Source: Rhynchopus sp. YZ270_cl-10 (taxonomy: Eukaryota). From it: a DNA stretch of 64,000 nucleotides. How positions within the stretch are numbered: position 1 is the stretch's first letter; each line of letters begins with the position of its first letter. Below, piece after piece: positions 1 through 64,000 of the stretch. Both the position numbers and the translations under genes were made by a program. The notes below the pieces were generated by a model, which made no database searches, was not told the origin of the DNA, and saw only the letters and a list, made by a program, of their open reading frames with translations. The DNA is taken from the NCBI GenBank assembly GCA_964035575.1, contig OZ037837.1, positions 682,001-746,000 of the forward strand, in the 5' to 3' direction.

Positions 1-461
1 ATGGAATCTTAAAATTTTCGCTCGCTGCGCTTGCAGAGGTACCGTACCCCTTATTTTTTTTTTAGCCTGCGCCAATTTCCTTTTTTGCTCCGCGAAAAAG
101 GGTTTGTTGAGTGGCTGTGTGGTTGTAAACCAGCATTTTTACACCGTACCCTATTTTTTTTCGCCTGCGGCGCCATTTATTTTTTACCATACGGTTAGTG
201 GAACGTAAGGTGCAAGACCAAGCTCCGTAACAAGGGATTACATTCCGTTTTTTTTTTGTCATCTCGCAATTTGACCTTTCGCCTCTCCACTCAGGGAGGC
301 TTGCGCGAAGCGCGCAACGACCGCTTTCGACCGGGCGAAAAAAAATTTTTCGTTTTCGCATAATTCCTGATTTTGGAGGAAAACCAAGCTATTTCCCTGC
401 AACTGACAGCCACAAAAAAAAAAAAAAAAAATGCTGTTTTTTTTTTCCTCAACGTCACCTC

Positions 462-1060
462 CAGGGTATTAGGGTGAAAATCCAAAATCCCGGAAAAAAC
501 TGGTTTTTCTGGTTTTCTCTCCTGGGCGGCAAAAACTAGTGTTTCTGGCGAAAACCTCCACCGTTGACGGACACAGTCACCCCTTTCGAGTTTTTCGGTC
601 AGTGTCTTATCCAGGAATCCGATTTCAAAATATTTTTCGGCGCTGCTGACCCAGGGTAGACATTGGGAACATAGGGACTGCATTTTTTTTTGCGGAGCAA
701 AAAAATAATATAAAATGGCGCCGCAGGCGAAAATTTTTTGAGGGTACGGTGTAAAAATCTAGCTTTTTACACCACAGAGCCACTCAAACGAACCCTTTTT
801 TACGGAGCAAAAAATGAAAAATGGCGCCGCAGGCAAAAAAAATTCAAGGAACAGCCATTTCCCAAAGGCACTCCCGTGGTTCAACCACGGTTCTACCAGG
901 CGGGGAAAAAATGCGGGGAAAAAAATCGAGTCCGCCCTAATCTGGGGACGACATTTACAGAAAGGCCTGGTGAAAAGTGTCGGTTTTTTTTTCCCCTCCA
1001 GATTTCTCTGTTTTTTTTTTTTTTTTGAAAACCAGTTTTTTTAACCACCCTAATACCCTG
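462..1060. mobile_element. hAT-type MITE (599 bp)
   Basis: Perfect 15-bp TIR CAGGGTATTAGGGTG (462-476 and 1046-1060) flanked by an exact 8-bp TSD GTCACCTC (454-461 and 1061-1068). Partial copies start at 46343 and 60188. Confidence 0.92.
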
Positions 1061-1081
1061 GTCACCTCACCTCCCTCGCAA

Positions 1082-1510
1082 TCAGACCAACACCTGCAGG
1101 TCCGCGTTGTCCATGGCTACACAGTGTGCCTTTGCCTTTTCGCTGAGTTGCTTGCGGAGCTCTGGACCAGCGTCGTTCATGGCACACGGGGAGCATGGGG
1201 CAGAACACTCCTTTGCTTCGGTATCGTGGTCCACCCCAAGCAGCTGAAGCAGAGGTGTACACACACGCATGTGACGCATCATATGCAACGTTAACAGCAC
1301 GCCTGTCACAGCAGCGAACACCCACAGGAAGAAGCGTACAACAGAGTCTGACGACCTGTGCTCGAAGTGTACCAGAAGCACAGTCTCTTCGCGGTAAAGC
1401 TGAGGACGTGACGCATCAGATGCAGAGTGGTGTGTGCCATGTGTGTCATGTGTTGCAGATGCACACATCACGCAGGACGTAGCAAAGATCAACGCACGAA
1501 AGATGGACAT
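1082..1510 (-). CDS. Small putative type-I membrane protein (~142 aa), function unknown
   Basis: From ATG 1510 (MSIFRALIFATSCVMCASA, signal-peptide-like), with a later hydrophobic segment FFLWVFAAVTGVLLTL. Codon usage resembles neighbouring genes, and a pyrimidine-rich tract lies upstream. Confidence 0.5.
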   Translation of the reverse strand: MSIFRALIFATSCVMCASATHDTHGTHHSASDASRPQLYREETVLLVHFEHRSSDSVVRFFLWVFAAVTGVLLTLHMMRHMRVCTPLLQLLGVDHDTEAKECSAPCSPCAMNDAGPELRKQLSEKAKAHCVAMDNADLQVLV

Positions 1511-1913
1511 CGTGTCAAAGATGTGAAGTGTTTGTAGCTGGGGGAGGAGGAGGAGGAGGAGAGTGCTATTGGAGTGAGGGAAACAGTGAGGGGAATACAA
1601 AATGTGGAGGGGGGAAAAAGGGGCGTTTTTATGGTGTGAATCGGAACCCAAATTCCCCGTAGTTCTACCAGGGGGAACCGGGAATTCCGACACACCCCGT
1701 TCGCCCGTATTTTTCCGGCCTGGTTCCGACCAGAGGTTGTGCTCTGCTCCAACCCGCCCCAGAATAGAAAAAAAGGAAGGGAAGGGTATGGTGTTCAATT
1801 TCCTTTTTAGCATTACATGGAATCATACAAAAAAAAGTGTAATCCGTGCATTCAGTGAAGATTTGATTCTGAGTTGGAAAACGGAGAAAGATCAAAACAC
1901 TGATGCAGGGAAA

Positions 1914-2168
1914 GGCGTCGTCCTTCTTCTTCTCCTCGATGATGTCGCGTGACGTGTACCAGACCGACGTCCCGCTCGTCTCGGATTCGAAGCACGTCTG
2001 GTGCGACAGCCTCATCAGGTCTCTGAGGCAGGTCCTCAGGGTCGCGTGCTTGCGTGCCACCTCGCGGAGCGTGCCCATACCCTTCCCAAGCGACACGACG
2101 CTGCGTGCACAGAAGACCTCGCTCGTCTTGTCCTTGCGCGTCACAGTGATCTGCGTCTTGTGTGCCTT
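1914..2168 (-). pseudogene. Duplicated internal fragment of the ART gene (copy of ~8034-8288)
   Basis: Near-identical to 8034-8288 (…ITVTRKDKTSEVFC…KKKDDA). It replaces the stop and 3' UTR segment present in the second gene copy (~23096-23260). Confidence 0.9.
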
Positions 2169-5100
2169 ATTCCGTTCAGTGCAGCTGCGCTATCGTCTCC
2201 TCCACTGCAACGCGAAGCCCGCAACGGCCGATTCATCAGTCTTCCAACTGCAGCGAAGTCTTCATCACCTTCATCGGCAACGGAGCTGGTGTCTTCGTTG
2301 CTGTTCAATGCAGAAAAGTCGAGGTTAAGTGCCTTCTTCGAAATGTTGTAGTTCATCAGCGCACCTGTCGATGTGGCCGCCCAGTCTCCACCTTCCGTGT
2401 ACCAACTATCCCTCCCTTCCTCCCAATACATGCCGTGCTGTCCCTGCAGCAGTGCTTCCGGTTGAGATGGGGACAAAAGCGAAGGTGATTTCTTCAGCTG
2501 TGCGAGGCGTACTGCAAGAAACTTCGCGTCTTTCTTGTGCAAAACGATGTTGCACCTCAAATACAACCCCTGTGCCTCGTTGTTGTAGTCGCCACACTCG
2601 TGCAGTCCTTTCTTCAAGATGCGGCGTGCCATATCGGTGTCATCCTGAGCCCTCAACCAGTACTGTTGTGCAGTGATTTAAAGGTAATGTGAAAGAGGAA
2701 CACAATAAAGTCTTTGAAACAAAGATGGGGTTTTGGTTTTCTGCTGCTGTTGTTTTCTTGTTCTTGATAATCTGTTGCCTTAGTGTGGCCGCCATTCAGA
2801 CAGCTTCACTGTCCTCCTTCTTAGTTGCAGGAGGGGAGGACAGCATCGCATACATGAAAGAGCAAGAAGTGAGACAAAACAAGACAAAGAGCATGCATAC
2901 GTTTTCAAAACCCCAATCCTGTTCTGCAAGGAGTTCGAACTGCGCACGCAAGTACATTTCTGCAACTTCAAGTTTCAGCTCCTCTCCAAGGCGAGCTGAA
3001 TAACGAGCAAGATACACAGGGATGGCACACATGTTCCGCACACGCTGTTTCCTTGCAGATTCGAAGATGCATGTGTACAGCACCTTCAGACGGTCCACAA
3101 ATTCACGTTCCTTCCCTTCTTGGAAGTAGGTCCAGCCAAAGTGTGTCCGCAGTCCTTCACGTGCTATTCTCACGAAGTACTTTGGTGCCACACGCAGGGT
3201 GGGGTCTGAGTCACAGAAGTTCATCCCAGTGGCCACAAGGATGGCGATGCTGTGGTGCGTCTTCTCACAGAGCTGGCTGTGCTCACTGTCCGTGCCGGAG
3301 GTGAAGGAGAAGCCCTGCTGCGAGACGCACATTTCTGTGCTCAGTTCCATCAGCGACTTCGTCAACGTCTGTCTCGCATGTTCCTTTGAGGTGAAGCCGT
3401 ACTGTGCAGGTTCCGCCTGTACGGTGGCCATCCACGATGTGAACTTGTCACGGGTGACTTCAATAGGCTCTGCACCGTCGTCCTCAAGGTTGCCGTCCAG
3501 ATACTTAAGTGATGGTTTGTTAATGTTGAGTATATACAGAGCGCGGTAGTACCCTATCGTATCGCCACGTGCGTCCAGGTCACGACGTGCAGAGTCTAGG
3601 GCTTGTTCGTTCCTTGTAACGATAGCTTGCACGTCCTCTCTCTTCATACGTTTAACACGTTCCCAATCTTCGATGCTGAGCAGCGGTGTTGCACGGAATA
3701 CTTTGAAGAACAGCAGACGCTGTTTCACAGACGTGAACGAGCCGATCAGACACTGCACAAAACGCAGTGGGAGGGACGGCGACGTGACTATCGTGGTTGT
3801 CTTCAGCAGCTGCTGCACCTCCCCGACAGTGATGCGGAACTCCTTCCCTCCGTACACATCGCTCACAGGCGGGGGGCACTCCCCAGGTGTGTCACGCGCA
3901 TGCTTGACTATCGTCTTGAAGAACGCGTCTTCGTCTGTGTGCTCGTCGTGGTAGGCCTGGATGGATGCTCCCGAAACAGTGACCACATCGTTCACATCCA
4001 TATCCTTCTCCCAATCCTTCGCGAGTTCCACGTGCGGGATGTTTGCGAGTTCGTCACCGTGCGGTCTTGGCATGCCTTCTGCAGTGTGATCCCCTTCAGG
4101 ACGCTTCTTGCGGTTCAACCCACGCAAAAACGTCTTCCCTGGGCGGTACGTGGTGGGCACAGCCAAAGGCAGGGTGATCGCATTATGGTTCGTCACCAGT
4201 CCGTTTGCGCCCTGCATCTTGAACGATGCGCTGTCATTCACAGGTCTGACAGTGTCCATCAGATCGTGCAACATCGCGTGCCGTTCCGTTCCGTGGAGCA
4301 TCTGAGACTTGCGGCTGAAGAACACATCACACTCGTCTGTGCACAAGAAGCTCTGCCTGTCCAATGTATCGTCCTTTGCTGTCTTGCTCTCAGGACGCAA
4401 ACACTCATCCATATCACCGTTCTTGCCCCAAACAGAACGCAGGCCAGTCAGTTGTATGCCAGAACACCAGGCACGGAGCTCTTTGTCCGTGCGCAGCAGC
4501 GAGCCACGTGAGATGAGGCTGACATGGAGGCACGCGCCACGTGCCTGAACATCCTCCACAACAAACATCTCAAGCGCAGGGAGGAGGAAGTCGTGTCCGT
4601 CGCTCAGCAGCCCCACACACTCGCCGTGCATCTTCCCACGCGCGCTGAAGAGAATCGTTGTCATGGTGCTGCTGCTGTTCTTGCGTGTCTCCACCTCAAC
4701 TTGCTCGCCAGGGACGTGTGTCAGGAAAGGGTCCTCAGGCTTCGCATCTTCCCATCTGAGTAACGTGTTCAGATCAAACCCCACGTCCTCCCCTCTTTCC
4801 TTGCGTGCCTGCTTGTGTGCCTGCATGCATTTGTCTTTGAACTCATGTTCGTAGCAAAGCTCGCCTTCATACGCAGCCTCCTCGCCACCCCTCCCTGTCC
4901 ATCTGCGCTCTGACGCCTCCCAGAGTCTTCCTGAGTTGTCGCTGAAGTCAGACGTGAAGTCCACCTTCGTCCTTGCTTCCTGTGTCTCGCTTCTGCTGTC
5001 CTTCTCGTGCCTCGCAGCACGATTTCTGTAGCGGCGCTCCACATCCCAGAGAGTGATGTCGGGCTGGCAGTACAGCTCACCACGCTTCAGGTGGAGGTGG

Positions 5101-8100
5101 TGGATCAGCACAGTGTCCGTCACGTTCTCCACCTTGCGGAAGAGCACCCGCTCCTTCTCCGTGCTTGTCACCAGCACAGCGTTCACAGCACCCCACAGCC
5201 TTGACCACGTGCGCATCTGGGCCCTGCTCTTCTCCGTTTCAATGCGGCTCCCAAACACCGTTGGGTCGTACAGGTTGAGAGAGGGCTGCCGCAACTGCTC
5301 CACAAGCGTCGGCAGTGTCTCCTTCTTCCCGTCCTCCCAGGCACCGCCCTCCACGGCTTCATCCCAGTCGTGTTTGAAGACAAAGTAGCCGTCAGCGTTC
5401 TGCCTGCGTATCTGCTTCTCCTGCTCGGCTGTGCTCCACACCGTGTCCAGATACTGCTGCTTTGTAACGTAGCTGCCTTCGTACATTCTGCGCTTCGTGC
5501 TGCACACGTCTGCCTCTTGCATATCTGACCATGGTTCCGTGTCCTGCAAAGCAACTTCGTGCTCGAAGTAGCGGATTCCGTTCTTGTCCATTCTGCGTGG
5601 AAGCTCCTCCTCCTCAGCAAGAGCCTTCCACTTATCCTGTCTGAAACCATTTGAAGGATTGCCCAATTCTGCGTAACTCTGGAATCCATCATCACCTTGA
5701 CACATCCTGCGCCCCGTGCTGCGCATATCGGTCATTGCACGCATCTCGTCTGTTGCATCCACAAGGGGAAAGAGCTCGTTCCCACGCGAGCAAAGCACCT
5801 TGAGACAGAAGAGGCTTGCTTCCAGACGGCCAAGAGGGCACTGCAGCACATCCAGTACGGAGCACGTCTTGCACAACTCCATGATGTCCTGCATCATGCC
5901 CGCCACGTGCACGGCGTACTCAGATGCGCACAGCGCAGCAGGCTCGTTCCCAAAGAAGGCTTCGTAGCGGGCACGCACGTTGCGGATCAGCTCAGCTGCG
6001 AGAGAGATGTGTTCACGGTCGTCTGCCATCCGCATCACCTCCAGCGCAAAGTTCTTCACCTTCCACAGCGGCTCGTCGTACCGGAGCACTGCAGGCTGGA
6101 GCCTGTCCAGACACACGTGAAGGCGCTGCGCCAGGTCTTGCGAGCGATCACAGGCATCAAGATAGTTCTCTGTGCCTCTGTTTTGACGGCGCGACATCTT
6201 CAGTTGTGGTGTTTCGCCAAACGCGTCCGTCTCGCAGGCGTCGCATTGCATGTCCAGAAGCAACGTCATCACCGACGCGTCGCACCAACGCGCAGCAGCA
6301 ACAAGCGCGCCGGGGAGCTTTGGGTACGTCCTGTTCGAAGCAAGCTTCTGTTGTGCTGAGTGCTGCTGTGCGTCAACCGCCTTCTGCAGGAGTTCGATGA
6401 AGAGAACAGCCTCACGCTGGCGGCTGTCGAACAGGTCCGAGAAGGCCATGTCCACCACGTCCACGTCGTACAGCGCTTCCGTGGCGTACTGCGGCCAGGT
6501 GTCACCCAGGTCGGAGAACGTGCTTGACACAAGGGTGCCTCTGTTGTGCGCACACCTGATGTTGATGACCTGCTGGATGTGCATCATGCGCTGTGCCGCA
6601 ACCTCCCCCAGGTGTGGATCGTCCCCGTCCTCTGCGTCGCATGTGTGTGTGTCACGCACCTGCAGAGGCCTTTGCTTTTGCTTTTGGTTTTGGTTTTGGT
6701 TTTGCTGCTCAGTGTCGCAGATGCTGAGCTGCACAACATGCCTGTTGACACGCAGCGCCTGCAGAAGGAGCTCCGCACCCTCGACACCGACACCGTTGTT
6801 GCGGATGTCAACCCGCACCAGGTGCACCTGCTTCGCGATGATCTTGTGCAGCAGCACAGCACCTGCATCGAGAAAAGCAAGCCCCTCCTGGCCATCCTCA
6901 CGCCGCATCTCGATGCTCACCTCCCACTGCTCCGTCGGGTTCATCGCCTTCAGCTGGTAGTAGCCCGAGCTTGCGTTCTCTTCCTCCTGCAGGCTGCGGG
7001 CGTCCTTCGCCTTCGAGGGCTTCAGGTGGCACGTCACCTCAACAAACGTGAGCGCTTTCGAGTGGCGCAGGCCGAGAACCAAAGACACTGCGTTGAGCAC
7101 CTGCCGCCCCTCCTCAGAGGACTGGTCAAAGATCACACGGGGGTGCTCGTGGGTGAAGCGATTCAGCTCGTGGGCATCGGACAGGAAACTGTTCCAGCTG
7201 TCGGCCACGTTGCCAGTGCAAAGCTTTGTGTTGTTGCTCGTCATCACAGGCGACAGCTGGAGTGCGTCGAAGTTCACCACAACTGTGTACACCCACTTCG
7301 CATCCACACAGCCTTCGCTTGCGCTCTTCAGGGAAAGGTCGAGAACACCGTTCCCAGAGTCCACTGCAGACACTGCCGAGAAGACCACGCGCGCGACCTC
7401 CTTCGTCTGTGCGCTTGCCAGGGAGCAGCGGATGCGGATCTTCTCCATCGACAGCTCGTCGACCTCAGAGATCTCGAAGAGCTGGAAGTCTTTCTTCCCG
7501 AGAATCGACTGCTGGTCCTCCGTCAGCATCGAGTCCACCTTGAACATTGAGTTCAGTGGGAACAGCCACTCCTCTTCACGGCCGAACCTGCTCCAGGGTG
7601 CGATCAGCCTGCAAGACGACCCTGTCACAATGAAGACCGACGCCGTCATCCCGCTCGCGGAGCTGGCGTAGAACTGCGAGATGCCCTGGTCCGTCGACGT
7701 CGACGAGAACGCAGACCACACCACCACGTTCCCCGTTGCGTAGAGCTCAGGGGGCAGGCGTGCGTTCCCAAGCCCGCGGTAGCACTTCTGCTCTGTCTCC
7801 GGCGCACACCGCCACCCCCGGTACGACAGCACAGGCGACATCTCCTTCATTGCCTCGTTCACGTAGAACAGCAGCGGCCGCACCTGCCCCGACACCCAGT
7901 CTCCCATTTGCACCTTCACCGTGCTTGGTTCTATGTACTCCGGTGCCTCCTTGTCGTACTGTGCCGTGTACCGGTAGTAGCCAAGCCCGCTGTGGTGCAC
8001 AGGGTCCAGGTAGTCCTCGTCGCTGAGCGGCAGGGCGTCGTCCTTCTTCTTATCCTCGATGATGTCGCGTGACGTGTACCAGAGCGACGTCCCGCTCGTC

Positions 8101-10376
8101 TCGGATTCGAAGCACGTCTGGTGCGACAGCCTCATCAGGTCTCTGAGGCAGGTCCTCAGGGTCGCGTGCTTGCGTGCCACCTCGCGGAGCGTGCCCATAC
8201 CCTTCCCAAGCGACGCGACGCTGCGTGCACAGAAGACCTCGCTCGTCTTGTCCTTGCGCGTCACTGTGATCTGCGTCTTGTGTGCTTTGTTCTGCGCATC
8301 ACGCATCGACGCGTTTAAGACGTAGTACGGCTGGTCCGCAAACTCGCAGCAGGATTTGTACAGCACACACGGTGGCACGTCTGCTCCAGGTACGGCGATG
8401 AACTTGTTCTTCCCAGACAGCGAAGCGTGCAGGGGTTGTTCGACGTGTGTCCAGTCTGCCACGCCTGCCGAGGACCAGTACACGGCCTGGATGTCGAGAG
8501 CGTGGAGGATCGTCAGCGGCGTCGGTGCCTGGCCTTCGGGGGCCTCACGCACGGCGATGGCGACCTTGTGTGCCACGAGCGCTTGGAACGGGCTGTAGTC
8601 TTGTTTGTGCTTGGTACTCAGTGCGTCGAGGTCTTCCTTGCAGCCTTTGTCGTACTGCTGCTGGTTCTTCTCGCGCACGCAACGGTCCTTCAGCGCACCC
8701 ACCGCACAGAAGAAGCAGCAGCTGTCGTCACAGCGGACGTACGCTGTCTCTGTCCCCGCCACCTTGTCCTTCCTCCCCGCAAGCAGCACCTTCTCCTCAC
8801 GCGCACGGCACGCAAACACATCCTCCGAACGCAGATAGTGCAGACCACCCTCGGCAATCTCAAGGTGCTCACAGGTGCGTCTGCTTTGCAAGTACTCCAG
8901 CACACCGGGTGGGGGCAGTCGTGCGAGAGACAGGGACGCCGTCGCAGTGTGGAGGCCTTCAAAGATGCAGGACGGGGCCGGAAGCCACGCAACCGAGTCC
9001 GAGTACGGGTGCAGCGCAACACGTTTCTTCAGGCTCGCGAGTGACTCCGCATCCGCCGTGCTTTGCGTGTTTGCACGCAAAGCAGCCTCGTACTCTGCCC
9101 TCACGTCTGCCAGTTTGTACCGTGCTATGTAGAACTCCTTTGCCACGTCCTTGGTCGTGTCGGTGGTGGCAGTGTCCGTGGTGGTGGTGTTGGTGGTGGT
9201 GTCACCACGACATCTGCAACCCTCAAGGAAGGGCGTGCTCACAAAGACCGTGAGCCCCTCCCAGCCCGCAAACACCCCACCAACCTTCCCTGCAAAGCCA
9301 CGCCCCCGTTCGTCCCCCTCGCTGCTGCTGCCGCCCACCATGCGCCCGTCGCAGAACACCACCTGCATCTGCGTGGGCAGCTCGAAGGCGGCACTGGCCG
9401 GCTGCCTGCTGGGGGTGGTGCCCGCACCCCTCGTGTCCTCCGCAACCCTTGCAAGCGCACGCCTTGCCTCTGTGATGGTGCCGTTCAGTGGTGCGAGCGG
9501 CAGCCCCCGTGGACGTGTCAGGTCTTCGTCCTCCCCACACAGGGGTGCCCCGTCCTTCGTGCAGTGCGCAAGGAAGTCCTTCTCCAGCACAACTGCGTGC
9601 GCCGGCGAGAACGGTGTCCACCGTCCGTGCCCATCCGAGGCCACCCAGAAGGCCCACGTGTACTCCGTCATGATCGCAATCGAGTAGATGAAGAGCGGCA
9701 CCACCACCTCCGCCACCTCCCCGTAGTTGTGCTTGTGCTGCATGAAGGTGCAGTTGTGCTTCACCCTGTCCACAGCACTCCGCGGCCACAGCTTCCGTCC
9801 AGGTCCGAACCAGTCTGCAAGCCCGTCGACCACCTCCGACACACTCTGCGTGGGTCTGTACTCGGCGCTGTAGGGGTCCACCAGCTGCACACTTTGTCCC
9901 GCATTTGCTTGCGTCACGTCTGCTGAGGCGTCGAACTTCAGTTGTGTCTGCACAGGTGTGTCCTTTGCCTCCTGTCCCTTCCCGGCCTGTCCCTTCGCCT
10001 TCCCGGCCTTCGCGAAGACTGTCGCAAGCACATCTCGAAGGCCCTGCGAAACGTCCTCCTCGAAACGCTCCTTGAACGTCGCGTGGTTGGATCTGCACGC
10101 GTCCCAGAGTGTCCCCAGCGCCGCTTCGAGCGATGGTGATGTGCTCGAGGGGTGCGACACCTCTGCGCACGCCGCAGTGCTGCCTTCTGCCGCAAGCTTG
10201 TTCTTCTCCACGTCCGTCGCAGGCACTGCCCCACGCAGGCCGTCGATGTAGCACGCCAGGTGCGCCAACGGGTCGCACGGCTTATGCTGAAGCAGCTCGT
10301 TCACAAGCTCGTCGACCAGCTTCAGGATGCTGTGCTGCTTTGCGTATGCTTGCACCTCCTCGCGTGGGCCGAACAT
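2141..10376 (-). CDS. Giant multidomain mono-ADP-ribosyltransferase (~2665 aa): Dpy-30/RIIa-like, WWE-like, ART (R-S-ExE), LRR, ankyrin-like, degenerate ART, macrodomain-like C-terminus
   Basis: join(10376..2901, 2662..2141). Phase-0 intron 2663-2900 (GTATGC…CACAACAG) joins GFEN to YWLRAQDD in frame. Dpy-30-like EVQAYAKQHSILKLVDELVNELLQHKPCDPL. WWE-like WAFWVASDGHGRWTPFSPAHAVVLEKDF (~9575-9666). ART motifs YYVLNASMR…CYRGL…FSSTS…FGREEEWLFP (~7500-8400). LRR VDIRNNGVGVEGAELLLQAL. Ankyrin-like LVAAARWCDASVMTLLL…DAFGETP. Confidence 0.85.
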
Positions 10377-11216
10377 GGTGGTGTGTTGCTTCCTGCAAGG
10401 TGTGTGGTGTGTGGACGGTGTGTGTGTGTGTGTGTGCATGCTTCCGAAGCCACATCCCAGAAGTACGCGATGTCTGTCTACTCTACGACGCCTTCAAGAA
10501 TGGAGCCTTTCCTCAACAGAGTATACAAAAATAATAAAACCTACATTCTCGAACTTTTCTACTGACGTGATTTTCATTGGACGCATCCTCCTCAACGCAC
10601 ACTCCTCGACCTGTGGTGAAATGTGGCCCTACTCCAACCCGAAAAGTAGAAGAGGATGGGAGTAGGGGTACGGTGTTCAATTTCCTTACAGCATTGCATG
10701 TAATCATAAAAGATAATCTGGCCACGGTACGACAATAAGAACCGGACAGAAGAACAGAACCAAAATAAGAGAAAAGGCATTGTAATATGAAGTGCCTTTC
10801 GTGCACATACATCCTTTAAGGTGGCTTGCAATCCAAGGTCCGCTCGGGAGTGTGGTTATGTTTGTGACTGGTGTATCAGCGGATCCCACCCCTGCAGGCC
10901 CACATCTACTTCGAGTTCTACAAGGACTATGAACTACAACCCACGGAGAAACTGAAACCGCATTCCTACCTTTCCCTTATTGTATTATCCCACCCCCGCA
11001 ATCACGAAAACACTAAAGGCAAAAGGAAGAGGCTGTGGTAGAATGCACACCTCGGCCTATCGGTGAGATGTGTCTCTACGCCAACCCGCCTCAGAATAGA
11101 AACAGGGAGGGACTAGGGGCACAGTTCAATATACTTTTTGCATTGTCTGGAAACGTAAACAGAATTCAACATATATGTTTGTACATGGCTTCATAAATAT
11201 ATTGAATATCGTCAAT

Positions 11217-14200
11217 GGAGGCACGGCAAAAATGCGCATTTTTGATATTTTTGATATTTTTGGCAGAATTTTTTGGGCGTTTTTTGCGTTTTTTTAGGGA
11301 AAAATAGTGAGGGGAGTTGGGTCCAGTCATAGGAAGTATAGAGAATTTTTGAAAAATTCTTCCATTGGAATAAGGGTTTGCGGGCCTTGCCCTCTGAGGT
11401 GTTAGAAGGTTTGCAGGTTTGCAGGTTTGCAGGTTTAAGGAGGCGAATCTGTGTGGATGAGGGTTGAGGGTGCTTAGATGGGGTATGATACTGAGGTGCT
11501 TAAATGGTGGTTTTGTAGGTTACATAGTCACGAGACTGCCCTTGTATTAAAAGGGGGAAGAGGGGAGATGATAGGGGACAAGGCTACCAATCCGACTTAA
11601 ACCGACTCAGTAGGGTCAGGTCGGACCGACCCAAACCTACCCAGCAAAAAGGTCAAAAAATAGATGTCAATTTTGAGACACTTTTTTTCCACTTTTTTCC
11701 TTAGGGATTTTTCCAGGTACTTAGCGAAGCGTTAGGGCGACTTAAGTCCCTTGGCCCCAGCGCCCTATGGGGCGCCTCCTCGTCGGGCCGTTAGGGCCCT
11801 CCGGTGGCCAGGTTCTTTCTCTGGGCTTAGAGGCTCGAAGTTCCCCGTCAGATTGGAGCTGGTGTGCTTTATGAGGCTCGCTCGTCTAGATTGAGGCTCG
11901 CTCGTCCGGATTGGGCTAGCTCGTCCGCCTTCGGCTAGACCCTCCGCCTTTGGGTGGGCTCGTGGATCTCCGTTATGTACGTACGGGTTCGATACTCTGG
12001 TTGGAGTGTGACAGCACGCCATTTCTTGAGCACGTTGGTAACACACGAAGTGCAATGGCGATAATGGAAAGATAGATGCCGGCATTGGTGAATTGCTGGA
12101 GTTCTGCACAGGAAGCTAGCATGACGTAGAATCACTGTGTGAACAAAATGACCGTATTTTGGTTGAAAATTTGACTTGAAAATTTTTTTCATAATTTGCC
12201 CAATCGAAGGTTTTCCTTGGATTTTTTGGGCCATTTTATGACGTACCACGCCCGATTTTGGGCGAAAAAAAATATTTTTTTTTGGTCAAAAATCGCCTTG
12301 TATTACCACTGTATTGGTGTAGGCTTGTACACAGAAGTGTGTTTTGTGTAACCACAGATGGTCAAAACACCCGATTTTTGCATTTTTTTTGCATTTTTTG
12401 GTGCCCAAAGACCCACCTCAGTGGTCGAAATTTTCCCGAAAAAAAAATTTTTTTTTTTGAGATTTTTCGATTTTTTGACAAGGCGCTGGCCCATACAAAG
12501 TGCACTGGCGGTACAGAAAATGGTTGGGGAATAAACTCTAGATGCTCAAAACAGCCCAATTCATGCTTTTTTTGACTTTTTGGTCCCAGAAGGGTGCCTA
12601 GGGTGTAGTGAGCAGGCCTCAAAAACACTTGTGAAAAAAAAAAAAAATTTTTTTTTTTGAGATTTTTCGATTTTTTTTGACAAGGCGCTGGCCCATACAA
12701 ACTGTACAGGGTGGGTATTTTATACACAAAATAGCCGTGGAATAAATTCTAGATGCTCAAAACATCAAAATTCTGGCTTTATTTGCATTTTTGGTGCAGA
12801 CATGTGCAAAAAAAAAATTTTTTTTTCTGTGGGAAAAATTTTGTGATGTCGAAAAAAAAATTTTTATTCCGTTTTACAAAGTAGTAGTCCCCAAGCACAG
12901 GCCAAAATGCAGTGAAATAAGAAGAACTTTGTGTGTTAAAAGTCACCTTATTTCACGGCAATTTATGTGTAAATTGCATGGGGCGTGAAAAAAAGTCACC
13001 TTATTTCACGGCGCACCCGTATGAGTATTCCTGTGTGGTGGGTGGGTTTCAGGTGGGGAGGGTGGGGATCTGGACAAAAATTTGGAGCTCACTCGAGCTT
13101 GTAAGAGGCGAAGCTCTTGTAGTTGCTTAGTCCGCTCTCGTATGCCTCCTGCATCTTCGCCTTAAGCGTTGTCCTCGGCATTTGTTGTTGTTCTTTTTTT
13201 CTTTTGATTAGCTCCTGTAACAGGTGATACGTGTGGTGTGGGTGGTATTTATTTTTCCTGATCTCCCATCTCACTGTTTTTTGGCCTGTGCTTGGGGACT
13301 ACCCCTACTTTGTAAACCGGAATAAAATTACGTATTGTTTGTCATAAGGAATCCGTTTTTTCACGCTACAGGTGCGCTCGTTACCTGCTGCACATAATTC
13401 ACCTCGCTTCGCTCGGTAAATTATTTTTCCGTATTTACCTCGCTTCGCTCGGTAAATACTATTACATGGTCCCCTCGCTTCGCTCGGGAACCATTTCTGC
13501 AGCAGGTAACTCGCACGACCTGTAGCGTGAAAAAAAGTATTCCTTATTTCATACCAATAAATAGTTATTTTTTTCTGTGGGAAAAATTTTGTGATGTCGA
13601 AAAAAAAAATTTTTTTTTCTTGAAAGAGGCACGGCACTTTTGTGGAATTTTGTGGAATTTTGTGGAATTTTTTTATAAGGGGAAAAAGTTTTATTTTTAG
13701 AATTAGAGTGTACAGCTAGGTAGGACCAGACGTCGTTAACAGCTATGAACCAAAGAGGTTCTCAGTGTCGTCGGCCAAGCCCCTTCACCAAAAAAGACTA
13801 CAACAAGAAAACAAACACACAGAAAAAAAAAAAGGTAAAAGAATGCCCTTCCTCAGTCCGGAAGTATCACCTCAACCGGTCACACCTGCCGTAAAATAGA
13901 GAGAGGTTACAGAATACAGATTATTAAAAAAACAAAAAAAAAAAAAAAATGACTATTTATTAAATGAAAATCAGATCGCTTGATTTTCACGCGTGGGTGA
14001 CTTTTTCACGAGTGAGGTTTACTTCACGAGCGAAGCGAGTGGAGTAATAGAAACGAGTGAAAAAGTCACCCACAAGTGAAAATCTGCCTGATTTTCATTT
14101 AATACGTAATTTTATTCAAAATTTGATAAAGTTGAGATGGAAAAAATAGATGAACGTGTGAAGGAGAAAACGTGGTGTGTCATAATAAACCCGTGGTGAG

Positions 14201-16333
14201 TGGTGTTTGCGAGGCAGAGGGTGGGTGGGGGGTAGGTACTACAGAAAAATACCCCCATTTTAAAAATACTCCCTGACCCCGTATCATGTAGGTGTTTAAA
14301 GTACTATGTGCGATGTGAACATCTCACATGTTGGTGCAGAGGAGCTAGGCTGCACTCTTTATGTTCTCTTTGACTCGGACATAGGTGCAACACTTCATGT
14401 ACTCCTTCTCGTGTGCGGTTGATGAAGCTGTTGCGAGCGTGTTATCCATTGCAGTGTCTGCCTCTTCCTTTATGCTGACCTCCGTGTTCCTCATCACCCA
14501 CGTCTTCGGCTTCCTCCCCATAGTTGTTGTGAGGAAACAAGGACACAAAAGTTGTATGCACCGTGTTTTCTACCAAACTATTACTGGGGGGTCAAATAGT
14601 AGACCCCCCTGAAGAGTAGCCCCCTAAGCAAAAATTTGACCACATTACCACAACTACTCAAAACATGAAATCTGTTGCTTTATTTGACTCATCGTGCATT
14701 TTTGAGATCTGGACATGGGGGTCAGACTCCACTTTAGAGCACCAAAAATAGGGTCAAAAAATTTTTTTGCAAGGGGGTGGATTTTTGAATTTGTATGGGA
14801 AAACCCACTTTTGGCCGTGAGCGTGAAATAATGTTACTTTATTTTCACGGCCAGACTTTTTACGGCTAAAATACGTGTAATACTTTATTTCACGCCCGTG
14901 AAATAAAGTAAAACCTGAAATTACTCGCCAGCCATTTTTTCCATAGAAACTTTATCAAATTGAATAAAAAAATCTGTACTTCATTGGTCTCGGCCAGTGG
15001 AGTCCCCTACAGGAGGGGAGAGGGCTTTGCCCTCTCCTGTACTACACGTGAATATGTCTTTGTTTTTGCAAAGAAAACATGAAAAGCTGCTCGCCATGGT
15101 GGAGGCCCGTCTGTTGGACGCCGAGACCGATAGCAGCAGAAGAAGAGGAACCCCCCGTCGTGCAGGAGGAGAAGCAGACGACGGAGGTGACGGCGGCACC
15201 ACCGCCAGCGAAGGAGACACCCGGCACCTGCCCAGATGCCACCGCAACGACCCCCCCCCACCAGCAGGAGGCTTGGCTCTACTGGTGGGGCAACGACGCC
15301 TCACGAGGCGCATACGACGAAGCCGGCGCCGCCGCCTCCACCCGACGACCGCCTGCACCCACTGACTCGCCCACCCGACGGTGGATGGAAGTGCCCACCC
15401 GACCGTGGGTGGCTGTGCTCACCTGCAAGAACGTGTTCTCTGAAGTGCCCACCCGACCGTGGACGGCTGCGCACCGCAAAGACCATCGCCTGGAGCAATT
15501 CGGGCATTACATAGAAGCGTGTAGTATAGTGGAGTTCATCTTCGGGTGTCTACACTAAAACAACCAAGTTCAGGGAAATAGCTTGGGTACTTTTGCTGGT
15601 TTCAAAACCAGAACGAGCTGGTTTACTGGTTTGGGGAAAAATAAAAAAAAAAAGTGGGATTCGGGATTCAGTTTTTCGCCTCCCCCCTGCACCACTTTCT
15701 TCACAGAAGAAAGCCTCACGTAAGCGAACCCCTAAAAAGGGTGCATTGAGTGACTCTGTGGTGTAAAAAGCTACATTTTTTGCACCATACCCTAATTTTT
15801 TTTCGCCTGCGGCGCCACTTGATATTATTTTTTTTGCTCCGCAAAAAAATAGAGTTTACAATGGCTAAAGGGATTCCCTTGCATTTTGCAGCCAAACAAA
15901 ATGCAACTTGGCCAAAGCTGCAAAAAGTTGACCGTTTTTTCAAAATGACCCACCGTTGCAACAGCCCCTGCTTCTGGAAGACGTATTGATTTATACGGTT
16001 AGTGGAACGTAAGGTGCAAGACCAAGCTCCGTTAACAAAGGATTATATCCCGTTTTCTTTGTCTCGCAAACCTTACCCTGTACCTCTCCACTCTGGCTGT
16101 CAGGGAGGCGCGCGCGAAGCGCGCGACGACCGCTTTCAACTGGGGAAATTTTTTTTTCTAAACCAGCAAACCAGCAACATTTGAAAAGTGCACCTTTCAA
16201 GCTACTACCCTGACCAAGTTTTCAAAAAAAAAAAAAAAAAAAAGAAAAAGTAGAAGTCGAGTTTTTGAAATTCCACAAAATTCCACAAAATTCCACAAAA
16301 TTCCACAAAATTCCACAAAAGTGCCGTGCCTCC
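11217..16333. mobile_element. Nested TIR element (GGAGGCACGGCA ends, AAT flanks)
   Basis: 12-bp TIR at 11217 and 16322-16333, with AAT on both sides. (TTCCACAAAA)n subterminal array at ~16270-16320. An extra inverted copy of the same end lies at 13626-13670. Confidence 0.65.
13958..14104. repeat. Palindromic hairpin element centred on GCGAAGC
   Basis: Arms TATTAAATGAAAATCAG…GTGGGTGACTTTTTCAC and GTGAAAAAGTCACCCAC…CTGATTTTCATTTAATA. Centre ACGAGCGAAGCGAGT. Confidence 0.85.
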
Positions 16334-18815
16334 AATATATTGATTTGGTGATGAATATTATTGATTGAATATTGAAAGTGTCAATAATATTGACTGAAAA
16401 CTGTCAATATTTCAATAATATTGAAATATTGATCATATTATTGAATATTGACGTTGCAGTGCCTGTTTTTTCCTTGACGGGAGGCCATAGCTGAGAATAA
16501 GACTTGGGGACCCGGGACCCGGTTATTCTCAGTGGGACTGGGCACAATATGTCGAAAACGCTGTGAAAACGCCTGAAAGCGGGTCGGGGACCCGAGCGGG
16601 AGGGTGGGGCATGGATGGAGGGGTATTCCCAGTCTCTAGGACTGGGACTGTACCCAGTGCCCAGTACCCGTCCTAGTTCTAGTCCTGGGACAGTACCCGG
16701 GACCCGGCTTATTCTCAGCTCCCTTCCAGCCACAGAGTGGAGAGGCAAAGGGTCAAACTTTTCTGTCGAAGCCATGTGCGCAACATTTCAAAGATTGTCC
16801 CATAAATCGCACATTATCACAGCCAAACTATATCATGGATAGGGTAGAGCTGTGGGCTGCCGCTCGTAATTCCTAAACACTTGTGTTTAGGCTTTTAAGG
16901 TTGCTGCCCTCCCAGTACCCTCCTGGTGCACCCACCCGAAAATGCGCCAAAGTGTAAGATTTTTTCGGCGGTGGAAAGATTGGCCTCAAAAATGCGGATC
17001 ACCAAATCAGATCTGTGAGAGATTTGTTTTTAATTGGGATTTTCGCCTTTTTGGGTGGTTTTTGGGCCCATACCCGGCTATATGGACTGGGAAACGCGAT
17101 TCTGGGGTGCTAGAACCAGGTCTAGGCCGCACAGGGGTACTTCTGTGGGCAAAAACAACCCACAAAACCATGCACTGCGTTGTGTTCTGTGACCATTCAG
17201 GTGTTTTAGCTAGTGTACGAGGCGTTGCGATCGATTTGGTTTCGTTCTCGTTCATCAACCACACGAGCTAGCAAAAAATATTTAGGATTCGCAAAACTAA
17301 ATTTTGTCCGCGCCGCAGGCGCACGGTACGCTCCTTTTTTATGAGAGTTGCGAACCTACGTTTGAAAAATCCATCCATCCACATGTCTTTTTTATGAGAA
17401 GATCAGTGAGTAAATAGTTCCGCTTATGGGCCCAGGAGGCTTCCCCTGGTCAGGGGTGGGGTTTGCTGCTTTGGAGAGGAGGTTGTTCTGGGTACAGAAG
17501 GAGAAAAAAGAGTAGTTGAAACGTGCTAAAACGCAGTCGAGCTCATGCAAAGGGTAGGAGGTGGGTGGTCCGTACCATAAGAGAACGGAGGCGGTTCACA
17601 ACCGCTCGACGAATCACGCGACCTCTTTATACCCCAGCCTTTTTAACGGCCAAAAAAACTCTATGATTTTGCACGTGTTACCGTGGGACTCTACGGGCAA
17701 TCATGGCTCAGTTCGTAAACGCGCACGTGCCATTCAATGCCATCGCGGGGGAGCGACTTGCCTTGTGGCATCAGATGGCTCCTTAGTGGGGGGATCTACG
17801 CGGACAGTGAGAGGGGGTAGGGTGGGGGGCGGCATTCTCTACCTGGCTTCTGAAGAAGGGTGTCTTCCCTTGGGGCTCCGCGAAGTGCAATGCGGACTCG
17901 AGAAGTCATTACCAGGCAGCACATCTCACAAAAATAGGACTGTGATAACGTTTGTCCCCTGGTATATGAGGAATTTTGTCATAGTTGGTATCACACAAGT
18001 CGCCATATTTTTTGCATTTTTTGGTCCGAAGTTCAATTACCACCGTCCTGGAAATTGGGGCAATTTTTTTGTGCCTCAACTCGGGCATGTTTTTATGTGT
18101 GGTGCACGAGTTGTGTGAGGTTGGAAGATGCAGAACCAGTTTCCAAGGGGCGCAAGACCATTATGTGAAGGAAAGTGTCAATATATTGATCAATATATTG
18201 ATCAATATTTGCAAATATTGAATGGGAAATTTACACGGTAAAAGTGTCAATATATTGAAAATTTCCTACGTGATATTGATCAATATAATATTATTGATAT
18301 TGAAAAAAACGTGAAAAAAAATATTGAATATATTTATGAAGCCATGTTTGTATACAAAAAAAAAGTTGTTTGGGGAAATAGCTATTATTTGGGGGTTAAA
18401 CTTATTCGGGGCCCCTTTGCAACCTAGAAAATAAAAACGAAATCGCCGACTGGAGATTCAAAAGGTAACTAATAAGCCATATGAGACAACATCTACCTCC
18501 GAGAAAAAAGCAAAATTATTACGCGTCCATTCGACGTTTGGATAAAAGAAAACTAGAGATGAAAGGGGGTTTGGGGGGAAGAGTTTAATTCTTGAACGCA
18601 TCCCCACACTCAGTCACACACCACAGAGGAAAAAAGTTGACAAAATAATTGTGAATTTTGGGTAGTTTGGTGTATTGCTTCCAAAAGCTTTTTGTAGTTG
18701 CGTGTTGTGCTTTTTATTTTTAATTTTGAATACTTGGTTGTATTAGTGTAGCCACCCTAGAGTGTGCTCCACTATATTTTTTTTTTGAAAAACACCAAAC
18801 GCTGTTCACAATAAT

Positions 18816-18955
18816 CATGGTTGTACAAAGTACTCGAAGAGTATCGAGTACTCGAAAACGAAAAAAATAGGCCACTCGACACTCGAGTACTCGCCCGACC
18901 CCTTTTTTTTTTCTCTTCAATTTACTCGTTCTGGCACTCGAGTACTACAACCATG
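18816..18955. mobile_element. 140-bp MITE with CATGGTTGTA TIR and 6-bp TSD
   Basis: TIR CATGGTTGTA / TACAACCATG. AATAAT at 18810-18815 and 18956-18961. Internal (A)CTCGAGTAC repeats. Confidence 0.8.
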
Positions 18956-19461
18956 AATAATGAACGCAACATCGACAATTGTCCTGATGAAGCTGTAATG
19001 TGTGTGTGATGGGGAGCATGGGAGGGAAAAAACGACTCGTGGATACTGAAAAATTTCACTAGAAATGCACACACGTCAAAAAAGCTTTCTGATAAAAAAC
19101 GAGCGAAGCACAAAAACCAGCGCGTGTGAGAGAAAACAGAATGCTGTCCTGACAATTGTAGGGATTCAGGCGACGGGCTAAAAAAACCTACCCATCAGGT
19201 CTAATTTTACTGCATTTCTTATTCTCTCCATACTTTCTTTTGTTTGCATGAACAGCGGGGATTGAATTGAGTAAGGTACATCAGAAATTTCATTTCCAGG
19301 TATTTCAGGATGTCACCGAAAACGCTTAAAGAAAAGAAGATAAAAATAAAAAGCAGTTTCGGCCGTGCACGAACAGGGGGAAGGGAGGGTGGGTGGAAGC
19401 GAATACTACACACGCGAAGTGCAGTTACTCAAAAACATGCTGTCAACACGACGCGCGTAAT

Positions 19462-21459
19462 TCACGCCATCTCTTCATCCTTAGCCGTTCCGTAGTCGTA
19501 CACGTCACATCCTTCAACCAGAGCTGAAGCATCCTCCGCACAGTCCTGTTGTATGTTGTACGCCACAGACCTGCGTCGCCGTGCAAACAGCACTCCTGCC
19601 AGCACCACAACCAGAAGTGCACCAGAACCAGCCAGCAGCCAAACGTAGGTGGGAAGCGCGACTGTTGGAACAGCCGTTGGTGGTGCCTGTGTCGTGACAC
19701 GACATGTGCTGAAGCTGAAGTTCGCCACCACACCGTTGAGGGGCACATCCCCAGGGAACGTGCTCGTGTAGATGTGGTTGTCGGTGCGTGTGTCAAGTAC
19801 TGGGAGAGGACCTGAGGCAGAGACACGTTCAACACCATCGAAGAAGAGCTGTGCAAAGCCTGTGTTGTGTGACGTCGCCGTCACGACAAGCACCACATGC
19901 ATGAAGACACCGCAGCACGGTCCCGGCACAGGGTCGATGAAGATGATGTGCTGTGCACCCTGCCACACTTGGTACTCCCACTGGCCCTTGCTGTCGATGG
20001 TGAGGATCACGTTGTTCTTCTCCATTCCATTCGAGAACTCGAAGACACGTCCCATATCATTCACACCGTCCACCCGCACGTCTGCCTCCATGATGAAGCC
20101 GTCCCCTCCCAACGTGAGTGGTGCGTTACTGACAAACTCAGACGAGTCGGTGAACTGTGTGATGAGGACTGGATCCTCACACGGCAGGACTACTGGTGCC
20201 GCTGTTGGTGCAACTGTCGGAACAGCTGTTGGTGGTGCCGCTGTTGGTGCAACTGTCGGAACAGCTGTTGGTGGTGCCGCTGTTGGTGCAACTGTCGGAA
20301 CAGCTGTTGGTGGTGCCGCTGTTGGTGCAACTGTCGGAACAGCTGTTGGTGGTGCCGCTGTTGGTGCAACTGTCGGAACAGCTGTTGGTGGTGCCGCTGT
20401 TGGCGGAACTGGTGTTGGCTGGATGCCCCAGGAGAAGTGTGAGGCTTGCTCAGACTCGACGAAGATCTGCTTGCCCCTCACACAGGGGACATCCCTATAG
20501 ACGTTGACGTTGTAGAAGAGGCCACTGAAGGAAAACGCCGTCTCAGTGCCTGTGTGGTCGTGTATCGTGACAAACCCTGGCTCGTTTTTCTTCAGTGAGA
20601 ACGTCAACGTCGCGTTTTCTGTGCATGTGATAACACCTGCGTATGTCTCTTCGCTGGATGAGAGCTCACCGTTCATGCCCCACGTCGTGTTGACACCATC
20701 GTAACTGCCTGCAGCGATGTGCTGTGTGACTGCGTCAGGCGACAGTGCAGGTGTCAGCAGTTCGGGCACGCCATTGTTCGGAACAAACGTTACTCCCACG
20801 AACATGGAGAAGAAGTCCAGACGCTTATAGCTTGACTCCCAATCCAGCTTCACACACAGGTCGTCACCACGCTCCCACGCAGCATGGTCAAACGGCACAC
20901 CCGTCACCTCCACAGTCATCGATTTCCATTTCGTCATGTTCACATCCTTCGAGAACAGTGTTGTCGCGTTCGACCCACACCCCTGTGTGATGGACAACGT
21001 CGCAGAGAGCAAGGGATCTGCTTGAGTACCGATCCGCAGACTGGCGATAGACACAACGTAGTTGTCCATCACATCACCCTCAAGCAGGCTGATGGCAGAG
21101 CCCACACCAGCAGAAAGACCTCCAGACCTGTGTGGTGGTGTTGTGTGTGGCACTATGTTCCTCATTCCAAGCTGTGCTTCACTCTGTGTGCAAATGTGGC
21201 AAAAGGTTCACAACCCTCTGGTTGCTGTATTTCCTCTTCCTCGACACGATGTGTTTTACTACAAAAGATGTTAAAGCGCACAGATCTGTGTTTTGCATCT
21301 TGGCATTGTTCTGAAGTGGAAGAGGGTCACATACCCGACTGTGACACGCGCCTGTGTCGTCTGCATCTCGTGCACCGTGCTGGCCAGTGAAGCCTCTGCC
21401 AGAAGGGACAGCAGCACAAAGGCTGTGGTGTGCTTCCCCCGCTGACATGTTGTTGACAT
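19462..21459 (-). CDS. Variable-domain type-I membrane protein, locus A (~596 aa): signal peptide, V domain, PT stalk, LamG/ConA-like domain, TM, short tail
   Basis: join(21459..21335, 21127..19462). Phase-2 intron 21128-21334 (GTATGT…CACACAG). Leader MSTTCQRGKHTTAFVLLSLLAEASLA. 13-aa PTAAPPTAVPTVA repeats. LamG-like FIMEADVRVD…RVFEFSNG…MHVVLVV…LFFDG…NHI…LNGVV. TM YVWLLAGSGALLVVVLAGVLFA followed by RRRR. Confidence 0.9.
20195..20405 (-). repeat. 39-bp coding tandem repeat (~5 copies), mucin-like PT stalk
   Basis: Exact repeats of GGTGCCGCTGTTGGTGCAACTGTCGGAACAGCTGTTGGT. Confidence 0.95.
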
Positions 21460-21850
21460 TGTGGTACCTGGTGTGGTGTGGTCGTGGTGAGGATGAGCGA
21501 TCTGGAAAAAGACACTGGGGGACAGAAAAACCTTTCTGTGACCTCGGGAGGACCCAACACCCCGACCAGCCTGCCTGCCCTCTCCCCACTGCACTGGCAA
21601 CGTGATGTCCTCATCTGGGTGGTGTCGTCTCTAACACCAGAAGAGTTGAGCAGAGCACACAAGCGAGTGTCGTGTCGTCCAGCAGGAGCACCTTGCAAGC
21701 ACAATAGTCAAAGGCACCCTTCTTCCTGCAGGGCAGGGTTCAGGGAAGTAGCGGCAGACTGTGCACCCTGACGACAACGATACCGACACGAGGATGAAGG
21801 ATGCTCTGTGTCTTGTTGTTGTCTTAAACTTCGTTCCTCATATAATACAT

Positions 21851-22764
21851 CAGTCCTATTCGTGGTCATTTACCCCCCCCCCTTTGGGTCGGTGAACCGG
21901 AAATTTTGGAAATAAGGGGGTAAAATAAGGGGGGGGGGGTAAATGAGGGGGTAAGGGGGGGGGGTAAATTACCATGTTATGGGTTAGGTCATGTTTTTGG
22001 GTGGGAAGGGGGGACTTTTTCATACACGGTGGGGTAAAATTTTGCACAACACAGTGTGACGACACATGCTCTCATGACAAATGTGTCATCTGAAAAAAAT
22101 TCCTCACTTCCTTGCGACATCGCAAGCAGTCATGCATCATGGATCCACATCATCCACATCATCTTTCTGCCCGTGCCTGAACCATGACTGGTCAGGGATC
22201 ACGGTGTTGCCTCAGATTCCGTGAGGTGTCCCAAACGTATCGCCCACGCAGCACAAACGTACCCACCTGCACCCATCTACCTGCACACGTGATGTAAAAC
22301 AGGGTGAAAGATTATTTGCACTTTACCCCTTTCCTCATTTCGAGCTTGTCTCCAGCTTCAAATCAGACGAGTCCTACAGTCTCCGGATGTACGACCCGCT
22401 GAACACATCAGCCCCTCCCAGCAAACCATAAAACAAAACAGGTATGCGCTGCACTAAGTGAAACTATTACCCCATAATTACACGCCAGGTGGTGTTTTGC
22501 CACTCGTTCCCTGAACCCCCTCGCTTCGCTCGTGGGTTTAGGTCACTCGTGACAAAACACCACCTGGCGTGTTGCGGCGATAATTACCCAAAAATTACCT
22601 GGTGGCTGGTACTTTACCCCCCCAGGGGGGTAAAGTAGTATTATAAGGGGGGGGGGTAAATTACCATGTTATTTTGGCCTGAACCGTTTTTTTCTGAAAA
22701 AGGGGGTAAAATAAGGGGGGGGGGTAAATTTAGGGGGGGGGGTAAATGACCACGAATAGGACTG
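21851..22764. mobile_element. Non-autonomous TIR element (~914 bp) with AT flanks
   Basis: TIR CAGTCCTATTCGTGGTCATTTACCCCCCC / GGGGGGGTAAATGACCACGAATAGGACTG. GGGGGGTAAA subterminal repeats. AT dinucleotide on both sides. Confidence 0.8.
22480..22572. repeat. Palindromic hairpin element centred on GCTTCGC
   Basis: Arms ACACGCCAGGTGGTGTTTTG(C)CAC and GTG(A)CAAAACACCACCTGGCGTGT. Centre CTCGCTTCGCTCG. Confidence 0.85.
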
Positions 22765-25700
22765 ATGGGAAATTAAAGGCTGGTAGCTGAAAGGCAGGCA
22801 CCTGAGTACTAAAAAAAATGTAACATGGGTGCTCCTGACGGCCCCATATTGCGTACTTCTTGCGTACTTAGTGCTGTACAAAATAGTGACGTTAGGTCCT
22901 GTCATTTGACAGAGGTTGTGGCTCTGGTCGGAACCAGGCTCCAACCCGCCCCAGAATAGGAAAAAAGGAAGGGAGTTGGGTGTTCAATTTCCTTTTAGCA
23001 TTGCATGTAATCATATAAAAAAGTGTGATCCGTGCATTCAGTGAAGACTTTGTTTCTGAGTTGGAAAACGGAGAAAGATCAAAACACTGATGCGGGGGAA
23101 ATATAACAAAACAAAAGCAAAACACAGCGAAACACTGAGTTGTGCCTCGCGAACATTGAGGCGTTAGCCCTGATTGCATTTTCTTAGAATTGAACGATTC
23201 TCAACATGTTTTACGGAAACGGTAACAAGACCCTCCGCCTTTGTTGGTACGCTAGCCACGTCCGTTCAGTGCAGCTGCGCTATCGTCTCCTCCACTGCAA
23301 CGCGAAGCCCGCAACGGCCGATTCATCCGTCTTCCAACTGCAGCGAAGTCTCCATCACCTTCATCGGCAACGGAGCTGGTGTCTTCGTTGCTGTTCAATG
23401 CAGAAAAGTCGAGGTTAAGTGCCTTCTTCGAAATGTTGTAGTTCATCAGCGCACCTGTCGATGTGGCCGCCCAGTCTCCACCTTCCGTGTACCAACTATC
23501 CCTCCCTTCCTCCCAATACATGCCGTGCTGTCCCTGCAGCAGTGCTTCCGGTTGAGATGGGGACAAAAGCGAAGGTGATTTCTTCAGCTGTGCGAGGCGT
23601 ACTGCAAGAAACTTCGCGTCTTTCTTGTGCAAAACGATGTTGCACCTCAAATACAACCCCTGTGCCTCGTTGTTGTAGTCGCCACACTCGTGCAGTCCTT
23701 TCTTCAAGATGCGGCGTGCCATATCGGTGTCATCCTGAGCCCTCAACCAGTACTGTTGTGCAGTGATTTAAAGGTAATGTGAAAGAGGAACACAATAAAG
23801 TCTTTGAAACAAAGATGGGGTTTTGGTTTTCTGCTGCTGTTGTTTTCTTGTTCTTGATAATCTGTTGCCTTAGTGTGGCCGCCATTCAGACAGCTTCACT
23901 GTCCTCCTTCTTAGTTGCAGGAGGGGAGGACAGCATCGCATACATGAAAGAGCAAGAAGTGAGACAAAACAAGACAAAGAGCATGCATACGTTTTCAAAA
24001 CCCCAATCCTGTTCTGCAAGGAGTTCGAACTGCGCACGCAAGTACATTTCTGCAACTTCAAGTTTCAGCTCCTCTCCAAGGCGAGCTGAATAACGAGCAA
24101 GATACACAGGGATGGCACACATGTTCCGCACACGCTGTTTCCTTGCAGATTCGAAGATGCATGTGTACAGCACCTTCAGACGGTCCACAAATTCACGTTC
24201 CTTCCCTTCTTGGAAGTAGGTCCAGCCAAAGTGTGTCCGCAGTCCTTCACGCGCTATTCTCACGAAGTACTTTGGTGCCTCACGCAGGGTGGGGTCTGAG
24301 TCACAGAAGTTCATCCCAGTGGCCACAAGGATGGCGATGCTGTGGTGCGTCTTCTCACAGAGCTGGCTGTGCTCACCGTCCGTGCCGGAGGTGAAGGAGA
24401 AGCCCTGCTGCGAGACGCACATTTCTGTGCTCAGTTCCATCAGCGACTTCGCCAACGTCTGTCTCGCATGTTCCTTTGAGGTGAAGCCGTACTGTGCAGG
24501 TTCCGCCTGTACGGTGGCCATCCACGATGTGAACTTGTCACGGGTGACTTCAATAGGCTCTGCACCGTCGTCATCAAGGTTGCCGTCCAGATACTTAAGC
24601 GATGGTTTGTTAATGTTGAGTATATACAGAGCGCGGTAGTACCCTATCGTATCGCCACGTGCGTCCAGGTCACGACGTGCAGAGTCTAGGGCTTGTTCGT
24701 TCCTTGTAACGATAGCTTGCACGTCCTCTCTCTTACGTTTCTCGTTTGTCTCTTACGTTTAACCCTTTAAGGACCAGAGGGGACATATATGTCCACGCAA
24801 CCACCTAAATTGGCTTCCACTAGGACTTTTTGAAGATTTTTACAACTTACCTTCCTTCACCCCCCCCCCCTGTAAGGGCAACCGTAGGTGAAGTAAGGTA
24901 TAGTATTGAAATCGATGTGGGGGGGGAGTAAAGGGTCAATTTTACAAAACCAGATTTTGAGGAAAATTTTAGCCGAAAATGGGCCCCACGTATAAGCAAC
25001 CGGGCTCATATTTCTCAAAATTTAAGTGGTCAAAAAATTGTCCAATTTTCGAGATTGACCCCACCACTGCACGGGCGGAGCCCAAAAATGCAAATAAGGA
25101 CCCTTTTCAACTTACCTTCACCGTGCGCTGGTCAGAGGATACCTGGTCAGTTGACCAGGTAATATGACCAGGTTTTGACCTGGTCAGATTGACCAGGTAC
25201 ACCTGGTCATGACCAGGTATACCTGGTCAATGACCAGGTATTGACCAGGTATACCTGGTCAGTGACCAGGTATTTGGCCACTGTGACCAGGTTTTTTTTT
25301 TTTTTTGACAACACAAAAATGCCCTTGGTGGGTCCATATGACCTCAAAACTGGGCTAAAAGTGCAAATAAAGGCACTTACGAGCAGTTTAGAGCATCTAG
25401 AATTTATTCCACGGCTATTTGTGTGCACCCTGTACATTTTGTATGGGCATCACCTTAGCAAAAAATCGAAAAATCTCAAAAAAAAAAATTTTTTTTTCGG
25501 GAAAAATTTGGCCTCTGGGTTGGGTCTTGGGGCACCGAAAAATGCAAAAAAACGCAAAATTCGGGTGTTTTGACCATCTGGGGTTTCACCAAATACACGT
25601 ATTTGAACAATCCTACACGAAACAGTGGTTAGACAAGGCGATTTTTGACCAAAGAAAAAATAACTTTTTTGCCCAAAATAGGCCGTGGTAGGTCATAAAA

Positions 25701-26393
25701 TGGCCCAAAAAATCCAAAGAAAACCTCAGATTGGGCAAATGTTGAAAAAAATTTTCAAGTCAAAATTTCAGCCAAAATACGGTCATACCCCGTGTACTGT
25801 AGTAGCTAATTTTTACGATTTGAGGCCATAAAAGCAAAATTTGGCACTTTTGAGCCTCTGTAGGGGTCTAAAATGTCTAAAATGTGGTTTTGCGTACTCG
25901 ATTTTTTAGACGAATTTTTTTTTCTGTACTGGACACTGGGCACTGTACCCAGAGAAGGCACCTTGACAGCAGCGAAGGCGCAGGTTACGATGAAGACAAG
26001 GTATGTAAATATGTTTAACTGTCAGGCACTAGTGTAGATTCATTCCTTTAGTGGTTGTCAAGTTGTTGTGTGGTGGTGTTTGTTTTCCCTGATCACCGAT
26101 CTCACTCTTTTTTGGCTGGTGCTTGCAGACTACCCCTACTTTGTGTAATCGGAATAAACTTACATATTGCTTGTCATGAGGCAGCCGTTTTTTAACTTCT
26201 GCAGGCGTGCTCGTTACCTGCTGCACATAATATTCACCTCGCTTCGCTCGGTAAATACTTATACATGGTCCCCTCGCTTCGCTTGGGAACCATTAGTGCA
26301 GCAGGAAATCCGCTGTGGCGTGAAAAAAAGGCTACCTTATTTCACGGCAATGCATAGTTATTACCACTTTCTTCATTAACCTCATCTTTAATA

Positions 26394-26581
26394 CTGGAAA
26401 ATCGTTTAATTTGTCACACCCTAATTAACCGAGTTGAAATATCAGTCATAAATGAATTTTGTCACCCCCTCACATTACGTCGGGCGGTTTTTTGTGTCTA
26501 CTTTTTAAAGTACAGCCTTGAGTGATACTTTCTGTATTAGGGACGGAAGAATTGTAGGTGACAAATTAAACGATTTTACAG
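26394..26581. mobile_element. Tc1/mariner-type MITE (188 bp)
   Basis: 24-bp TIR CTG(G/T)AAAATCGTTTAATTTGTCAC with TA on both sides. Confidence 0.85.
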
Positions 26582-27336
26582 TACTGCGTTTATACACCAT
26601 AACTTAATCACACCCCACATTTACACTCATCACAGGATCGTGAAATCTGAACTGCATCCGTGATTGCGATGAGAAGTTTCGCCGCTCTTCGACATTCTAT
26701 CAACAACTCAAAAATCCGAAAGGCTTCACCCACATCAATCTATTCTGGGTTTGTGGACGAAGACCTGGGGGGTGGGAATATTTTGTCAGTCACTGCTATT
26801 GCCATTTAACCCAGGGAGCATAGCTAGTGCAAGAAATTCGACCTTTGGAAACCTTCCGGAAAGTCTGTCCTCTGCTTGCGGAGGACTAGACACAAGAAAA
26901 TATTGCGTTCCCCCAGAAAACCAGTGCACATTTCACACTCCTTGTGGGTGGTCTTGTTGCCTTTTTTGTCAACAGTAATTTTGGCCCAGGCATGCTCTTG
27001 AAGCATGACAATTTAGTGTGTATGGGGCAGGGTGTTGTTTTGTTCTGAATTCTCTTTGTTATAACATCTAAGTCAATCGCGGGTGGTGGTTTGTGTAGGA
27101 GGCACTCTTTTTAGCAAACTTCCTGCGGCTGCTAAAGTGTTATTTCTTCGGATTTAACAACGTACAGCGTAACATAGTGGTTTAGCCTGGTCGACACAAC
27201 CTTTGATAGATATGGGATAACCAACCCCCTTCGACCCCTTGTGGGTTCACTGAACAAGCCCTCGTGGTAGTTAAACGCGATTGACATTTACATTCCTAGA
27301 GATGAAAGAACAAGACAACACTTCTGTACCCGCGCA

Positions 27337-27620
27337 TCAAAATTGTGGAAAACTTTGCACCCCAAACACCCTCAACAACGCCCGCCAAAAGGCGCCCCTT
27401 GTTGCTGGGAGTTGGTTCTCATGATACCTGCACAGCGGGCATTCCTCTGAGTCCAACGCATGTTTGGCCTGTCTGCGGCGTTGTACTTCAGGTGCACGAA
27501 GACAGGGTCTGGTGGTAAATTTTGCGTAGTACTGCGACGTGGTACTGCGTGGGTCTGGGAACCTGGGTACAGGATATTTGTTGTGGAAGACATCAACCAC
27601 CATGCATTGAGGAGGGTAAG
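27337..27620 (-). pseudogene. Degenerate Cys-rich fragment, possibly a transposase C-terminus; second copy at ~45660-45900
   Basis: Frame-disrupted ECPLC…PFGGRC*GCLGCKVFHN. 27340-27560 matches the reverse complement of ~45670-45890. Confidence 0.35.
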
Positions 27621-28809
27621 ACAGTGTTCGCAGTTTCTACCTGAGAGCATTACAACATTTAACTTCTCCACGGGGGTCTTGGGCCGTTCACTCGGTTCTA
27701 CCTTGACTACCGGAAGATATTCTTGAGGCCTTTTTGGTCTCTAGAATATCCGGTCTTCCCGAACGGAGGCACACTTTGTGTGTTACTACGACCTGGCAAT
27801 TTCCAGCAGTAGGTTAAGTAATCTTTCTTGTAAATTGTTGGATCATTATCTCCTCAGTGCATGAATGCCCCACGTGACTGGACACTTTTGTGTTTGTCAT
27901 GTGGAGCTGTGGTTGCTCTTTCACGACTTTTTTCTTGTTCCTGGGTACCTGTTCCTGGACCTGGACCTGGGTACCTGGGTACCTGGGTACCTGGTCACCT
28001 GGGCGCCTGGGTACTTACCTGGGTAAATGTGACCAGGTACCTGGTCATCTGACCAGGTACACCTGGTCATGACCAGGTATACCTGGTCATGACCAGGTGT
28101 ACCTGGTCAGATCTGACCAGGTGTACCTGGTCATAAATCTGACCAGGTATTACCTGGTCAGACCTCTGACCAGCGCACGGTGTTCCTTCACCCCCCCCCC
28201 CTGTAAGGGCAACCGTAGGTGAAGTAAGGTATAGTATTGAAATCGATGTGGGGGGGGGAGTAAAGGGTCAATTTTACAAAACCAGATTTTGAGGAAAATT
28301 TTAGCCGAAAATGGGCCCCACGTATAAGCAACCGGGCTCATATTTCTCAAAATTTAAGTGGTCAAAAAATTGTCCAATTTTCGAGATTGACCCCACCACT
28401 GCACGGGCGGAGCCCAAAAATGCAAATAAGGACCCTTTTTCAACTTACCTTCCTTCACCCCCCCCCTGTAAGGGCAACCGTAGGTGAAGTAAGGTATAGT
28501 ATTGAAATCGATGTGGGGGGGGAGTAAAGGGTCAATTTTACAAAACCAGATTTTGAGGAAAATTTTAGCCGAAAATGGGCCCCACGTATAAGCAACCGGG
28601 CTCATATTTCTCAAAATTTAAGTGGTCAAAAAATTGTCCAATTTTCGAGATTGACCCCACCACTGCACGGGCGGAGCCCAAAAATGCAAATAAGGACCCT
28701 TTTTAATTTGTTCTCTTGAAATGTGTAATTTCATGTTTTCGCGAAAAAAATTACAACTGATCCTACAAGGGTTGAAGGAAGGTGGTTGAAAACAACAATA
28801 ACAACAAGG

Positions 28810-29249
28810 ACAAGTAATTGCTAAGAAAAAAGCGGGGTGTGCTGTGGAAAACTCCGCGCGATTTTCGAACCACCGTAGCATCCTGGCGATTTGCTGGAGG
28901 TGCTGATGTGCCTGGTGTGATCGATGTGTTGTAGTCTGTGCATTCTGTGTTCCTTCCGCACTGCTCCAACGACGACGACAATGTGGGGAGCCTGTGGACA
29001 AAAACGAGCTGGACCACGCCGAGCCTGCCGAGCCGACGTCCAACAACGCTCTCGAGCGGATGGTGCTGGACGAAGAGGACAGCCCCCCTTCTTGAACGTT
29101 TCAGATGCTGGCGTCCCAGTGGGTCTGGCAGCGTACGAAGAGCGTTAGCATACCTGCAGAAGAGCAGAATGCTGGGCGTGTTGTAGATTATTTCTACAGG
29201 ATGGAGTTCCACATCACACCCCGTTTTTTTTCCGATAGCAATTACTTGT
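28810..29249. mobile_element. Small inverted-repeat element enclosing a GC-rich, coding-like fragment
   Basis: Arms ACAAGTAATTGCTA…AAAA(G)CGGGGTGTG…GTGGAA…CTCC and GGAGTTCCAC…CACACCCCGTTTTT…TAGCAATTACTTGT. The interior reads as a decayed hydrophobic segment, RRR and an acidic tail. Confidence 0.55.
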
Positions 29250-32062
29250 TTTTTAATGAGAAGATTTTGTGCGAAATCTTTCAAAAGACGCAAGATTCGA
29301 TTTTTTTTGACGCTCTCATCCCCTCTCATCCACACCCGGCATTATCACATAATAGGGTATTTTGGGTCATTTTTTGGGAATAATGTACCATTCTGACGCG
29401 CTTGAGTCATCAGAGGATTCAAACTTTGGTGTGCAGGGAACCATTTTGTACGGTCTTCAGAACGAAACTAAAATAATGGAAAATACCCGCGACTGGGCAA
29501 AGTAAGCGTCGTCCTTCTTCTTATCCTCGATGATGTCGCGTGACGTGTACCAGAGCGACGTCCCGCTCGTCTCGGATTCGAAGCACGTCTGGTGCGACAG
29601 CCTCATCAGGTCTCTGAGGCAGGTCCTCAGGGTCGCGTGCTTGCGTGCCACCTCGCGGAGCGTGCCCATACCCTTCCCAAGCGACGCGACGCTGCGTGCA
29701 CAGAACACCTCGCTCGTCTTGTCCTTGCGCGTCACTGTGATCTGCGTCTTGTGTGCCTTGTTCTGCGCATCACGCATCGACGCGTTCAAGACGTAGTACG
29801 GCTGGTCCGCAAACTCGCAGCAGGATTTGTACAGCACACACGGTGGCACGTCTGCTCCAGGTACGGCGATGAACTTGTTCTTCCCAGACAGCGAAGCGTG
29901 CAGGGGTTGTTCGACGTGTGTCCAGTCTGCCACGCCTGCCGAGGACCAGTACACGGCCTGGATGTCGAGAGCGTGGAGGATCGTCAGCGGCGTCGGTGCC
30001 TGGCCTTCGGGGGCCTCACGCACGGCGATGGCGACCTTGTGTGCCACGAGCGCTTGGAACGGGCTGTAGTCGTGTTTGTGCTCGGTACTCAGTGCGTCGA
30101 GGTCTTCCTTGCAGCCTTTGTCGTACTGCTGCTGGTTCTTCTCGCGCACGCAACGGTCCTTCAGCGCACCCACCGCACAGAAGAAGCAGCTGTCGTCACA
30201 GCGGACGTACGCTGTCTCTGTCCCCGCCACCTTGTCCTTCCTCCCCGCAAGCAGCACCTTCTCCTCACGCGCACGGCACGCAAACGCATCCTCCGAACGC
30301 AGATAGTGCAGACCACCCTCGGCCACCCGCGGTGCGACACCTCTGCGCACGCCGCAGCAAGCTTGTTCTTCTCCACGTCCGTCGCAGGCGCTGCCCCACG
30401 CAGGCCGTCGATGTAGCACGCCAGGTGCGCCAACGGGTCGCACGGCTTATGCTGAAGCAGCTCGTTCACAAGCTCGTCGACCAGCTTCAGTATGCTGTGC
30501 TGCTTTGCGTATGCTTGCACCTCCTCGCGTGGGCCGAACATGGTGGTGTGTTGCTTCCTGCAAGGTGTGTGGTGTGTGGACGGTGTGTGGACGGTGTGTG
30601 GACGGTGTGTGGTGTGTGTGTGGGTGCATGCTTCCGAAGCCATATATCCCAGAAGTACGCGATGTCTGTCTACCCCACAACGAGATCATCAAACACACAA
30701 TCTGACTTTCGACTTCCGAATATGAGAGGTGAGTAAAAAGAAAACAAAAAACAACTTTTTTCCGTTTATCGCTCTGCAAATTTGTTGTGTTTTTTTTTTC
30801 TTTTTTTGCTGTATGAGGAGAGTGATAAAACGCATACTGGAAAGAATGAAACACAATGTGTAGCCACGCACCTTCCGTTCGATTCTATTTCCTCCATTCC
30901 CATGCTTGCTATATACAGTCACACAACAAACACAGGTAGGGAAATCTCTGAGGGTTTTGACCCCACTGATATTTGTTCTGTGGATGTATATGAAAGAAAA
31001 TAAACAGGAGTCGATCGACCTCTCGTCGTCATTTAAGAAGAGAAGTGCGAATGGCTCAAAATAAGTTTCAATTATAAGTCAGCAATCCTATGACATTACG
31101 AAGGTTGCTTTTAAAGAAAACAAGCTTTTTTTCAGATGAATGTGCCTCTCGTGCACACACACGCATCATTTTTCTTTTTTTCAAATACCTTACAGTCAGA
31201 CCATGAATCCCTCACATCCCACAGACTTAAAAAGAGGGGCAAATCAGAGCGAGTGGCAGTACATGATAGCGTTAACCATCTCTCTCTGCACGTTTTGTTG
31301 TGTCGACAACCACCAACAGCATCCACTTGGTGGGTAGGGTCATAGGGAGAAAGAGACTTGTTACTTTTTTCTCAAAAAAAAAAGACCACAAAAACTGGGG
31401 GAAAAAATCAGGTTGTTTGTTGTTCGCTTCCACAAACAAGCCGGGGGGGGGCGAGTCTACACTGATACAACCAAGTTAAAAAAAAAAATAGAAAAAAAGA
31501 AAAAAAACAATACTGAACAGATGTGGAAGGTACAGAAAAAAAGGGGAAGGGAATGGGGTAGGTGAGGGACATAACATCTTGTTTTTGCTGTCTCAGAGAC
31601 TTTGTGGTACATTTTTTTTTGTTTTTTTTTTAGTGCAGGTTTGGGTCCTTGGTTGCACAAAAAGAAAAGGATTAAAAACACACACAAACATTTGCAAAAA
31701 ACAAGATTTTTTTTAAAAAAATAAAACAAATAGACCTGAAAGCATACTGGGACTGCGAACACCTTACCACACTGAAACACACTGTCTGAAGAACACTAAC
31801 TTTGACTCGAAACAAACCAAAAAGCCCTCTCGTCACAGTGCACATCCTTGAACATGATTGCGGTACCTCGACAAAGATTTGCCTCTCTCTCGTTCGTCTT
31901 TTTGTTGAGTTGAATTTAGTTAAAGTGTGAGCGTCAGCACTTCTTTGTTGCACACTGAAAGGAGGCATCTTCATCCCAAATCTCAAACCTTATTTGCTGT
32001 TGTCGACGAAATCATTATTCCGATAAAAAAAACGGAACAAAGTTCTCTTAAAAATTTTTTTT

Positions 32063-33403
32063 TTACAATTTCGCCTTTTCTGGAACCACGTCGTCTAGCA
32101 CCTTCATGACATACGCGATTTCTGCCGGGGTATTGTAATGCGCAGCACTGATACGTACTACTCCGTCAGTAGTGTCAATTCCCAACGCTTTCGAGGCACC
32201 AGGGCTCATAAGGGAACCGCTTTTACATGCAATCCCCGCCTTGATTAGCCCTGTCGCAATGTCTGCGCTCTTCATGGAGTGAGAGGTGAACGACACAATC
32301 GGCTTGGTATGCGCACCGTGCGCAACCCCCGATCGCACCAACTTCAACCGTCCGTTCTGTGCAACCCACAATCGGAACGGCCTGACCACATCGTCCACCA
32401 TTTGTTTCATCACCGATAAGGCTCGAACCACCATTGCTCTGGTGCCCATTCGCTTCACCTCTACTTCTGGCAGGTTGTCCGCGAGAGTCACCACCTTTTG
32501 CAGGTACGATTCGAAGCCGAGAATGCCCGATGCGGTCGCATAGTTGGTGTGACCAGACACCATTTCAAAAACATTGGTATCGGATTCCCCATTAGGACAA
32601 ACCCACCCCCAGGCTTGGTGAGTCCCAAAGAGCACACCCGATTGAGGACAACAGTTTTTATACAGCGACATCGAATACCAATCAGGGCACAGCTCCGCAC
32701 AGTCCACGGTACCAGAGGATGCGTAAGCCACCCCATCAATCAGCACCCTTGCCGCGTTGTGACGACGTACCTCGGAGACAATCCTTTTTACGTCAATAAC
32801 TTCGCCGACCAGATTTGAGACATGAGGAATAATCACGATGGGAGCTGTCGGGGTTGATCCATCATAGCATGCTGATAACGTTGTGGAGAGCTCAGTGTGA
32901 GAGAAAAACCCTGGTTCGGAACGGTCGATTTCAGAAAGGGTGTGAAGCGTTGAACGGATATTCGCATTTTTGATGGAGTTGAGGCGTTCGTGAAGGGCGA
33001 TCCAGGGGCGGATGTGGGTCATGTGGTTCATCGCGGAGATGATGATTGGGATGTGGACGGGGCTTTGGTTGCGTAGGATGGCGTCAAAGATGCGCTCGGA
33101 GAGTGTGCTGACCAGACTGCGCGCAGAGGTGCCCAGCAAAGGATACCCCACTGTCCCGCACCCCATGTACTCATGGACAAACGCGCTGCACTCTGTCAGC
33201 ACCTCCTCCACCGCGAGCGAGCTCCCATACGCACCACCACGCTGTACATTGCACTCCCGAAAGTGTGCTGCGACCCGTTCCGTGACCTGCGTAGGGACGA
33301 AGGTGCCGCCGGCGTTCTCGAACATTACTTCGTCGTTGTCAAGCCCAGGAAAGTCGCCACGAAGCACATCGCGCATCTCCGCAAGCCTGCCCTGAGACAG
33401 CAT
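32063..33403 (-). CDS. Class-V PLP-dependent enzyme (cysteine desulfurase-like family) with C-terminal PTS1 (-AKL)
   Basis: From ATG 33403 (446 aa, intronless). Motifs FENAGG…VP, HVSNLVGEVID, DGVAYA, YSMSLYK (PLP lysine), GVVRISAAHYNT. Ends EKAKL*. Confidence 0.88.
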   Translation of the reverse strand: MLSQGRLAEMRDVLRGDFPGLDNDEVMFENAGGTFVPTQVTERVAAHFRECNVQRGGAYGSSLAVEEVLTECSAFVHEYMGCGTVGYPLLGTSARSLVSTLSERIFDAILRNQSPVHIPIIISAMNHMTHIRPWIALHERLNSIKNANIRSTLHTLSEIDRSEPGFFSHTELSTTLSACYDGSTPTAPIVIIPHVSNLVGEVIDVKRIVSEVRRHNAARVLIDGVAYASSGTVDCAELCPDWYSMSLYKNCCPQSGVLFGTHQAWGWVCPNGESDTNVFEMVSGHTNYATASGILGFESYLQKVVTLADNLPEVEVKRMGTRAMVVRALSVMKQMVDDVVRPFRLWVAQNGRLKLVRSGVAHGAHTKPIVSFTSHSMKSADIATGLIKAGIACKSGSLMSPGASKALGIDTTDGVVRISAAHYNTPAEIAYVMKVLDDVVPEKAKL

Positions 33404-33535
33404 CGTTATTAATTGAGTCTTTTTCAAAAAAAAAAATGTGTTTATTGCTTCAATCCTGGAGTGTAGGGATGTATTGAAAATCGATAGTACTATCAAGAGT
33501 GTAAGGGTTGAAGAGCAAAGTGTAAGGAAAACATT

Positions 33536-34106
33536 TCACGACAGCTGAGGCAGTTGCCAAGTAAAGAATGGGCATCGCGCCGACACCAACCGGCCGCTCA
33601 CTGAGCGTTCGTTTGTATCAATAAGCAATAGCTGTGCGCTATCTGACCGCACAACGGCAGCTACTTCTTCTCGTCCCTGAATAGCCACCACGCTCTTTTG
33701 AGCTGGGCTATCGTAGATAAGGAGCGAGGACGTCCCACTACAGAGCAGTGCACGTTTTGTCTGTACTGTGTGCCGTAAGTCATCCAGCTATGCCAATGAA
33801 GCATATACGCAACAGTGCTGTTAAAAGGTTATTGACAGTGCCGATTTGGTTGCAACTATGTGAAGGTTGTGTCAGTGAGACAGAAGCGCCATGAGCATCG
33901 ACAGTAGGGCAAAGCTGCGGTGCTGCGACGTCGGCTGTTAACTCTCTCAACCTTTGCGTTACTAAGACTGCATCTGTTTGTCTTGAATGTCGCAGGCTGC
34001 GTCCAAGAAAGCATAGGTGCAAGGTAGTCAGCAACCATGCGCCCATGGGTCAACGGTGCGTTAGGATCTATCAGTGTGTCAAGAAGTTGAACATACCCCC
34101 AAAGCG
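33536..34106 (-). pseudogene. Possible decayed coding fragment
   Basis: GC-richer island with overlapping protein-like ORF pieces in shifting frames. No recognisable family. Confidence 0.25.
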
Positions 34107-36029
34107 TCAAAGCTTTAGTGAGGCTGGTGTACGCAGATGCAGGTTATCAACAAACAAACGGCGATAAAATAAATAGAAAAAGGGTTGCAGCTTCAAGGAG
34201 GAGGGGGGGTATTTCCTTTTTCCTTTTCTTCCCACACTATTTTCTTTCCTTACTTCAAAAACTCTCTCTTTTTTGATTGATTTGGTTTTGGTTTTGGTTG
34301 AGACACAGCAATGGTGTCGGTTCTGTGGAATCACTGAACCACCCATATCCTGTATCACATCGTTGATTGTTCTTTCCCTGCGTTGACTGCAGGAAAGTTC
34401 GCGAAAACTATCGCGACCAGGAATAAAAGACTCCTGCATCGGTTTTCTTTTTCACATGTTCATATCCAGTGTTTCCGCTATGAATTTTATTTTCCCTTCC
34501 TTCAAAACTTCACACGCAACGCTTTTTTGGTTTTTGGGAGACACACAAGGTGCCAGGTTCTATGATAAGCACGGAACCACCCTGCACCTGTTTGTCATGT
34601 TGTTTCCCGTGCAATATATGGAGAAACGTTTCGCACTCGAAACAAGGGAAAGCTTTTTGAATAAAAAATGAACGAAGCACAAAAACAAGCGCGTGTGGAA
34701 GAAAAAAGGGAAAATATTTTTCTGATTCATAGTGGTGTTTATGTTTTGGGTACGGGGCGGAGAATAAAATCTGTTCGATAAAAGAAACGCAAGATTTTTA
34801 TTTTTTCTTGTTCAGATCATAGATGGCAGTCGGGCCGAGTCGGGCATATTGTAGTCAATATAAGGTCTGACATGCAAGCGATGCTACTGCAGCAAGGTAT
34901 TACTAAAAATTGAAACCGCACTCCTACTTTTCCTTTTTACGTTTTTTTCGCGACCCCCGCAATAAAGCACCTGATTTTTACCCCGTGTATAGGCGTATAG
35001 GCGTATAGGCCCGTATAGGTCGGACCCCAGAAGTACGACAATTCCACCACAAAAAAAAAAGCACACCCCCCAAAAAAGGGCTTTGTACGTAAACCATGAG
35101 TGCCAAACGTTACAAAGGGAGAGGGGGTTTTCAGAATAAGAAAACTAAATAAACTTCTTTTGAAATTATTACGCATCCACTTGCCGTTTGGATAAAGAAA
35201 ACAAAGACGAAAAAGGGGGTTTTGGGGGGAAGAGTTTAATTCTTGAACGCATCCCCACACTCAGTCACACACCACACACATTTAGATAAAACAAAAGTGC
35301 ATTACGTATCCAAAACAGAGATGTTTGGGACGACATCAGATTTCTGTATTGGCGTAACAGGGAGAGGAGGGGGTGCTCCTACAGGTGCCTATCATAACGG
35401 ATTAGTCAGGGGGACCAGTAGTGGAACCACTGGTCGTAACGACTAGTGCTAAACTGGTAGTGTTACGGGTGTAACACTAGTCGTAAAAACACCAGTCATT
35501 TGAGCTAGTAGCACTACTAGTAGTCCTTTTGACTCATCCGCCGTGATCAAGTAGTCGTGGGAGGCTCAACAACTGCAACAACCATCCTCTGCCCAGGCGT
35601 ACCAGGGTACAGGGGCCTTCGGTGGATGGGTTACTGCTGCTTCGAGAGGGTGCGTCACGTTATTGATCAAAAGAAACAATATTAAGCGTGCTGCAAACAC
35701 GACTGTGCTTGCAGGAAGCGACGACAAACAAAGAAACAGAGCGAAAGACTCGTCGCATTGCACCACAGGAGAAGAGAGGCCATCCCGCACAGAAAACACA
35801 CACACAGACAACCCTTAAGGAAGCATGCCACATTGATGTTTGATGAAAAGTAAAGAAAACTATAAACAGAATCTGCAAACACGTCTGTGCTTGCAGTAGT
35901 GGTTTCGCACAAAACAAACCTGTTACGTTTCGTTTTGCACAAATAGGCGGGCTGGGAGGAGGTGGTGGTGAGTACTACACAGTGAAGTGCAGGTACTCAT
36001 ATACACGCTGTCAACACGACACACGTAAC

Positions 36030-36533
36030 TCACGTCATCTCTTCCTCCACGTAGTCGTACGCGTCACATCCTTCAACCAGAGCTGAAGCATCCTGTACGC
36101 AGTGCTGTTGTCCGTTGTACTCCACCACAGACCTGCGTCGCCCTGCAAACAGCACTCCTGCCAGCACCACAACCAGAAGTGCACCAGAACCAGCCAGCAT
36201 CCAAACGTAGGTGGGGATACCAGAGCCCGTCCCCTCACTTCCAAACCTGTGTAGGTAGTGTTGTGTAGGGCATAAGGATCATTCTGAAAAAAAGTGTGCT
36301 TTATTGTCTCTGCTAGACCCCTCTGTGCAAATGTGGCAAAAGGTTCACAACCCCTCTGGTTGCTGTATTTCCTCTTCCTCGACACGATGTGTTTTACTAC
36401 AAAAGATGTTAAAGCGCACAGATCTGTGTTTTGCATCTTGGCATTGTTCTGAAGTGGAAGAGGCTATGAGGGTCACATACCCGACTTCGACAGGTGACAG
36501 TGTTGGCGCAACTGTCGTGACAGCTGTTGGCGG
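36030..36533 (-). other. Orphan second TM/cytoplasmic-tail exon (36246..36030) with its intron and a stub of a PT-stalk exon
   Basis: Phase-2 acceptor CTACACAG|G-TTT-GGA. Intact frame FGSEGTGSGIPTYVWMLAGSGALLVVVLAGVLFAGRRR…YDYVEEEMT*. Family intron 36247-36480. Stub PPTAVTTVAPTLSPVEVG at 36481-36533. Confidence 0.85.
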
Positions 36534-36789
36534 AATTATTCAGAACATATTTCAAAAAAGGATCTCGAGCTTTCCTCGTGGAACGAGTAAGCATCAGAAG
36601 CTCTATCCTGTCATCACCAAAGGGTACGAGGATGGACGCTGACGAATGCAAAATACTGTGGAGGGCGAGACACAATGCTTCTGGAGCATTGCAGAGTGCA
36701 TCGAGACTTGACCAAGCTCGTTATATCACAGCTCTGCATCAGAACATTCGAGGTACAATTACGATACCACCCAACACAACACACGTAAC

Positions 36790-39700
36790 TCACGTCATCT
36801 CTTCCTCCACGTAGTCGTACGCGTCACATCCTTCAACCAGAGCTGAAGCATCCTGCTCGCAGTGCTGTTGTCCGTTGTACGCCACCACAGACCTGCGTCG
36901 CCGTGCAAACAGCACTCCTGCCAGCACCACAACCAGAAGTGCACCAGAACCAGCCAGCATCCAAACGTAGGTGGGGATACCGGATCCTGTCCCCTTGTCC
37001 TGCACTGCTGGTACTGGTGCTTGTGCAGCCCACTGCAGGCCACAGGGCGCAACGCAGCTGGCAACAACCGCACTCCCCTTCACACACCGCACCACAAGCA
37101 CACCCTCCATGTTGCTCGCCACGTGCAGCGTCAGGTCCGCCCCCACTGCCGACACCGACCCCAGCGTGGCCGTCACCGTCACGTCTGCGTCATCCTCGCA
37201 CAGCAGCGTGCCTGAGAAGTCCTTCACAGCAGAGCTGTGTGCACCTGACGTCTGCAGGCTTGCTCCTGTCGCGTTCACAGCCTTCGCCACAGACAGTGTG
37301 GGCAGCACGTCCACTTCGGAACCCCCTGGCACATCGTGAGGCACAAACACCGACTGCACACGCATTGTGAAGGCGAAACTCATACGCCCCGTCTGCGCCG
37401 ACATGGGGCTCGCACGGAAATACATCTTCTCTGCGTACACCGTGCTTGGCGTGCCAACAAACGTCTCGTTTGGGCCAAGTGTCACCTCCGTCGACCACAG
37501 CACGGCGTCGCTGTTCGCCGAGTGAAGCACCAACACAAACTCCACTGTCTCCCCCTCAGTCGGCCCACGGGTCAGCACAAAGCTCAGCATGTATGCCGTG
37601 TGTGAGTCAGACAGGTCCACCTTTGTGAGCTTGAACGGCGACATCAGGTCCAGCGAGACTGTGTTCACCATGCTGTGTGTTTGAAACATGAAGCAGTTTT
37701 CGTGGAATTCATAATAGTGCAGGACCGCGGTACAAAACAAGCTTGACATACCTGTGCACGCGAAAGTCAATGAAGCCCTCGACAACTGCCGAAAGAAATT
37801 CTGTTCCGTTCACGAGAGGTGGTGATGTCGTCACAATGAATGGTGGCACTGCGGACGGGTCGACACTTGTTGAGGGCACGTGCGTTGGCCCGCCCCACCC
37901 AAACACAGCATCGGCAGTGGCAGACACCCATATGGCACTGCCACGCAGGCAGGTCGTCGTGAAGACCGTCACCACACCTGGGTCCTGAAACATGAAGGAC
38001 GTCGTGTTCGAGGCCAGCACACGCAACGAACCTCTGAACGGAGACACCGTGAACGTCATCTCGCTGTCCACAGCACCACAGTCCAGCATCTGCATCTCAG
38101 ACGTCATATCGTGATTGTGGCTCTCGCCAGACATCGGCAAAAGAGGCAAGAACCCAAACTCATTTCTGTTGAGTCGCAACCGCGCCACGTCCAGCACAGG
38201 CACCTCAGGCATTGGTGTGAACTTGGTGTGCAACAACATCGTGCAATTGAATTCGTTTCCGCCTTCCTTCTGTGCCTGGAACAACACTGTGAACGTCTTT
38301 CCGTCCAAAGTCTCCTCTGCCGTGATCGTGGCAGTTTGCCCCGGGCCGAGAGTGACCCACTGCAGGACGCTCCCTGTGTCGCCAATCACTGTAACCCAAA
38401 AGATCGCACTTTCGCTGTCACCTGCAGCACGTGACAGCGTGAGTGCATCAAATGAAAGCAACTGACCAGGAACACTCAAGAATCCTTGAGCCAACTCAAA
38501 AACAGACCTGCAAAAATGGAGAATGGAGATACGTGGGGTGGGTGGGCCATTCCCATTGAGGGTAAGGAACAAACAAAAGAAAAGGATGCAAGATGCATCT
38601 AAGCCCCACGTGCTTAATCATAATCAATAATAGTATCAAAACATACCCCGGATCGTGTGTGCGCACCCGAGCCTTGACAATTTGAGTGACGGCGACAGCA
38701 ACTGCGACTGGTGACAATGTTGTCTCAACAGTGGGAAGAGCTGTTGGCAGTGCTGTTGGGGGACTAGCTGTTGGTGGAGCAACTGTCGGGGAAACTGTTG
38801 GCCAAGGTGTTGGCGGGGCAACTGTTGGGGAAACTGTCGGAACAGCAGTTGGCACAGCTGTGGGAGGAGCAACTGTTGGGGCTGCTGTTGGGGAAACTGT
38901 CGGAACAGCAGTTGGCACTGCTGTTGGTGGAGCAACTGTCGGGGAAACTGTTGGCCCAGGTGTTGGCGGGGCAACTGTTGGGGAAACTGTCGGAACAACA
39001 GTTGGCACAGCTGTGGGAGGAGCAACTGTTGGGGCAACTGTCGGCACTGCAGTTGGCACAGCTGTTAGTGGAGCAAGTGTTGGCCAAACTGTAGGCACTG
39101 CAGTTGGCACAGCTGTGGGAGGAGCAACTGTTGGGGCTGCTGTTGGGGAAACTGTCGGAACAGCAGTTGGCACTGCTGTTGGTGGAGCAACTGTCGGGGA
39201 AACTGTTGGCCCAGGTGTTGGCGGGGCAACTGTTGGGGAAACTGTCGGAACAACAGTTGGCACAGCTGTGGGAGGAGCAACTGTCGGCACTGCAGTTGGC
39301 ACAGCTGTTAGTGGAGCAAGTGTTGGCCAAACTGTAGGCACTGCAGTTGGCACAGCTGTTGGTGGAACAAATGTTGGTGCAACTGTCGGAACAGCTGTTG
39401 GCGGTACTGCTGTTGGGGTTACGTCAAAGAAGGCCCAGGAGAAGTGTGAGGCTTGCTCAGACACGACGAAGATCTGCTTGCCCTTCACACAGGGGACATC
39501 CATCCAAACGATGCCGTTGTTCTTGTTTGCGCTGAAGGAAAACGCCGTCTCAGCACCTGTGTGGTCGTGGATCGTGACAAACCCTGGCTCGTTCGCCTTC
39601 AGTGAGAACCTCAACTTCCCGTACTCTGTGCATGTGATAACACCTGCGTATGTCTGTGCACTGGAAGAGAGCTCACCGTTCATGCCCCACGTCGTGTTGA

Positions 39701-42519
39701 CACCATCGTAACTGCCTGCAGCGATGTGCTGTGTGACTGCGTCAGGCGACAGTGCAGGTGTCAGCAGTTCGGGCACGCCATTGTTCGGAACAAACGTTAA
39801 TCCCACGGACATGGAGAAAAATTCCAGAAGTGCAGACGTCCCTGTCAGCTTCAAACACAGATCGTCACCACGCTCCCACGCAGCACGGTCAAACAGCACA
39901 CCCGTCACCTCCACAGTCTTCAATCTCCATGCCCCCATGGTCACATCCTTTGAGAACAGTACTGCTGCGTTCGACCCACACCCCTGTGTGATGGACAGCG
40001 TCGCGAAGAGAGGATCTGCTTTGGTTTGGAGCCTCAGACTGGCGATAGACACAACGTAGTTGTCCATCACATCACCCTCAAGCAGGCTGATGGCAGAGCC
40101 CACACCAGCAGAAAGACCTCCAGACCTGTGTGGTGGTGTTGTGTGTGGCACTATGTTCCTCATTCCAAGTACACAAAGATGCGTAATACTGTGCTTCACT
40201 CTGTGTGCAAATGTGGCAAAAGGTTCACAACCCTCTGGTTGTTGTATTTCCTCTTCCTCGACACGATGTGTTTTACTACAAAAGATGTTAAAGCGCACAG
40301 ATCTGTGTTTTGCATCTTGACATTGTTCTGAAGTGGAAGAGGGCCACATACCCGACTGTGACACGCGCCTGTGTCATGTGCATCTCGTAGAAGAAGGCGT
40401 TCCAGGAGAAGTATGAGGCTTGCTCAGACACGACGAAGATCTGCTTGCCCTTCACACAGGGGACATCCATCCAAACGACGCCGTTGTTGTTGCTTGCGCT
40501 GAAGGAAAACGCCTGTGTGCCTGTGTGGTCGTGTATCGTGACAAACCCTGGCTCGTTGTCCTTCAGTGAGAACCTCAACTTCCCGTACTCTGTGCATGTG
40601 ATAACACCTGCGTATGTCTGTGCACTGGAAGAGAGCTCACCGTTCATGCCCCACGTCGTGTTGACACCATCGTAACTGCCTGCAGCGATGTGCTGTGTGA
40701 CTGCGTCAGGCGACAGTGCAGGTGTCAGCAGTTCGGGCACGCCATTCTTCGGAACAAACGTTAATCCCACGGACATGGAGAAAAATTCCAGAAGTGCAGA
40801 CGTCCCTGTCAGCTTCACACACAGGTCGTCACCACGCTCCCACGCAGCACGGTCAAACGGCACACCCGTCACCTCCACAGTCATCAATCTCCATGCCCCC
40901 ATGTTCACATCCTTCGAGAACAGTGTTGGTGTATTCGACCCACACCCCTGTGTGATGGACAGCGTCACATCCGCATCTTCTTTTGCCCAGATGGTCAGAC
41001 TGGTGATAGACACAACATAGTTGTCCATCACGTCACCCTCAAGCAGGCTGATGGCAGAGCCCACACCAGCAGAAAGAGTTCCAGACCTGTGTGGTGGTGT
41101 TGTGTGTGGCACTATGTTCACAACCCCTATGGTTGTTGTATTTCCTCTTCCTCGACACGATGTGTTTTACTACAAAAGATGTTAAAGCGCACAGATCTGT
41201 GTTTTACATCTTGACACTGTTCTGAAGTGGAAGAGGGCCACATACCCGACTGTGACACGCGCCAGTGTCCTGTGCATCTCGTGCACCGGGCGGGCAACTG
41301 ATGCAGCAAGTGTAGTTGGTGGTGTTTCTGTTGCTGGTGCTGCAGTGGCAGGAGTCGGTGTTGGTGGTGCAACTGTTTGCGGTGCGGACGTTACGCGGGC
41401 GGGCATACTGGTGACAGGTGTCTGTGTTGGTGGTGGAAGTGTTGACATAGCTGTCGGTACTGCTGTTGGGGTTGCGTCAAAGGCCCAGGAGAAGTGTGAG
41501 GCTTGCTCAGACACGACGAAGATCTGCTTGCCCTTCACACAGGGGACATCCCAAGAAACGTAGGCGTTGTTGTTGCTTGCGCTGAAGGAAAACGCCGTCT
41601 CAGCGCCTGTGTGGTCGTGTATCGTGAGAAACCCTGGCTTGTAGGACTTCAGTGAGAACGTCACCTTCCCGGACTCTGTGCATGTGATAATACCTGCAGA
41701 TATCTGTGCACTGGAGGAGAGCTCACCACTCATGCCCCACGTCGTGTCGACACCATCGTAGCTGCCTGCAGCGATGTGCTGTGTGACTGCGTCAGGCGAC
41801 AGTGCAGGTGTCAGCAGTTCGGGAACGCCATTCTTCGGAACAAACGTTAATCCCACGAACATGGAGAAGAAGTTCACAAGCTGAGCATCCCCTGTCAGCT
41901 TCACACACAGGTCGTCACCACGCTCCCACGCAGCACGGTCAAACGGCACACCCGTCACCTCCACAACTACCGATGTCTCCCTGTTCACATCCTTCGAAAA
42001 CAGAGTTGTCGCGTTCGACCCACACCCCTGTGTGATGGACAGCGTCGCAGTAAAGACATCTGTTTGGAGCTTCAGACTGGCGATAGACACAACATAGTTG
42101 TCCATCACATCACCCTCAAGCAGGCTGATGGCAGAGCCCACACCAGCAGAAAGACCTCCAGACCTGTGTGGTGGTGTTGTGTGTGGCACTATGTTCCTCA
42201 TTCCAAGTACACAAAGATGCGTAATACTGTGCTTCACTCTGTGTGCAAATGTGGCAAAAGGTTCACAACCCTCTGGTTGCTGTATTTCCTCTTCCTCGAC
42301 ACGATGTGTTTTACGACAAAAGATGTTAAAGCGCACAGATCTGTGTTTTGCATCTTGGCATTGTTCTGAAGTGGAAGAGGCTATGAGGGTAACATACCCG
42401 ACTGTGACACGCGCCTGTGTCCTGCTCATCTCGTGCACCGTGCTGGCCAGTGAAGCCTCTGCCAGAAGAGACAGCAGCACAAAGGCTGTGTGCTTCCCCC
42501 GCTGACATGTTGTTGACAT
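36790..42519 (-). CDS. Variable-domain type-I membrane protein, locus B (~1630 aa): leader, three V domains, long PT stalk, two further beta-rich modules, TM, tail
   Basis: join(42519..42398, 42163..41246, 41086..40352, 40125..38647, 38507..37752, 37672..36790) = 4893 nt, open throughout. All five introns are GTATGT…CAG and phase 2. Internal exons of 918, 735, 1479 and 756 nt are all multiples of 3. Confidence 0.88.
38720..39420 (-). repeat. Coding higher-order PT-rich repeat (PTAV/PTVA/PTVS units)
   Basis: About 230 codons of degenerate 12-15-nt units with a duplicated larger block (…PTVWPTLAPLTAV… occurs twice). Confidence 0.95.
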
Positions 42520-43432
42520 TGTGGTACCTGGGTGGTGTGGTGTGGTCGTGTGGGCATGAACATCCTTGGTCATATGGCTACAGCGCTGCTTTGAAGATGT
42601 GGACCAAGGGTCGCGCCAAGTCACCGCAGACGAACCTGAGACTTCATGTTGGAGTTCGAAAAACACAGTCAGACTTTGTCTCCGGACCCGGGTCTGGGAA
42701 AGTGCTGCGGGGGGTACGGAGATTACGTCCGAATTCACCGTTTCTGACCCGCTCGTCTCTGGTGTTCCTCTTGCCCCAAAGCTTCAAAGTTTTGGTGAGT
42801 AAGTGAGGCTGGTGGACGCAGATGCAGGTTATCAACAAAACGGAAAAATAAATAGAAAAAGGAGGGCGGGGGGATTTCCTTTTTTTTGTTGTGTCGACAA
42901 TCGCCTGCTAGTGCAGGATCTGTACTTAATGTCTTTTTCCTTTTTCTTCTCGCACTGTGTTCATCTCCCCGATAAAGAAGGAAAAGTCATGATAAGATGA
43001 TCTAAGCCTCTTGCGCTTAGTCACCAATAAATGCTCTCAATATTCTGACGGGAGGGGTGAGGAAGTGCAACGTGAAAAAGAAAACCTTTTGTTGAGTCTC
43101 TTATTGGAAACTGTTTTCTTCTCCGCTAACACACAAAAAAAAAAAAAAAAAAAAAACACTTGACAGGAAAAAATGTTTTTCACACAACGTTTTTTGCTGT
43201 TCTCCTTTTTTAACTTTCTGCTTTTCCTCTTTTTCAAAAAAAGCCTTTGTCCTACATTTCCCCTACACTTCTACTGCCTTTTTATTCTGGAATCACTAGA
43301 ATTTTAGTAACTCAGGACGCTCTCCTTATTTGGGTACCTACCCCCCCCCCCCCCCCCTATAGGTGTCAGTATTTGTATTTTGATGTATTTTTGTATTTTG
43401 ATGAGGGGCCCATCAAAATACATCAAAATACA

Positions 43433-43612
43433 CTGTGTACTGTGTACTGTGTACTGTGTACTGTGTACTGTGTACTGTGTACTGTGTACTGTGTACTGTG
43501 TACTGTGTACTGTGTACTGTGTACTGTGTACTGTGTACTGTGTACTGTGTACTGTGTACTGTGTACTGTGTACTGTGTACTGTGTACTGTGTACTGTGTA
43601 CTGTGTACTGTG
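43433..43612. repeat. (CTGTGTA)n heptamer microsatellite, ~25 perfect copies
   Basis: Directly visible. Flanked by GTATTTTGAT/ATCAAAATAC repeats. Confidence 0.97.
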
Positions 43613-43929
43613 CGGAAATTGGCCAAAACCGAGAACTTGTCCATTTCGGTAAATTGACCCCACCACTGGCCGGACGGATTCCGGAAATGCAAATGCCGGC
43701 GTTTAAAAGCTCACCAACGAAGAAAAAAATTTTCCAACACCGGTATACCCCCCCTTATCTACTCAACGTAAAGTATTTTGATGTATTTTTGGCATCATAA
43801 TACATCATAATACATCAAAATACATCAAAATACACGTGTATTTTGATGTATTTTGATGTATTTTGTGTATTCCAATGGGCTCCCATCACAATACTGCCAC
43901 CACTACCCCCCCCCCCCCCCCCCCCCGTA

Positions 43930-45539
43930 GGGGGGGTCAAATGCACTTAAAAAAACGATACAAACGTCATTTTTTCGAGTTTTTGATAAAAACGCATTAT
44001 TTTGGATGATTGAGTAGAAATTTTGACCAAGAACCTCTCAAAAACATCGTGGGGGGTGGTTTTCACGCCAGAGGGGGATCACATGCACCCCAAATGGTGA
44101 AATTCCAAAAAAAAAAAAAAAATTGCCCATGATTGGTACCAGCCCCACCAATTCCTTAACCCTTTATGGACCACGACCGGTTTTTTCGATTTGCTAGGAT
44201 CTTCTCTCCCATAGGTAAAATGAGATCCGATGCATATTTTTGATCGTACCTGGCCGCAATTGAAAGATTTTGAGCAGATCTTTCAAATGGAGCAGAAATC
44301 GAAATAAAATGAGAAAAATGGAAAATGGAAAATTGAGGGGAGCTGATATTTTTTTCTGAAATTTTTGAAGAAAAAATTATTCCGGCTGCGCACCTGTTTT
44401 TTCGGTTTTCGAAAATGGCTTCATTTGAAAGATCGGTTCAAAATCTTTCAAAAGAAAAAAAAATCGATCAAAAAGTCCTAGTAGATAATGTCTCACTGCA
44501 TGGAGAGAAGGTACCAACCAACTACATATACCGTAATTGTACAGAGGTTGGACAGTACAAAAGTTGGGGCTTTTGGGACTTTTGGCCAACTTGGCATGGT
44601 GCTGAACAAAGGTGAACGCCGCATCCCCCGCACATGTAATCTGTTTTCAGACGCCTGTTTCCCAAGCAAGAAGAAGTTGTCGACCAACACCCTCCTGCCA
44701 GTGTCTCTGTACCTTGACCGTGTTGATATAGATTTTCTGTACAATGTCCCTCAAAAGACAAAATGCAATAAATACACGGAGAAGAGGCACATCCAGTTCA
44801 GGGTCAGGAACTGCAACGACGCGTGTTACTTTGCCCAGTCGCGGGTATTTTCCATTATTTTAGTTTCGTTCTGAAGACCGTACAAAATGGTTCCCTGCAC
44901 ACCAAAGTTTGAATCCTCTGATGACTCAAGCGCGTCAGAATGGTACATTATTCCCAAAAAATGACCCAAAATACCCTATTATGTGATAATGCCGGGTGTG
45001 CATGAGAGGGGATGAGAGCGTCAAAAAAAATCGAATCTTGCGTCTTTTGAAAGATTTCGCACAAAATCTTCTCATTAAAAAAAAAAATCTTCAAAAAGTC
45101 CTAGTGGAAGCCAATTTAGGTGGTTGCGTGGACATATATGTCCCCTCTGGTCCTTAAAGGGTTAAGGAGTTAAATTCCGATTTTTTTCATTTTTTTTTGC
45201 GATTTTTTTGCTCAAAAATTGACGATACCCTGTTTTCGGGGCAAAACTCTCTAATTTTGGGCAGTTCCGTGTGAAAATATGCAAAAATAGTCAAAAATTG
45301 GAAAATCGTTAAGGAAATCGTTAAGGAAAATCCTTAAGACTTAACGTGGGGTACCAATCCTGGGCAATTTTTCAATTTTCACGTTTTAGCACCTCCTGGG
45401 CCCGAAAAATGGGTCAAAACCGACCGACAAACAGTTTTCCACACGATATGTGTCACATTTTCGGGTCAGATTCACTTAGAAATGCGTTTTTATCAAAAAC
45501 TGAAAAAAGTGGGTTTGTATCACCCATTTGACCCCCCCC
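43930..45539. mobile_element. TIR element remnant hosting the piggyBac
   Basis: Ends GGGGGGGTCAAATG / CATTTGACCCCCCCC with TA outside each. Internal inverted matches GATAAAAACGCATT / AATGCGTTTTTATC and AATTGCCCA.GATTGGTACC / GGTACCAATC.TGGGCAATT. Confidence 0.6.
44160..45161 (+). mobile_element. Non-autonomous piggyBac (1002 bp) with a possible transposase remnant
   Basis: TTAA|CCCTTTATGGACCA … TGGTCCTTAAAGGG|TTAA. Internal ORF 44488-44874 ends in a decayed Cys-rich tail (KCNK…RNCNDACYF). Confidence 0.9.
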
Positions 45540-45542
45540 TAA

Positions 45543-46217
45543 CCCCCCCCCGTGCATAAGTCTGCGTATAAGTCCGATTTTTGAGGGGGCTGAGGGCCCT
45601 CGGACTTATACACGGGGTTTCGGACTTATGCACGGGTATCGGACTTATACACCGGTTTTGTGCACCCAGGTACCCAGACCCATGCAGTGGCACATGACCT
45701 CAGTGTGAGTGACCCACACATGAGGGAATGTGACACCGCAAAATTCACCACCAGACCCTGTAGTCGTGCACCTTCGGTACAACGCCGCAGGCCAAACAGG
45801 AATGAGGTATCAAACATGAGAACCAACTCCAGCAACAAGGGCACCTTTTGGCTGTTGAGGGTGTTTGGGGTGCAAAGTCTTCCACAATGTTGCAGTAACA
45901 GGTTCACATCTTTGAGAATTGTGTGGATGATGTTTTGACATGAGAAGCGTGAAGATGATCCCTGGTGAATACACCGCCAATAAAAATAAAATTGCGCTCG
46001 CTTCGCTCGCGGAAAAACACCTTAAAAATTTTCCCCGCTCGCTTCGCGAGCGGGAAAACCCCCAAAAAAATTTTCCTCCACCACCAGTACACAAAACTGG
46101 TGTATAAGTCGGCCTGTGCATAAGTCCGATCCTGAACCCAAATCTTCCCGGACTTATACACGGGTCATCGGACTTATGCACGGGTCATGGGGGTCGGACT
46201 TATGCACGGGGGGGGGG
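45543..46217. mobile_element. TIR element, Tc1/mariner/pogo-like MITE
   Basis: Ends CCCCCCCCCGTGCATAAGTC / GACTTATGCACGGGGGGGGGG|TA. Repeated CGGACTTAT(A/G)CAC subterminal motifs. Confidence 0.65.
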
Positions 46218-46342
46218 TAGGTATTTAAAAAAGTGAAGTTATCAATGCAGGCACCTCCGACTGACCCACGTACGGCAGCCATCCGGATGAAAGCACAAGT
46301 ACAGTCAGTGTTTCCCACGGTGAGATTTTGGGGTGAGAAATC

Positions 46343-47305
46343 CAGGGTATTAGGGTGGTTAAAAAAACTGGTTTTCAAAAAAAAAAAAGGGAAAACCTTT
46401 ATTCGGCTCACAAAAAGTAATTTTTCCATCATTCGGCTCACAAAAATAAATTTTTCCATCATTCTATCAAAGTTACTATAATTTTTCCATCATTCGGCTC
46501 ACAAAAGTTAATTTTTCACTTTTTCGAAGAAATTTTTACCGCTGGAAAAAAAAATTTGGGTGGTATTCCTTGAGGAAAAACGGGGTCATTTTTTTTGCAT
46601 TTTTCGAAAAAATTATATTTCCAGGGTCACAAATTGCACACTGTTTGCTAAACATGCAAAGACAAGTGGTCACTGGTGCCGAGTTTGACAGCTTGGATGA
46701 CGTGAAGGAGACGAACGTGGCAGGCCCTCCTTCATCCTCCACATTTTTCCTTCCTGCCATTTTTCCTTGTGTGCCGGTTCCTTATGTGTGCATGGAGGGT
46801 GTGTGCGGTGAACGACGGTGATGGTTGTCGCATCACCCAGCACGAGCGCACCTGCACCTCTGACGATCACCCTGTTGCCAACACAGGAATCGTCGGCGCC
46901 GTCGCCTCCCGGACCTGCGATAACGTGAGAAGTGTATCAAACTATGGTGCACATAGTGTGATTGTTGACATGCATGGCCTTCGCCGCAACAAGTCACATA
47001 CGAATTTTCCCTCCCACAACCTATAAAAACGGGCAAAAAATCCCACCCAAATTTTTTTTTCCAGCGGTAAAAATTTCTTCGAAAAAGTGAAAAAAAAAAC
47101 TTTGATAGAATGATGGAAAAATTAACTTTTGTGAGCCGAATGAAGGAAAAATTATAGTAACTTTGATAGAATGATGGAAAAATTACTTTTTGTGAGCCGA
47201 ATAAAGGTTTTCCCAAAAAAAAAAAAAAAACAGAGAAAGACCGACACTTTTCACCAGGCCTTTCTGTAAATGTCGTCCCCAGATTAGGGCGGACTCGATT
47301 TTTTT
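46343..47305. mobile_element. Partial hAT MITE copy (family of 462-1060) interrupted by a long-TIR element
   Basis: 46343-46388 plus 47215-47305 matches the reverse complement of ~920-1060. Confidence 0.85.
46389..47214. mobile_element. Long-TIR (~170 bp) MULE/foldback-like element with a GC-rich internal segment
   Basis: TIR starts GGGAAAACCTTTATTCGGCTCACAAAAAGTAATTTTTCCATCATT, mirrored at 47170-47214 and extending inward to ~46563 and ~47042. It sits in a poly-A run, so TSD length cannot be resolved. Confidence 0.8.
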
Positions 47306-47668
47306 GCAAAACCGCAAAATCTCACCTATTTTCAGAGTTAGGTGAGATTTTGCTGGGAAACACTGAGTACAGTATAAAAAAAAAAAGCTTTCAATTCGCT
47401 GTAGAAGAGAAAACGTTACACACAATACCCTAAACATTGCATCACATCCCCCAAATGGAACACCGCACTCCTGCTTTTCTTTTTGTGTTTCCCCACCCCC
47501 AAACCAATAAAGACAATTAAGATCCAAGAATAGAAAAGAAAAAAGGAGTTGGGGGGTTAAATTTCCCCGTTTCGCATTGCATACAATCAATAAAAAAACC
47601 CCCCCTAATTTATTTGCTTCTCTTCTCCCCCAAAACCTTTTCACTCTTTACTACTCACCCTCCCTAGA

Positions 47669-48142
47669 TCAGTTCCATTCCTGGATACGCTTTTGGTCGA
47701 GCCTGCAGTTGATCCAGGTACGATCCATCTCGGAGTCTAACTTTTTGACATAGAAATCGATCGCACTTTGGTTCCAATCGAAGACCTGCCACTCGAGACG
47801 GGTAGCTTGGAGGGCTTGGGCACGCTTGGCTACCGCGTCGAACAGTTTGTAGCCAATTCCTGCACGGCGGTGTTTCTCGGATATGTACAGATCCTCAAGG
47901 TAGATTGTCATGCCTTTCCAGGTGCTGTAGCGCTTGTAGAACAGCGCAAAGCCCACGACGGTGCCCTCCACCTCCGCCACAAAGGTCTCAAACAGATTCT
48001 TCTCGAAGCCGTCCGCCTCCAGCTGCTCCGGTGTGAGCACCGCCTCCTCCTCCGCGTTCTCGTAGATCGCAAGCTCTTTGATGAGCCCGACAACGGCGGC
48101 CATATCGGAACGCTCACCAGAGCGGACAGCGACCTCTGTCAT
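47669..48142 (-). CDS. GNAT N-acetyltransferase, diamine/thialysine acetyltransferase (SSAT-like) family
   Basis: 157 aa from ATG 48142. Motifs LIKELAIYE, DGF, VVGFALFYKRYSTWKG, YLEDLYI…RRAGIG, WQVFDWN…AIDFY. Confidence 0.92.
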   Translation of the reverse strand: MTEVAVRSGERSDMAAVVGLIKELAIYENAEEEAVLTPEQLEADGFEKNLFETFVAEVEGTVVGFALFYKRYSTWKGMTIYLEDLYISEKHRRAGIGYKLFDAVAKRAQALQATRLEWQVFDWNQSAIDFYVKKLDSEMDRTWINCRLDQKRIQEWN

Positions 48143-48865
48143 ATTGTCTTTTTTTGTGTTTGTCTGGCGAAGCGAGAGGGTGAGGTGGGGTAAAATTCGA
48201 GCGACAGCGATCGACGAGCGACAGGTCGTCTTCTCCTTAGACCCCATCAAATCATAAGGTGAAGAAGTCGGTCCAGAACGCCAACAGCAAGCCTGCTGTG
48301 AAGAAGGCCCCAACTCAGAAGCGTGGGGCTGCAGAGAAGCCCCACCCTGGCGGAGAAGCAGCGGGGACACGATTGAGTCCAGAAGAAGCTTCGCGAGTAT
48401 GTCAGCAGCGGGGGGAACATAAGTTCCCCGATATAGTCCGACCCAGGGACGGTTCGATGCTTTAGAGAAATATGACATCACCCACAGCAGAGAACTATGA
48501 AGTCTGATAAAAACGCTAATTATTTCGCTAAAAAAATACTTAATGGTGTTCAAAAAAACTTCAGAAAATGGTCAAAAAGGTTGCCCTCCCCCCTTCGAAA
48601 AAAAAGACAGCAGCGACGGCAACGAAAGAGACACGACGCAGTACTTCTTCGCTATCTCATGCCCCCCTCCTCCCCGCGGGGTTAAATTCTATACAAAAAA
48701 AAACTCCATTTTTCATCCAACATTGCCACAACGGCATTTTCATTTCCAAAATACCCAAATCCATCACCAGAGTGTCTCCACACACTGCCTCACATACACA
48801 CAACACCCCACTACAAGGCCACACACACACCCACATATAAGGCTACCCATTTCCTCCCACTTCCC

Positions 48866-49996
48866 TCACTCACTGAGCGCTCTGTTGAAGTCTGCCACTT
48901 CCTTTCTCGTGTGGACGTGCTTGGGCACCGCTCCAACTAACCTTTCTCTGAAGTGCGCAAGCACGATGGCGACGAACACTTCATTGGAAAGCGATGACTT
49001 ATGATGGGCACGGTCTTTGGGTGCCCCGTACCGCATATGCTTTGGCAGGACAGGGACACCTCGCTCGTAGACCCGAAGCAGCGGGCCTGTATCAAGCACG
49101 TTGTCTGCAGACCACACATAGCGTTCACAGAACGACTCCGACTCGGCCTTCTGCAACGCCCTGGCGAGCGCATGCATGCTGACACGAGGCAGCGTCTTCC
49201 GGTGGGTCCGCACATACGAGGTGTATTTCTGCTCCACTTCATAACGCTGCCCGCTGTACACCGCCACGACAACATCGCATTCCTCTGTCCCTGCAAACAA
49301 CGCATAGTAGTGCCCCGGACGTTCCTGCACCACCACTGCCACATCGACGTCGCTGTGCACCACCACCTCATGCCCGCGAGAGAGCTCCCTCCGCACCCTT
49401 CTGTACTCATTGGTGCTGTGCAGGCGAGGCTTCTTCCCCGCAAAGATGTCTGGCAGGTGACACAACACTGCGCCCTCCAGCTTCGCACCCTCAACGTCGG
49501 TACCTTTGAATGGCTTTGACGAGTAGACGTCACGCTCCATTGTGTTGAGCATGCAGCAGAGCTTCAACGCATCATCGAAGAGAGGAGAAGTGAGTGCATG
49601 GTGTGCGTAGTGTCGGAAGTCTCCTATGTTGGAAGCAGCGCTGATGAGTGCAGAGTGGGTGAGGGCAGGGGTGGGGTGGAGTGCAGACCAGACAGAAAGT
49701 GCGCTGTCGATGTCGTAATGGTCTGCGGTGACTGTGCTCAAGGCAGTGCTCTCTGTCGCGCCGTCTTGAAGCCACGCCAGCACACCATCTGCAGACGAAT
49801 CCACCCGATGCCTGCACAACATCTCCTCCTCCAACTGCGGCACCCCCGACCACACATGGTGTGACACAACCAACCCAGGTACAACATCCCCCGCACGGCG
49901 TTGTAGCGAATCCACTACCAATGTAGTAGCCGCGCCGTCACAACGTCCTTTGAAAGGCCATGGAACGAAACGCAGTCGTGGGAGCAGCCCTTTCAT
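48866..49996 (-). CDS. DHH-phosphoesterase-like hypothetical protein (resembles DUF6687-type proteins)
   Basis: 376 aa from ATG 49996, intronless. Motifs VVD…VSHH, DSSAD, TADHYDIDSALSVW, IGDF. The family call is from recalled motifs only. Confidence 0.6.
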   Translation of the reverse strand: MKGLLPRLRFVPWPFKGRCDGAATTLVVDSLQRRAGDVVPGLVVSHHVWSGVPQLEEEMLCRHRVDSSADGVLAWLQDGATESTALSTVTADHYDIDSALSVWSALHPTPALTHSALISAASNIGDFRHYAHHALTSPLFDDALKLCCMLNTMERDVYSSKPFKGTDVEGAKLEGAVLCHLPDIFAGKKPRLHSTNEYRRVRRELSRGHEVVVHSDVDVAVVVQERPGHYYALFAGTEECDVVVAVYSGQRYEVEQKYTSYVRTHRKTLPRVSMHALARALQKAESESFCERYVWSADNVLDTGPLLRVYERGVPVLPKHMRYGAPKDRAHHKSSLSNEVFVAIVLAHFRERLVGAVPKHVHTRKEVADFNRALSE

Positions 49997-50877
49997 TAGG
50001 TGTATCGGTCTTCCCTGCAAAGAGGAGGGGGGATAGAGGAATCAACTCTTAACGTACACTCTCTGTTGATTCCGGAGGAGGGTAAAAAAAAAGCGCGGTA
50101 AATTGGGGAAGAGGTTTGAAAAGTTGGAACGCTTCCTCACCCCCCCAGATCACACACTCTTCCCTGGAAGAGGAGGGGGTAGAGGAATCGGTGAAAATGA
50201 ATTTCTTTTAACTGCACTCCCTATCCAAAGGGGATGTCTAGCTTAGGACAAACCCGGAAGAGGGGGTAGGGAGGGGGAGAAGAAACGTTGAAGAAAGGAA
50301 GAAAAAAAAAAACGGATGCGGGTTTTCGTTATTTTACAGTCTCTCTCTCATAGAAGAAGTGAAGGCGTGTAGGTATGTAGCAACGTTCACTAAATACACC
50401 AGAATATTCACATAAAAAGAAAGCCCATCCTGGGGTGTCTAGACTAACACAGTTGTTAGAGAGTAGAGACAAACGTGGGTAAGCTGAACCTCTGTGTTTA
50501 GTCCTAGAGAGATCGTCCGAAAGAGAAGCAAAAGATGCAAGAAAGAACACCTCCTCCCCCTCCCCTCCCCTCTTAGTGTGTGTGAGGGGTTGTGGATGTG
50601 TACCACAGTAGCATGCTGTGTAGCACAATTTCGCAAACCCGCAAATTTATCGTCCCTTTTTCCCGCACCTATGAGATGTACAGATAAAAGGAGGACCCAA
50701 CACCATCGCAAAACACCCCTCCCCCCCTCCTTTTCCCGTTACAATACGACGGAACCTAGTGACAAGTGAAACACATGTCATGACAAGTGTTCACTTGTCA
50801 CCTTTTTCACTTGGCACCTATCACTGGGTCCCGTCGTGTAACCAGCAACAGTACTCATAATTCAACTCCTCTCTTTT

Positions 50878-52701
50878 TCACGTCTTGCGGGAGATGTGTT
50901 CGTACCTTTTGGAGCGTGGGTTGTAGATTGTGACCTTTTTGTCGGCTATCAGGTTGTGCAACGCAGTGTCCCACCTGGCAGCCAGGGCACGAAACTCTAC
51001 TAGCGACGCGTCCGTGCCTTTGGAGAACCCGCCGTTACGTTCAATAGCGTCCTCTGGTGGGAGGGCGCCGTGGAGGTTGCCGGGGGCGCAGGCTTGGCGG
51101 GCTTGTTTGTAGCGGGCCTGCGCGGTGCATTCGTTGGTTTGGATCCAGTCGCGGGCGTGTTTACACTTAGGGGGCATAGGGGAGTAGCCAAAGGTGGTCT
51201 CGAGGTAGCCCATGGTGGCTTCTGAGGAAAGGTTCGCACGGTCTTCGTATCGTATGACGCGGAACTGTGATGCGTCGAAATGGTGGAGCCAGTAGGCCAA
51301 ACCAAGCGCCGTGAAGCTGAAGCTCAGATAGTGTGCCTGGTCGCCCTGCCTGTCGTCGTACATACATTCTCGCAGGGCCTTCTGGACATCCAAAACATTT
51401 TTTAGAAGTCGTTCTGGGTGTTCCAGCATCACCCGGCAGATGGCCTTCTGTGTGAGATGGTTTCGTTCAAAATGGAGTTGCTGAGAAAAGTCTTTTTGCT
51501 TTTCTGCGCCCCAACCCCAATCGACGCGCATGATGGTGAAGAGCAGGAAGTGAGAATACGCGCGGTCGACTGCGTCACGCCAGACGACGACGAAGACGGG
51601 AGACGTCTTGCGGTCGTGGAAGTCGGCTGCGACAGCGTCTGCGGCCTCGGGGATCATAAGCTGGTCGGGTGTTGCGTCCTGGAGGACCCAGGCGTGCGAG
51701 CCCTCCTGGATGGGAGGGTAGCGTCGCCTCTGGAGCCATCCGCGGCCTGTGCCGGCATACCGTCCCGCCTCGGGGTACGTCCACCACTCAAGGGGGGCGT
51801 CGAAGTAGCGGTACCCTGTGCGGTTCCAGAGCATGAAGTTGTGGACTGCAGGTGACTCACCGATGATAGGTTCGCCCAAGGGAGTGTAGTTGAAGGGATG
51901 CAATTCCTGTGGGGGAGGAGGGGAGAAGGGGAGGTAGATGAGAATGGCAATAGAGATGCAACGAACAGTTTTGTTCGTTTTTGAAAACGAAGGTGTTAAT
52001 TGCTTGCAGAGTGTTGTAGGGAGTTACTCTTAAAGGGAAACTGTGCACACACACCTCGCCACAAAGGCCATTGAGAAGCTTAACAAGATTTACGCGTAAA
52101 TCCGAAGAAATACTACGCTATCTTCACAAAGGAAAAACAAAACAGGGGGGAGAGTTTGGTACGCTTCCACCAGAAAGGACAATACCTGCACCATCGGGTA
52201 CGGCCTGTAGGAAGCGTTGCCCCACATTGCTCTGCGTGCACAGTCAGCCAGACTGCCGACACCTGTACGCGGGGGGCCTAAGAAGAATGCTAGTGGTCTG
52301 TGTCGTGCTTCCCATGCGTCTGGCCAGTGGAGGTCGTGGGCAAGGGTCCATGCAGCACGGCCTAGGGGCAGGGCGGGGAGGGGAGGCAGCTTGAGGAAGG
52401 CGGGGGGGATGCGTGCACGGTTCCACGTCTCGAGCGCTGTGGCGTCGTACGGCATACTGTCGAGCGCCTGCTCCACGCGGCCCTCCTGCTCCAGCGCTGC
52501 ACGAAGCCCTGCGAGTGTTGTCCCTATATTTGCAACATCTGCCTGCAGCTCAGCCACTTCGCGTGTCTCCACAGCCAACCCCGCTACGCGTGCCCGCCGT
52601 GCACGACCCAAATATAAGAAGACAAGCGCTCCAACCAACATGACCACCGCCCACCCAACTTGCTTCAATAGCGCACATCCAGTAAGGGGTTTCCGTTTCA
52701 T
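50878..52701 (-). CDS. Type-II membrane (Golgi-type) PAPS-dependent sulfotransferase (~514 aa)
   Basis: join(52701..52186, 51906..50878). Phase-0 intron GTATTG…CCCACAG, in frame. N-terminal TM plus coiled stem. 5'-PSB-like FLGPPRTGVGSL, DATP, and 3'-PB-like RDAVDRAYSHF. Confidence 0.85.
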
Positions 52702-54769
52702 CTCATATGAGCAAAGGAGGGAACCTTTAAGGAGGGGAGTGGATGTCCTGATGTGGGTGTGATGTGGAGGGTTGCATGAAGGTGCTTGCGTCTATCTCTG
52801 TTCCTTTTTTCTTCAATCCTTCATCAGGAATAAGTCTGCAAATAGTTCAACCCCTTCAGTGATCTTGTAGGGTCCAGAACACCTCTCTTGCGGACGATTT
52901 GTGTTTTGTAAAATCAACGAACAAAATAAACCCCACTTTTTTTATCTCCCACTTTCCCTCCCAATCAGAACACACAATACCCAGAGCATCACCCTCCGAC
53001 TGGCCCACGCATGGTGCCAGCCCCGGATGCAAACACAAGACTGAAAAGAAGAAAAATGAGAGACATTCATTACTCCTTTTGTTGCTCTCTCGTGCTTAGT
53101 CACCTTGAAAAAAAAGGGGTTAGAAAAGGAGAACATTTGTGAATACAGGAGTCCAAAAAGCTTGGCGTCCAAATAAGTTTTGGCATCACCGCACAGCTTT
53201 TAAAAGCTTGTCTGTAGTGCAGGCAAGGGTGCCCACACGATATATCCTCCCTTTACTTGGCAATATGGCACACGTTGTGTGGGGTGAAGGGTCGCTGGCT
53301 GTGAGGGGCTAGGAACACAGTTACTTGGTTTATATTGTTTCACCCCCACCCCTCAACAAGAAATAGCTCCGGACGAGGTGAGGATTTGGGTTTCTCCATT
53401 TTTCTTTTCGAAAAACGTAAATACTACGGTCCAGCTATCTTCACCCACATAGGAAAAACGGGAAACGAAATAGGGGGAGAGGTTTGTTAGTTGTACGCTT
53501 CACACCAAACCAAAAATCCCTCCCGAGCGGATACCTGCAGAGTTGACAATCACCAAAGTACCCTAGCCTAGTAGGCTAGGGGTCCTTAGGGGGTCGGGTC
53601 TGTACTCAATGTTGGCAGGGAAAAAAAAATTTTTTTGTACGAATGACCTACGCAGTTTATCATCAAAAACAAAGCATTGGAAAAAGCGGGGTTTGAATGC
53701 AGATGGGAAAAACAAGGTGCTAGATATTGAATCAAACAAAAGTACACATAATGTTATGTGAAAATCTGTTACCTATTCAAAAGTGAAAGGTATTAACGCA
53801 GGCACCTCCGACTGACCCACCCGTACCATGCCAACCCCCAAAAGAAAAACACTAGATATCGAACCAAAACAAAACTTGAACATCGCCTATTTTTTTTTTG
53901 TCCGAAATTTGGTGATGTTTTGGTGTTAAAAGTGGTTTTAATACCTATACCAAACTCCACTAAACTCCGTTAAATTTCAGGCTTACAAATAGACGCACAA
54001 ATTGCACACAATCACTGAACTCATCAGAAAGAACGGAAGGGATGACAATCATCACAATAGAGGGAAGGTTAGGCAAGAGATCCTTCCCCCCCCCTGACAA
54101 TTCGTATTCATCAATGAAACACCACCCTCCAACCCCACCCATTAACCTAGGCTATATTTTATCTGAAAACTAAAGTCGTACTAGTGTGAGACATCCCGAG
54201 GATCTCCACTAGTTTTTTTTTGTGTGTGGAAGCGTCAACGCATCAAACAACTACAAGAAGGGGGGGGGAGTGAGGGAACGACACGTTAACATTTTTCCTG
54301 CCAAAACCCTTTTTTTTAAAAACAGACTTTTTGCAATACATTCCCACCCCAACTCTATCACCCATTTCTCACATGAAATATAACAACAACAGAGACTTTT
54401 TCTTTCCTTACTTCAAAAACTCTCTCTTTTTTAATTGATTTGGTTTTGGTTGAGACACATCAATGGTGTCGGTTCTGTGGAATCACTGAACCACCCATAT
54501 CCTGTATCACATCGTTGATTGTTCTTTCCCTGCGTTGACTGCAGGAAAGCTCGCGAAAAACTATCGCGACCAGGACGACAAAATAAACGTTTATCAGATG
54601 ACAAAGCCCAACGTGCTTTAGCCACCCTTTATATCACTACGTCACCACTTTCCAAGCATATTTTTGTCACATAAAAGAACCTGCCGTACACAACGGGGAA
54701 GTAGCTTTACAGTACATTTGAAGGTACACATAATGTTACGCGAAAAAAAATCCCGCCTCCGCTTGTTGC

Positions 54770-55594
54770 TCACTTCAGCTCCGTTTCGTGAACGGGAGAA
54801 CTTTCGAGGTGTGCATCTACGTGCATGGTGGCGTTTTTTACGGCACGTTTGGCGACTTTTTTGCCGACATAGCGTCCGGTTAGTCCTCCCACTGCTGCTA
54901 CTCCAACTACTGGGGCTAATGCGAGTCCGCCAACAGCGGCAACACCGCCCACGACGACGGCGGAGAAAAGCCCCACTGCAGACCCCGTTGCACCGTAGGA
55001 GTACTTCACACCGGCGCGGAGCTGCTCGATACCTTCGTCCGTCTGCCGTGCGCCGTCTTCAACGTTTTCTTCAACAGCGTCGACACCCGCGCTCTGCGCG
55101 TGGAGCATTGTGTTTAAGTGTTCGTTTATGGCCGCAATGTCGCCCATATCGCTCTGTACCTGAAGCATGTCGTCGCGCACGGCCCTGGCCCCAGCCTCGT
55201 CGCCGCCAAGGACGTCGTGTTCAGTGGTGTGCAACTCACGTTCTATTTCGGTGCGTTCAAGAAGCTGCTCTTTGGCGCGTTGTTCTGCATCTCGTTCTTT
55301 GGTGGTGAGTCTGGCGTGCCATGTGTCGAAGCTGGGGATATGGCGCGAGAGTGCGCGGAGCAGGCGGCTGTCGTCTGTTGTGAAGGCCGCGTTGTCGTCC
55401 TCCTGCTCGTACATGGCCAGCACTTCGCGTACGTGCCGTAGCGTTGCCTTCAAGACACGTGCCCGGTCTGCGTCCAGCTCCCCTTGACTGGAGGCAGCGC
55501 TCCTAATGTGCTCCAAGGCTGTGCGCACATCTGCCAGTACACTCGCAACATCACGTCCTGCTGTGTTCGCAAGGAGGCTTTCGGTGGGTGCCAT
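54770..55594 (-). CDS. Qa-SNARE, syntaxin-17-like (274 aa)
   Basis: From ATG 55594. SNARE motif MLQVQSDMGDIAAINEHLNTMLHAQSAGVDAVEENVEDG…EGIEQLRAG. Then a long Gly-rich double hydrophobic segment and a basic tail (GKKVAKR). Confidence 0.75.
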   Translation of the reverse strand: MAPTESLLANTAGRDVASVLADVRTALEHIRSAASSQGELDADRARVLKATLRHVREVLAMYEQEDDNAAFTTDDSRLLRALSRHIPSFDTWHARLTTKERDAEQRAKEQLLERTEIERELHTTEHDVLGGDEAGARAVRDDMLQVQSDMGDIAAINEHLNTMLHAQSAGVDAVEENVEDGARQTDEGIEQLRAGVKYSYGATGSAVGLFSAVVVGGVAAVGGLALAPVVGVAAVGGLTGRYVGKKVAKRAVKNATMHVDAHLESSPVHETELK

Positions 55595-58500
55595 AGTGGA
55601 GAGGGTGTATGTTGTATGTCTGTAAAGGTTTATGAATAGTAGGTACCAACGGAGTACATAGTTGATGCAGTCAGGACCTCCGACTGACTCACGATGCGAG
55701 TCATCCGGATGAAAGTATAAGGCCCTAAGGCTAAGAAGGTGTGAAATGGAGGCCTCATGGCTTATCTGTACCGCAGTGTGTGAACGGGGGCGGCGCGCAG
55801 CCGCCACCTTCCCCTTTGCGCTGACCTTCCGAGAGATGCTGATCAATGGCAAGCACGGCATCATAACAAAAAGGGGGTTTATGTAGAAAGGCGAACCCAC
55901 CTTTGCATGTACGGTGATAGAAAAGTAAGGGGGGCTGGGGGTGCCAGGGGGAACACGTAAATAATGAGTGCTAAACCGAATAATGGGAGAAGGGTGGACT
56001 CGACTCAACGGTCCTATCACGACGGACTAATCAAGGGGACCAGAGTAGTGCTAGACTGGTGTGTTACTGGTGTAACACTAGTCGTAAAAACACTAGCCAT
56101 TTGGACTAGTAGCATAACTAGTGGTCCTTTTGACTCATCTGCCGTAATCAAGTAGTCGTGGGAGGCTCAACAACTGCAACAACCATCTTCTGCCCAGTTA
56201 GGGCCTTTGTTGGATGCGTTGCTGCTGCCCTTAAAGAAGCCTGCCACGTTTGATGAAAAGTTTTATTTCCCAACCCAACAATGATAAAGCGTGAAGACAA
56301 TAAATAGCAAATAATAATGAATCTAAGGTCTTGTGAGGCATCAACGAGTGTGCCGGCTCTTTGGCGTCACGGAGCCACCAACACTCCCTGCGCCTGCAGG
56401 AAAACTCGCGTACGTGACTAAGGGAGTGCAATATTTTTGCAAGGAACGCATAAAAAAACAAAAAAACAGAATCTGCAAACACGTTTCTGCTTGCAGCAGT
56501 GGTTTCGCACAAAACAAAGTGAAGTTATTAATGCAGGCACCTCCGACTGACCCACGTACGATGCCAGCCATCCGGATGAAAGCACAAGTACCCTGCGGCC
56601 AACAACAGAAGATATAAAGAGGAAACCTAATGACTGGCCCGTACCGTAAGAGAACGAGGGCGGTTCACATGCTTGGTACACGATAGTCTACACAAGAGAG
56701 CAGAAACCCAAAAACACAAAAAGGGGTGGGCGGGGGGGGTCACAACATCTCTCTCTTGGCGCCCCATGCTGTACCGACAGTTGGGCCTCACCCTTTCTCT
56801 TAGGGATATACATGGACGTCCTTACAGGCAGCACACCGTAACCCAAAGGCGTGGCATCCGCAGAGCGACTCTGGCCTGACCGCTGGCCAGTTATGCTCCG
56901 GGTGCGAGCACCCATCATAGCATAGGGGGGCCAGCCTGACCCAGCATTTATATACCCTGCCAGGGTGAACTTGCATAAAAGAGGGTAGGGGCGTTTAGAC
57001 CCTGAAGTCCCGCATACCCCAACAGAAAGACAAAGGCTATGCACTGGTGATATAGGAGAGGCAGGGTTGCTGAAAAACAAAAAGACCCTGAAGGCACAAA
57101 AACGCCCCGCATACCCCTCCTCGCCTCCTGTTTTGTAATCTCTCAGGTAGGAGACATCGGTTCGAGCGGTCAACACCTTCATAGAGTTTCTGGAGGAATG
57201 GACCCCCGGATGCAATTTAAGGTCCAGCCCAGGACCAAAAAAAAAAGTTGCGTACCGTGCGCCTGCGGCGCAAGCATGTACCCCACCAACGTGGACCATC
57301 AACAGAACATTTTCAAAATCGGAAATCCTAGCGGAGAGCCTGATCCACATAGATAAAGAAAACAAAAACACGACACGACAGCAAGAAAGGAAGTAAAAAT
57401 TATTTTTTTAAAAAAGACTGCACGGTAAACAGACGTAACTCACTCCATCTCTTCCTCCACGTAGTCGTACGCGTCACATCCTTCAACCAGAGTTGAAGCA
57501 TCCTGCTCGCAGTGCTGCTGTCCGTTGTACTCCACCACAGACCTGCGTCGCCCTGCAAACAGCACTCCTGCCAGCACCACAACCAGAAGTGCACCAGAAC
57601 CAGCCAGCAGCCAAACGTAGGTGGGGATACCAGAGCCCGTCCCCTCACTTCCAAACCTGTGTCGGTAGTGTTGTGTAGGGCATAAGGATCATTCCGCAAA
57701 AAAGTGTGCTTTATTGTCTCTGTTAGACCCCTGTGTGCAAAAGTGGCAAAAGGTTCACAACCCTCTGGTTGTTGTATTTCCTCTTCCTCGACACGATGTG
57801 TTTTACTACAAAAGATGTTAAAGCGCACAGATCTGTGTTTTGCATCTTGGCATTGTTCTGAAGTGGGAGAGAGACACATACCCGACTTCGACAGGCGCCG
57901 CTGTTGGTGCAACTGTCGGTGGTGTTTCTGTTGCTGGTGTTGCAGTGTCAGGCGTCGGTGTTGTCGGTGCAACTGTTTGCGGTGTGGGCGTTACTGGTGC
58001 AGCTGTGTCAGGTGCTGATGTGGCAGGCACAGCGGTGACAGGTGTCTGTGTTGGTGGTGCAACTGTGTGAATATCTATTGACGGGACAACTGCGGTTGGT
58101 GGTGCAACTGTTTGCGGTGCGGGCGTTGCTGGTGCAGCTGTGTCAGGTGCTGATGTGGCAGGCACAGCGGTGACAGGTGTCTGTGGTGCCTGTGTCGTGG
58201 CCCTGCATGTGCTGAAGCTAAAGTTCGCCACCACACCGTTGAAGGGCACATCAATAGGGAACGTGCTCGTGTAGATGTGGTTGTCGGTGCGTGTGTCAAG
58301 TACTGGGAGAGGACCTGAGGCAGCCACACGTTCAACACCATCGAAGAAGAGCTGTGCAAAGCCTGTGTCGTGTGACGTCGCCGTCACGACAAGCGTCACA
58401 TGCATGAAGACACCGCAGCACGTTCCCGGCACAGGGTCGATGAAGATGATGTGCTGCGCACCCTGCCACACATGGTACTCCCACTGGCCCTTGCCGTTGA

Positions 58501-60187
58501 TGGCGAGGATCACACCGTTCTTCTCCATCCCATTCGAGAACTCGAAGACACGTCCCATATAATTCACACCGTCCACCCGCACGTCTGCCTCCATAATGAA
58601 GCCGTCCCCTCCCAACGTGAGTGGTGCGTTGCTGACAAACTCAGACGAGTCGGTGAACTGTGTGATGAGGACTGGATTCTCACACGGCAGGACTACTGGT
58701 GCTGTTGCCTGTGTCTTGGCCCGACATGTGCTGAAGCTGAAGTTCGCCACCACACCGTCGAGGGGCACATCCCCAGGGAACGTGCTCGTGTAGATGTGGT
58801 TGTCGGTGCGTGTGTCAAGTACTGGGAGCGGACCTGAGGCAGAGACACGTTCAACACCATCGATGAAGAGCTGTGCAAAGCCTGTGACATGTGACGTCGC
58901 CGTCACAACAAGCACCATATGCATGAAGACACCGCAGCACGGTCCCGGCACAGGGTCGCTCAAGATGATGTACTGTTTACCCTGCCACACGTGATACTGC
59001 CACTGGCCATCGGCGTTGATGGTGAGGATGACGCCGTTCTTCGCCTTCCCATTTGAGAACTCGAAGACACGTCCCATCCAGGCAACCTTGTCCACCCGCA
59101 CGTCTGCCTCCATGATGAAGCCGTCCCCTCCCAACGAGTGGTGCGTCGCTGACAAACTCAGACGAGTCGGTGAACTGTGTGATGAGGACTGGATCCTCAC
59201 ACGGCAGGACTACTGGTGCCGCTGTTGGTGCAACTGTCGGAACAGCCGTTGGTGGAGCAACTGTTGGGGAAACTGTTGGCGGAACATCCGTTGGCGGTAC
59301 TGCTGTTGGGGTTACGTCAAAGAAGGCCCAGGAGAAGTGTGAGGCTTGCTCAGACACGACGAAGATCTGCTTGCCCTTCACACAGGGGACTTCCACCAAG
59401 CTGTGGAAGTATCTTCCCCCCCCAGTAAACGCAGTCACAGCACCTGTGTGGTCGTGTATCGTGACAAACCCTGGATCGTATTTCTTCATTGTGAACGTCA
59501 CCTTCCCGTACTTTGTGCATGTGATAACACCTGCGTATGTCTCTGCACTGGATGAGAGCTCACCGTTCATGCCCCACGTCGTGTTGACACCATCGTAGCT
59601 GCCTGCAGCGATGTGCTGTGTGACTGCGTCAGGCGACAGTGCAGGTGTCAACAGTTCGGGCACGCCTTTGTTCGGAACAAACGTTAATTCTATGAGCATG
59701 GAGTAGAAACCTATATCAGCCCCTGTCAGCTTCACACACAGGTCGTCACCACGCTCCCACGCAGCACGGTCAAACGGCACACCCGTCACATACACAGGAC
59801 GGGACCATTCCCATGAATCCATGGCCACATACTGCGAGAACAGTGTTGTCGCGTTCGACCCACACCCCTGTGTGATGGATGTCACCGATCCAGCATAGGC
59901 ATCTGCTTTCATCCTCAGACTGGCGATAGACACAACATAGTTGTCCATCACATCACCCTCAAGCAGGCTGATGGCAGAGCCCACACCAGCAGAAAGACCT
60001 CCAGACCTGTGTGGTGGTGTTGTGTGTGACACTTTTTTTTTGTTTCGGACATTGAAACATGTAGTCAACTATTGTGCTCTGATTGTTAGCCGCTTGTGTA
60101 AAACAGAGAAAAGTTTATAAGATGATCCTAAGCCTCTCGTGCTTAGTCACCTGAGGGGGAGAATAGAACCTGGCGGAGAGACACAGG

Positions 60188-60470
60188 CAGGGTATTAGGG
60201 TGGTTAAAAAAACTGGTTTTGAAAACCGGTTTTTCCAAAAACTGGTTTTCAAAGAAAAAAAAAAAACAGAGAAATCTGGAGGGGAAAAAAAAACCGACAC
60301 TTTTCACCAGGCCTTTCTGTAAATGTCGTCCCCAGATTAGGGCGGACTCGATTTTTTTCCCCGCATTTTTCCCCCGCCTGCTGGAACCGTGGTTGAACCA
60401 CGGGAGTGCCTTTGGGAAATGGCTGTTCCTTGATTTTTTTTTTTGCCTGCGGCGCCAATTTCCTTTTTTT
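60188..60470. mobile_element. Half copy of the hAT MITE
   Basis: Starts CAGGGTATTAGGGTGG and matches the reverse complement of ~820-1060. Confidence 0.88.
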
Positions 60471-60642
60471 GTCTTCTTCGCTTTCTTCTTCCTCCTCACC
60501 TTCCTCTTCTTCTTCTTCCTCTTCATCATTGTCATCGTCATCGTCATGGTCTGAGGGTAGCTCGTGCCAAGGAATCTCATTACACACGCAAACTCTGAAG
60601 TCTTCCCCATTTGTGTATCCAGGAGTGCGCAAAAACCTCTGA

Positions 60643-61057
60643 CCCCCTTGTGATCTTCTGCAAACATGTGCCCCCAAACCCAGGGTTTTCAATCGCTTCA
60701 CTAAGTTTTTCGACGCAACAACAGCGAACTGGAGGAGTTTCTTGGGCAACCTGCAGATGCATACAAGAAGGAGACAAGTCGCCTGCGTCTGGATGTACCT
60801 CGGAGGCCTGCGTTGTGCGGAGGTAAAGTCGGTGGTGAAAGGGGGGCTCGCCCTTGTCAAGAAGGACCAAACGTCGTACTACAGGGTGGAGTACATGCCG
60901 GGAAAGCAGCGAGGAAGTGTGCCTGCTACACTGGGCACGCCATGCGTCGCAGCAGTCGTTGGAGATGGGTGCTACTCCGGACCAGCTGAAGACGCACTAC
61001 AATTGGCGTAGTGCGCAGATGGTCCAGGCGTACACCACCTTGACATTTTACATGTAG
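60643..61057 (+). pseudogene. Tyrosine recombinase remnant (Crypton/DIRS-type mobile element)
   Basis: Catalytic motifs in order across a frameshift/deletion: YLGGLRCAEV (R), PGKQR (K), LHWARHA (H-x-x-R), THYNWRSAQMVQAY (W…Y). Confidence 0.75.
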
Positions 61058-61457
61058 GTTGACCTTTTTACAGTCAATATACGTTACCGCACATGTCATT
61101 TTGCATGTAAAATGACATGCGTTTTGCATGTAAAAAGAGTTACATGGAAAGCACATGTAAAAGCACATGTCATGTCATTTACTTCACCGTCGTGTAACTT
61201 CCCCCCTGGGTTTCCATGTGCACCACCATCTGCACCACCATAAAATCATACACACTTACGTGTGTATGGTCATGAATCACCAAAAGGGGAAAGAGGAAAA
61301 AAAGAGAGACTATCATACAAAAAGACCCTCTCCTAGTTTTCGGCTTCATTTCCTATTGTACCGCACCCAATCACCCACCAACAGATGCACACACACAGTG
61401 GGCCAAAACCCCCTAAATTTTCGCTTTCGGCACTATTTGGAGGCAATATGATTACAA

Positions 61458-61601
61458 ACTCCTGGGAGAAATTGAATATTTTTCCCCTTGGGGGGTGCCA
61501 ACTCCCTTGGATTCGTATTTTCCTCGCCTTCGGCTTGGGAAATACAAATCCTTGGGAGTTGCACCCCCCAAGGGGAAAAATATTCAATTTCTGCCTGGAG
61601 T
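61458..61601. repeat. Palindromic hairpin element centred on GCCTTCGGC
   Basis: Arms ACTCC…AGAAATTGAATATTTTTCCCCTTGGGGGGTGC.AACTCCC..GGATT.GTATTT and AAATACAAATCC..GGGAGTTGCACCCCCCAAGGGGAAAAATATTCAATTTCT…GGAGT. Confidence 0.9.
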
Positions 61602-62649
61602 ATATAACTAGCGCATAACGCAGCACTGCTGTGCTCTTCACAAAAGTGTCTGCTGATGAAGTGTGCTAAAAAAAACAACAAGTCGCATCCTTGTGCCGTG
61701 ACACATACCCGAAAGTGACACGCGCCTGAAAAGTCCGCATCTCGTGCACCGTGCTGGCCAGTGAAGACCCCGCAAGAAGAGACAACAGCACAAAGGCTGT
61801 GGTGTGCTTCCCCCGCTGACATGTTGTTGACATTGTGGTACCTGGGTGGTGTGGTGTGGTCTGGAAAAAAACACTGGGGGACAGAAAACCTTTCTGTGAC
61901 CTCGGGAGACCCAACACCCCGACCAGCCTGCCTTCCATCTCCACTGCCGCTGGCAACGTGATGTCCTCTGCCATCTGGGTGGTGTCATCTCTAACACCAG
62001 AAGAGTTGAGCAGAGTCACGGGGCAGGATGCTTCGCATCGGTTGGCAGTGTCACGTGCTCAGTCACCTTGATCACAATCGGTTTTATGTAGAAAGGTGAA
62101 CCCACCTTTGCAGTATTGGTGAGAGGAAAAAGTCAGGGTAGTCTGGGGGTGGAAACACATCAAGAATGAGTAGTACTGAACGTAACAAAGGGAGGAGGAG
62201 GGACTCAGGGGAGGGATCCGGTGGACTACTAGTGGAACCACTGGACTCACTGAAAACAAAAGCAACATTTTTAAAAACAAATATCTTGGGTGTGTTAGAC
62301 AGGCGCGTATCGTGGTATCGAACACTTTACTTTTGTTGGTAACAAACACCTTAAAACGATGAATCTGCCTTTCGTGCATACATCGACTAAATATGAGAGA
62401 AAATGGGGGGGAAATGGGTTGGAATTCAAAAAGGGGAGAAAATGTGAAATACAAAGCCCCCTCGTGGCAGTGCACCTTTAAAAGGAAGAAAGAACCCGTG
62501 AATAACGAATGGGTCTGGGGGAAATGGCCTGGCATGTTTCAAAAGGGGCATGGTTGTTGGAAATCATCGCGAGATTGGGCGGTTTTCTGGTAACAACGTG
62601 GACAGGAAAGAATAAAATTTGAAAAGTGAATGTCCCCCATAGCACATTC

Positions 62650-63370
62650 AGAAAAAGCTGGCGTTCGTAACGAATAGTGCTAAACTAGTAGTGTTACAGG
62701 TGTAACACTAGTCGTAAAAACACTAGTCATTTGAGCCAGTAGCATAACTAGTGGTCCCTTTGACTCATCCGCCGTGATCAAGTAGTCGTGGGAGGCTCAA
62801 CAACTGCAACAACCATCCTCTGCCCAGGTACCAGGTACAGGGCCTTTGTGGATGTGTTACTGCTGCTTCGAGAGGGTGCGTCACTTTATTGACATTTGAT
62901 CAAAAGGAAAAAGAAAAGTTTATACGATGATCCCAAGCCTCTCGTGCTTAGTCACCTGAGAAAAATATTGAGCGCGCTGCAAACACTACTGTGCTGGCAG
63001 GAAGCGACGACAAACAAAGAAACAGAGCGAAAGACTCGTCGCATTGCACCACAGAGAAGCCATTCCGCACAGAAAACACACACACAGACAACCCTTTAGG
63101 AAGCATAGACAACCCTGTAGAAGCATGCCACATTCACATTTGATGAAAAGTTATGACCAACCTAAAACTATAAACAGAATCTGCAAACACGTCTGTCCGG
63201 TCACGTGTCGTTCCCTCACCCCCCTTCTTGTAGTGGTCGATGCGTTGACGCTTCAAAGTTCTGCATGGCTTGCTTGCACAAACAGGCGGGCTGGGAGGAG
63301 GTGGTGGTGAGTACTACACAGTGAAGTGCAGGTACTCATATACACGCTGTCAACACGACACACGTAACTC
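62650..63370. repeat. 3'-flank segmental repeat shared by the receptor loci
   Basis: Homologous to ~35440-36030 and in part to ~56040-56230 (GTAACACTAGTCGTAAAAACAC…CAAGTAGTCGTGGGAGGCTCAACAACTGCAAC). Confidence 0.85.
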
Positions 63371-64000
63371 ACGTCATCTCTACCTCCTTCATCATCAAAC
63401 TCTCTTTCGTCGCATTCAACCACAGTTGCTTCCTCAGTCCTCGAACAGACCAGCATCTGTGCGTAAGTAGCACCCCTGCCAGCACCACTACTGCCAGCAC
63501 TACAACCAGAAGTGGAACAGCTATTGGTGTTGCCTGTGTCTTGTCCCGACATGTGCTGAAGCTGAAGTTCGCCACCACACCGTCGAGGGGCACATCCCCA
63601 GGGAACGTGCTCGTGTAGATGTGGTTGTCGGTGCGTGTGTCAAGTACTGGGAGCGGACCTGAGGCAGAGACACGTTCAACACCATCGATGAAGAGCTGTG
63701 CAAAGCCTGTGACATGTGACGTCGCCGTCACGACAAGCACCATATGCATGAAGACACCGCAGCACGGTCCCGGCACAGGGTCGACGAAGATGATGTGCTG
63801 TGTACCCTGCCACACGTGGTACCCCCACTGGCCCTCGGCGTTGATGGTGAGGATCACGTTGTTCTTCTCCATCCCATTCGAGAACTCGAAGACACGTCCC
63901 ATCCAGGCAACCTTGTCCACCCGCACGTCTGCCTCCATGATGAAGCCGTCCCCTCCCAACGTGAGTGGTGCGTTGCTGACAAACTCAGACGAGTCAGTGA
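63369..64000 (-). CDS. Membrane-protein family locus D, 3' end only (LamG-like domain plus a divergent TM/tail); continues beyond the window
   Basis: Open frame to the window edge. LamG-like domain closely matches loci A and C. TM IAVPLLVVVLAVVVLAGVLL. Confidence 0.85.
   Translation of the reverse strand, partial: TDSSEFVSNAPLTLGGDGFIMEADVRVDKVAWMGRVFEFSNGMEKNNVILTINAEGQWGYHVWQGTQHIIFVDPVPGPCCGVFMHMVLVVTATSHVTGFAQLFIDGVERVSASGPLPVLDTRTDNHIYTSTFPGDVPLDGVVANFSFSTCRDKTQATPIAVPLLVVVLAVVVLAGVLLTHRCWSVRGLRKQLWLNATKESLMMKEVEMT

Follow-up and report, generated by a model that had tools for sequence, protein, structure and literature searches.

A giant Rhynchopus protein combining a putative arginine ADP-ribosyltransferase with a predicted Larg1/MavL-type macrodomain whose pocket is altered

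Introduction

Can a single polypeptide write an ADP-ribose mark, read it and remove it again? This question is raised by a locus of Rhynchopus sp. YZ270_cl-10 (contig OZ037837.1, positions 682,001 to 746,000; this whole 64,000-nucleotide stretch is called the window), for which an initial annotation proposed one giant protein with a transferase (ART), a WWE-type reader and a degenerate, MavL-like eraser module. Overall, the open reading frame, the ART, the MavL-type fold and the degeneration were borne out, the RIIa/Dpy-30-like and ankyrin-like parts proved weak, and the WWE domain was not supported. To our knowledge, few native writers are known for intracellular arginine ADP-ribosylation in eukaryotes.

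Results

The gene and its locus

The gene lies on the minus strand and its two exons (10376-2901 and 2662-2141), once spliced, encode 2,665 amino acids. The following features were distinguished:

10376-2796, minus strand: open reading frame, from the ORF listing and confirmed
2901..10376, minus strand: exon 1, residues 1-2492
2663..2900, minus strand: intron of 238 nt, GT..AG, phase 0, within the macrodomain
2141..2662, minus strand: exon 2, residues 2493-2665 and stop codon
1914..2172, minus strand: 97.7% copy of the internal segment 8034-8292, joined to the 3' end of the gene
23252..24740, minus strand: 5'-truncated 99% copy of the 3' part of the gene, with a normal C-terminal end
29506..30682, minus strand: partial copy of the 5' part, with an internal deletion (10490-10151 joined to 8855-8035)

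The intron is supported by the spliced protein, which is continuous on the family macrodomain profile (positions 1-419, 508 bits), and by the transcriptome homolog P0011, which reads across the same exon-exon joint. The gene is real and exists in several copies; all named organisms with members of its family are diplonemids, a group of marine protists to which the host probably also belongs. Diplonema papillatum has the orthologs DIPPA_27974 and DIPPA_01141. The final 9 codons and the stop are supplied by the junction with the duplicated internal segment, which had been overlooked in the initial annotation. Among the contigs listed for four runs, none bridges this 3' junction; runs X1, X3 and X4 show the normal 3' end in its place, and X3 and X4 contain both the window gene and close paralogs with an intact Asp and EE pair. 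Fragmentary copies near the gene, together with an unbridged 3' junction, form a pattern like that of a decaying locus.

The putative writer

7452..7886, minus strand: ART1 catalytic core, with R867, S892-T-S894 and E934-x-E936

The intact R-S-ExE core that had been claimed was recovered with all three motifs (YRGL at 7781, FSSTS at 7709 and REEEW at 7580), and the Pfam ART profile (PF01129, cut-off 22.3) was passed by both the whole protein (22.4 bits) and the segment alone (26.9 bits). R, S and ExE are retained in 35 of the 37 ART-bearing rows, and the core is 100% identical in two full-length paralogs that differ elsewhere. ExE is the arginine signature of R-S-E transferases (PMC9191684), and, as judged from its sequence, ART1 is probably an intracellular enzyme that uses NAD+ to ADP-ribosylate arginines. 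The hydropathy scan, which is the sole basis for the predicted cytosolic location, reached maxima of 0.23 at the N-terminus and 1.61 overall, with neither a hydrophobic leader nor a membrane segment. It should be noted that arginine specificity is predicted from ExE, yet the Pfam scores barely exceed the cut-off.

The pseudo-ART and the accessory segments

10239..10364, minus strand: weak RIIa/Dpy-30-like docking motif, residues 5-46 (Pfam RIIa, local profile)
9573..9662, minus strand: W-W-E hairpin-helix, resembling a WWE domain in its first half only, unsupported as a reader
6543..6896, minus strand: short RI/CARMIL-type LRR stretch, residues about 1161-1278
6177..6314, minus strand: weak, lone ankyrin-like helix pair (model helices, weak homolog matches)
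4503..6056, minus strand: predicted pseudo-ART (ART2) with R-S-E-clade fold, residues about 1441-1958

A second, degenerate ART-like region had been placed at about 4520-5200; its fold was supported and its extent proved greater (about 4503-6056). When residues 1140-2010 were modelled, ART1 being excluded, the top Foldseek matches were all R-S-E ARTs (best E 1.1e-3), and the VIA comparison of the ART2 model gave a Z of 11.9 and an rmsd of 3.0 over 179 aligned residues. The catalytic triad was not conserved over the 30-31 aligned rows. An hhalign comparison of ART2 with ART1 was not significant, with collinearity across 83 columns as against 17 at most in seven control segments. The model thus points to an R-S-E-clade pseudo-ART.

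Among the other segments noted, the N-terminal motif is weak in the window protein (E 0.085), with a better match in one homolog, P0028 (E 2e-4). The LRR-like repeats came down to a short RI-type stretch whose fold resembles that of CARMIL (Z 10.2), although Pfam LRR_6 (E 0.009) stayed under its cut-off. The ankyrin-like repeats gave no Pfam match in the window protein, weak profile matches at the same place in homologs (E 0.009-0.13), and no ankyrin structure among the fold matches listed, a list filled by ART matches. The proposed WWE reader failed its profile searches: PF02825 scored 15.3 bits (E 0.027; cut-off 21.1) and matched over positions 4-29 of 67, a local profile built on six genuine WWE domains of relatives gave no significant match (hhalign probability 1%), and a PDB sequence search found no WWE structure.

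The macrodomain and its pocket

2901..4283, minus strand: predicted Larg1/MavL-fold macrodomain, exon-1 part, with an altered diphosphate loop at about 3000-3023
3477..3674, minus strand: hypervariable helical hairpin within the macrodomain, residues 2235-2300 (helices in the homolog model)
2318..2662, minus strand: exon-2 part of the macrodomain, in which the catalytic-loop Asp and the acidic pair are altered

The resemblance of the C-terminus to MavL/DUF4804-type domains was upheld by Foldseek, VIA and Atlas on the model of a homolog, P0021 (36% identical, pLDDT 93). Its top Foldseek matches were Larg1 (E 4e-7), the Drosophila DUF4804 proteins CG2909 and CG3568, and MavL; VIA gave a Z of 20.8 with Larg1 (rmsd 3.9, 290 aligned) against 8.9 with bacterial PARG; and the top Atlas clusters were MavL, at 0.90. 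The exon-1 half of the window macrodomain itself returned a single, unnamed Atlas match at 0.75. No match was obtained in PDB sequence searches with the macrodomain or in the NCBIfam search of P0001, P0021 and P0113, and Pfam PF24754 and PF16062 did not reach their cut-offs, one of the 46 members matching PF24754 at E 0.08. The C-terminal domain may thus be assigned, through the homolog model, to an unnamed family with the Larg1/MavL fold. Outside subscription papers, we found no description of this family or of an arginine-type chain joining writer and macrodomain, and PMC9503650 mentions neither MavL nor DUF4804 nor Euglenozoa.

Residues were mapped onto MavL and Larg1 by motif and spacing. 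The F-to-D spacing is 88 in P0021, as compared with 88 in MavL and 89 in Larg1 (PMC10951314), and a Pro stands two residues ahead of the Asp, matching P370 of Larg1 (PMC9191684). Five pocket residues are widely kept among 74 distinct complete domains (G277 in 71, G279 in 65, D372 in 65, E396 in 66 and E397 in 62). The window copy has replaced all five, namely the two diphosphate-loop glycines, both residues of the EE pair, and the Asp whose spacing fits MavL D315/Larg1 D372; none of the 74 shares this full loss, and Gln takes the place of the first Asp of the catalytic loop. The diphosphate-loop pattern [VIL]xGxGxGx[FWY] is unmet in the window copy and occurs exactly in 1 of 80 rows, the form xGxGx[F], with Pro or Ala in place of the first Gly, being found in 51 of these 80 rows of relatives. 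W385-E386 and D398 are still present, and given these residues some residual binding is possible. The suspicion of an apparently degenerate C-terminus was thus justified, and the window copy is likely writer-on and eraser-off.

Paralogs and distribution

The pocket loss is common to all exon-1 copies of the cluster, in which conserved pocket columns are changed and structural columns kept, and paralogs P0107-P0109, P0113 and P0114 show the same loss through other substitutions. By contrast with the window copy, 10 of the 14 other complete ART-macrodomain proteins kept both the ART site and the macrodomain pocket. Divergence among paralogs is concentrated in the macrodomain: in the two full-length paralogs the hairpin is 50-62% identical and the pocket segment 82-89%, against 100% in the ART core, the hairpin variability being a protein-level measure on 2 plus 7 copies that relaxed selection fits equally well. 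Several paralogs are split or truncated (P0109, P0110).

Across Euglenozoa, this macrodomain has further fusion partners, namely polycystin channels (six proteins), SIR2 (three proteins), kinases and EF-hands, and it also occurs in two Ca. Berkiella genomes. In a midpoint-rooted tree of 75 domains of at least 330 aa, from which isoforms, split euglenid domains and bacteria were omitted, the ART-fused domains fell into three groups with weak backbone support. A scan of viral contigs for relatives gave 74 pattern matches, none of which was confirmed.

Discussion

A probable writer with an altered macrodomain

The reading which we favour, with a little more than even confidence, is that the window protein would be an intact writer acting on arginines, with a C-terminal macrodomain that has lost its pocket and would be poor at removing or binding the mark. 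The RIIa-like motif may serve in dimerisation or docking, ART1 would modify arginines, and the pseudo-ART and repeats may form a regulatory or substrate-holding scaffold. Intact paralogs would represent the ancestral state, their macrodomain binding or hydrolysing arginine-ADP-ribose and thereby keeping the mark in check. In the expanded paralog group this brake would have been lost, the dead macrodomain and its fast-changing hairpin becoming a surface for partner or target recognition, and removal of the mark may be left to intact paralogs acting in trans.

A different role for the whole family, which we consider rather unlikely, is that all euglenozoan macrodomains are ADP-ribose readers or sensors and not erasers, the fusion then joining a writer to a sensor of its product, with the window sensor altered. 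Column 383, which fits the position of MavL D323, whose loss cuts MavL activity (PMC10951314), holds an acid in none of the 74 euglenozoan domains, as against Glu in three of four bacterial-type homologs, and the hydrolase role is therefore unproven even in intact relatives. The published catalytic-loop motif, WDxx[SA]xPGN[DE][FY][FWY], was likewise missing from every protein examined, and fusions to channels, SIR2 and kinases would suit a sensor. However, W and E are conserved in 73 and 66 of the 74 domains and, with the conserved G-E-E-D patch, could supply the catalytic acid; moreover, each of the four class members assayed so far has proved to be a hydrolase (PMC10951314). Such a change would concern the role of the family, and the altered pocket of the window copy stands regardless.

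It is also conceivable, at a small probability, that the window copy is a duplicate undergoing decay amid repeat-rich DNA that is being rearranged, with neutral macrodomain changes and a locus that is perhaps partly misassembled. The three partial copies inside 30 kb, the unbridged junction with the normal end found instead in X1, X3 and X4, and the split or truncated paralogs speak for this. Against decay stand an open 7.5-kb exon and intact splice sites, an ART core that stays identical across paralogs diverged elsewhere, and a cluster-wide loss that strikes pocket columns and spares structural ones.

That the window protein is itself a self-contained switch of writer, WWE reader and eraser, as initially annotated, now appears very unlikely. 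The writer and the MavL-type fold were confirmed, most other complete fusion proteins retain both sites, and PARP14 offers a precedent for writer and eraser in one chain (PMC10470015); the reader and the eraser pocket of the window copy did not hold. The switch fits the intact relatives better, because the window eraser is degenerate, and a self-limiting switch could exist only there. Some R-S-E enzymes act as NADases or on nucleic acids, which lends some support to ART1 being mainly an NAD+ glycohydrolase or an enzyme with non-protein acceptors, whose free ADP-ribose would feed macrodomain-bearing channels and kinases. Although channels and SIR2 proteins do bear the same macrodomain, the strict ExE, an arginine signature (PMC9191684), speaks against this idea, which is very unlikely.

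Under the preferred reading of an intact writer with a lost pocket, the window protein offers a candidate native writer that carries a new branch of the arginine-specific macrodomain class, and natural paralogs with intact or altered active sites permit direct comparison. The family also provides another, independent example of the logic seen in PARP14, and its channels and kinases, from an abundant, little-studied marine group, are candidate sensors of ADP-ribose. More tentatively, Euglenozoa might possess an undescribed intracellular arginine-ADP-ribosylation system, in which writers limit themselves, channels, kinases and SIR2 proteins read, and writer-only paralogs expand as recognition modules. 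If so, a Larg1-like macrodomain would be shared between Euglenozoa and intracellular gammaproteobacteria, polycystin channels with a macrodomain would be ADP-ribose-controlled, and fast-changing dead macrodomains would act as variable modules where the host is in conflict with viruses or with endosymbionts.

Comparison with known systems

The arginine-specific macrodomains (Larg1/Lpg0081, MavL, CG2909, CG3568; DUF4804) have been described from bacteria, fungi and arthropods only (PMC10951314). The new family resembles them in its fold, in a diphosphate loop that precedes the catalytic loop, in the F-to-D spacing of 88 and, in intact members, in a GxGxF loop. It differs in lacking a sequence match to them (their Pfam families being PF24754 and PF16062), in replacing the PGN[DE] motif by G-x-x-W-E plus GEED, and in its helical hairpin insert and ART fusion, the pocket being lost in the window copy. 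Legionella Ceg3 (Lpg0080) and Larg1 (Lpg0081) likewise pair an R-S-ExE ART with the same macrodomain fold (PMC9191684), but they are two adjacent bacterial effector genes, whereas a single intron-bearing eukaryotic polypeptide is found here, which adds a pseudo-ART, LRR and docking parts.

The R-S-ExE core is shared with ARTC and other R-S-E transferases (ART2.2, SpvB, Vis, ExoS, HopU1), although the hydrophobic leader and membrane segment of ARTC are absent by hydropathy. Proteins such as VIP2 and CDTa also combine an ART with a pseudo-ART, a further copy of the fold that is catalytically degenerate, within one chain, but here the pseudo-ART follows the putatively active ART, and no delivery or toxin parts were seen. 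Finally, the macroPARPs (PARP9, PARP14, PARP15) join writer and macrodomain in a single chain, and loss of macrodomain activity is recurrent among them (PMC10470015, PMC10221186). Their transferase is of the PARP clade and not R-S-E, their macrodomain belongs to another class, and a supported WWE is absent here; the present fusion probably arose independently of the macroPARPs.

Gene model

The observed gene is real and largely as first described, except for the WWE domain. Its model comprises the following features:

10376 (ATG) to 2796, minus strand: open frame in the translation of the window
2900-2663, minus strand: intron of 238 nt, GT..AG, phase 0, joining the second exon, which ends at 2141

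The spliced product counts 2,665 residues, and a hydropathy scan detected neither a leader nor a membrane segment. The splice is supported because P0011, a homolog of transcriptome origin, continues across the same exon joint and because the spliced protein matches the family macrodomain profile without a break (positions 1-419 of 421). Intron retention (window 2796-2900) would give a hydrophobic 34-aa tail (hydropathy 2.1), cutting the macrodomain; the homolog P0003 is an example of an unspliced gene call that ends with the hydrophobic tail of the retained intron. An organism name or prefix was available for 22 of the 30 homologs looked up, all 22 being euglenozoan. ART (ADP-ribosyltransferase) and macrodomain were found in one named protein in nine cases, all diplonemid, and the window thus probably comes from a diplonemid too.

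Transferase domains and associated repeats

The window protein passed the Pfam ART cut-off, and its top PDB sequence match was an R-S-E transferase (E 3e-4). The R-S-ExE core of the writer domain, ART1, is indeed intact where the initial annotation had placed it (R867, S892-T-S894, E934-x-E936). R, S and ExE were retained in 35/37 ART-bearing rows, isoforms and close paralogs included, the exceptions being the homolog P0007 and the fragment P0038. ExE is described as the arginine signature of ARTs (PMC9191684), and ART1 of the window copy is predicted from its sequence to possess ADP-ribosyltransferase activity.

The proposal of a second, degenerate ART-like region (ART2) was borne out by a structure model of residues 1140-2010, leaving out ART1 (mean pLDDT 77). 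Its top Foldseek matches were exclusively R-S-E-clade ART folds, none at E <= 0.001, and VIA aligned it with an ART fold at Z 11.9 (rmsd 3.0, 179 aligned, approximately residues 1441-1958). Profile-profile comparison of ART2 with ART1 gave no significant match. ART2, present in about 30 fetched proteins, is a conserved pseudo-ART, since its catalytic triad is not conserved across the family. The same model also had a brief run of CARMIL-like LRRs (Z 10.2), in line with the proposed leucine-rich repeats; the ankyrin and RIIa calls gave weak matches. The proposed WWE ADP-ribose reader found no support: the segment covers just Pfam WWE positions 4-29 of 67, below cut-off, was missed by a profile built from six real WWE domains of relatives, and corresponds in the family alignment to a conserved W..W hairpin with no second half. 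Real WWE domains occur in other family members, elsewhere in the chain.

A new macrodomain branch

Among 1.84 billion representatives, a search with the macrodomain found 97 proteins. Pfam gave no match to the C-terminal domain at cut-off. The fold was tested on a model of the homolog P0021 (pLDDT 93). Foldseek matched this model to Larg1, CG2909, CG3568 and MavL, with VIA Z of 20.8, 14.8, 14.4 and 14.3, respectively (bacterial PARG, 8.9), and MavL clusters ranked first in Atlas (0.90), supporting the MavL/DUF4804-type C-terminus through this homolog. Two loops, GxGxG[FWY] and WD..PGN[DE], define the Arg-specific macrodomain class (PMC10951314). The family studied here retains GxGxF and NPSD, at a spacing of 88 equal to that of MavL F227-D315. 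Because the Larg1/MavL-like fold and GxGxF are kept but PGN[DE] is absent from the family macrodomains, the family is a new branch, which resembles the Arg-specific macrodomain yet fails its published sequence definition, and which may act as eraser or reader alike. It was described nowhere in the open-access literature searched. Bacterial homologs were confirmed for 3/47 pattern matches, the genomes concerned being two of Ca. Berkiella and one of a proteobacterium. The position fitting MavL D323 holds Glu in 3/4 bacterial-type sequences and an acid in 0/74 distinct complete euglenozoan-type domains.

Altered pocket of the window copy

The macrodomain of the window copy is degenerate, as had been suspected, with five conserved pocket residues replaced: profile columns G277, G279, D372, E396 and E397, kept in 71, 65, 65, 66 and 62 of 74 domains, respectively. 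Loss of all five occurred in 0/74 other domains. Paralogs lying on a contig of equal length share the pocket loss, with different replacement residues; among further close copies, P0116 and P0118 are intact and P0117 and P0119 are not, and sequencing runs X3 and X4 contain the window gene plus close paralogs with Asp and the EE pair. Both sites were kept in 13/18 rows having ART and a complete macrodomain, and in 10/14 once the window copy and three isoforms were removed. Identity of the window copy to two full-length paralogs was 100% in the ART core, 50-62% in the macrodomain hairpin and 82-89% in the pocket segment, a macrodomain divergence that, at the protein level, would fit relaxed or diversifying selection alike.

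The window copy is most likely a writer whose eraser was disabled, a reading in which we infer both chemistry and roles; the ancestor would have been an ART-macrodomain fusion that restrained its own mark. The initial interpretation, a self-contained ADP-ribosylation switch, is partly supported: the writer motifs and, via a homolog, the Larg1/MavL fold were found, the WWE reader lacks support and the pocket is altered in this copy.

Locus rearrangements

Three partial copies of the gene lie within the window. At 2172 the window copy is fused to a 259-bp duplicate of one of its own internal segments, which supplies its last nine codons. At its 3' end the copy at 23252 differs; contigs of runs X1, X3 and X4 continue into the end found there, and none of the contigs listed from four runs bridged the junction at 2172. 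This 3' tail, which falls outside the macrodomain, reflects either misassembly or a rearrangement specific to this copy. The internal partial copies both end at the same gene base (8034/8035; window 8034, 1914, 29506), which may point to a common breakpoint. Both flanks of the gene, and the stretch after the partial copy, carry a high-copy repeat of roughly 170 bp (1746-1913, 10638-10711, 22938-23100), which may have mediated the rearrangements. Tandem units of about 240 bp and ACCTGGTCA-type short repeats, perhaps transposon ends, lie between partial gene copies (24840-25330, 27950-28700). The surroundings also contain:

19462-21207, 36790-42783, 57400-60068, 63369-63998: dispersed predicted surface-protein family (laminin-G-like domains, PT repeats, C-terminal hydrophobic segment), with many members in the window being fragments
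32063-33535: class-V aminotransferase
47669-48571: GNAT acetyltransferase
48866-50041: DUF6687

Wider fusions of the macrodomain

Fusion partners, scanned in 56/97 search matches, included ankyrin-polycystin channels (in six proteins, of which three have the macrodomain in triplicate), SIR2 (3), kinases (7/46 in one alignment), EF-hands (2), WWE (6) and PDZ. P0012, P0016 (annotated Polycystin-2, Diplonema papillatum), P0017, P0050, P0052 and P0059 carry 1-3 N-terminal Larg1-like macrodomains before ankyrin and the polycystin channel, and are candidate ADP-ribose-controlled channels. The euglenid proteins P0081, P0088 and P0105 combine macrodomain, ankyrin, WWE and C-terminal SIR2, fusions that we take to recall NAD+-consuming defence effectors. 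In bacterial locus L003 (1408-4053, 4081-6585), the macrodomain homolog is fused to a NadD-like nucleotidyltransferase/adenylyltransferase (E 2e-6, below cut-off) and adjoins a VirB4-like ATPase gene (weak match), presumably IcmB. Ca. Berkiella bacteria live in the nuclei of amoebae; their homolog L002:2401-4338 has a C-terminal lpg1496_N-like domain (E 5e-4), suggesting an effector.

Comparison with known systems

The domain order and folds of the ART-macrodomain protein are established by this analysis. Eukaryotic mono-ARTs of bacterial toxin origin were already known (PMC3417536). The protein would work like the Legionella pair Ceg3/Larg1 (PMC9191684) with both partners fused into one chain, and it finds a parallel, lost macrodomain activity included, in PARP14 as described (PMC10470015, PMC10221186).

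Follow-up and report, generated by a model that had tools for sequence, protein, structure and literature searches.

The window, a 64,000-nucleotide stretch of a Rhynchopus contig, contains a previously undescribed domain family that probably constitutes a germline diversified receptor or adhesin repertoire. Three minus-strand genes house five copies of a ~230-residue unit. The encoded products are predicted to be diplonemid single-pass surface proteins, and the four hypervariable loops of the repeated unit probably bind prey, host or substrate molecules; within this reading, each copy likely has its own specificity.

Gene structure and extent of the family

Genes 1–3 have a common predicted shape, with a signal peptide, one or more domains, a Pro/Thr stalk and one membrane helix. 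The identified features are as follows.

21335..21459 (minus strand): gene 1 exon 1, read from the sequence as an ATG and predicted signal peptide, then a phase-2 GT donor
19462..21127 (minus strand): gene 1 exon 2, with domain copy 1, Pro/Thr stalk, Laminin G3, membrane helix, tail and stop
20194..20411 (minus strand): Pro/Thr stalk of gene 1, coded by a 39-bp tandem repeat
19705..20115 (minus strand): Laminin_G_3 (PF13385) of gene 1, Pfam E 4.6e-7
19582..19638 (minus strand): single predicted membrane helix of gene 1 (Kyte-Doolittle 2.51), then RRRR and a short tail in which Tyr forms two clusters
42398..42519 (minus strand): gene 2 exon 1, signal peptide
41246..42163 (minus strand): gene 2 exon 2, domain copy 4 and a short stalk; joint to exon 3 in run X5
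40352..41086 (minus strand): gene 2 exon 3, domain copy 3, without a stalk
38647..40125 (minus strand): gene 2 exon 4, domain copy 2 and a long Pro/Thr stalk; joint to exon 5 in X5
37752..38507 (minus strand): gene 2 exon 5, a probable, highly divergent domain unit with weak matches (hhalign E 0.039; hmmsearch E 0.13)
36790..37672 (minus strand): gene 2 exon 6, a divergent unit (hhalign E 1.2e-4; hmmsearch E 3.8e-4), membrane helix, tail and stop
36030..36246 (minus strand): spare membrane-anchor exon behind the gene 2 stop, with a family-type intron (36247-36480) before it
61709..61833 (minus strand): gene 3 exon 1, signal peptide, with a 1702-nt intron after it; splice predicted
57882..60006 (minus strand): gene 3 exon 2, domain copy 5, then a stalk, a pair of Laminin G3 domains and a second stalk
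57440..57656 (minus strand): gene 3 exon 3, membrane helix and tail
63369..64000 (minus strand): a fourth family gene, truncated at the window edge so that just its 3' end, with Laminin G3 and a membrane helix, is included

A first-pass annotation had proposed five domain exons, and these are real: their starts (21127, 40125, 41086, 42163 and 60006, minus strand) all follow the same AG acceptor, and every framework and loop string that it quoted is present in the translations. Its count of five copies stands, but they belong to three genes, and three of them are tandem exons of a single 1630-residue gene with two divergent units. The proposed architecture of stalked type-I membrane proteins is supported, except that copy 3 lacks one. 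Each of the five units, loops included, lies within one uninterrupted genomic exon. Joining the two exons of gene 1 gives an open 596-residue protein, and no joint from the contig data agrees with its intron. Gene 3 is frameshifted as assembled by a 2-nt deletion near 59136, within the first Laminin G3 domain.

Gene 2 encodes five units in series in one open protein, with five phase-2 introns. Its transcription and splicing are supported by run X5, alone among four runs and taken as RNA solely from its intron-exact joints, in which three of the five introns are present as joints, those on both sides of exon 5 included; X5 loose ends at 36247 and 36479 also agree with the spare-anchor splice. 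X5 joins exon 2 to exon 3 in series and lists no skipping forms, although contigs drop rare forms. Exons 2–5 each run from phase 2 to phase 2, the arrangement of same-phase tandem variable exons found in Dscam-type cassettes. Like-with-like recognition is known from Dscam, the clustered protocadherins and TgrB1/TgrC1, and same-phase cassette exons with distinct loop sets, together with combinatorial sharing of loops, would suit self or kin recognition in which like loops bind like loops between cells. Such a role is nevertheless improbable: two variable exons are spliced in series, not as alternatives, and the outside copies P0012, P0015 and P0016, sisters on one contig, are nearly identical.

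Copy 1 is 75–82% identical to the other window copies. Protein searches gathered 14 further close copies spread over five other contigs, for a total of at least 19, and five distant copies on two additional contigs; one candidate, P0024, was dropped, its match being a 30-residue repeat. Contig depth summed over the domain far exceeds that of the flanks and is not a copy number. The first-pass annotation did not recognise the domain, and it belongs to no known family in Pfam searches: no family reaches the cut-off for the unit in the 22 members searched, nor for the half-domains, and the DGF-1 beta-sheet family appears only at E 0.11, in one of the 22. A PDB sequence search returns two chance rows only (E 1 and 4.6), JGI metagenome scans give no match to the family, and literature listings on diplonemid surface proteins, lectins and receptors, subscription papers aside, gave no description of it. 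The main text of the D. papillatum genome paper, in its accessible portion, does not mention laminin, concanavalin or receptor, and its supplement holds a few orthogroups with such labels, not matched to the family by sequence (PMC10161547). One neighbouring ORF has a sole outside relative, from Rhynchopus euleeides, which is 51% identical; this single protein points to a protist host, probably a diplonemid.

Hypervariable loops and their predicted placement

In copy 1, the unit and its loops lie as follows.

20428..21126 (minus strand): domain copy 1, 233 aa, predicted jelly roll D1 (residues 1-116), helical linker and predicted jelly roll D2 (residues 141-233)
21001..21033 (minus strand): hypervariable loop 1, residues 32-42
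20914..20940 (minus strand): hypervariable loop 2, residues 63-71
20812..20844 (minus strand): hypervariable loop 3, residues 95-105
20494..20526 (minus strand): hypervariable loop 4, in D2, residues 201-211

The sharply differing loops and near-invariant framework first noted in the window hold in 12 further copies. Across the 17 aligned copies, comprising the five in the window and 12 of the 14 outside (P0015 and P0016, near-duplicates of P0012, are omitted), identity in the loop segments is 32, 38, 43 and 46%, versus 77–93% in the framework segments. A fifth, weaker variable patch spans residues 170-182 (55% identity). The variation is clustered along the domain beyond chance, with a lag-1 autocorrelation of column entropy of 0.52 against a maximum of 0.27 in 10,000 shuffles (17 copies). 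Indels are in frame and mostly within loops, and none of the 17 copies has a stop codon within the domain. Frameshift artefacts were rejected as the origin of the loops, because the net length of the indels leaves the reading frame intact and the same loops also vary on other contigs. The claim that the loops are rich in aromatic residues and Asn holds as a modest enrichment (W+Y+F 14.4% vs 9.7%; W 5.6% vs 1.7%; N 6.8% vs 3.2%; copies not independent).

The predicted model (pLDDT 76; D1 model 75) suggests two jelly-roll sandwiches, the first CBM/PHR-like and the second PPC/CUB-like. Fold matches include CBMs, F-lectin, PHR, PPC/collagen-binding and CUB domains, with best Z of 7–8, and no row is clearly ahead for D1 (6.5–6.8 to CBMs, 7.9 to PHR, 8.0 to a viral capsid). 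Z scores of 7–8 may reflect just a common arrangement, and viral capsids are among the top rows; a viral fold library returns only weak CBM- and F5/8-like rows (TM <=0.32). No immunoglobulin domain was noticed among the leading fold-search rows, which are jelly rolls. A homodimer prediction of the unit, made without an alignment, scores 0.00 and gives no verdict either way.

By strand order rather than coordinates, loops 1–3 are predicted to share one end of the first sandwich. Alternate D1 turns have entropies of 1.53, 1.97 and 1.64 bits, versus 0.24 and 0.67 bits at the other-end turns (17 copies), and variable residues alternate along the strands; the loop segments as drawn take in strand ends. 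The alternation is weaker in D2 (0.40, 1.16, 1.60 and 0.11 versus 0.83, 0.51 and 0.41). Of the loops expected to share one face, three are predicted at one D1 end; loop 4 lies in D2, where the pattern is weaker. Evasion antigens usually vary across their entire exposed surface, whereas the remaining turns and linker are nearly invariant here. This argues against a coat whose loops are recognised by viruses, predators or host lectins and diversify to escape binding, as do the 3-fold enrichment of Trp in the loops, the lectin-like partner domain, and the serial splicing of differing units in one transcript, which suits avidity or breadth over switching. Such a coat would give the same divergence peaks, the long Pro/Thr stalks and N-glycan sequons suit one, and some diplonemids are described as parasitising lobsters and clams (PMC8061765); overall, we consider it unlikely.

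Silent change, selection and exchange between copies

The DNA tests cover the five window copies. For the divergence test, variable segments were defined from the 12 outside proteins alone and applied to these five, in which both replacement and silent divergence are higher within the segments than outside (pN 0.353 vs 0.073; pS 0.268 vs 0.090). Silent differences at same-residue codons number 23 of 106 within the segments (22%) versus 3–8% outside, and six family introns differ by 0–8% in the part that they have in common. Silent and replacement divergence are thus high at small targets and low in flanks and introns, and such a local divergence peak has been described as a signature of selection against conversion (PMC3924837). 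This pattern is compatible with selection allowing the loops to escape gene conversion, and with a degree of loop exchange.

The prediction that dN/dS would exceed 1 in the loops is not clearly borne out: omega in the variable segments is 1.48, not different from 1 (2dlnL 1.6; five window copies), with bootstrap pN/pS of 0.84–2.22, and silent sites are fast as well. Comparison of M1a with M2a yields 2dlnL 68 and omega 8.1 at 17% of sites, but this is rejected as proof of selection on its own because the fit improves on M2a (lnL -1924.4 vs -1929.8) with a class in which silent and replacement sites are both ~9-fold faster. Freeing omega in the fast class gives 1.8, with a gain of only 2dlnL 3.4. 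Framework omega is 0.92, and purifying selection on the framework is therefore weak in these five copies. The fast class with omega 1 is the best fit among equal-parameter models and, together with the raised silent change in the loops, the framework omega near 1 and the frameshift in gene 3, favours a reading in which the loop segments are structurally tolerant, mutate fast around indels and block conversion by themselves once diverged, with no selection for specificity. We find this quite unlikely, as length changes keep the frame, all 17 copies are free of stops in the domain, and alternate turns are variable while the other-end turns are conserved, with variable residues alternating along strands. 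Loops also appear to have been exchanged between copies, and would therefore be no absolute barrier to conversion.

Support for recombination is uneven. First, P0014 has loop 1 exactly as in P0006 and loops 2–4 as in P0004, and copies 2 and 3 have 187 identical bases in common, loop 3 included; the four exchange triplets were picked after viewing the data. Second, a PHI-like test gives p 0.008 on the 17 proteins, 0.31 on the framework only and 0.22 on the five DNAs. Third, a hand-picked quartet gives p 0.08, while 41 of 401 quartets reach p<=0.05, the strongest all with P0006 or P0014, as does one of five DNA quartets at p<0.05.

Many changes affect whole codons flanked by identical sequence: of 228 differing codon pairs in the variable segments, 103 differ at 2-3 bases. 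Silent and replacement rates are also up together. Both observations would suit an enzyme that overwrites the loops using templates or mutates them in a targeted way, in a DGR-like or AID-like manner. DGR mutagenesis is adenine-specific with few indels, whereas adenine-specific variation is absent here: the six base-pair change types are about equally common in the segments, with no base bias (AC 18, AG 26, CG 20, CT 15, GT 21, AT 16). Each copy is, moreover, a whole germline exon, and no reverse transcriptase is present among the 16 ORFs scanned. Programmed diversification is thus very improbable.

Proposed function and comparison with known systems

Diplonemids are among the most diverse marine eukaryotes, and to our knowledge the molecular basis of their prey and host choice is not known. 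The family supplies named, expressed candidates for this choice, and its near-identical frameworks with different loops provide a built-in comparison for binding. The domain offers, in addition, a small natural scaffold for binders with a predicted jelly-roll fold, and the family illustrates clearly how a standard dN/dS test can signal strong selection (omega 8) when a raised silent rate accounts for most of the effect. In the preferred reading of prey, host or substrate binding, exon duplication would multiply the 230-residue unit, gene conversion would keep framework and introns alike while occasionally swapping loops between copies, and selection for distinct specificities would prevent homogenisation of the loops, which, held back in this way, would therefore accumulate silent change too. 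The putative ligand is a glycan or glycoprotein met in attachment and feeding; the partner domain in family proteins is the ConA-like Laminin G3, and the short Tyr-bearing tail would couple binding to uptake. Classic diplonemids are described as predators, scavengers, epibionts or opportunistic parasites (PMC8061765). A bolder and more tentative possibility is an antibody-like repertoire that evolved independently in a free-living marine protist on a new tandem jelly-roll scaffold, with three CDR-like loops at one sandwich end kept diverse by selection, conversion-shuffled cassettes, multivalent chaining through same-phase exons and a prey or host specificity for each loop set.

In antibody variable domains, a conserved framework with a disulfide forms a beta-sandwich that presents three variable loops at one of its ends, and the family resembles them in three end loops, by predicted placement, on a framework of the same kind. 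Unlike antibodies, it has jelly rolls as best matches, a fixed germline exon for each variant, no sign of somatic rearrangement and a repertoire of tens; the segment-assembled domain of immunoglobulins is absent, the five units each lying in one exon. The first-pass label "antibody-like" therefore survives as an analogy of pattern only. Human red/green opsin genes likewise exhibit high divergence at small targets and low divergence in flanks and introns (PMC3924837), but the family here has at least 19 copies, four divergence peaks that carry indels, and loops that appear swapped between copies.

Among CBMs and F-type lectins, CBM4, CBM62, BT0996-C and SpX-3 match D1 with Z 6.5-6.8 and rmsd 2.6-2.8 over 87-94 residues, and CBM4 is the top Foldseek row (E 2.8e-3). 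The predicted D1 model has the jelly-roll beta-sandwich of CBM and galactose-binding-like domains, and a "variable loop site" is described for the jelly-roll CBM6 (PMC5798181). These matches have 11-18% identity to D1 and no Pfam match, and tie with PHR, GOLD and viral capsid folds; unlike CBMs, the module here is a tandem pair on a membrane stalk, and its sugar binding is putative. PPC, collagen-binding and CUB domains match D2 with Z 7.0 (5sv5, rmsd 3.3, 89 residues), 6.8 (1nqd) and 6.6 (C1s CUB2), and for the whole unit Foldseek ranks the tandem ColG s3a-s3b first (E 9.6e-5, TM 0.26), but identity to D2 is 7-14%, with no sequence family match and no enzyme domain attached here.

Bodonin of Bodo saltans is likewise a lineage-specific, multi-copy transmembrane glycoprotein family of a free-living euglenozoan, for which its authors propose attachment of the cell to prey and substrate; canonical bodonin is described as having about seven membrane helices, with an ectodomain resembling autotransporters or LRR proteins (PMC4728078). 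The multi-pass feature of bodonin and DGF-1 is absent here, gene 1 having one hydrophobic stretch above 2.0. Unlike bodonin, the Rhynchopus family has a single helix, units predicted to be jelly rolls, introns and hypervariable loops at four discrete sites.

Organization of the receptor-like genes

The five window copies of the ~230-aa unit are distributed over three genes, and a fourth family gene enters the window at its edge. The five exons named in the first-pass annotation are confirmed on the minus strand, with an identical AG acceptor ahead of each.

Features of the family genes
21459-19462, minus: gene 1; signal-peptide exon and one large exon, 596 aa
42519-36790, minus: gene 2; six exons, five phase-2 introns, 1630-aa open frame
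61833-57440, minus: gene 3; one unit and two Laminin G3 domains
42398-42432, 41246-41280, 40352-40386, 21335-21369, minus: recurring end of the signal-peptide exon
37673-37751, 38508-38646, 41087-41245, minus: gene 2 introns with joints in run X5
19705-20115, 58183-59171, 63525-64000, minus: Laminin G3 copies

The large exon of gene 1 encodes, in order, the unit, a Pro/Thr stalk, Laminin G3, a single membrane helix and a tail. In gene 2 the signal peptide is followed by three young units, a long stalk, a pair of divergent units (hhalign E 1.2e-4 for the last, only 0.039 for the fourth), a helix and a tail. In the assembled sequence, gene 3 has lost 2 bases near 59136. Gene 2 domain exons 2 and 3 each end in a repeat of the final ~12 codons of the signal-peptide exon, followed by the same intron, so the block that was duplicated is exon tail, intron and domain.

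Comparison of four sequencing runs reveals joints at three of the five predicted gene 2 introns, in X5 only, a run that we therefore infer to be RNA. The X5 piece spanning the exon 2-3 joint has zero mismatches; its counterpart at the last joint has 8 and may represent an allele or paralogue. Behind the gene 2 stop codon lies a spare exon for a membrane anchor, together with its intron (36030-36480, minus), which X5 loose ends place spliced onto the 3' UTR; it has phase 2 and therefore could act as an alternative last exon.

Several other features accompany these genes. The short cytoplasmic tails (36792-36900, 19462-19580 and 57440-57550, minus) have two Cys and two clusters of Tyr in common; YxxV in the tails of genes 2 and 3 fits the endocytosis consensus, and the gene 1 tail does not. 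The Laminin G3 copies also vary in small clusters on a near-identical background (codons 29-32, 43-55 and 59-72 in the three complete copies). The first intron of gene 3 (60007-61708, minus) is 1702 nt versus 159-234 nt in sister introns, and contains a 156-nt palindrome (61452-61607) and a dispersed repeat with a second location at 808-1040. Elsewhere in the window, an intronless 2565-aa ORF (2796-10493, minus) has an NAD:arginine ADP-ribosyltransferase (ART) domain (E 8.8e-5), with fragments recurring at 23261-24740 (99.3%) and 29506-30682. At 24759-29512, clustered palindromes together with 264-bp repeats in tandem or inverted arrangement (25119-25292, 28010-28173, 28183-28704), pieces of which match 44816-45165, look like a non-autonomous mobile element. 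Neighbouring ORFs without obvious introns encode a GNAT acetyltransferase and DUF6687 (47669-50041, minus), and a class V aminotransferase is encoded by an ORF at 32063-33535.

Distribution and predicted fold of the unit

Beyond the window, protein searches recover 14 close copies, spread over five ENA contigs, and five distant copies (22-31% identity) on two more, all without an assigned name. These contigs appear to come from the same organism because intron read-through tails are in common. Among 1.84 billion protein representatives there is no other match at E 0.001, bar one spurious repeat match. The host is probably a diplonemid, since an ORF near the family genes has a single outside relative, from Rhynchopus euleeides (51%). 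Classic diplonemids live by predation or scavenging, as epibionts or as opportunistic parasites (PMC8061765).

The unit is, as first annotated, an unrecognised domain: no Pfam family covers it, and literature searches found no description. An AlphaFold2 model (22-sequence alignment; pLDDT 76, pTM 0.67) predicts two beta-sandwiches with a helical linker between. The first, D1 (residues 1-116), matches jelly rolls with Z up to 8.0 (viral capsid, PHR, XepA, Cwp84 lectin-like, GOLD, CBMs and F-lectin), and the second, D2 (141-233), matches PPC, collagen-binding and CUB domains with Z up to 7.0. No single match stands clear of the others, so the predicted similarities speak to fold class only.

DNA and protein alignments bear out a near-identical framework, with long identical runs interrupted by four short windows of substitutions and frame-preserving indels. 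Across 17 copies, column entropy is clustered (autocorrelation 0.52 versus a maximum of 0.27 in 10,000 shuffles); identity is 32, 38, 43 and 46% for the loop segments, 55% for a fifth variable patch and 77-93% for framework segments. Of the reported richness in aromatics and Asn, Trp (3-fold) and Asn (2-fold) enrichment in the loops stands, but aromatics overall are enriched only 1.5-fold. The expected clustering on one face is predicted in part. Should each strand run opposite to the one before it, every second turn would sit at the same end, and strand order would place loops 1-3 (entropy 1.53, 1.97, 1.64) all at one end of D1, with conserved turns (0.24, 0.67) and a putative Cys50-Cys91 pairing at the other; D2 is less clean. 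CBM6 jelly-roll modules carry both a variable loop site and a concave face site (PMC5798181).

Loop divergence, tests of selection and probable loop exchange

Loop windows were set from 12 outside proteins and then applied to the five window DNAs, where both pN (0.353 versus 0.073 elsewhere) and pS (0.268 versus 0.090) are raised; intron parts in common differ by 0-8%. The windows have an omega of 1.48, indistinguishable from 1, and the framework one of 0.92. M2a beats M1a (2dlnL 68; omega 8.1, 17% of sites), but at equal parameters a better fit than M2a is an omega-1 class 9-fold faster at silent and replacement sites; freeing that class (rate 5.3, omega 1.8) gains only 2dlnL 3.4. Same-residue codons differ silently at 23 of 106 in windows versus 3-8% in every outside bin, a silent estimate that misalignment and multi-base changes could inflate in short loops. 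The dN/dS above 1 anticipated for the loops is thus not clearly evident, and the five copies have no base bias among window changes. The loop pattern is a divergence peak, in the account of Fawcett and Innan (PMC3924837) the mark of selection that maintains differences between copies undergoing gene conversion. That the loops are simply relaxed seems unlikely.

Loop exchange between copies is likely for some and only possible as the general rule. A PHI-like test gives p 0.008 for 17 proteins, 0.31 for framework only and 0.22 for the five DNAs. Individual cases, in triplets picked after viewing, are illustrative. First, loop 1 of outside copy P0014 is the same as in P0006, and its later loops are nearest to those of P0004. 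Second, P0018 exhibits one switch between P0012 and P0017. Third, a stretch of 187 bases including loop 3 is identical in copies 2 and 3, yet loop 1 is wholly different. In an unbiased scan, 41 of 401 testable, non-independent quartets reach p<=0.05 and 21 reach p<=0.01, the strongest led by P0006 and P0014; a hand-picked quartet gives p 0.08. Programmed diversification of the loops is highly unlikely.

A putative recognition repertoire

With moderate confidence, the family is best read as a repertoire of stalked receptors or adhesins encoded in the germline. The unit would be multiplied by exon duplication, gene conversion would hold the scaffold uniform and swap loops, and selection would keep loop sets distinct because they determine putative binding to prey, host or substrate. 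That the same proteins form an evasion coat is rather unlikely, and their use in kin recognition very unlikely.

The likeness to antibodies proposed in the first-pass annotation holds for pattern only. Identity with bodonin is rejected, as the family has one helix and a different fold. In its way of working it can nevertheless be likened to bodonin as that family's authors propose it (PMC4728078), and to other diversified adhesin families.

Follow-up and report, generated by a model that had tools for sequence, protein, structure and literature searches.

The locus analysed here (locus B) is probably one gene that is likely spliced, intron by intron, to a single predicted surface protein. Its phase-2 exons would have arisen by repeated copying of an intron together with its module, and the intron copies are likely in-frame crossover points for shuffling at the DNA level. 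The core of the shared intron is homogenised between copies with unlike flanks and the paralogues differ in domain order; together these point to germline exon shuffling through the shared intron, which is our best reading of the sequence comparisons even though the formal tests were not significant. Locus B and its paralogues A, C and D all lie on the minus strand of the window, i.e. the whole stretch of 64,000 nucleotides that was analysed; their features are collected in Table 1.

Table 1. Features of locus B and its paralogues, in coordinates of the window.
Feature	Position	Strand	Remarks
CA-rich AG acceptor	42528..42546	-	8 nt upstream of ATG; candidate spliced-leader trans-splice site
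Leader exon	42398..42519	-	122 coding nt; predicted signal peptide, hydrophobic core residues 12-20
Leader-V1 shared intron copy	42164..42397	-	phase 2, 234 nt, in-frame stop-free; 8-nt insertion as in 3'UTR copy
V1 exon	41246..42163	-	918 nt; V module and short Pro/Thr stalk
V1-V2 shared intron copy	41087..41245	-	phase 2, 159 nt, internal deletion
V2 exon	40352..41086	-	735 nt; V module, predicted two jelly-roll beta-sandwiches
V2 hypervariable patches	about 40998-40966, 40905-40864, 40809-40768, 40515-40465	-	
V2-V3 shared intron copy	40126..40351	-	phase 2, 226 nt
V3 exon	38647..40125	-	1479 nt; V module and PT-repeat stalk of about 245 aa
V3 PT-repeat stalk	39425-38688	-	PF04886 match, E 4e-11
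V3-X intron	38508..38646	-	phase 2, 139 nt; absent from run X6
Exon X	37752..38507	-	756 nt; weakly V-like module
X-Y intron	37673..37751	-	phase 2, 79 nt; absent from run X6 (close copy or allele)
Last coding exon	36790..37672	-	diverged V module Y, TM helix 36969-36904, RRRR stop-transfer, Tyr-containing tail, stop 36792-36790
3'UTR	36481..36789	-	ends in stalk-exon-end remnant (about 60 nt) with intact donor
Shared intron copy in 3'UTR	36247..36480	-	likely spliced in run X6
Second TM exon copy	36030..36246	-	open frame, 96% like first TM exon; within 3'UTR of transcript seen
Paralogue A	19456..21459	-	leader / V-stalk-LamG-TM
Paralogue C	57429..61833	-	leader / V-stalk-LamG-LamG-stalk / TM; 2-nt frameshift near 59135
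Paralogue D	63275..64000	-	LamG-TM; cut by window end

The spliced frame of locus B (leader, V1, V2, V3, X and the next exon) encodes 1630 aa up to a TGA. The protein has an N-terminal hydrophobic stretch, a single segment of TM strength (residues 1575-1593), an RRRR motif and a short tail containing Tyr, and is predicted from its sequence to be a type I membrane protein composed of a signal peptide, three V modules, Pro/Thr stalks, two diverged V-like modules and the TM segment. Since the stop is at 36790, the last intron copy and the second TM exon are downstream of it, in the 3'UTR; the earlier note had let the locus begin at 36030, a position that belongs to this second TM exon, past the stop. 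The CA-rich AG element before the ATG recurs in locus C (at 61842), and all long ORFs with family matches in the window are on the same strand, two traits that fit a diplonemid with spliced-leader addition. The source organism, a unicellular flagellate from the sea, is likely a diplonemid, a placement made from one gene and these strand and acceptor traits. The closest outside match of a neighbouring GNAT protein (69%) is from Rhynchopus euleeides, and the next cluster of matches includes R. humris (Diplonemidae).

Most regularities of intron and exon structure described in the earlier note were recovered: all nine introns of the family start with GTATGT and end with AG on the minus strand, the internal exons of locus B are all multiples of 3, the three V exons share an acceptor that reads ACACCACCACACAG up to the splice site and GTCTGGA after it, and the ending EM..T.ARVTVG is present in the leader, V1 and V2. 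Phase 2 had been assigned to all nine introns; the copy 310 nt into the 3'UTR has no coding phase, and the TM intron of locus C follows a 2-nt frameshift. The leaders of loci A, B and C (125, 122 and 125 nt) all end in phase 2. The frame does survive the skipping of V exons, as had been proposed: each of the 32 subsets of V1, V2, V3 and X, with either TM exon, is in frame (32/32), so exon skipping is possible in principle. The further proposal, that the first strand of the domain would be kept on skipping, found no support for ARVTVG as that strand: ahead of the same donor read-through, paralogues P0012 and P0013 carry a different end in its place, and confidence in the V model is low over residues 1-20. 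Because six of the nine introns are near-identical copies, the nine-intron pattern does not amount to nine independent events, and because the introns were copied from one intron, their common phase is inherited and thus weak evidence.

The six copies are 90-99% identical over 132-226 nt. A seventh intron, the 1.7-kb leader intron of locus C, of which only the two ends were compared, has the same 27-nt acceptor end, and the other two introns stand in front of exons X and Y. A segment holding one intron would, when copied, yield an exon flanked by equal phases; as X and Y are V-like, all nine introns may go back to one phase-2 ancestor. Between copies that precede V exons (V-type) and copies that precede TM exons (TM-type) the intron core is 96.9% identical (1103/1138), against 41.9% for the upstream exon end, 65.0% for the 3' part of the intron and 61.5% for the downstream exon. 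The leader-V1 intron is a mosaic that combines the 8-nt insertion of the TM-type UTR copy with a V-type 3' end, and is 97.5% identical to the UTR copy over 160 nt. At the protein level, the read-through of the donor (G/S-Y-V) ends 16 of 19 family ORFs on seven contigs other than the window, very distant members included. Neither a permutation test for recombination on the six introns (p 0.077) nor a PHI-like test on the five V copies (p 0.15; 195/351 informative site pairs incompatible) was significant. The conserved core could be a functional RNA element instead of a product of conversion; Rfam gave no matches on 35900-42700. Summed contig depth over the V and intron core was many times that of unique regions, values that are not to be taken as copy numbers.

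Whether the introns are removed was judged from assembled contigs of sequencing runs that carry no RNA label. Run X6, whose library type is not on record, was one of four runs compared over 35900-38690 and was compared over this region only; four runs (X1-X4) were compared over the other region, 39430-42700. In run X6 one contig of depth 13.8, with the letters of the window, lacks the V3-X intron, its shorter flank being 46 letters long, and one contig of depth 30.5 lacks the X-Y intron, with a shorter flank of 112 letters; the latter junction is from a close copy or allele, since its contig has eight other letters. For the UTR intron, exact removal agrees with a reciprocal pair of loose ends (13-14 nt), which are below the bar of 31 letters for a bridge; one of them sits on a 330-nt piece with UTR specific to locus B. 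The DNA-like runs X1, X3 and X5 retain the introns, one X1 contig covering 36952-38690 without any difference. As the introns are exactly missing in run X6 and kept in the DNA-like runs, run X6 behaves as RNA, and in this one run two of the six locus-B introns are seen as joints and a third by short overhangs. Every donor was joined to the nearest acceptor (three junctions, one less firm). Among the joints listed for run X6 there is no alternative one at the acceptors of X and of the second TM exon; this is not counted as absence, since contigs drop rare forms and nine loose ends lie outside the list.

The UTR copy indicates that local removal of the shared intron sequence is likely even in a non-coding setting, and its identity to the leader-V1 intron suggests that the sibling introns would be removed in the same way. 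Over 39430-42700 runs X1-X4 kept the introns and gave no spliced joint; these runs are DNA-like and therefore uninformative on the splicing of the V region. A 914-nt 'skip' in this region has 20 other letters between and is present in DNA-like runs, and was read as a paralogue.

The V module comprises about 230 aa, and the V1, V2 and V3 proteins are 81-89% identical to one another. In hhalign comparison with V, module Y reached a probability of 64% (E 6e-5) and module X one of 22%; in a separate comparison with shuffled controls Y scored 19.6 bits and X 8.0 bits, against 5.3 for the best of 1000 shuffles. Judged by both comparisons Y is an old V copy, and for X they weakly suggest the same origin. 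Pfam gave no family for V1 or V2 at E up to 0.1 and none for the V, X and Y modules, and a sequence search of the PDB with V gave no match below E 0.04. Relatives of V turned up solely on a few ENA contigs that look eukaryotic: a profile search of 1.84 billion representatives returned 10 matches, 9 of them family members (8 on ENA contigs, 1 being paralogue A), while a bacterial LRR protein at E 2e-4 was rejected as chance; an atlas search (best score 0.85) gave no usable lead.

A model of V built from 15 sequences (pLDDT 64.7) has two beta-sandwiches, both predicted to be jelly rolls. A PPC domain (Z 7.8, rmsd 3.2, 88 aligned) and CUB (Z 7.0) are the fold matches of residues 134-229, and those of residues 5-115 are jelly rolls of carbohydrate-binding type (Z 7.1); tandem-CUB proteins top the Foldseek list for the first V model. 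The matches of the V halves to 5sv5, 1nqd, 7tl6 and 6yg8 (Z 7.0-7.8, rmsd 2.9-3.3, 88-100 residues) are at 7-12% identity, no Pfam family matches and the fold search reached no match at Z 8; V is therefore assigned to no family, as the likeness may merely reflect a common arrangement. The predicted fold of each half resembles PPC, CUB or carbohydrate-binding jelly-roll domains; V has no profile match above cut-off to the CUB or PPC family (Pfam, PDB sequence). Among the leading fold matches of this model (pLDDT 65) there was no Ig-superfamily receptor.

Variable patches were defined from ten family proteins outside the window and comprise residues 31-41, 61-74, 93-106 and 192-207 of V, with scattered sites at 167-178; rates were then taken from the five window copies, whose pairwise counts are not independent. 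dN was 0.425 in the 62 variable codons and 0.044 in the 161 framework codons, so that amino-acid change is about tenfold concentrated in the patches; dS was also higher there (0.30 vs 0.08). The resulting dN/dS was 1.42 in the patches (95% interval 0.95-2.27; 1.85 away from gaps, 0.96-4.23) and 0.53 (0.32-0.91) in the framework: by these ratios the framework is under purifying selection, and positive selection on the patches is borderline. In the V model the first three patches cover the connections that follow every other strand of sandwich one, and they likely lie at one end of it. The CDRs of antibodies are likewise grouped at one end of their domain. Adenine-specific mutagenesis, as in the target of a diversity-generating retroelement, was rejected, all six substitution pairs being common in the patches (65-124 counts each).

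Locus B has the order leader-V-V-V-X-Y-TM, and both the number and the order of modules differ among paralogues in the window and on other contigs. On seven other contigs the forms V-TM (P0009), V-LamG-LamG and V-stalk were found; one contig holds five V-stalk ORFs, and arrays of three to five V ORFs occur on contigs outside the window. Module ends coincide with introns of the same phase: V1, V2, V3 and X are single exons of type 2-2, and the start of Y falls at a phase-2 intron. The LamG modules are not bounded by introns, and the TM intron of locus C lies behind its frameshift. Piecewise duplication is also seen for unrelated genes of the window.

In the best reading, unequal crossing-over or gene conversion inside the intron would add, remove and swap modules over generations, the leader-V and V-V introns would be spliced constitutively like their UTR sibling, and the variable patches would be loops of a putative binding surface (for prey, host, virus or self) held out on the Pro/Thr stalks. 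A plain tandem duplication, recent and largely neutral, within a region prone to repeats, in which the intron plays no special role and diversity is not selected for, is an unlikely alternative: the piecewise duplication of the unrelated genes, the frameshift of locus C, the leftover TM unit in the UTR and the raised dS of the patches all fit it, as do the repeated gene ends described as common in D. papillatum in the available part of PMC10161547, but it accounts poorly for the concentration of amino-acid change in the patches next to a framework under purifying selection, for an intron core homogenised across exon types, and for a phase-2 donor read-through kept in very distant paralogues. 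We hold it equally improbable that V exons are joined by default and often skipped, to give products with zero to three V modules. The in-frame subsets, the nearly identical donors and acceptors and the open frame of the second TM exon would allow this, and a self-complementary 12-mer in four intron copies (42345, 41201, 40307, 36428) could pair between copies; it is the only element found that would be able to loop exons out, the longest exact inverted match in the pre-mRNA being 12 nt. Splice variants reported for the phase-2 LRR exons of brown algae (accessible text of PMC11378527) and occasional exon skipping in D. papillatum (available part of PMC10161547) also count for it. The estimate given there for D. 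papillatum, 5% of multi-exon genes with alternative splicing, counts for the best reading instead. Against frequent skipping stand the nearest-neighbour junctions of run X6, the combination of long exons (735-1479 nt) with short introns (79-234 nt), and the best duplexes between introns, which were equalled by 2-20 of 40 shuffles (7 pairs); the in-frame compatibility already follows from duplication.

The earlier note had likened the locus to Dscam, and in this comparison its two halves fared differently. Shuffling or tandem duplication agrees with introns that are mutual copies, with the homogenised core and with the paralogue domain orders; combinatorial splicing of the Dscam type found neither positive evidence nor a refutation, the RNA-like run X6 covering 35900-38690. 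According to the parts available of two articles (PMC6071210, PMC3228551), mutually exclusive clusters of the Dscam1 type use one exon only, of similar lengths and often with docking/selector pairing; applied to locus B, exactly one V exon would be chosen between the leader and a constant X-Y-TM part, which we consider very improbable. Within a gene for a surface receptor, predicted here, locus B shares with Dscam1 homologous exons in tandem that keep frame and splice sites, in locus B set between the leader and what looks like a constant block, and the arrays of V ORFs on other contigs could be seen in the same light. It differs in that no alternative splicing was seen (run X6 on 35900-38690), in its unequal whole-domain exons and in best fold matches that are jelly-roll domains. 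V exon lengths differ by 61-248 codons, against the similar lengths given in the accessible part of PMC3228551, although the V parts alone are similar in length. No docking/selector pairing was found among 7 intron pairs, where short or bulged elements could be missed; moreover, the introns between V exons are full copies of one that is likely spliced locally, and X and Y, as apparent V copies, are used in series. Less probable than either skipping or neutral duplication, yet less remote than a mutually exclusive choice, is a variable-receptor system of this diplonemid's own, with a non-Ig module, CDR-like hypervariable loops and exons made interchangeable by one intron, whose repertoire would be made within a clone by frequent recombination through the intron or by combinatorial skipping, so that cells differ in their displayed receptors.

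The best reading is that the family works like an exon-shuffled variable surface family and not like a shown Dscam-type cluster, and it is apparently an undescribed diplonemid counterpart of the exon shuffling in brown-algal ROCO genes. Both have one module per symmetric exon (phase 2 for the ROCO LRRs), a variable number of modules and pseudogenes, and both share an open debate on DNA shuffling versus alternative splicing. Recombination within and between genes, likely here, and a presumed binding face that would hold the variable residues are further likenesses. The locus B module, with about 230 aa and two beta-sandwiches, contrasts with a 24-aa repeat; the product, by prediction a type I membrane protein, carries PT stalks and belongs to an intron-poor euglenozoan, and one near-identical intron precedes unlike exon types. 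In the shuffling of symmetric modules in metazoans, multidomain extracellular proteins are likewise assembled from modules that have same-phase introns on either side, mostly 1-1 as against 2-2 in this one lineage-restricted family; such shuffling is said to be minor outside animals (both according to the available part of PMC6335736). Our literature search found no description of the V-module family or of exon shuffling in diplonemids.

Descriptions of surface proteins are scarce for the diplonemids, an abundant group of marine protists, and the V family is a concrete candidate for their recognition of prey, hosts or viruses. It also offers a compact test case of intron-mediated module shuffling outside animals and brown algae, in which the crossover substrate is a single 150-nt sequence with copies alike enough for exchanges to be mapped. 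Should skipping or rearrangement within a clone prove true, the family would represent a variable-receptor system in a unicellular euglenozoan.

The last of the near-identical introns of locus B (the minus-strand gene for a predicted cell-surface protein with a leader, three one-exon V modules and a transmembrane segment) lies 310 nt 3' of the stop codon, at window 36247-36480. It appears to be removed in a transcript whose contig depth there equals that of the coding exons. Four copies of the shared intron have a self-complementary 12-mer in common (window 42345, 41201, 40307 and 36428). Immediately upstream of the locus, a 7-nt unit is repeated 26 times, all copies perfect (window 43432-43612), and this tandem array is bordered by short repeats.

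Compared with paralogue A, the related minus-strand gene at 19456..21459, paralogue C (57429..61833) lacks 2 nt at window 59135-59136, where the first LamG domain begins, which reflects either an assembly error or a pseudogene. Its leader intron (window 60007-61708) has grown to 1.7 kb and contains a dispersed repeat, of which an inverted copy is found at window 808-1040.

Other genes in the window, with strand and remarks
Feature	Window	Strand	Remark
GNAT acetyltransferase	47669-48139	-	
Class-V aminotransferase and DUF6687 genes	32063-33535 and 48866-50041	-	
2565-aa ORF without introns	2796-10493	-	PF01129 ADP-ribosyltransferase, weak match, E 9e-5

The aminotransferase and DUF6687 genes are neighbours of an ordinary kind. 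After diplonemids, the next relatives of the GNAT gene are bacterial-type (46-56% identity), those named including Bacteroidetes; the gene was possibly acquired horizontally. Partial duplicates of the large ORF occur at window 1915-2172, 23261-24740 and 29506-30682.

Within locus B, the leader-V1 intron (window 42164-42397) is 234 nt long and without an in-frame stop, so that its retention would add 78 residues. If the V1-V2 or V2-V3 intron were kept in the mRNA, translation would end 21 residues on, yielding a form of the protein without the transmembrane segment.
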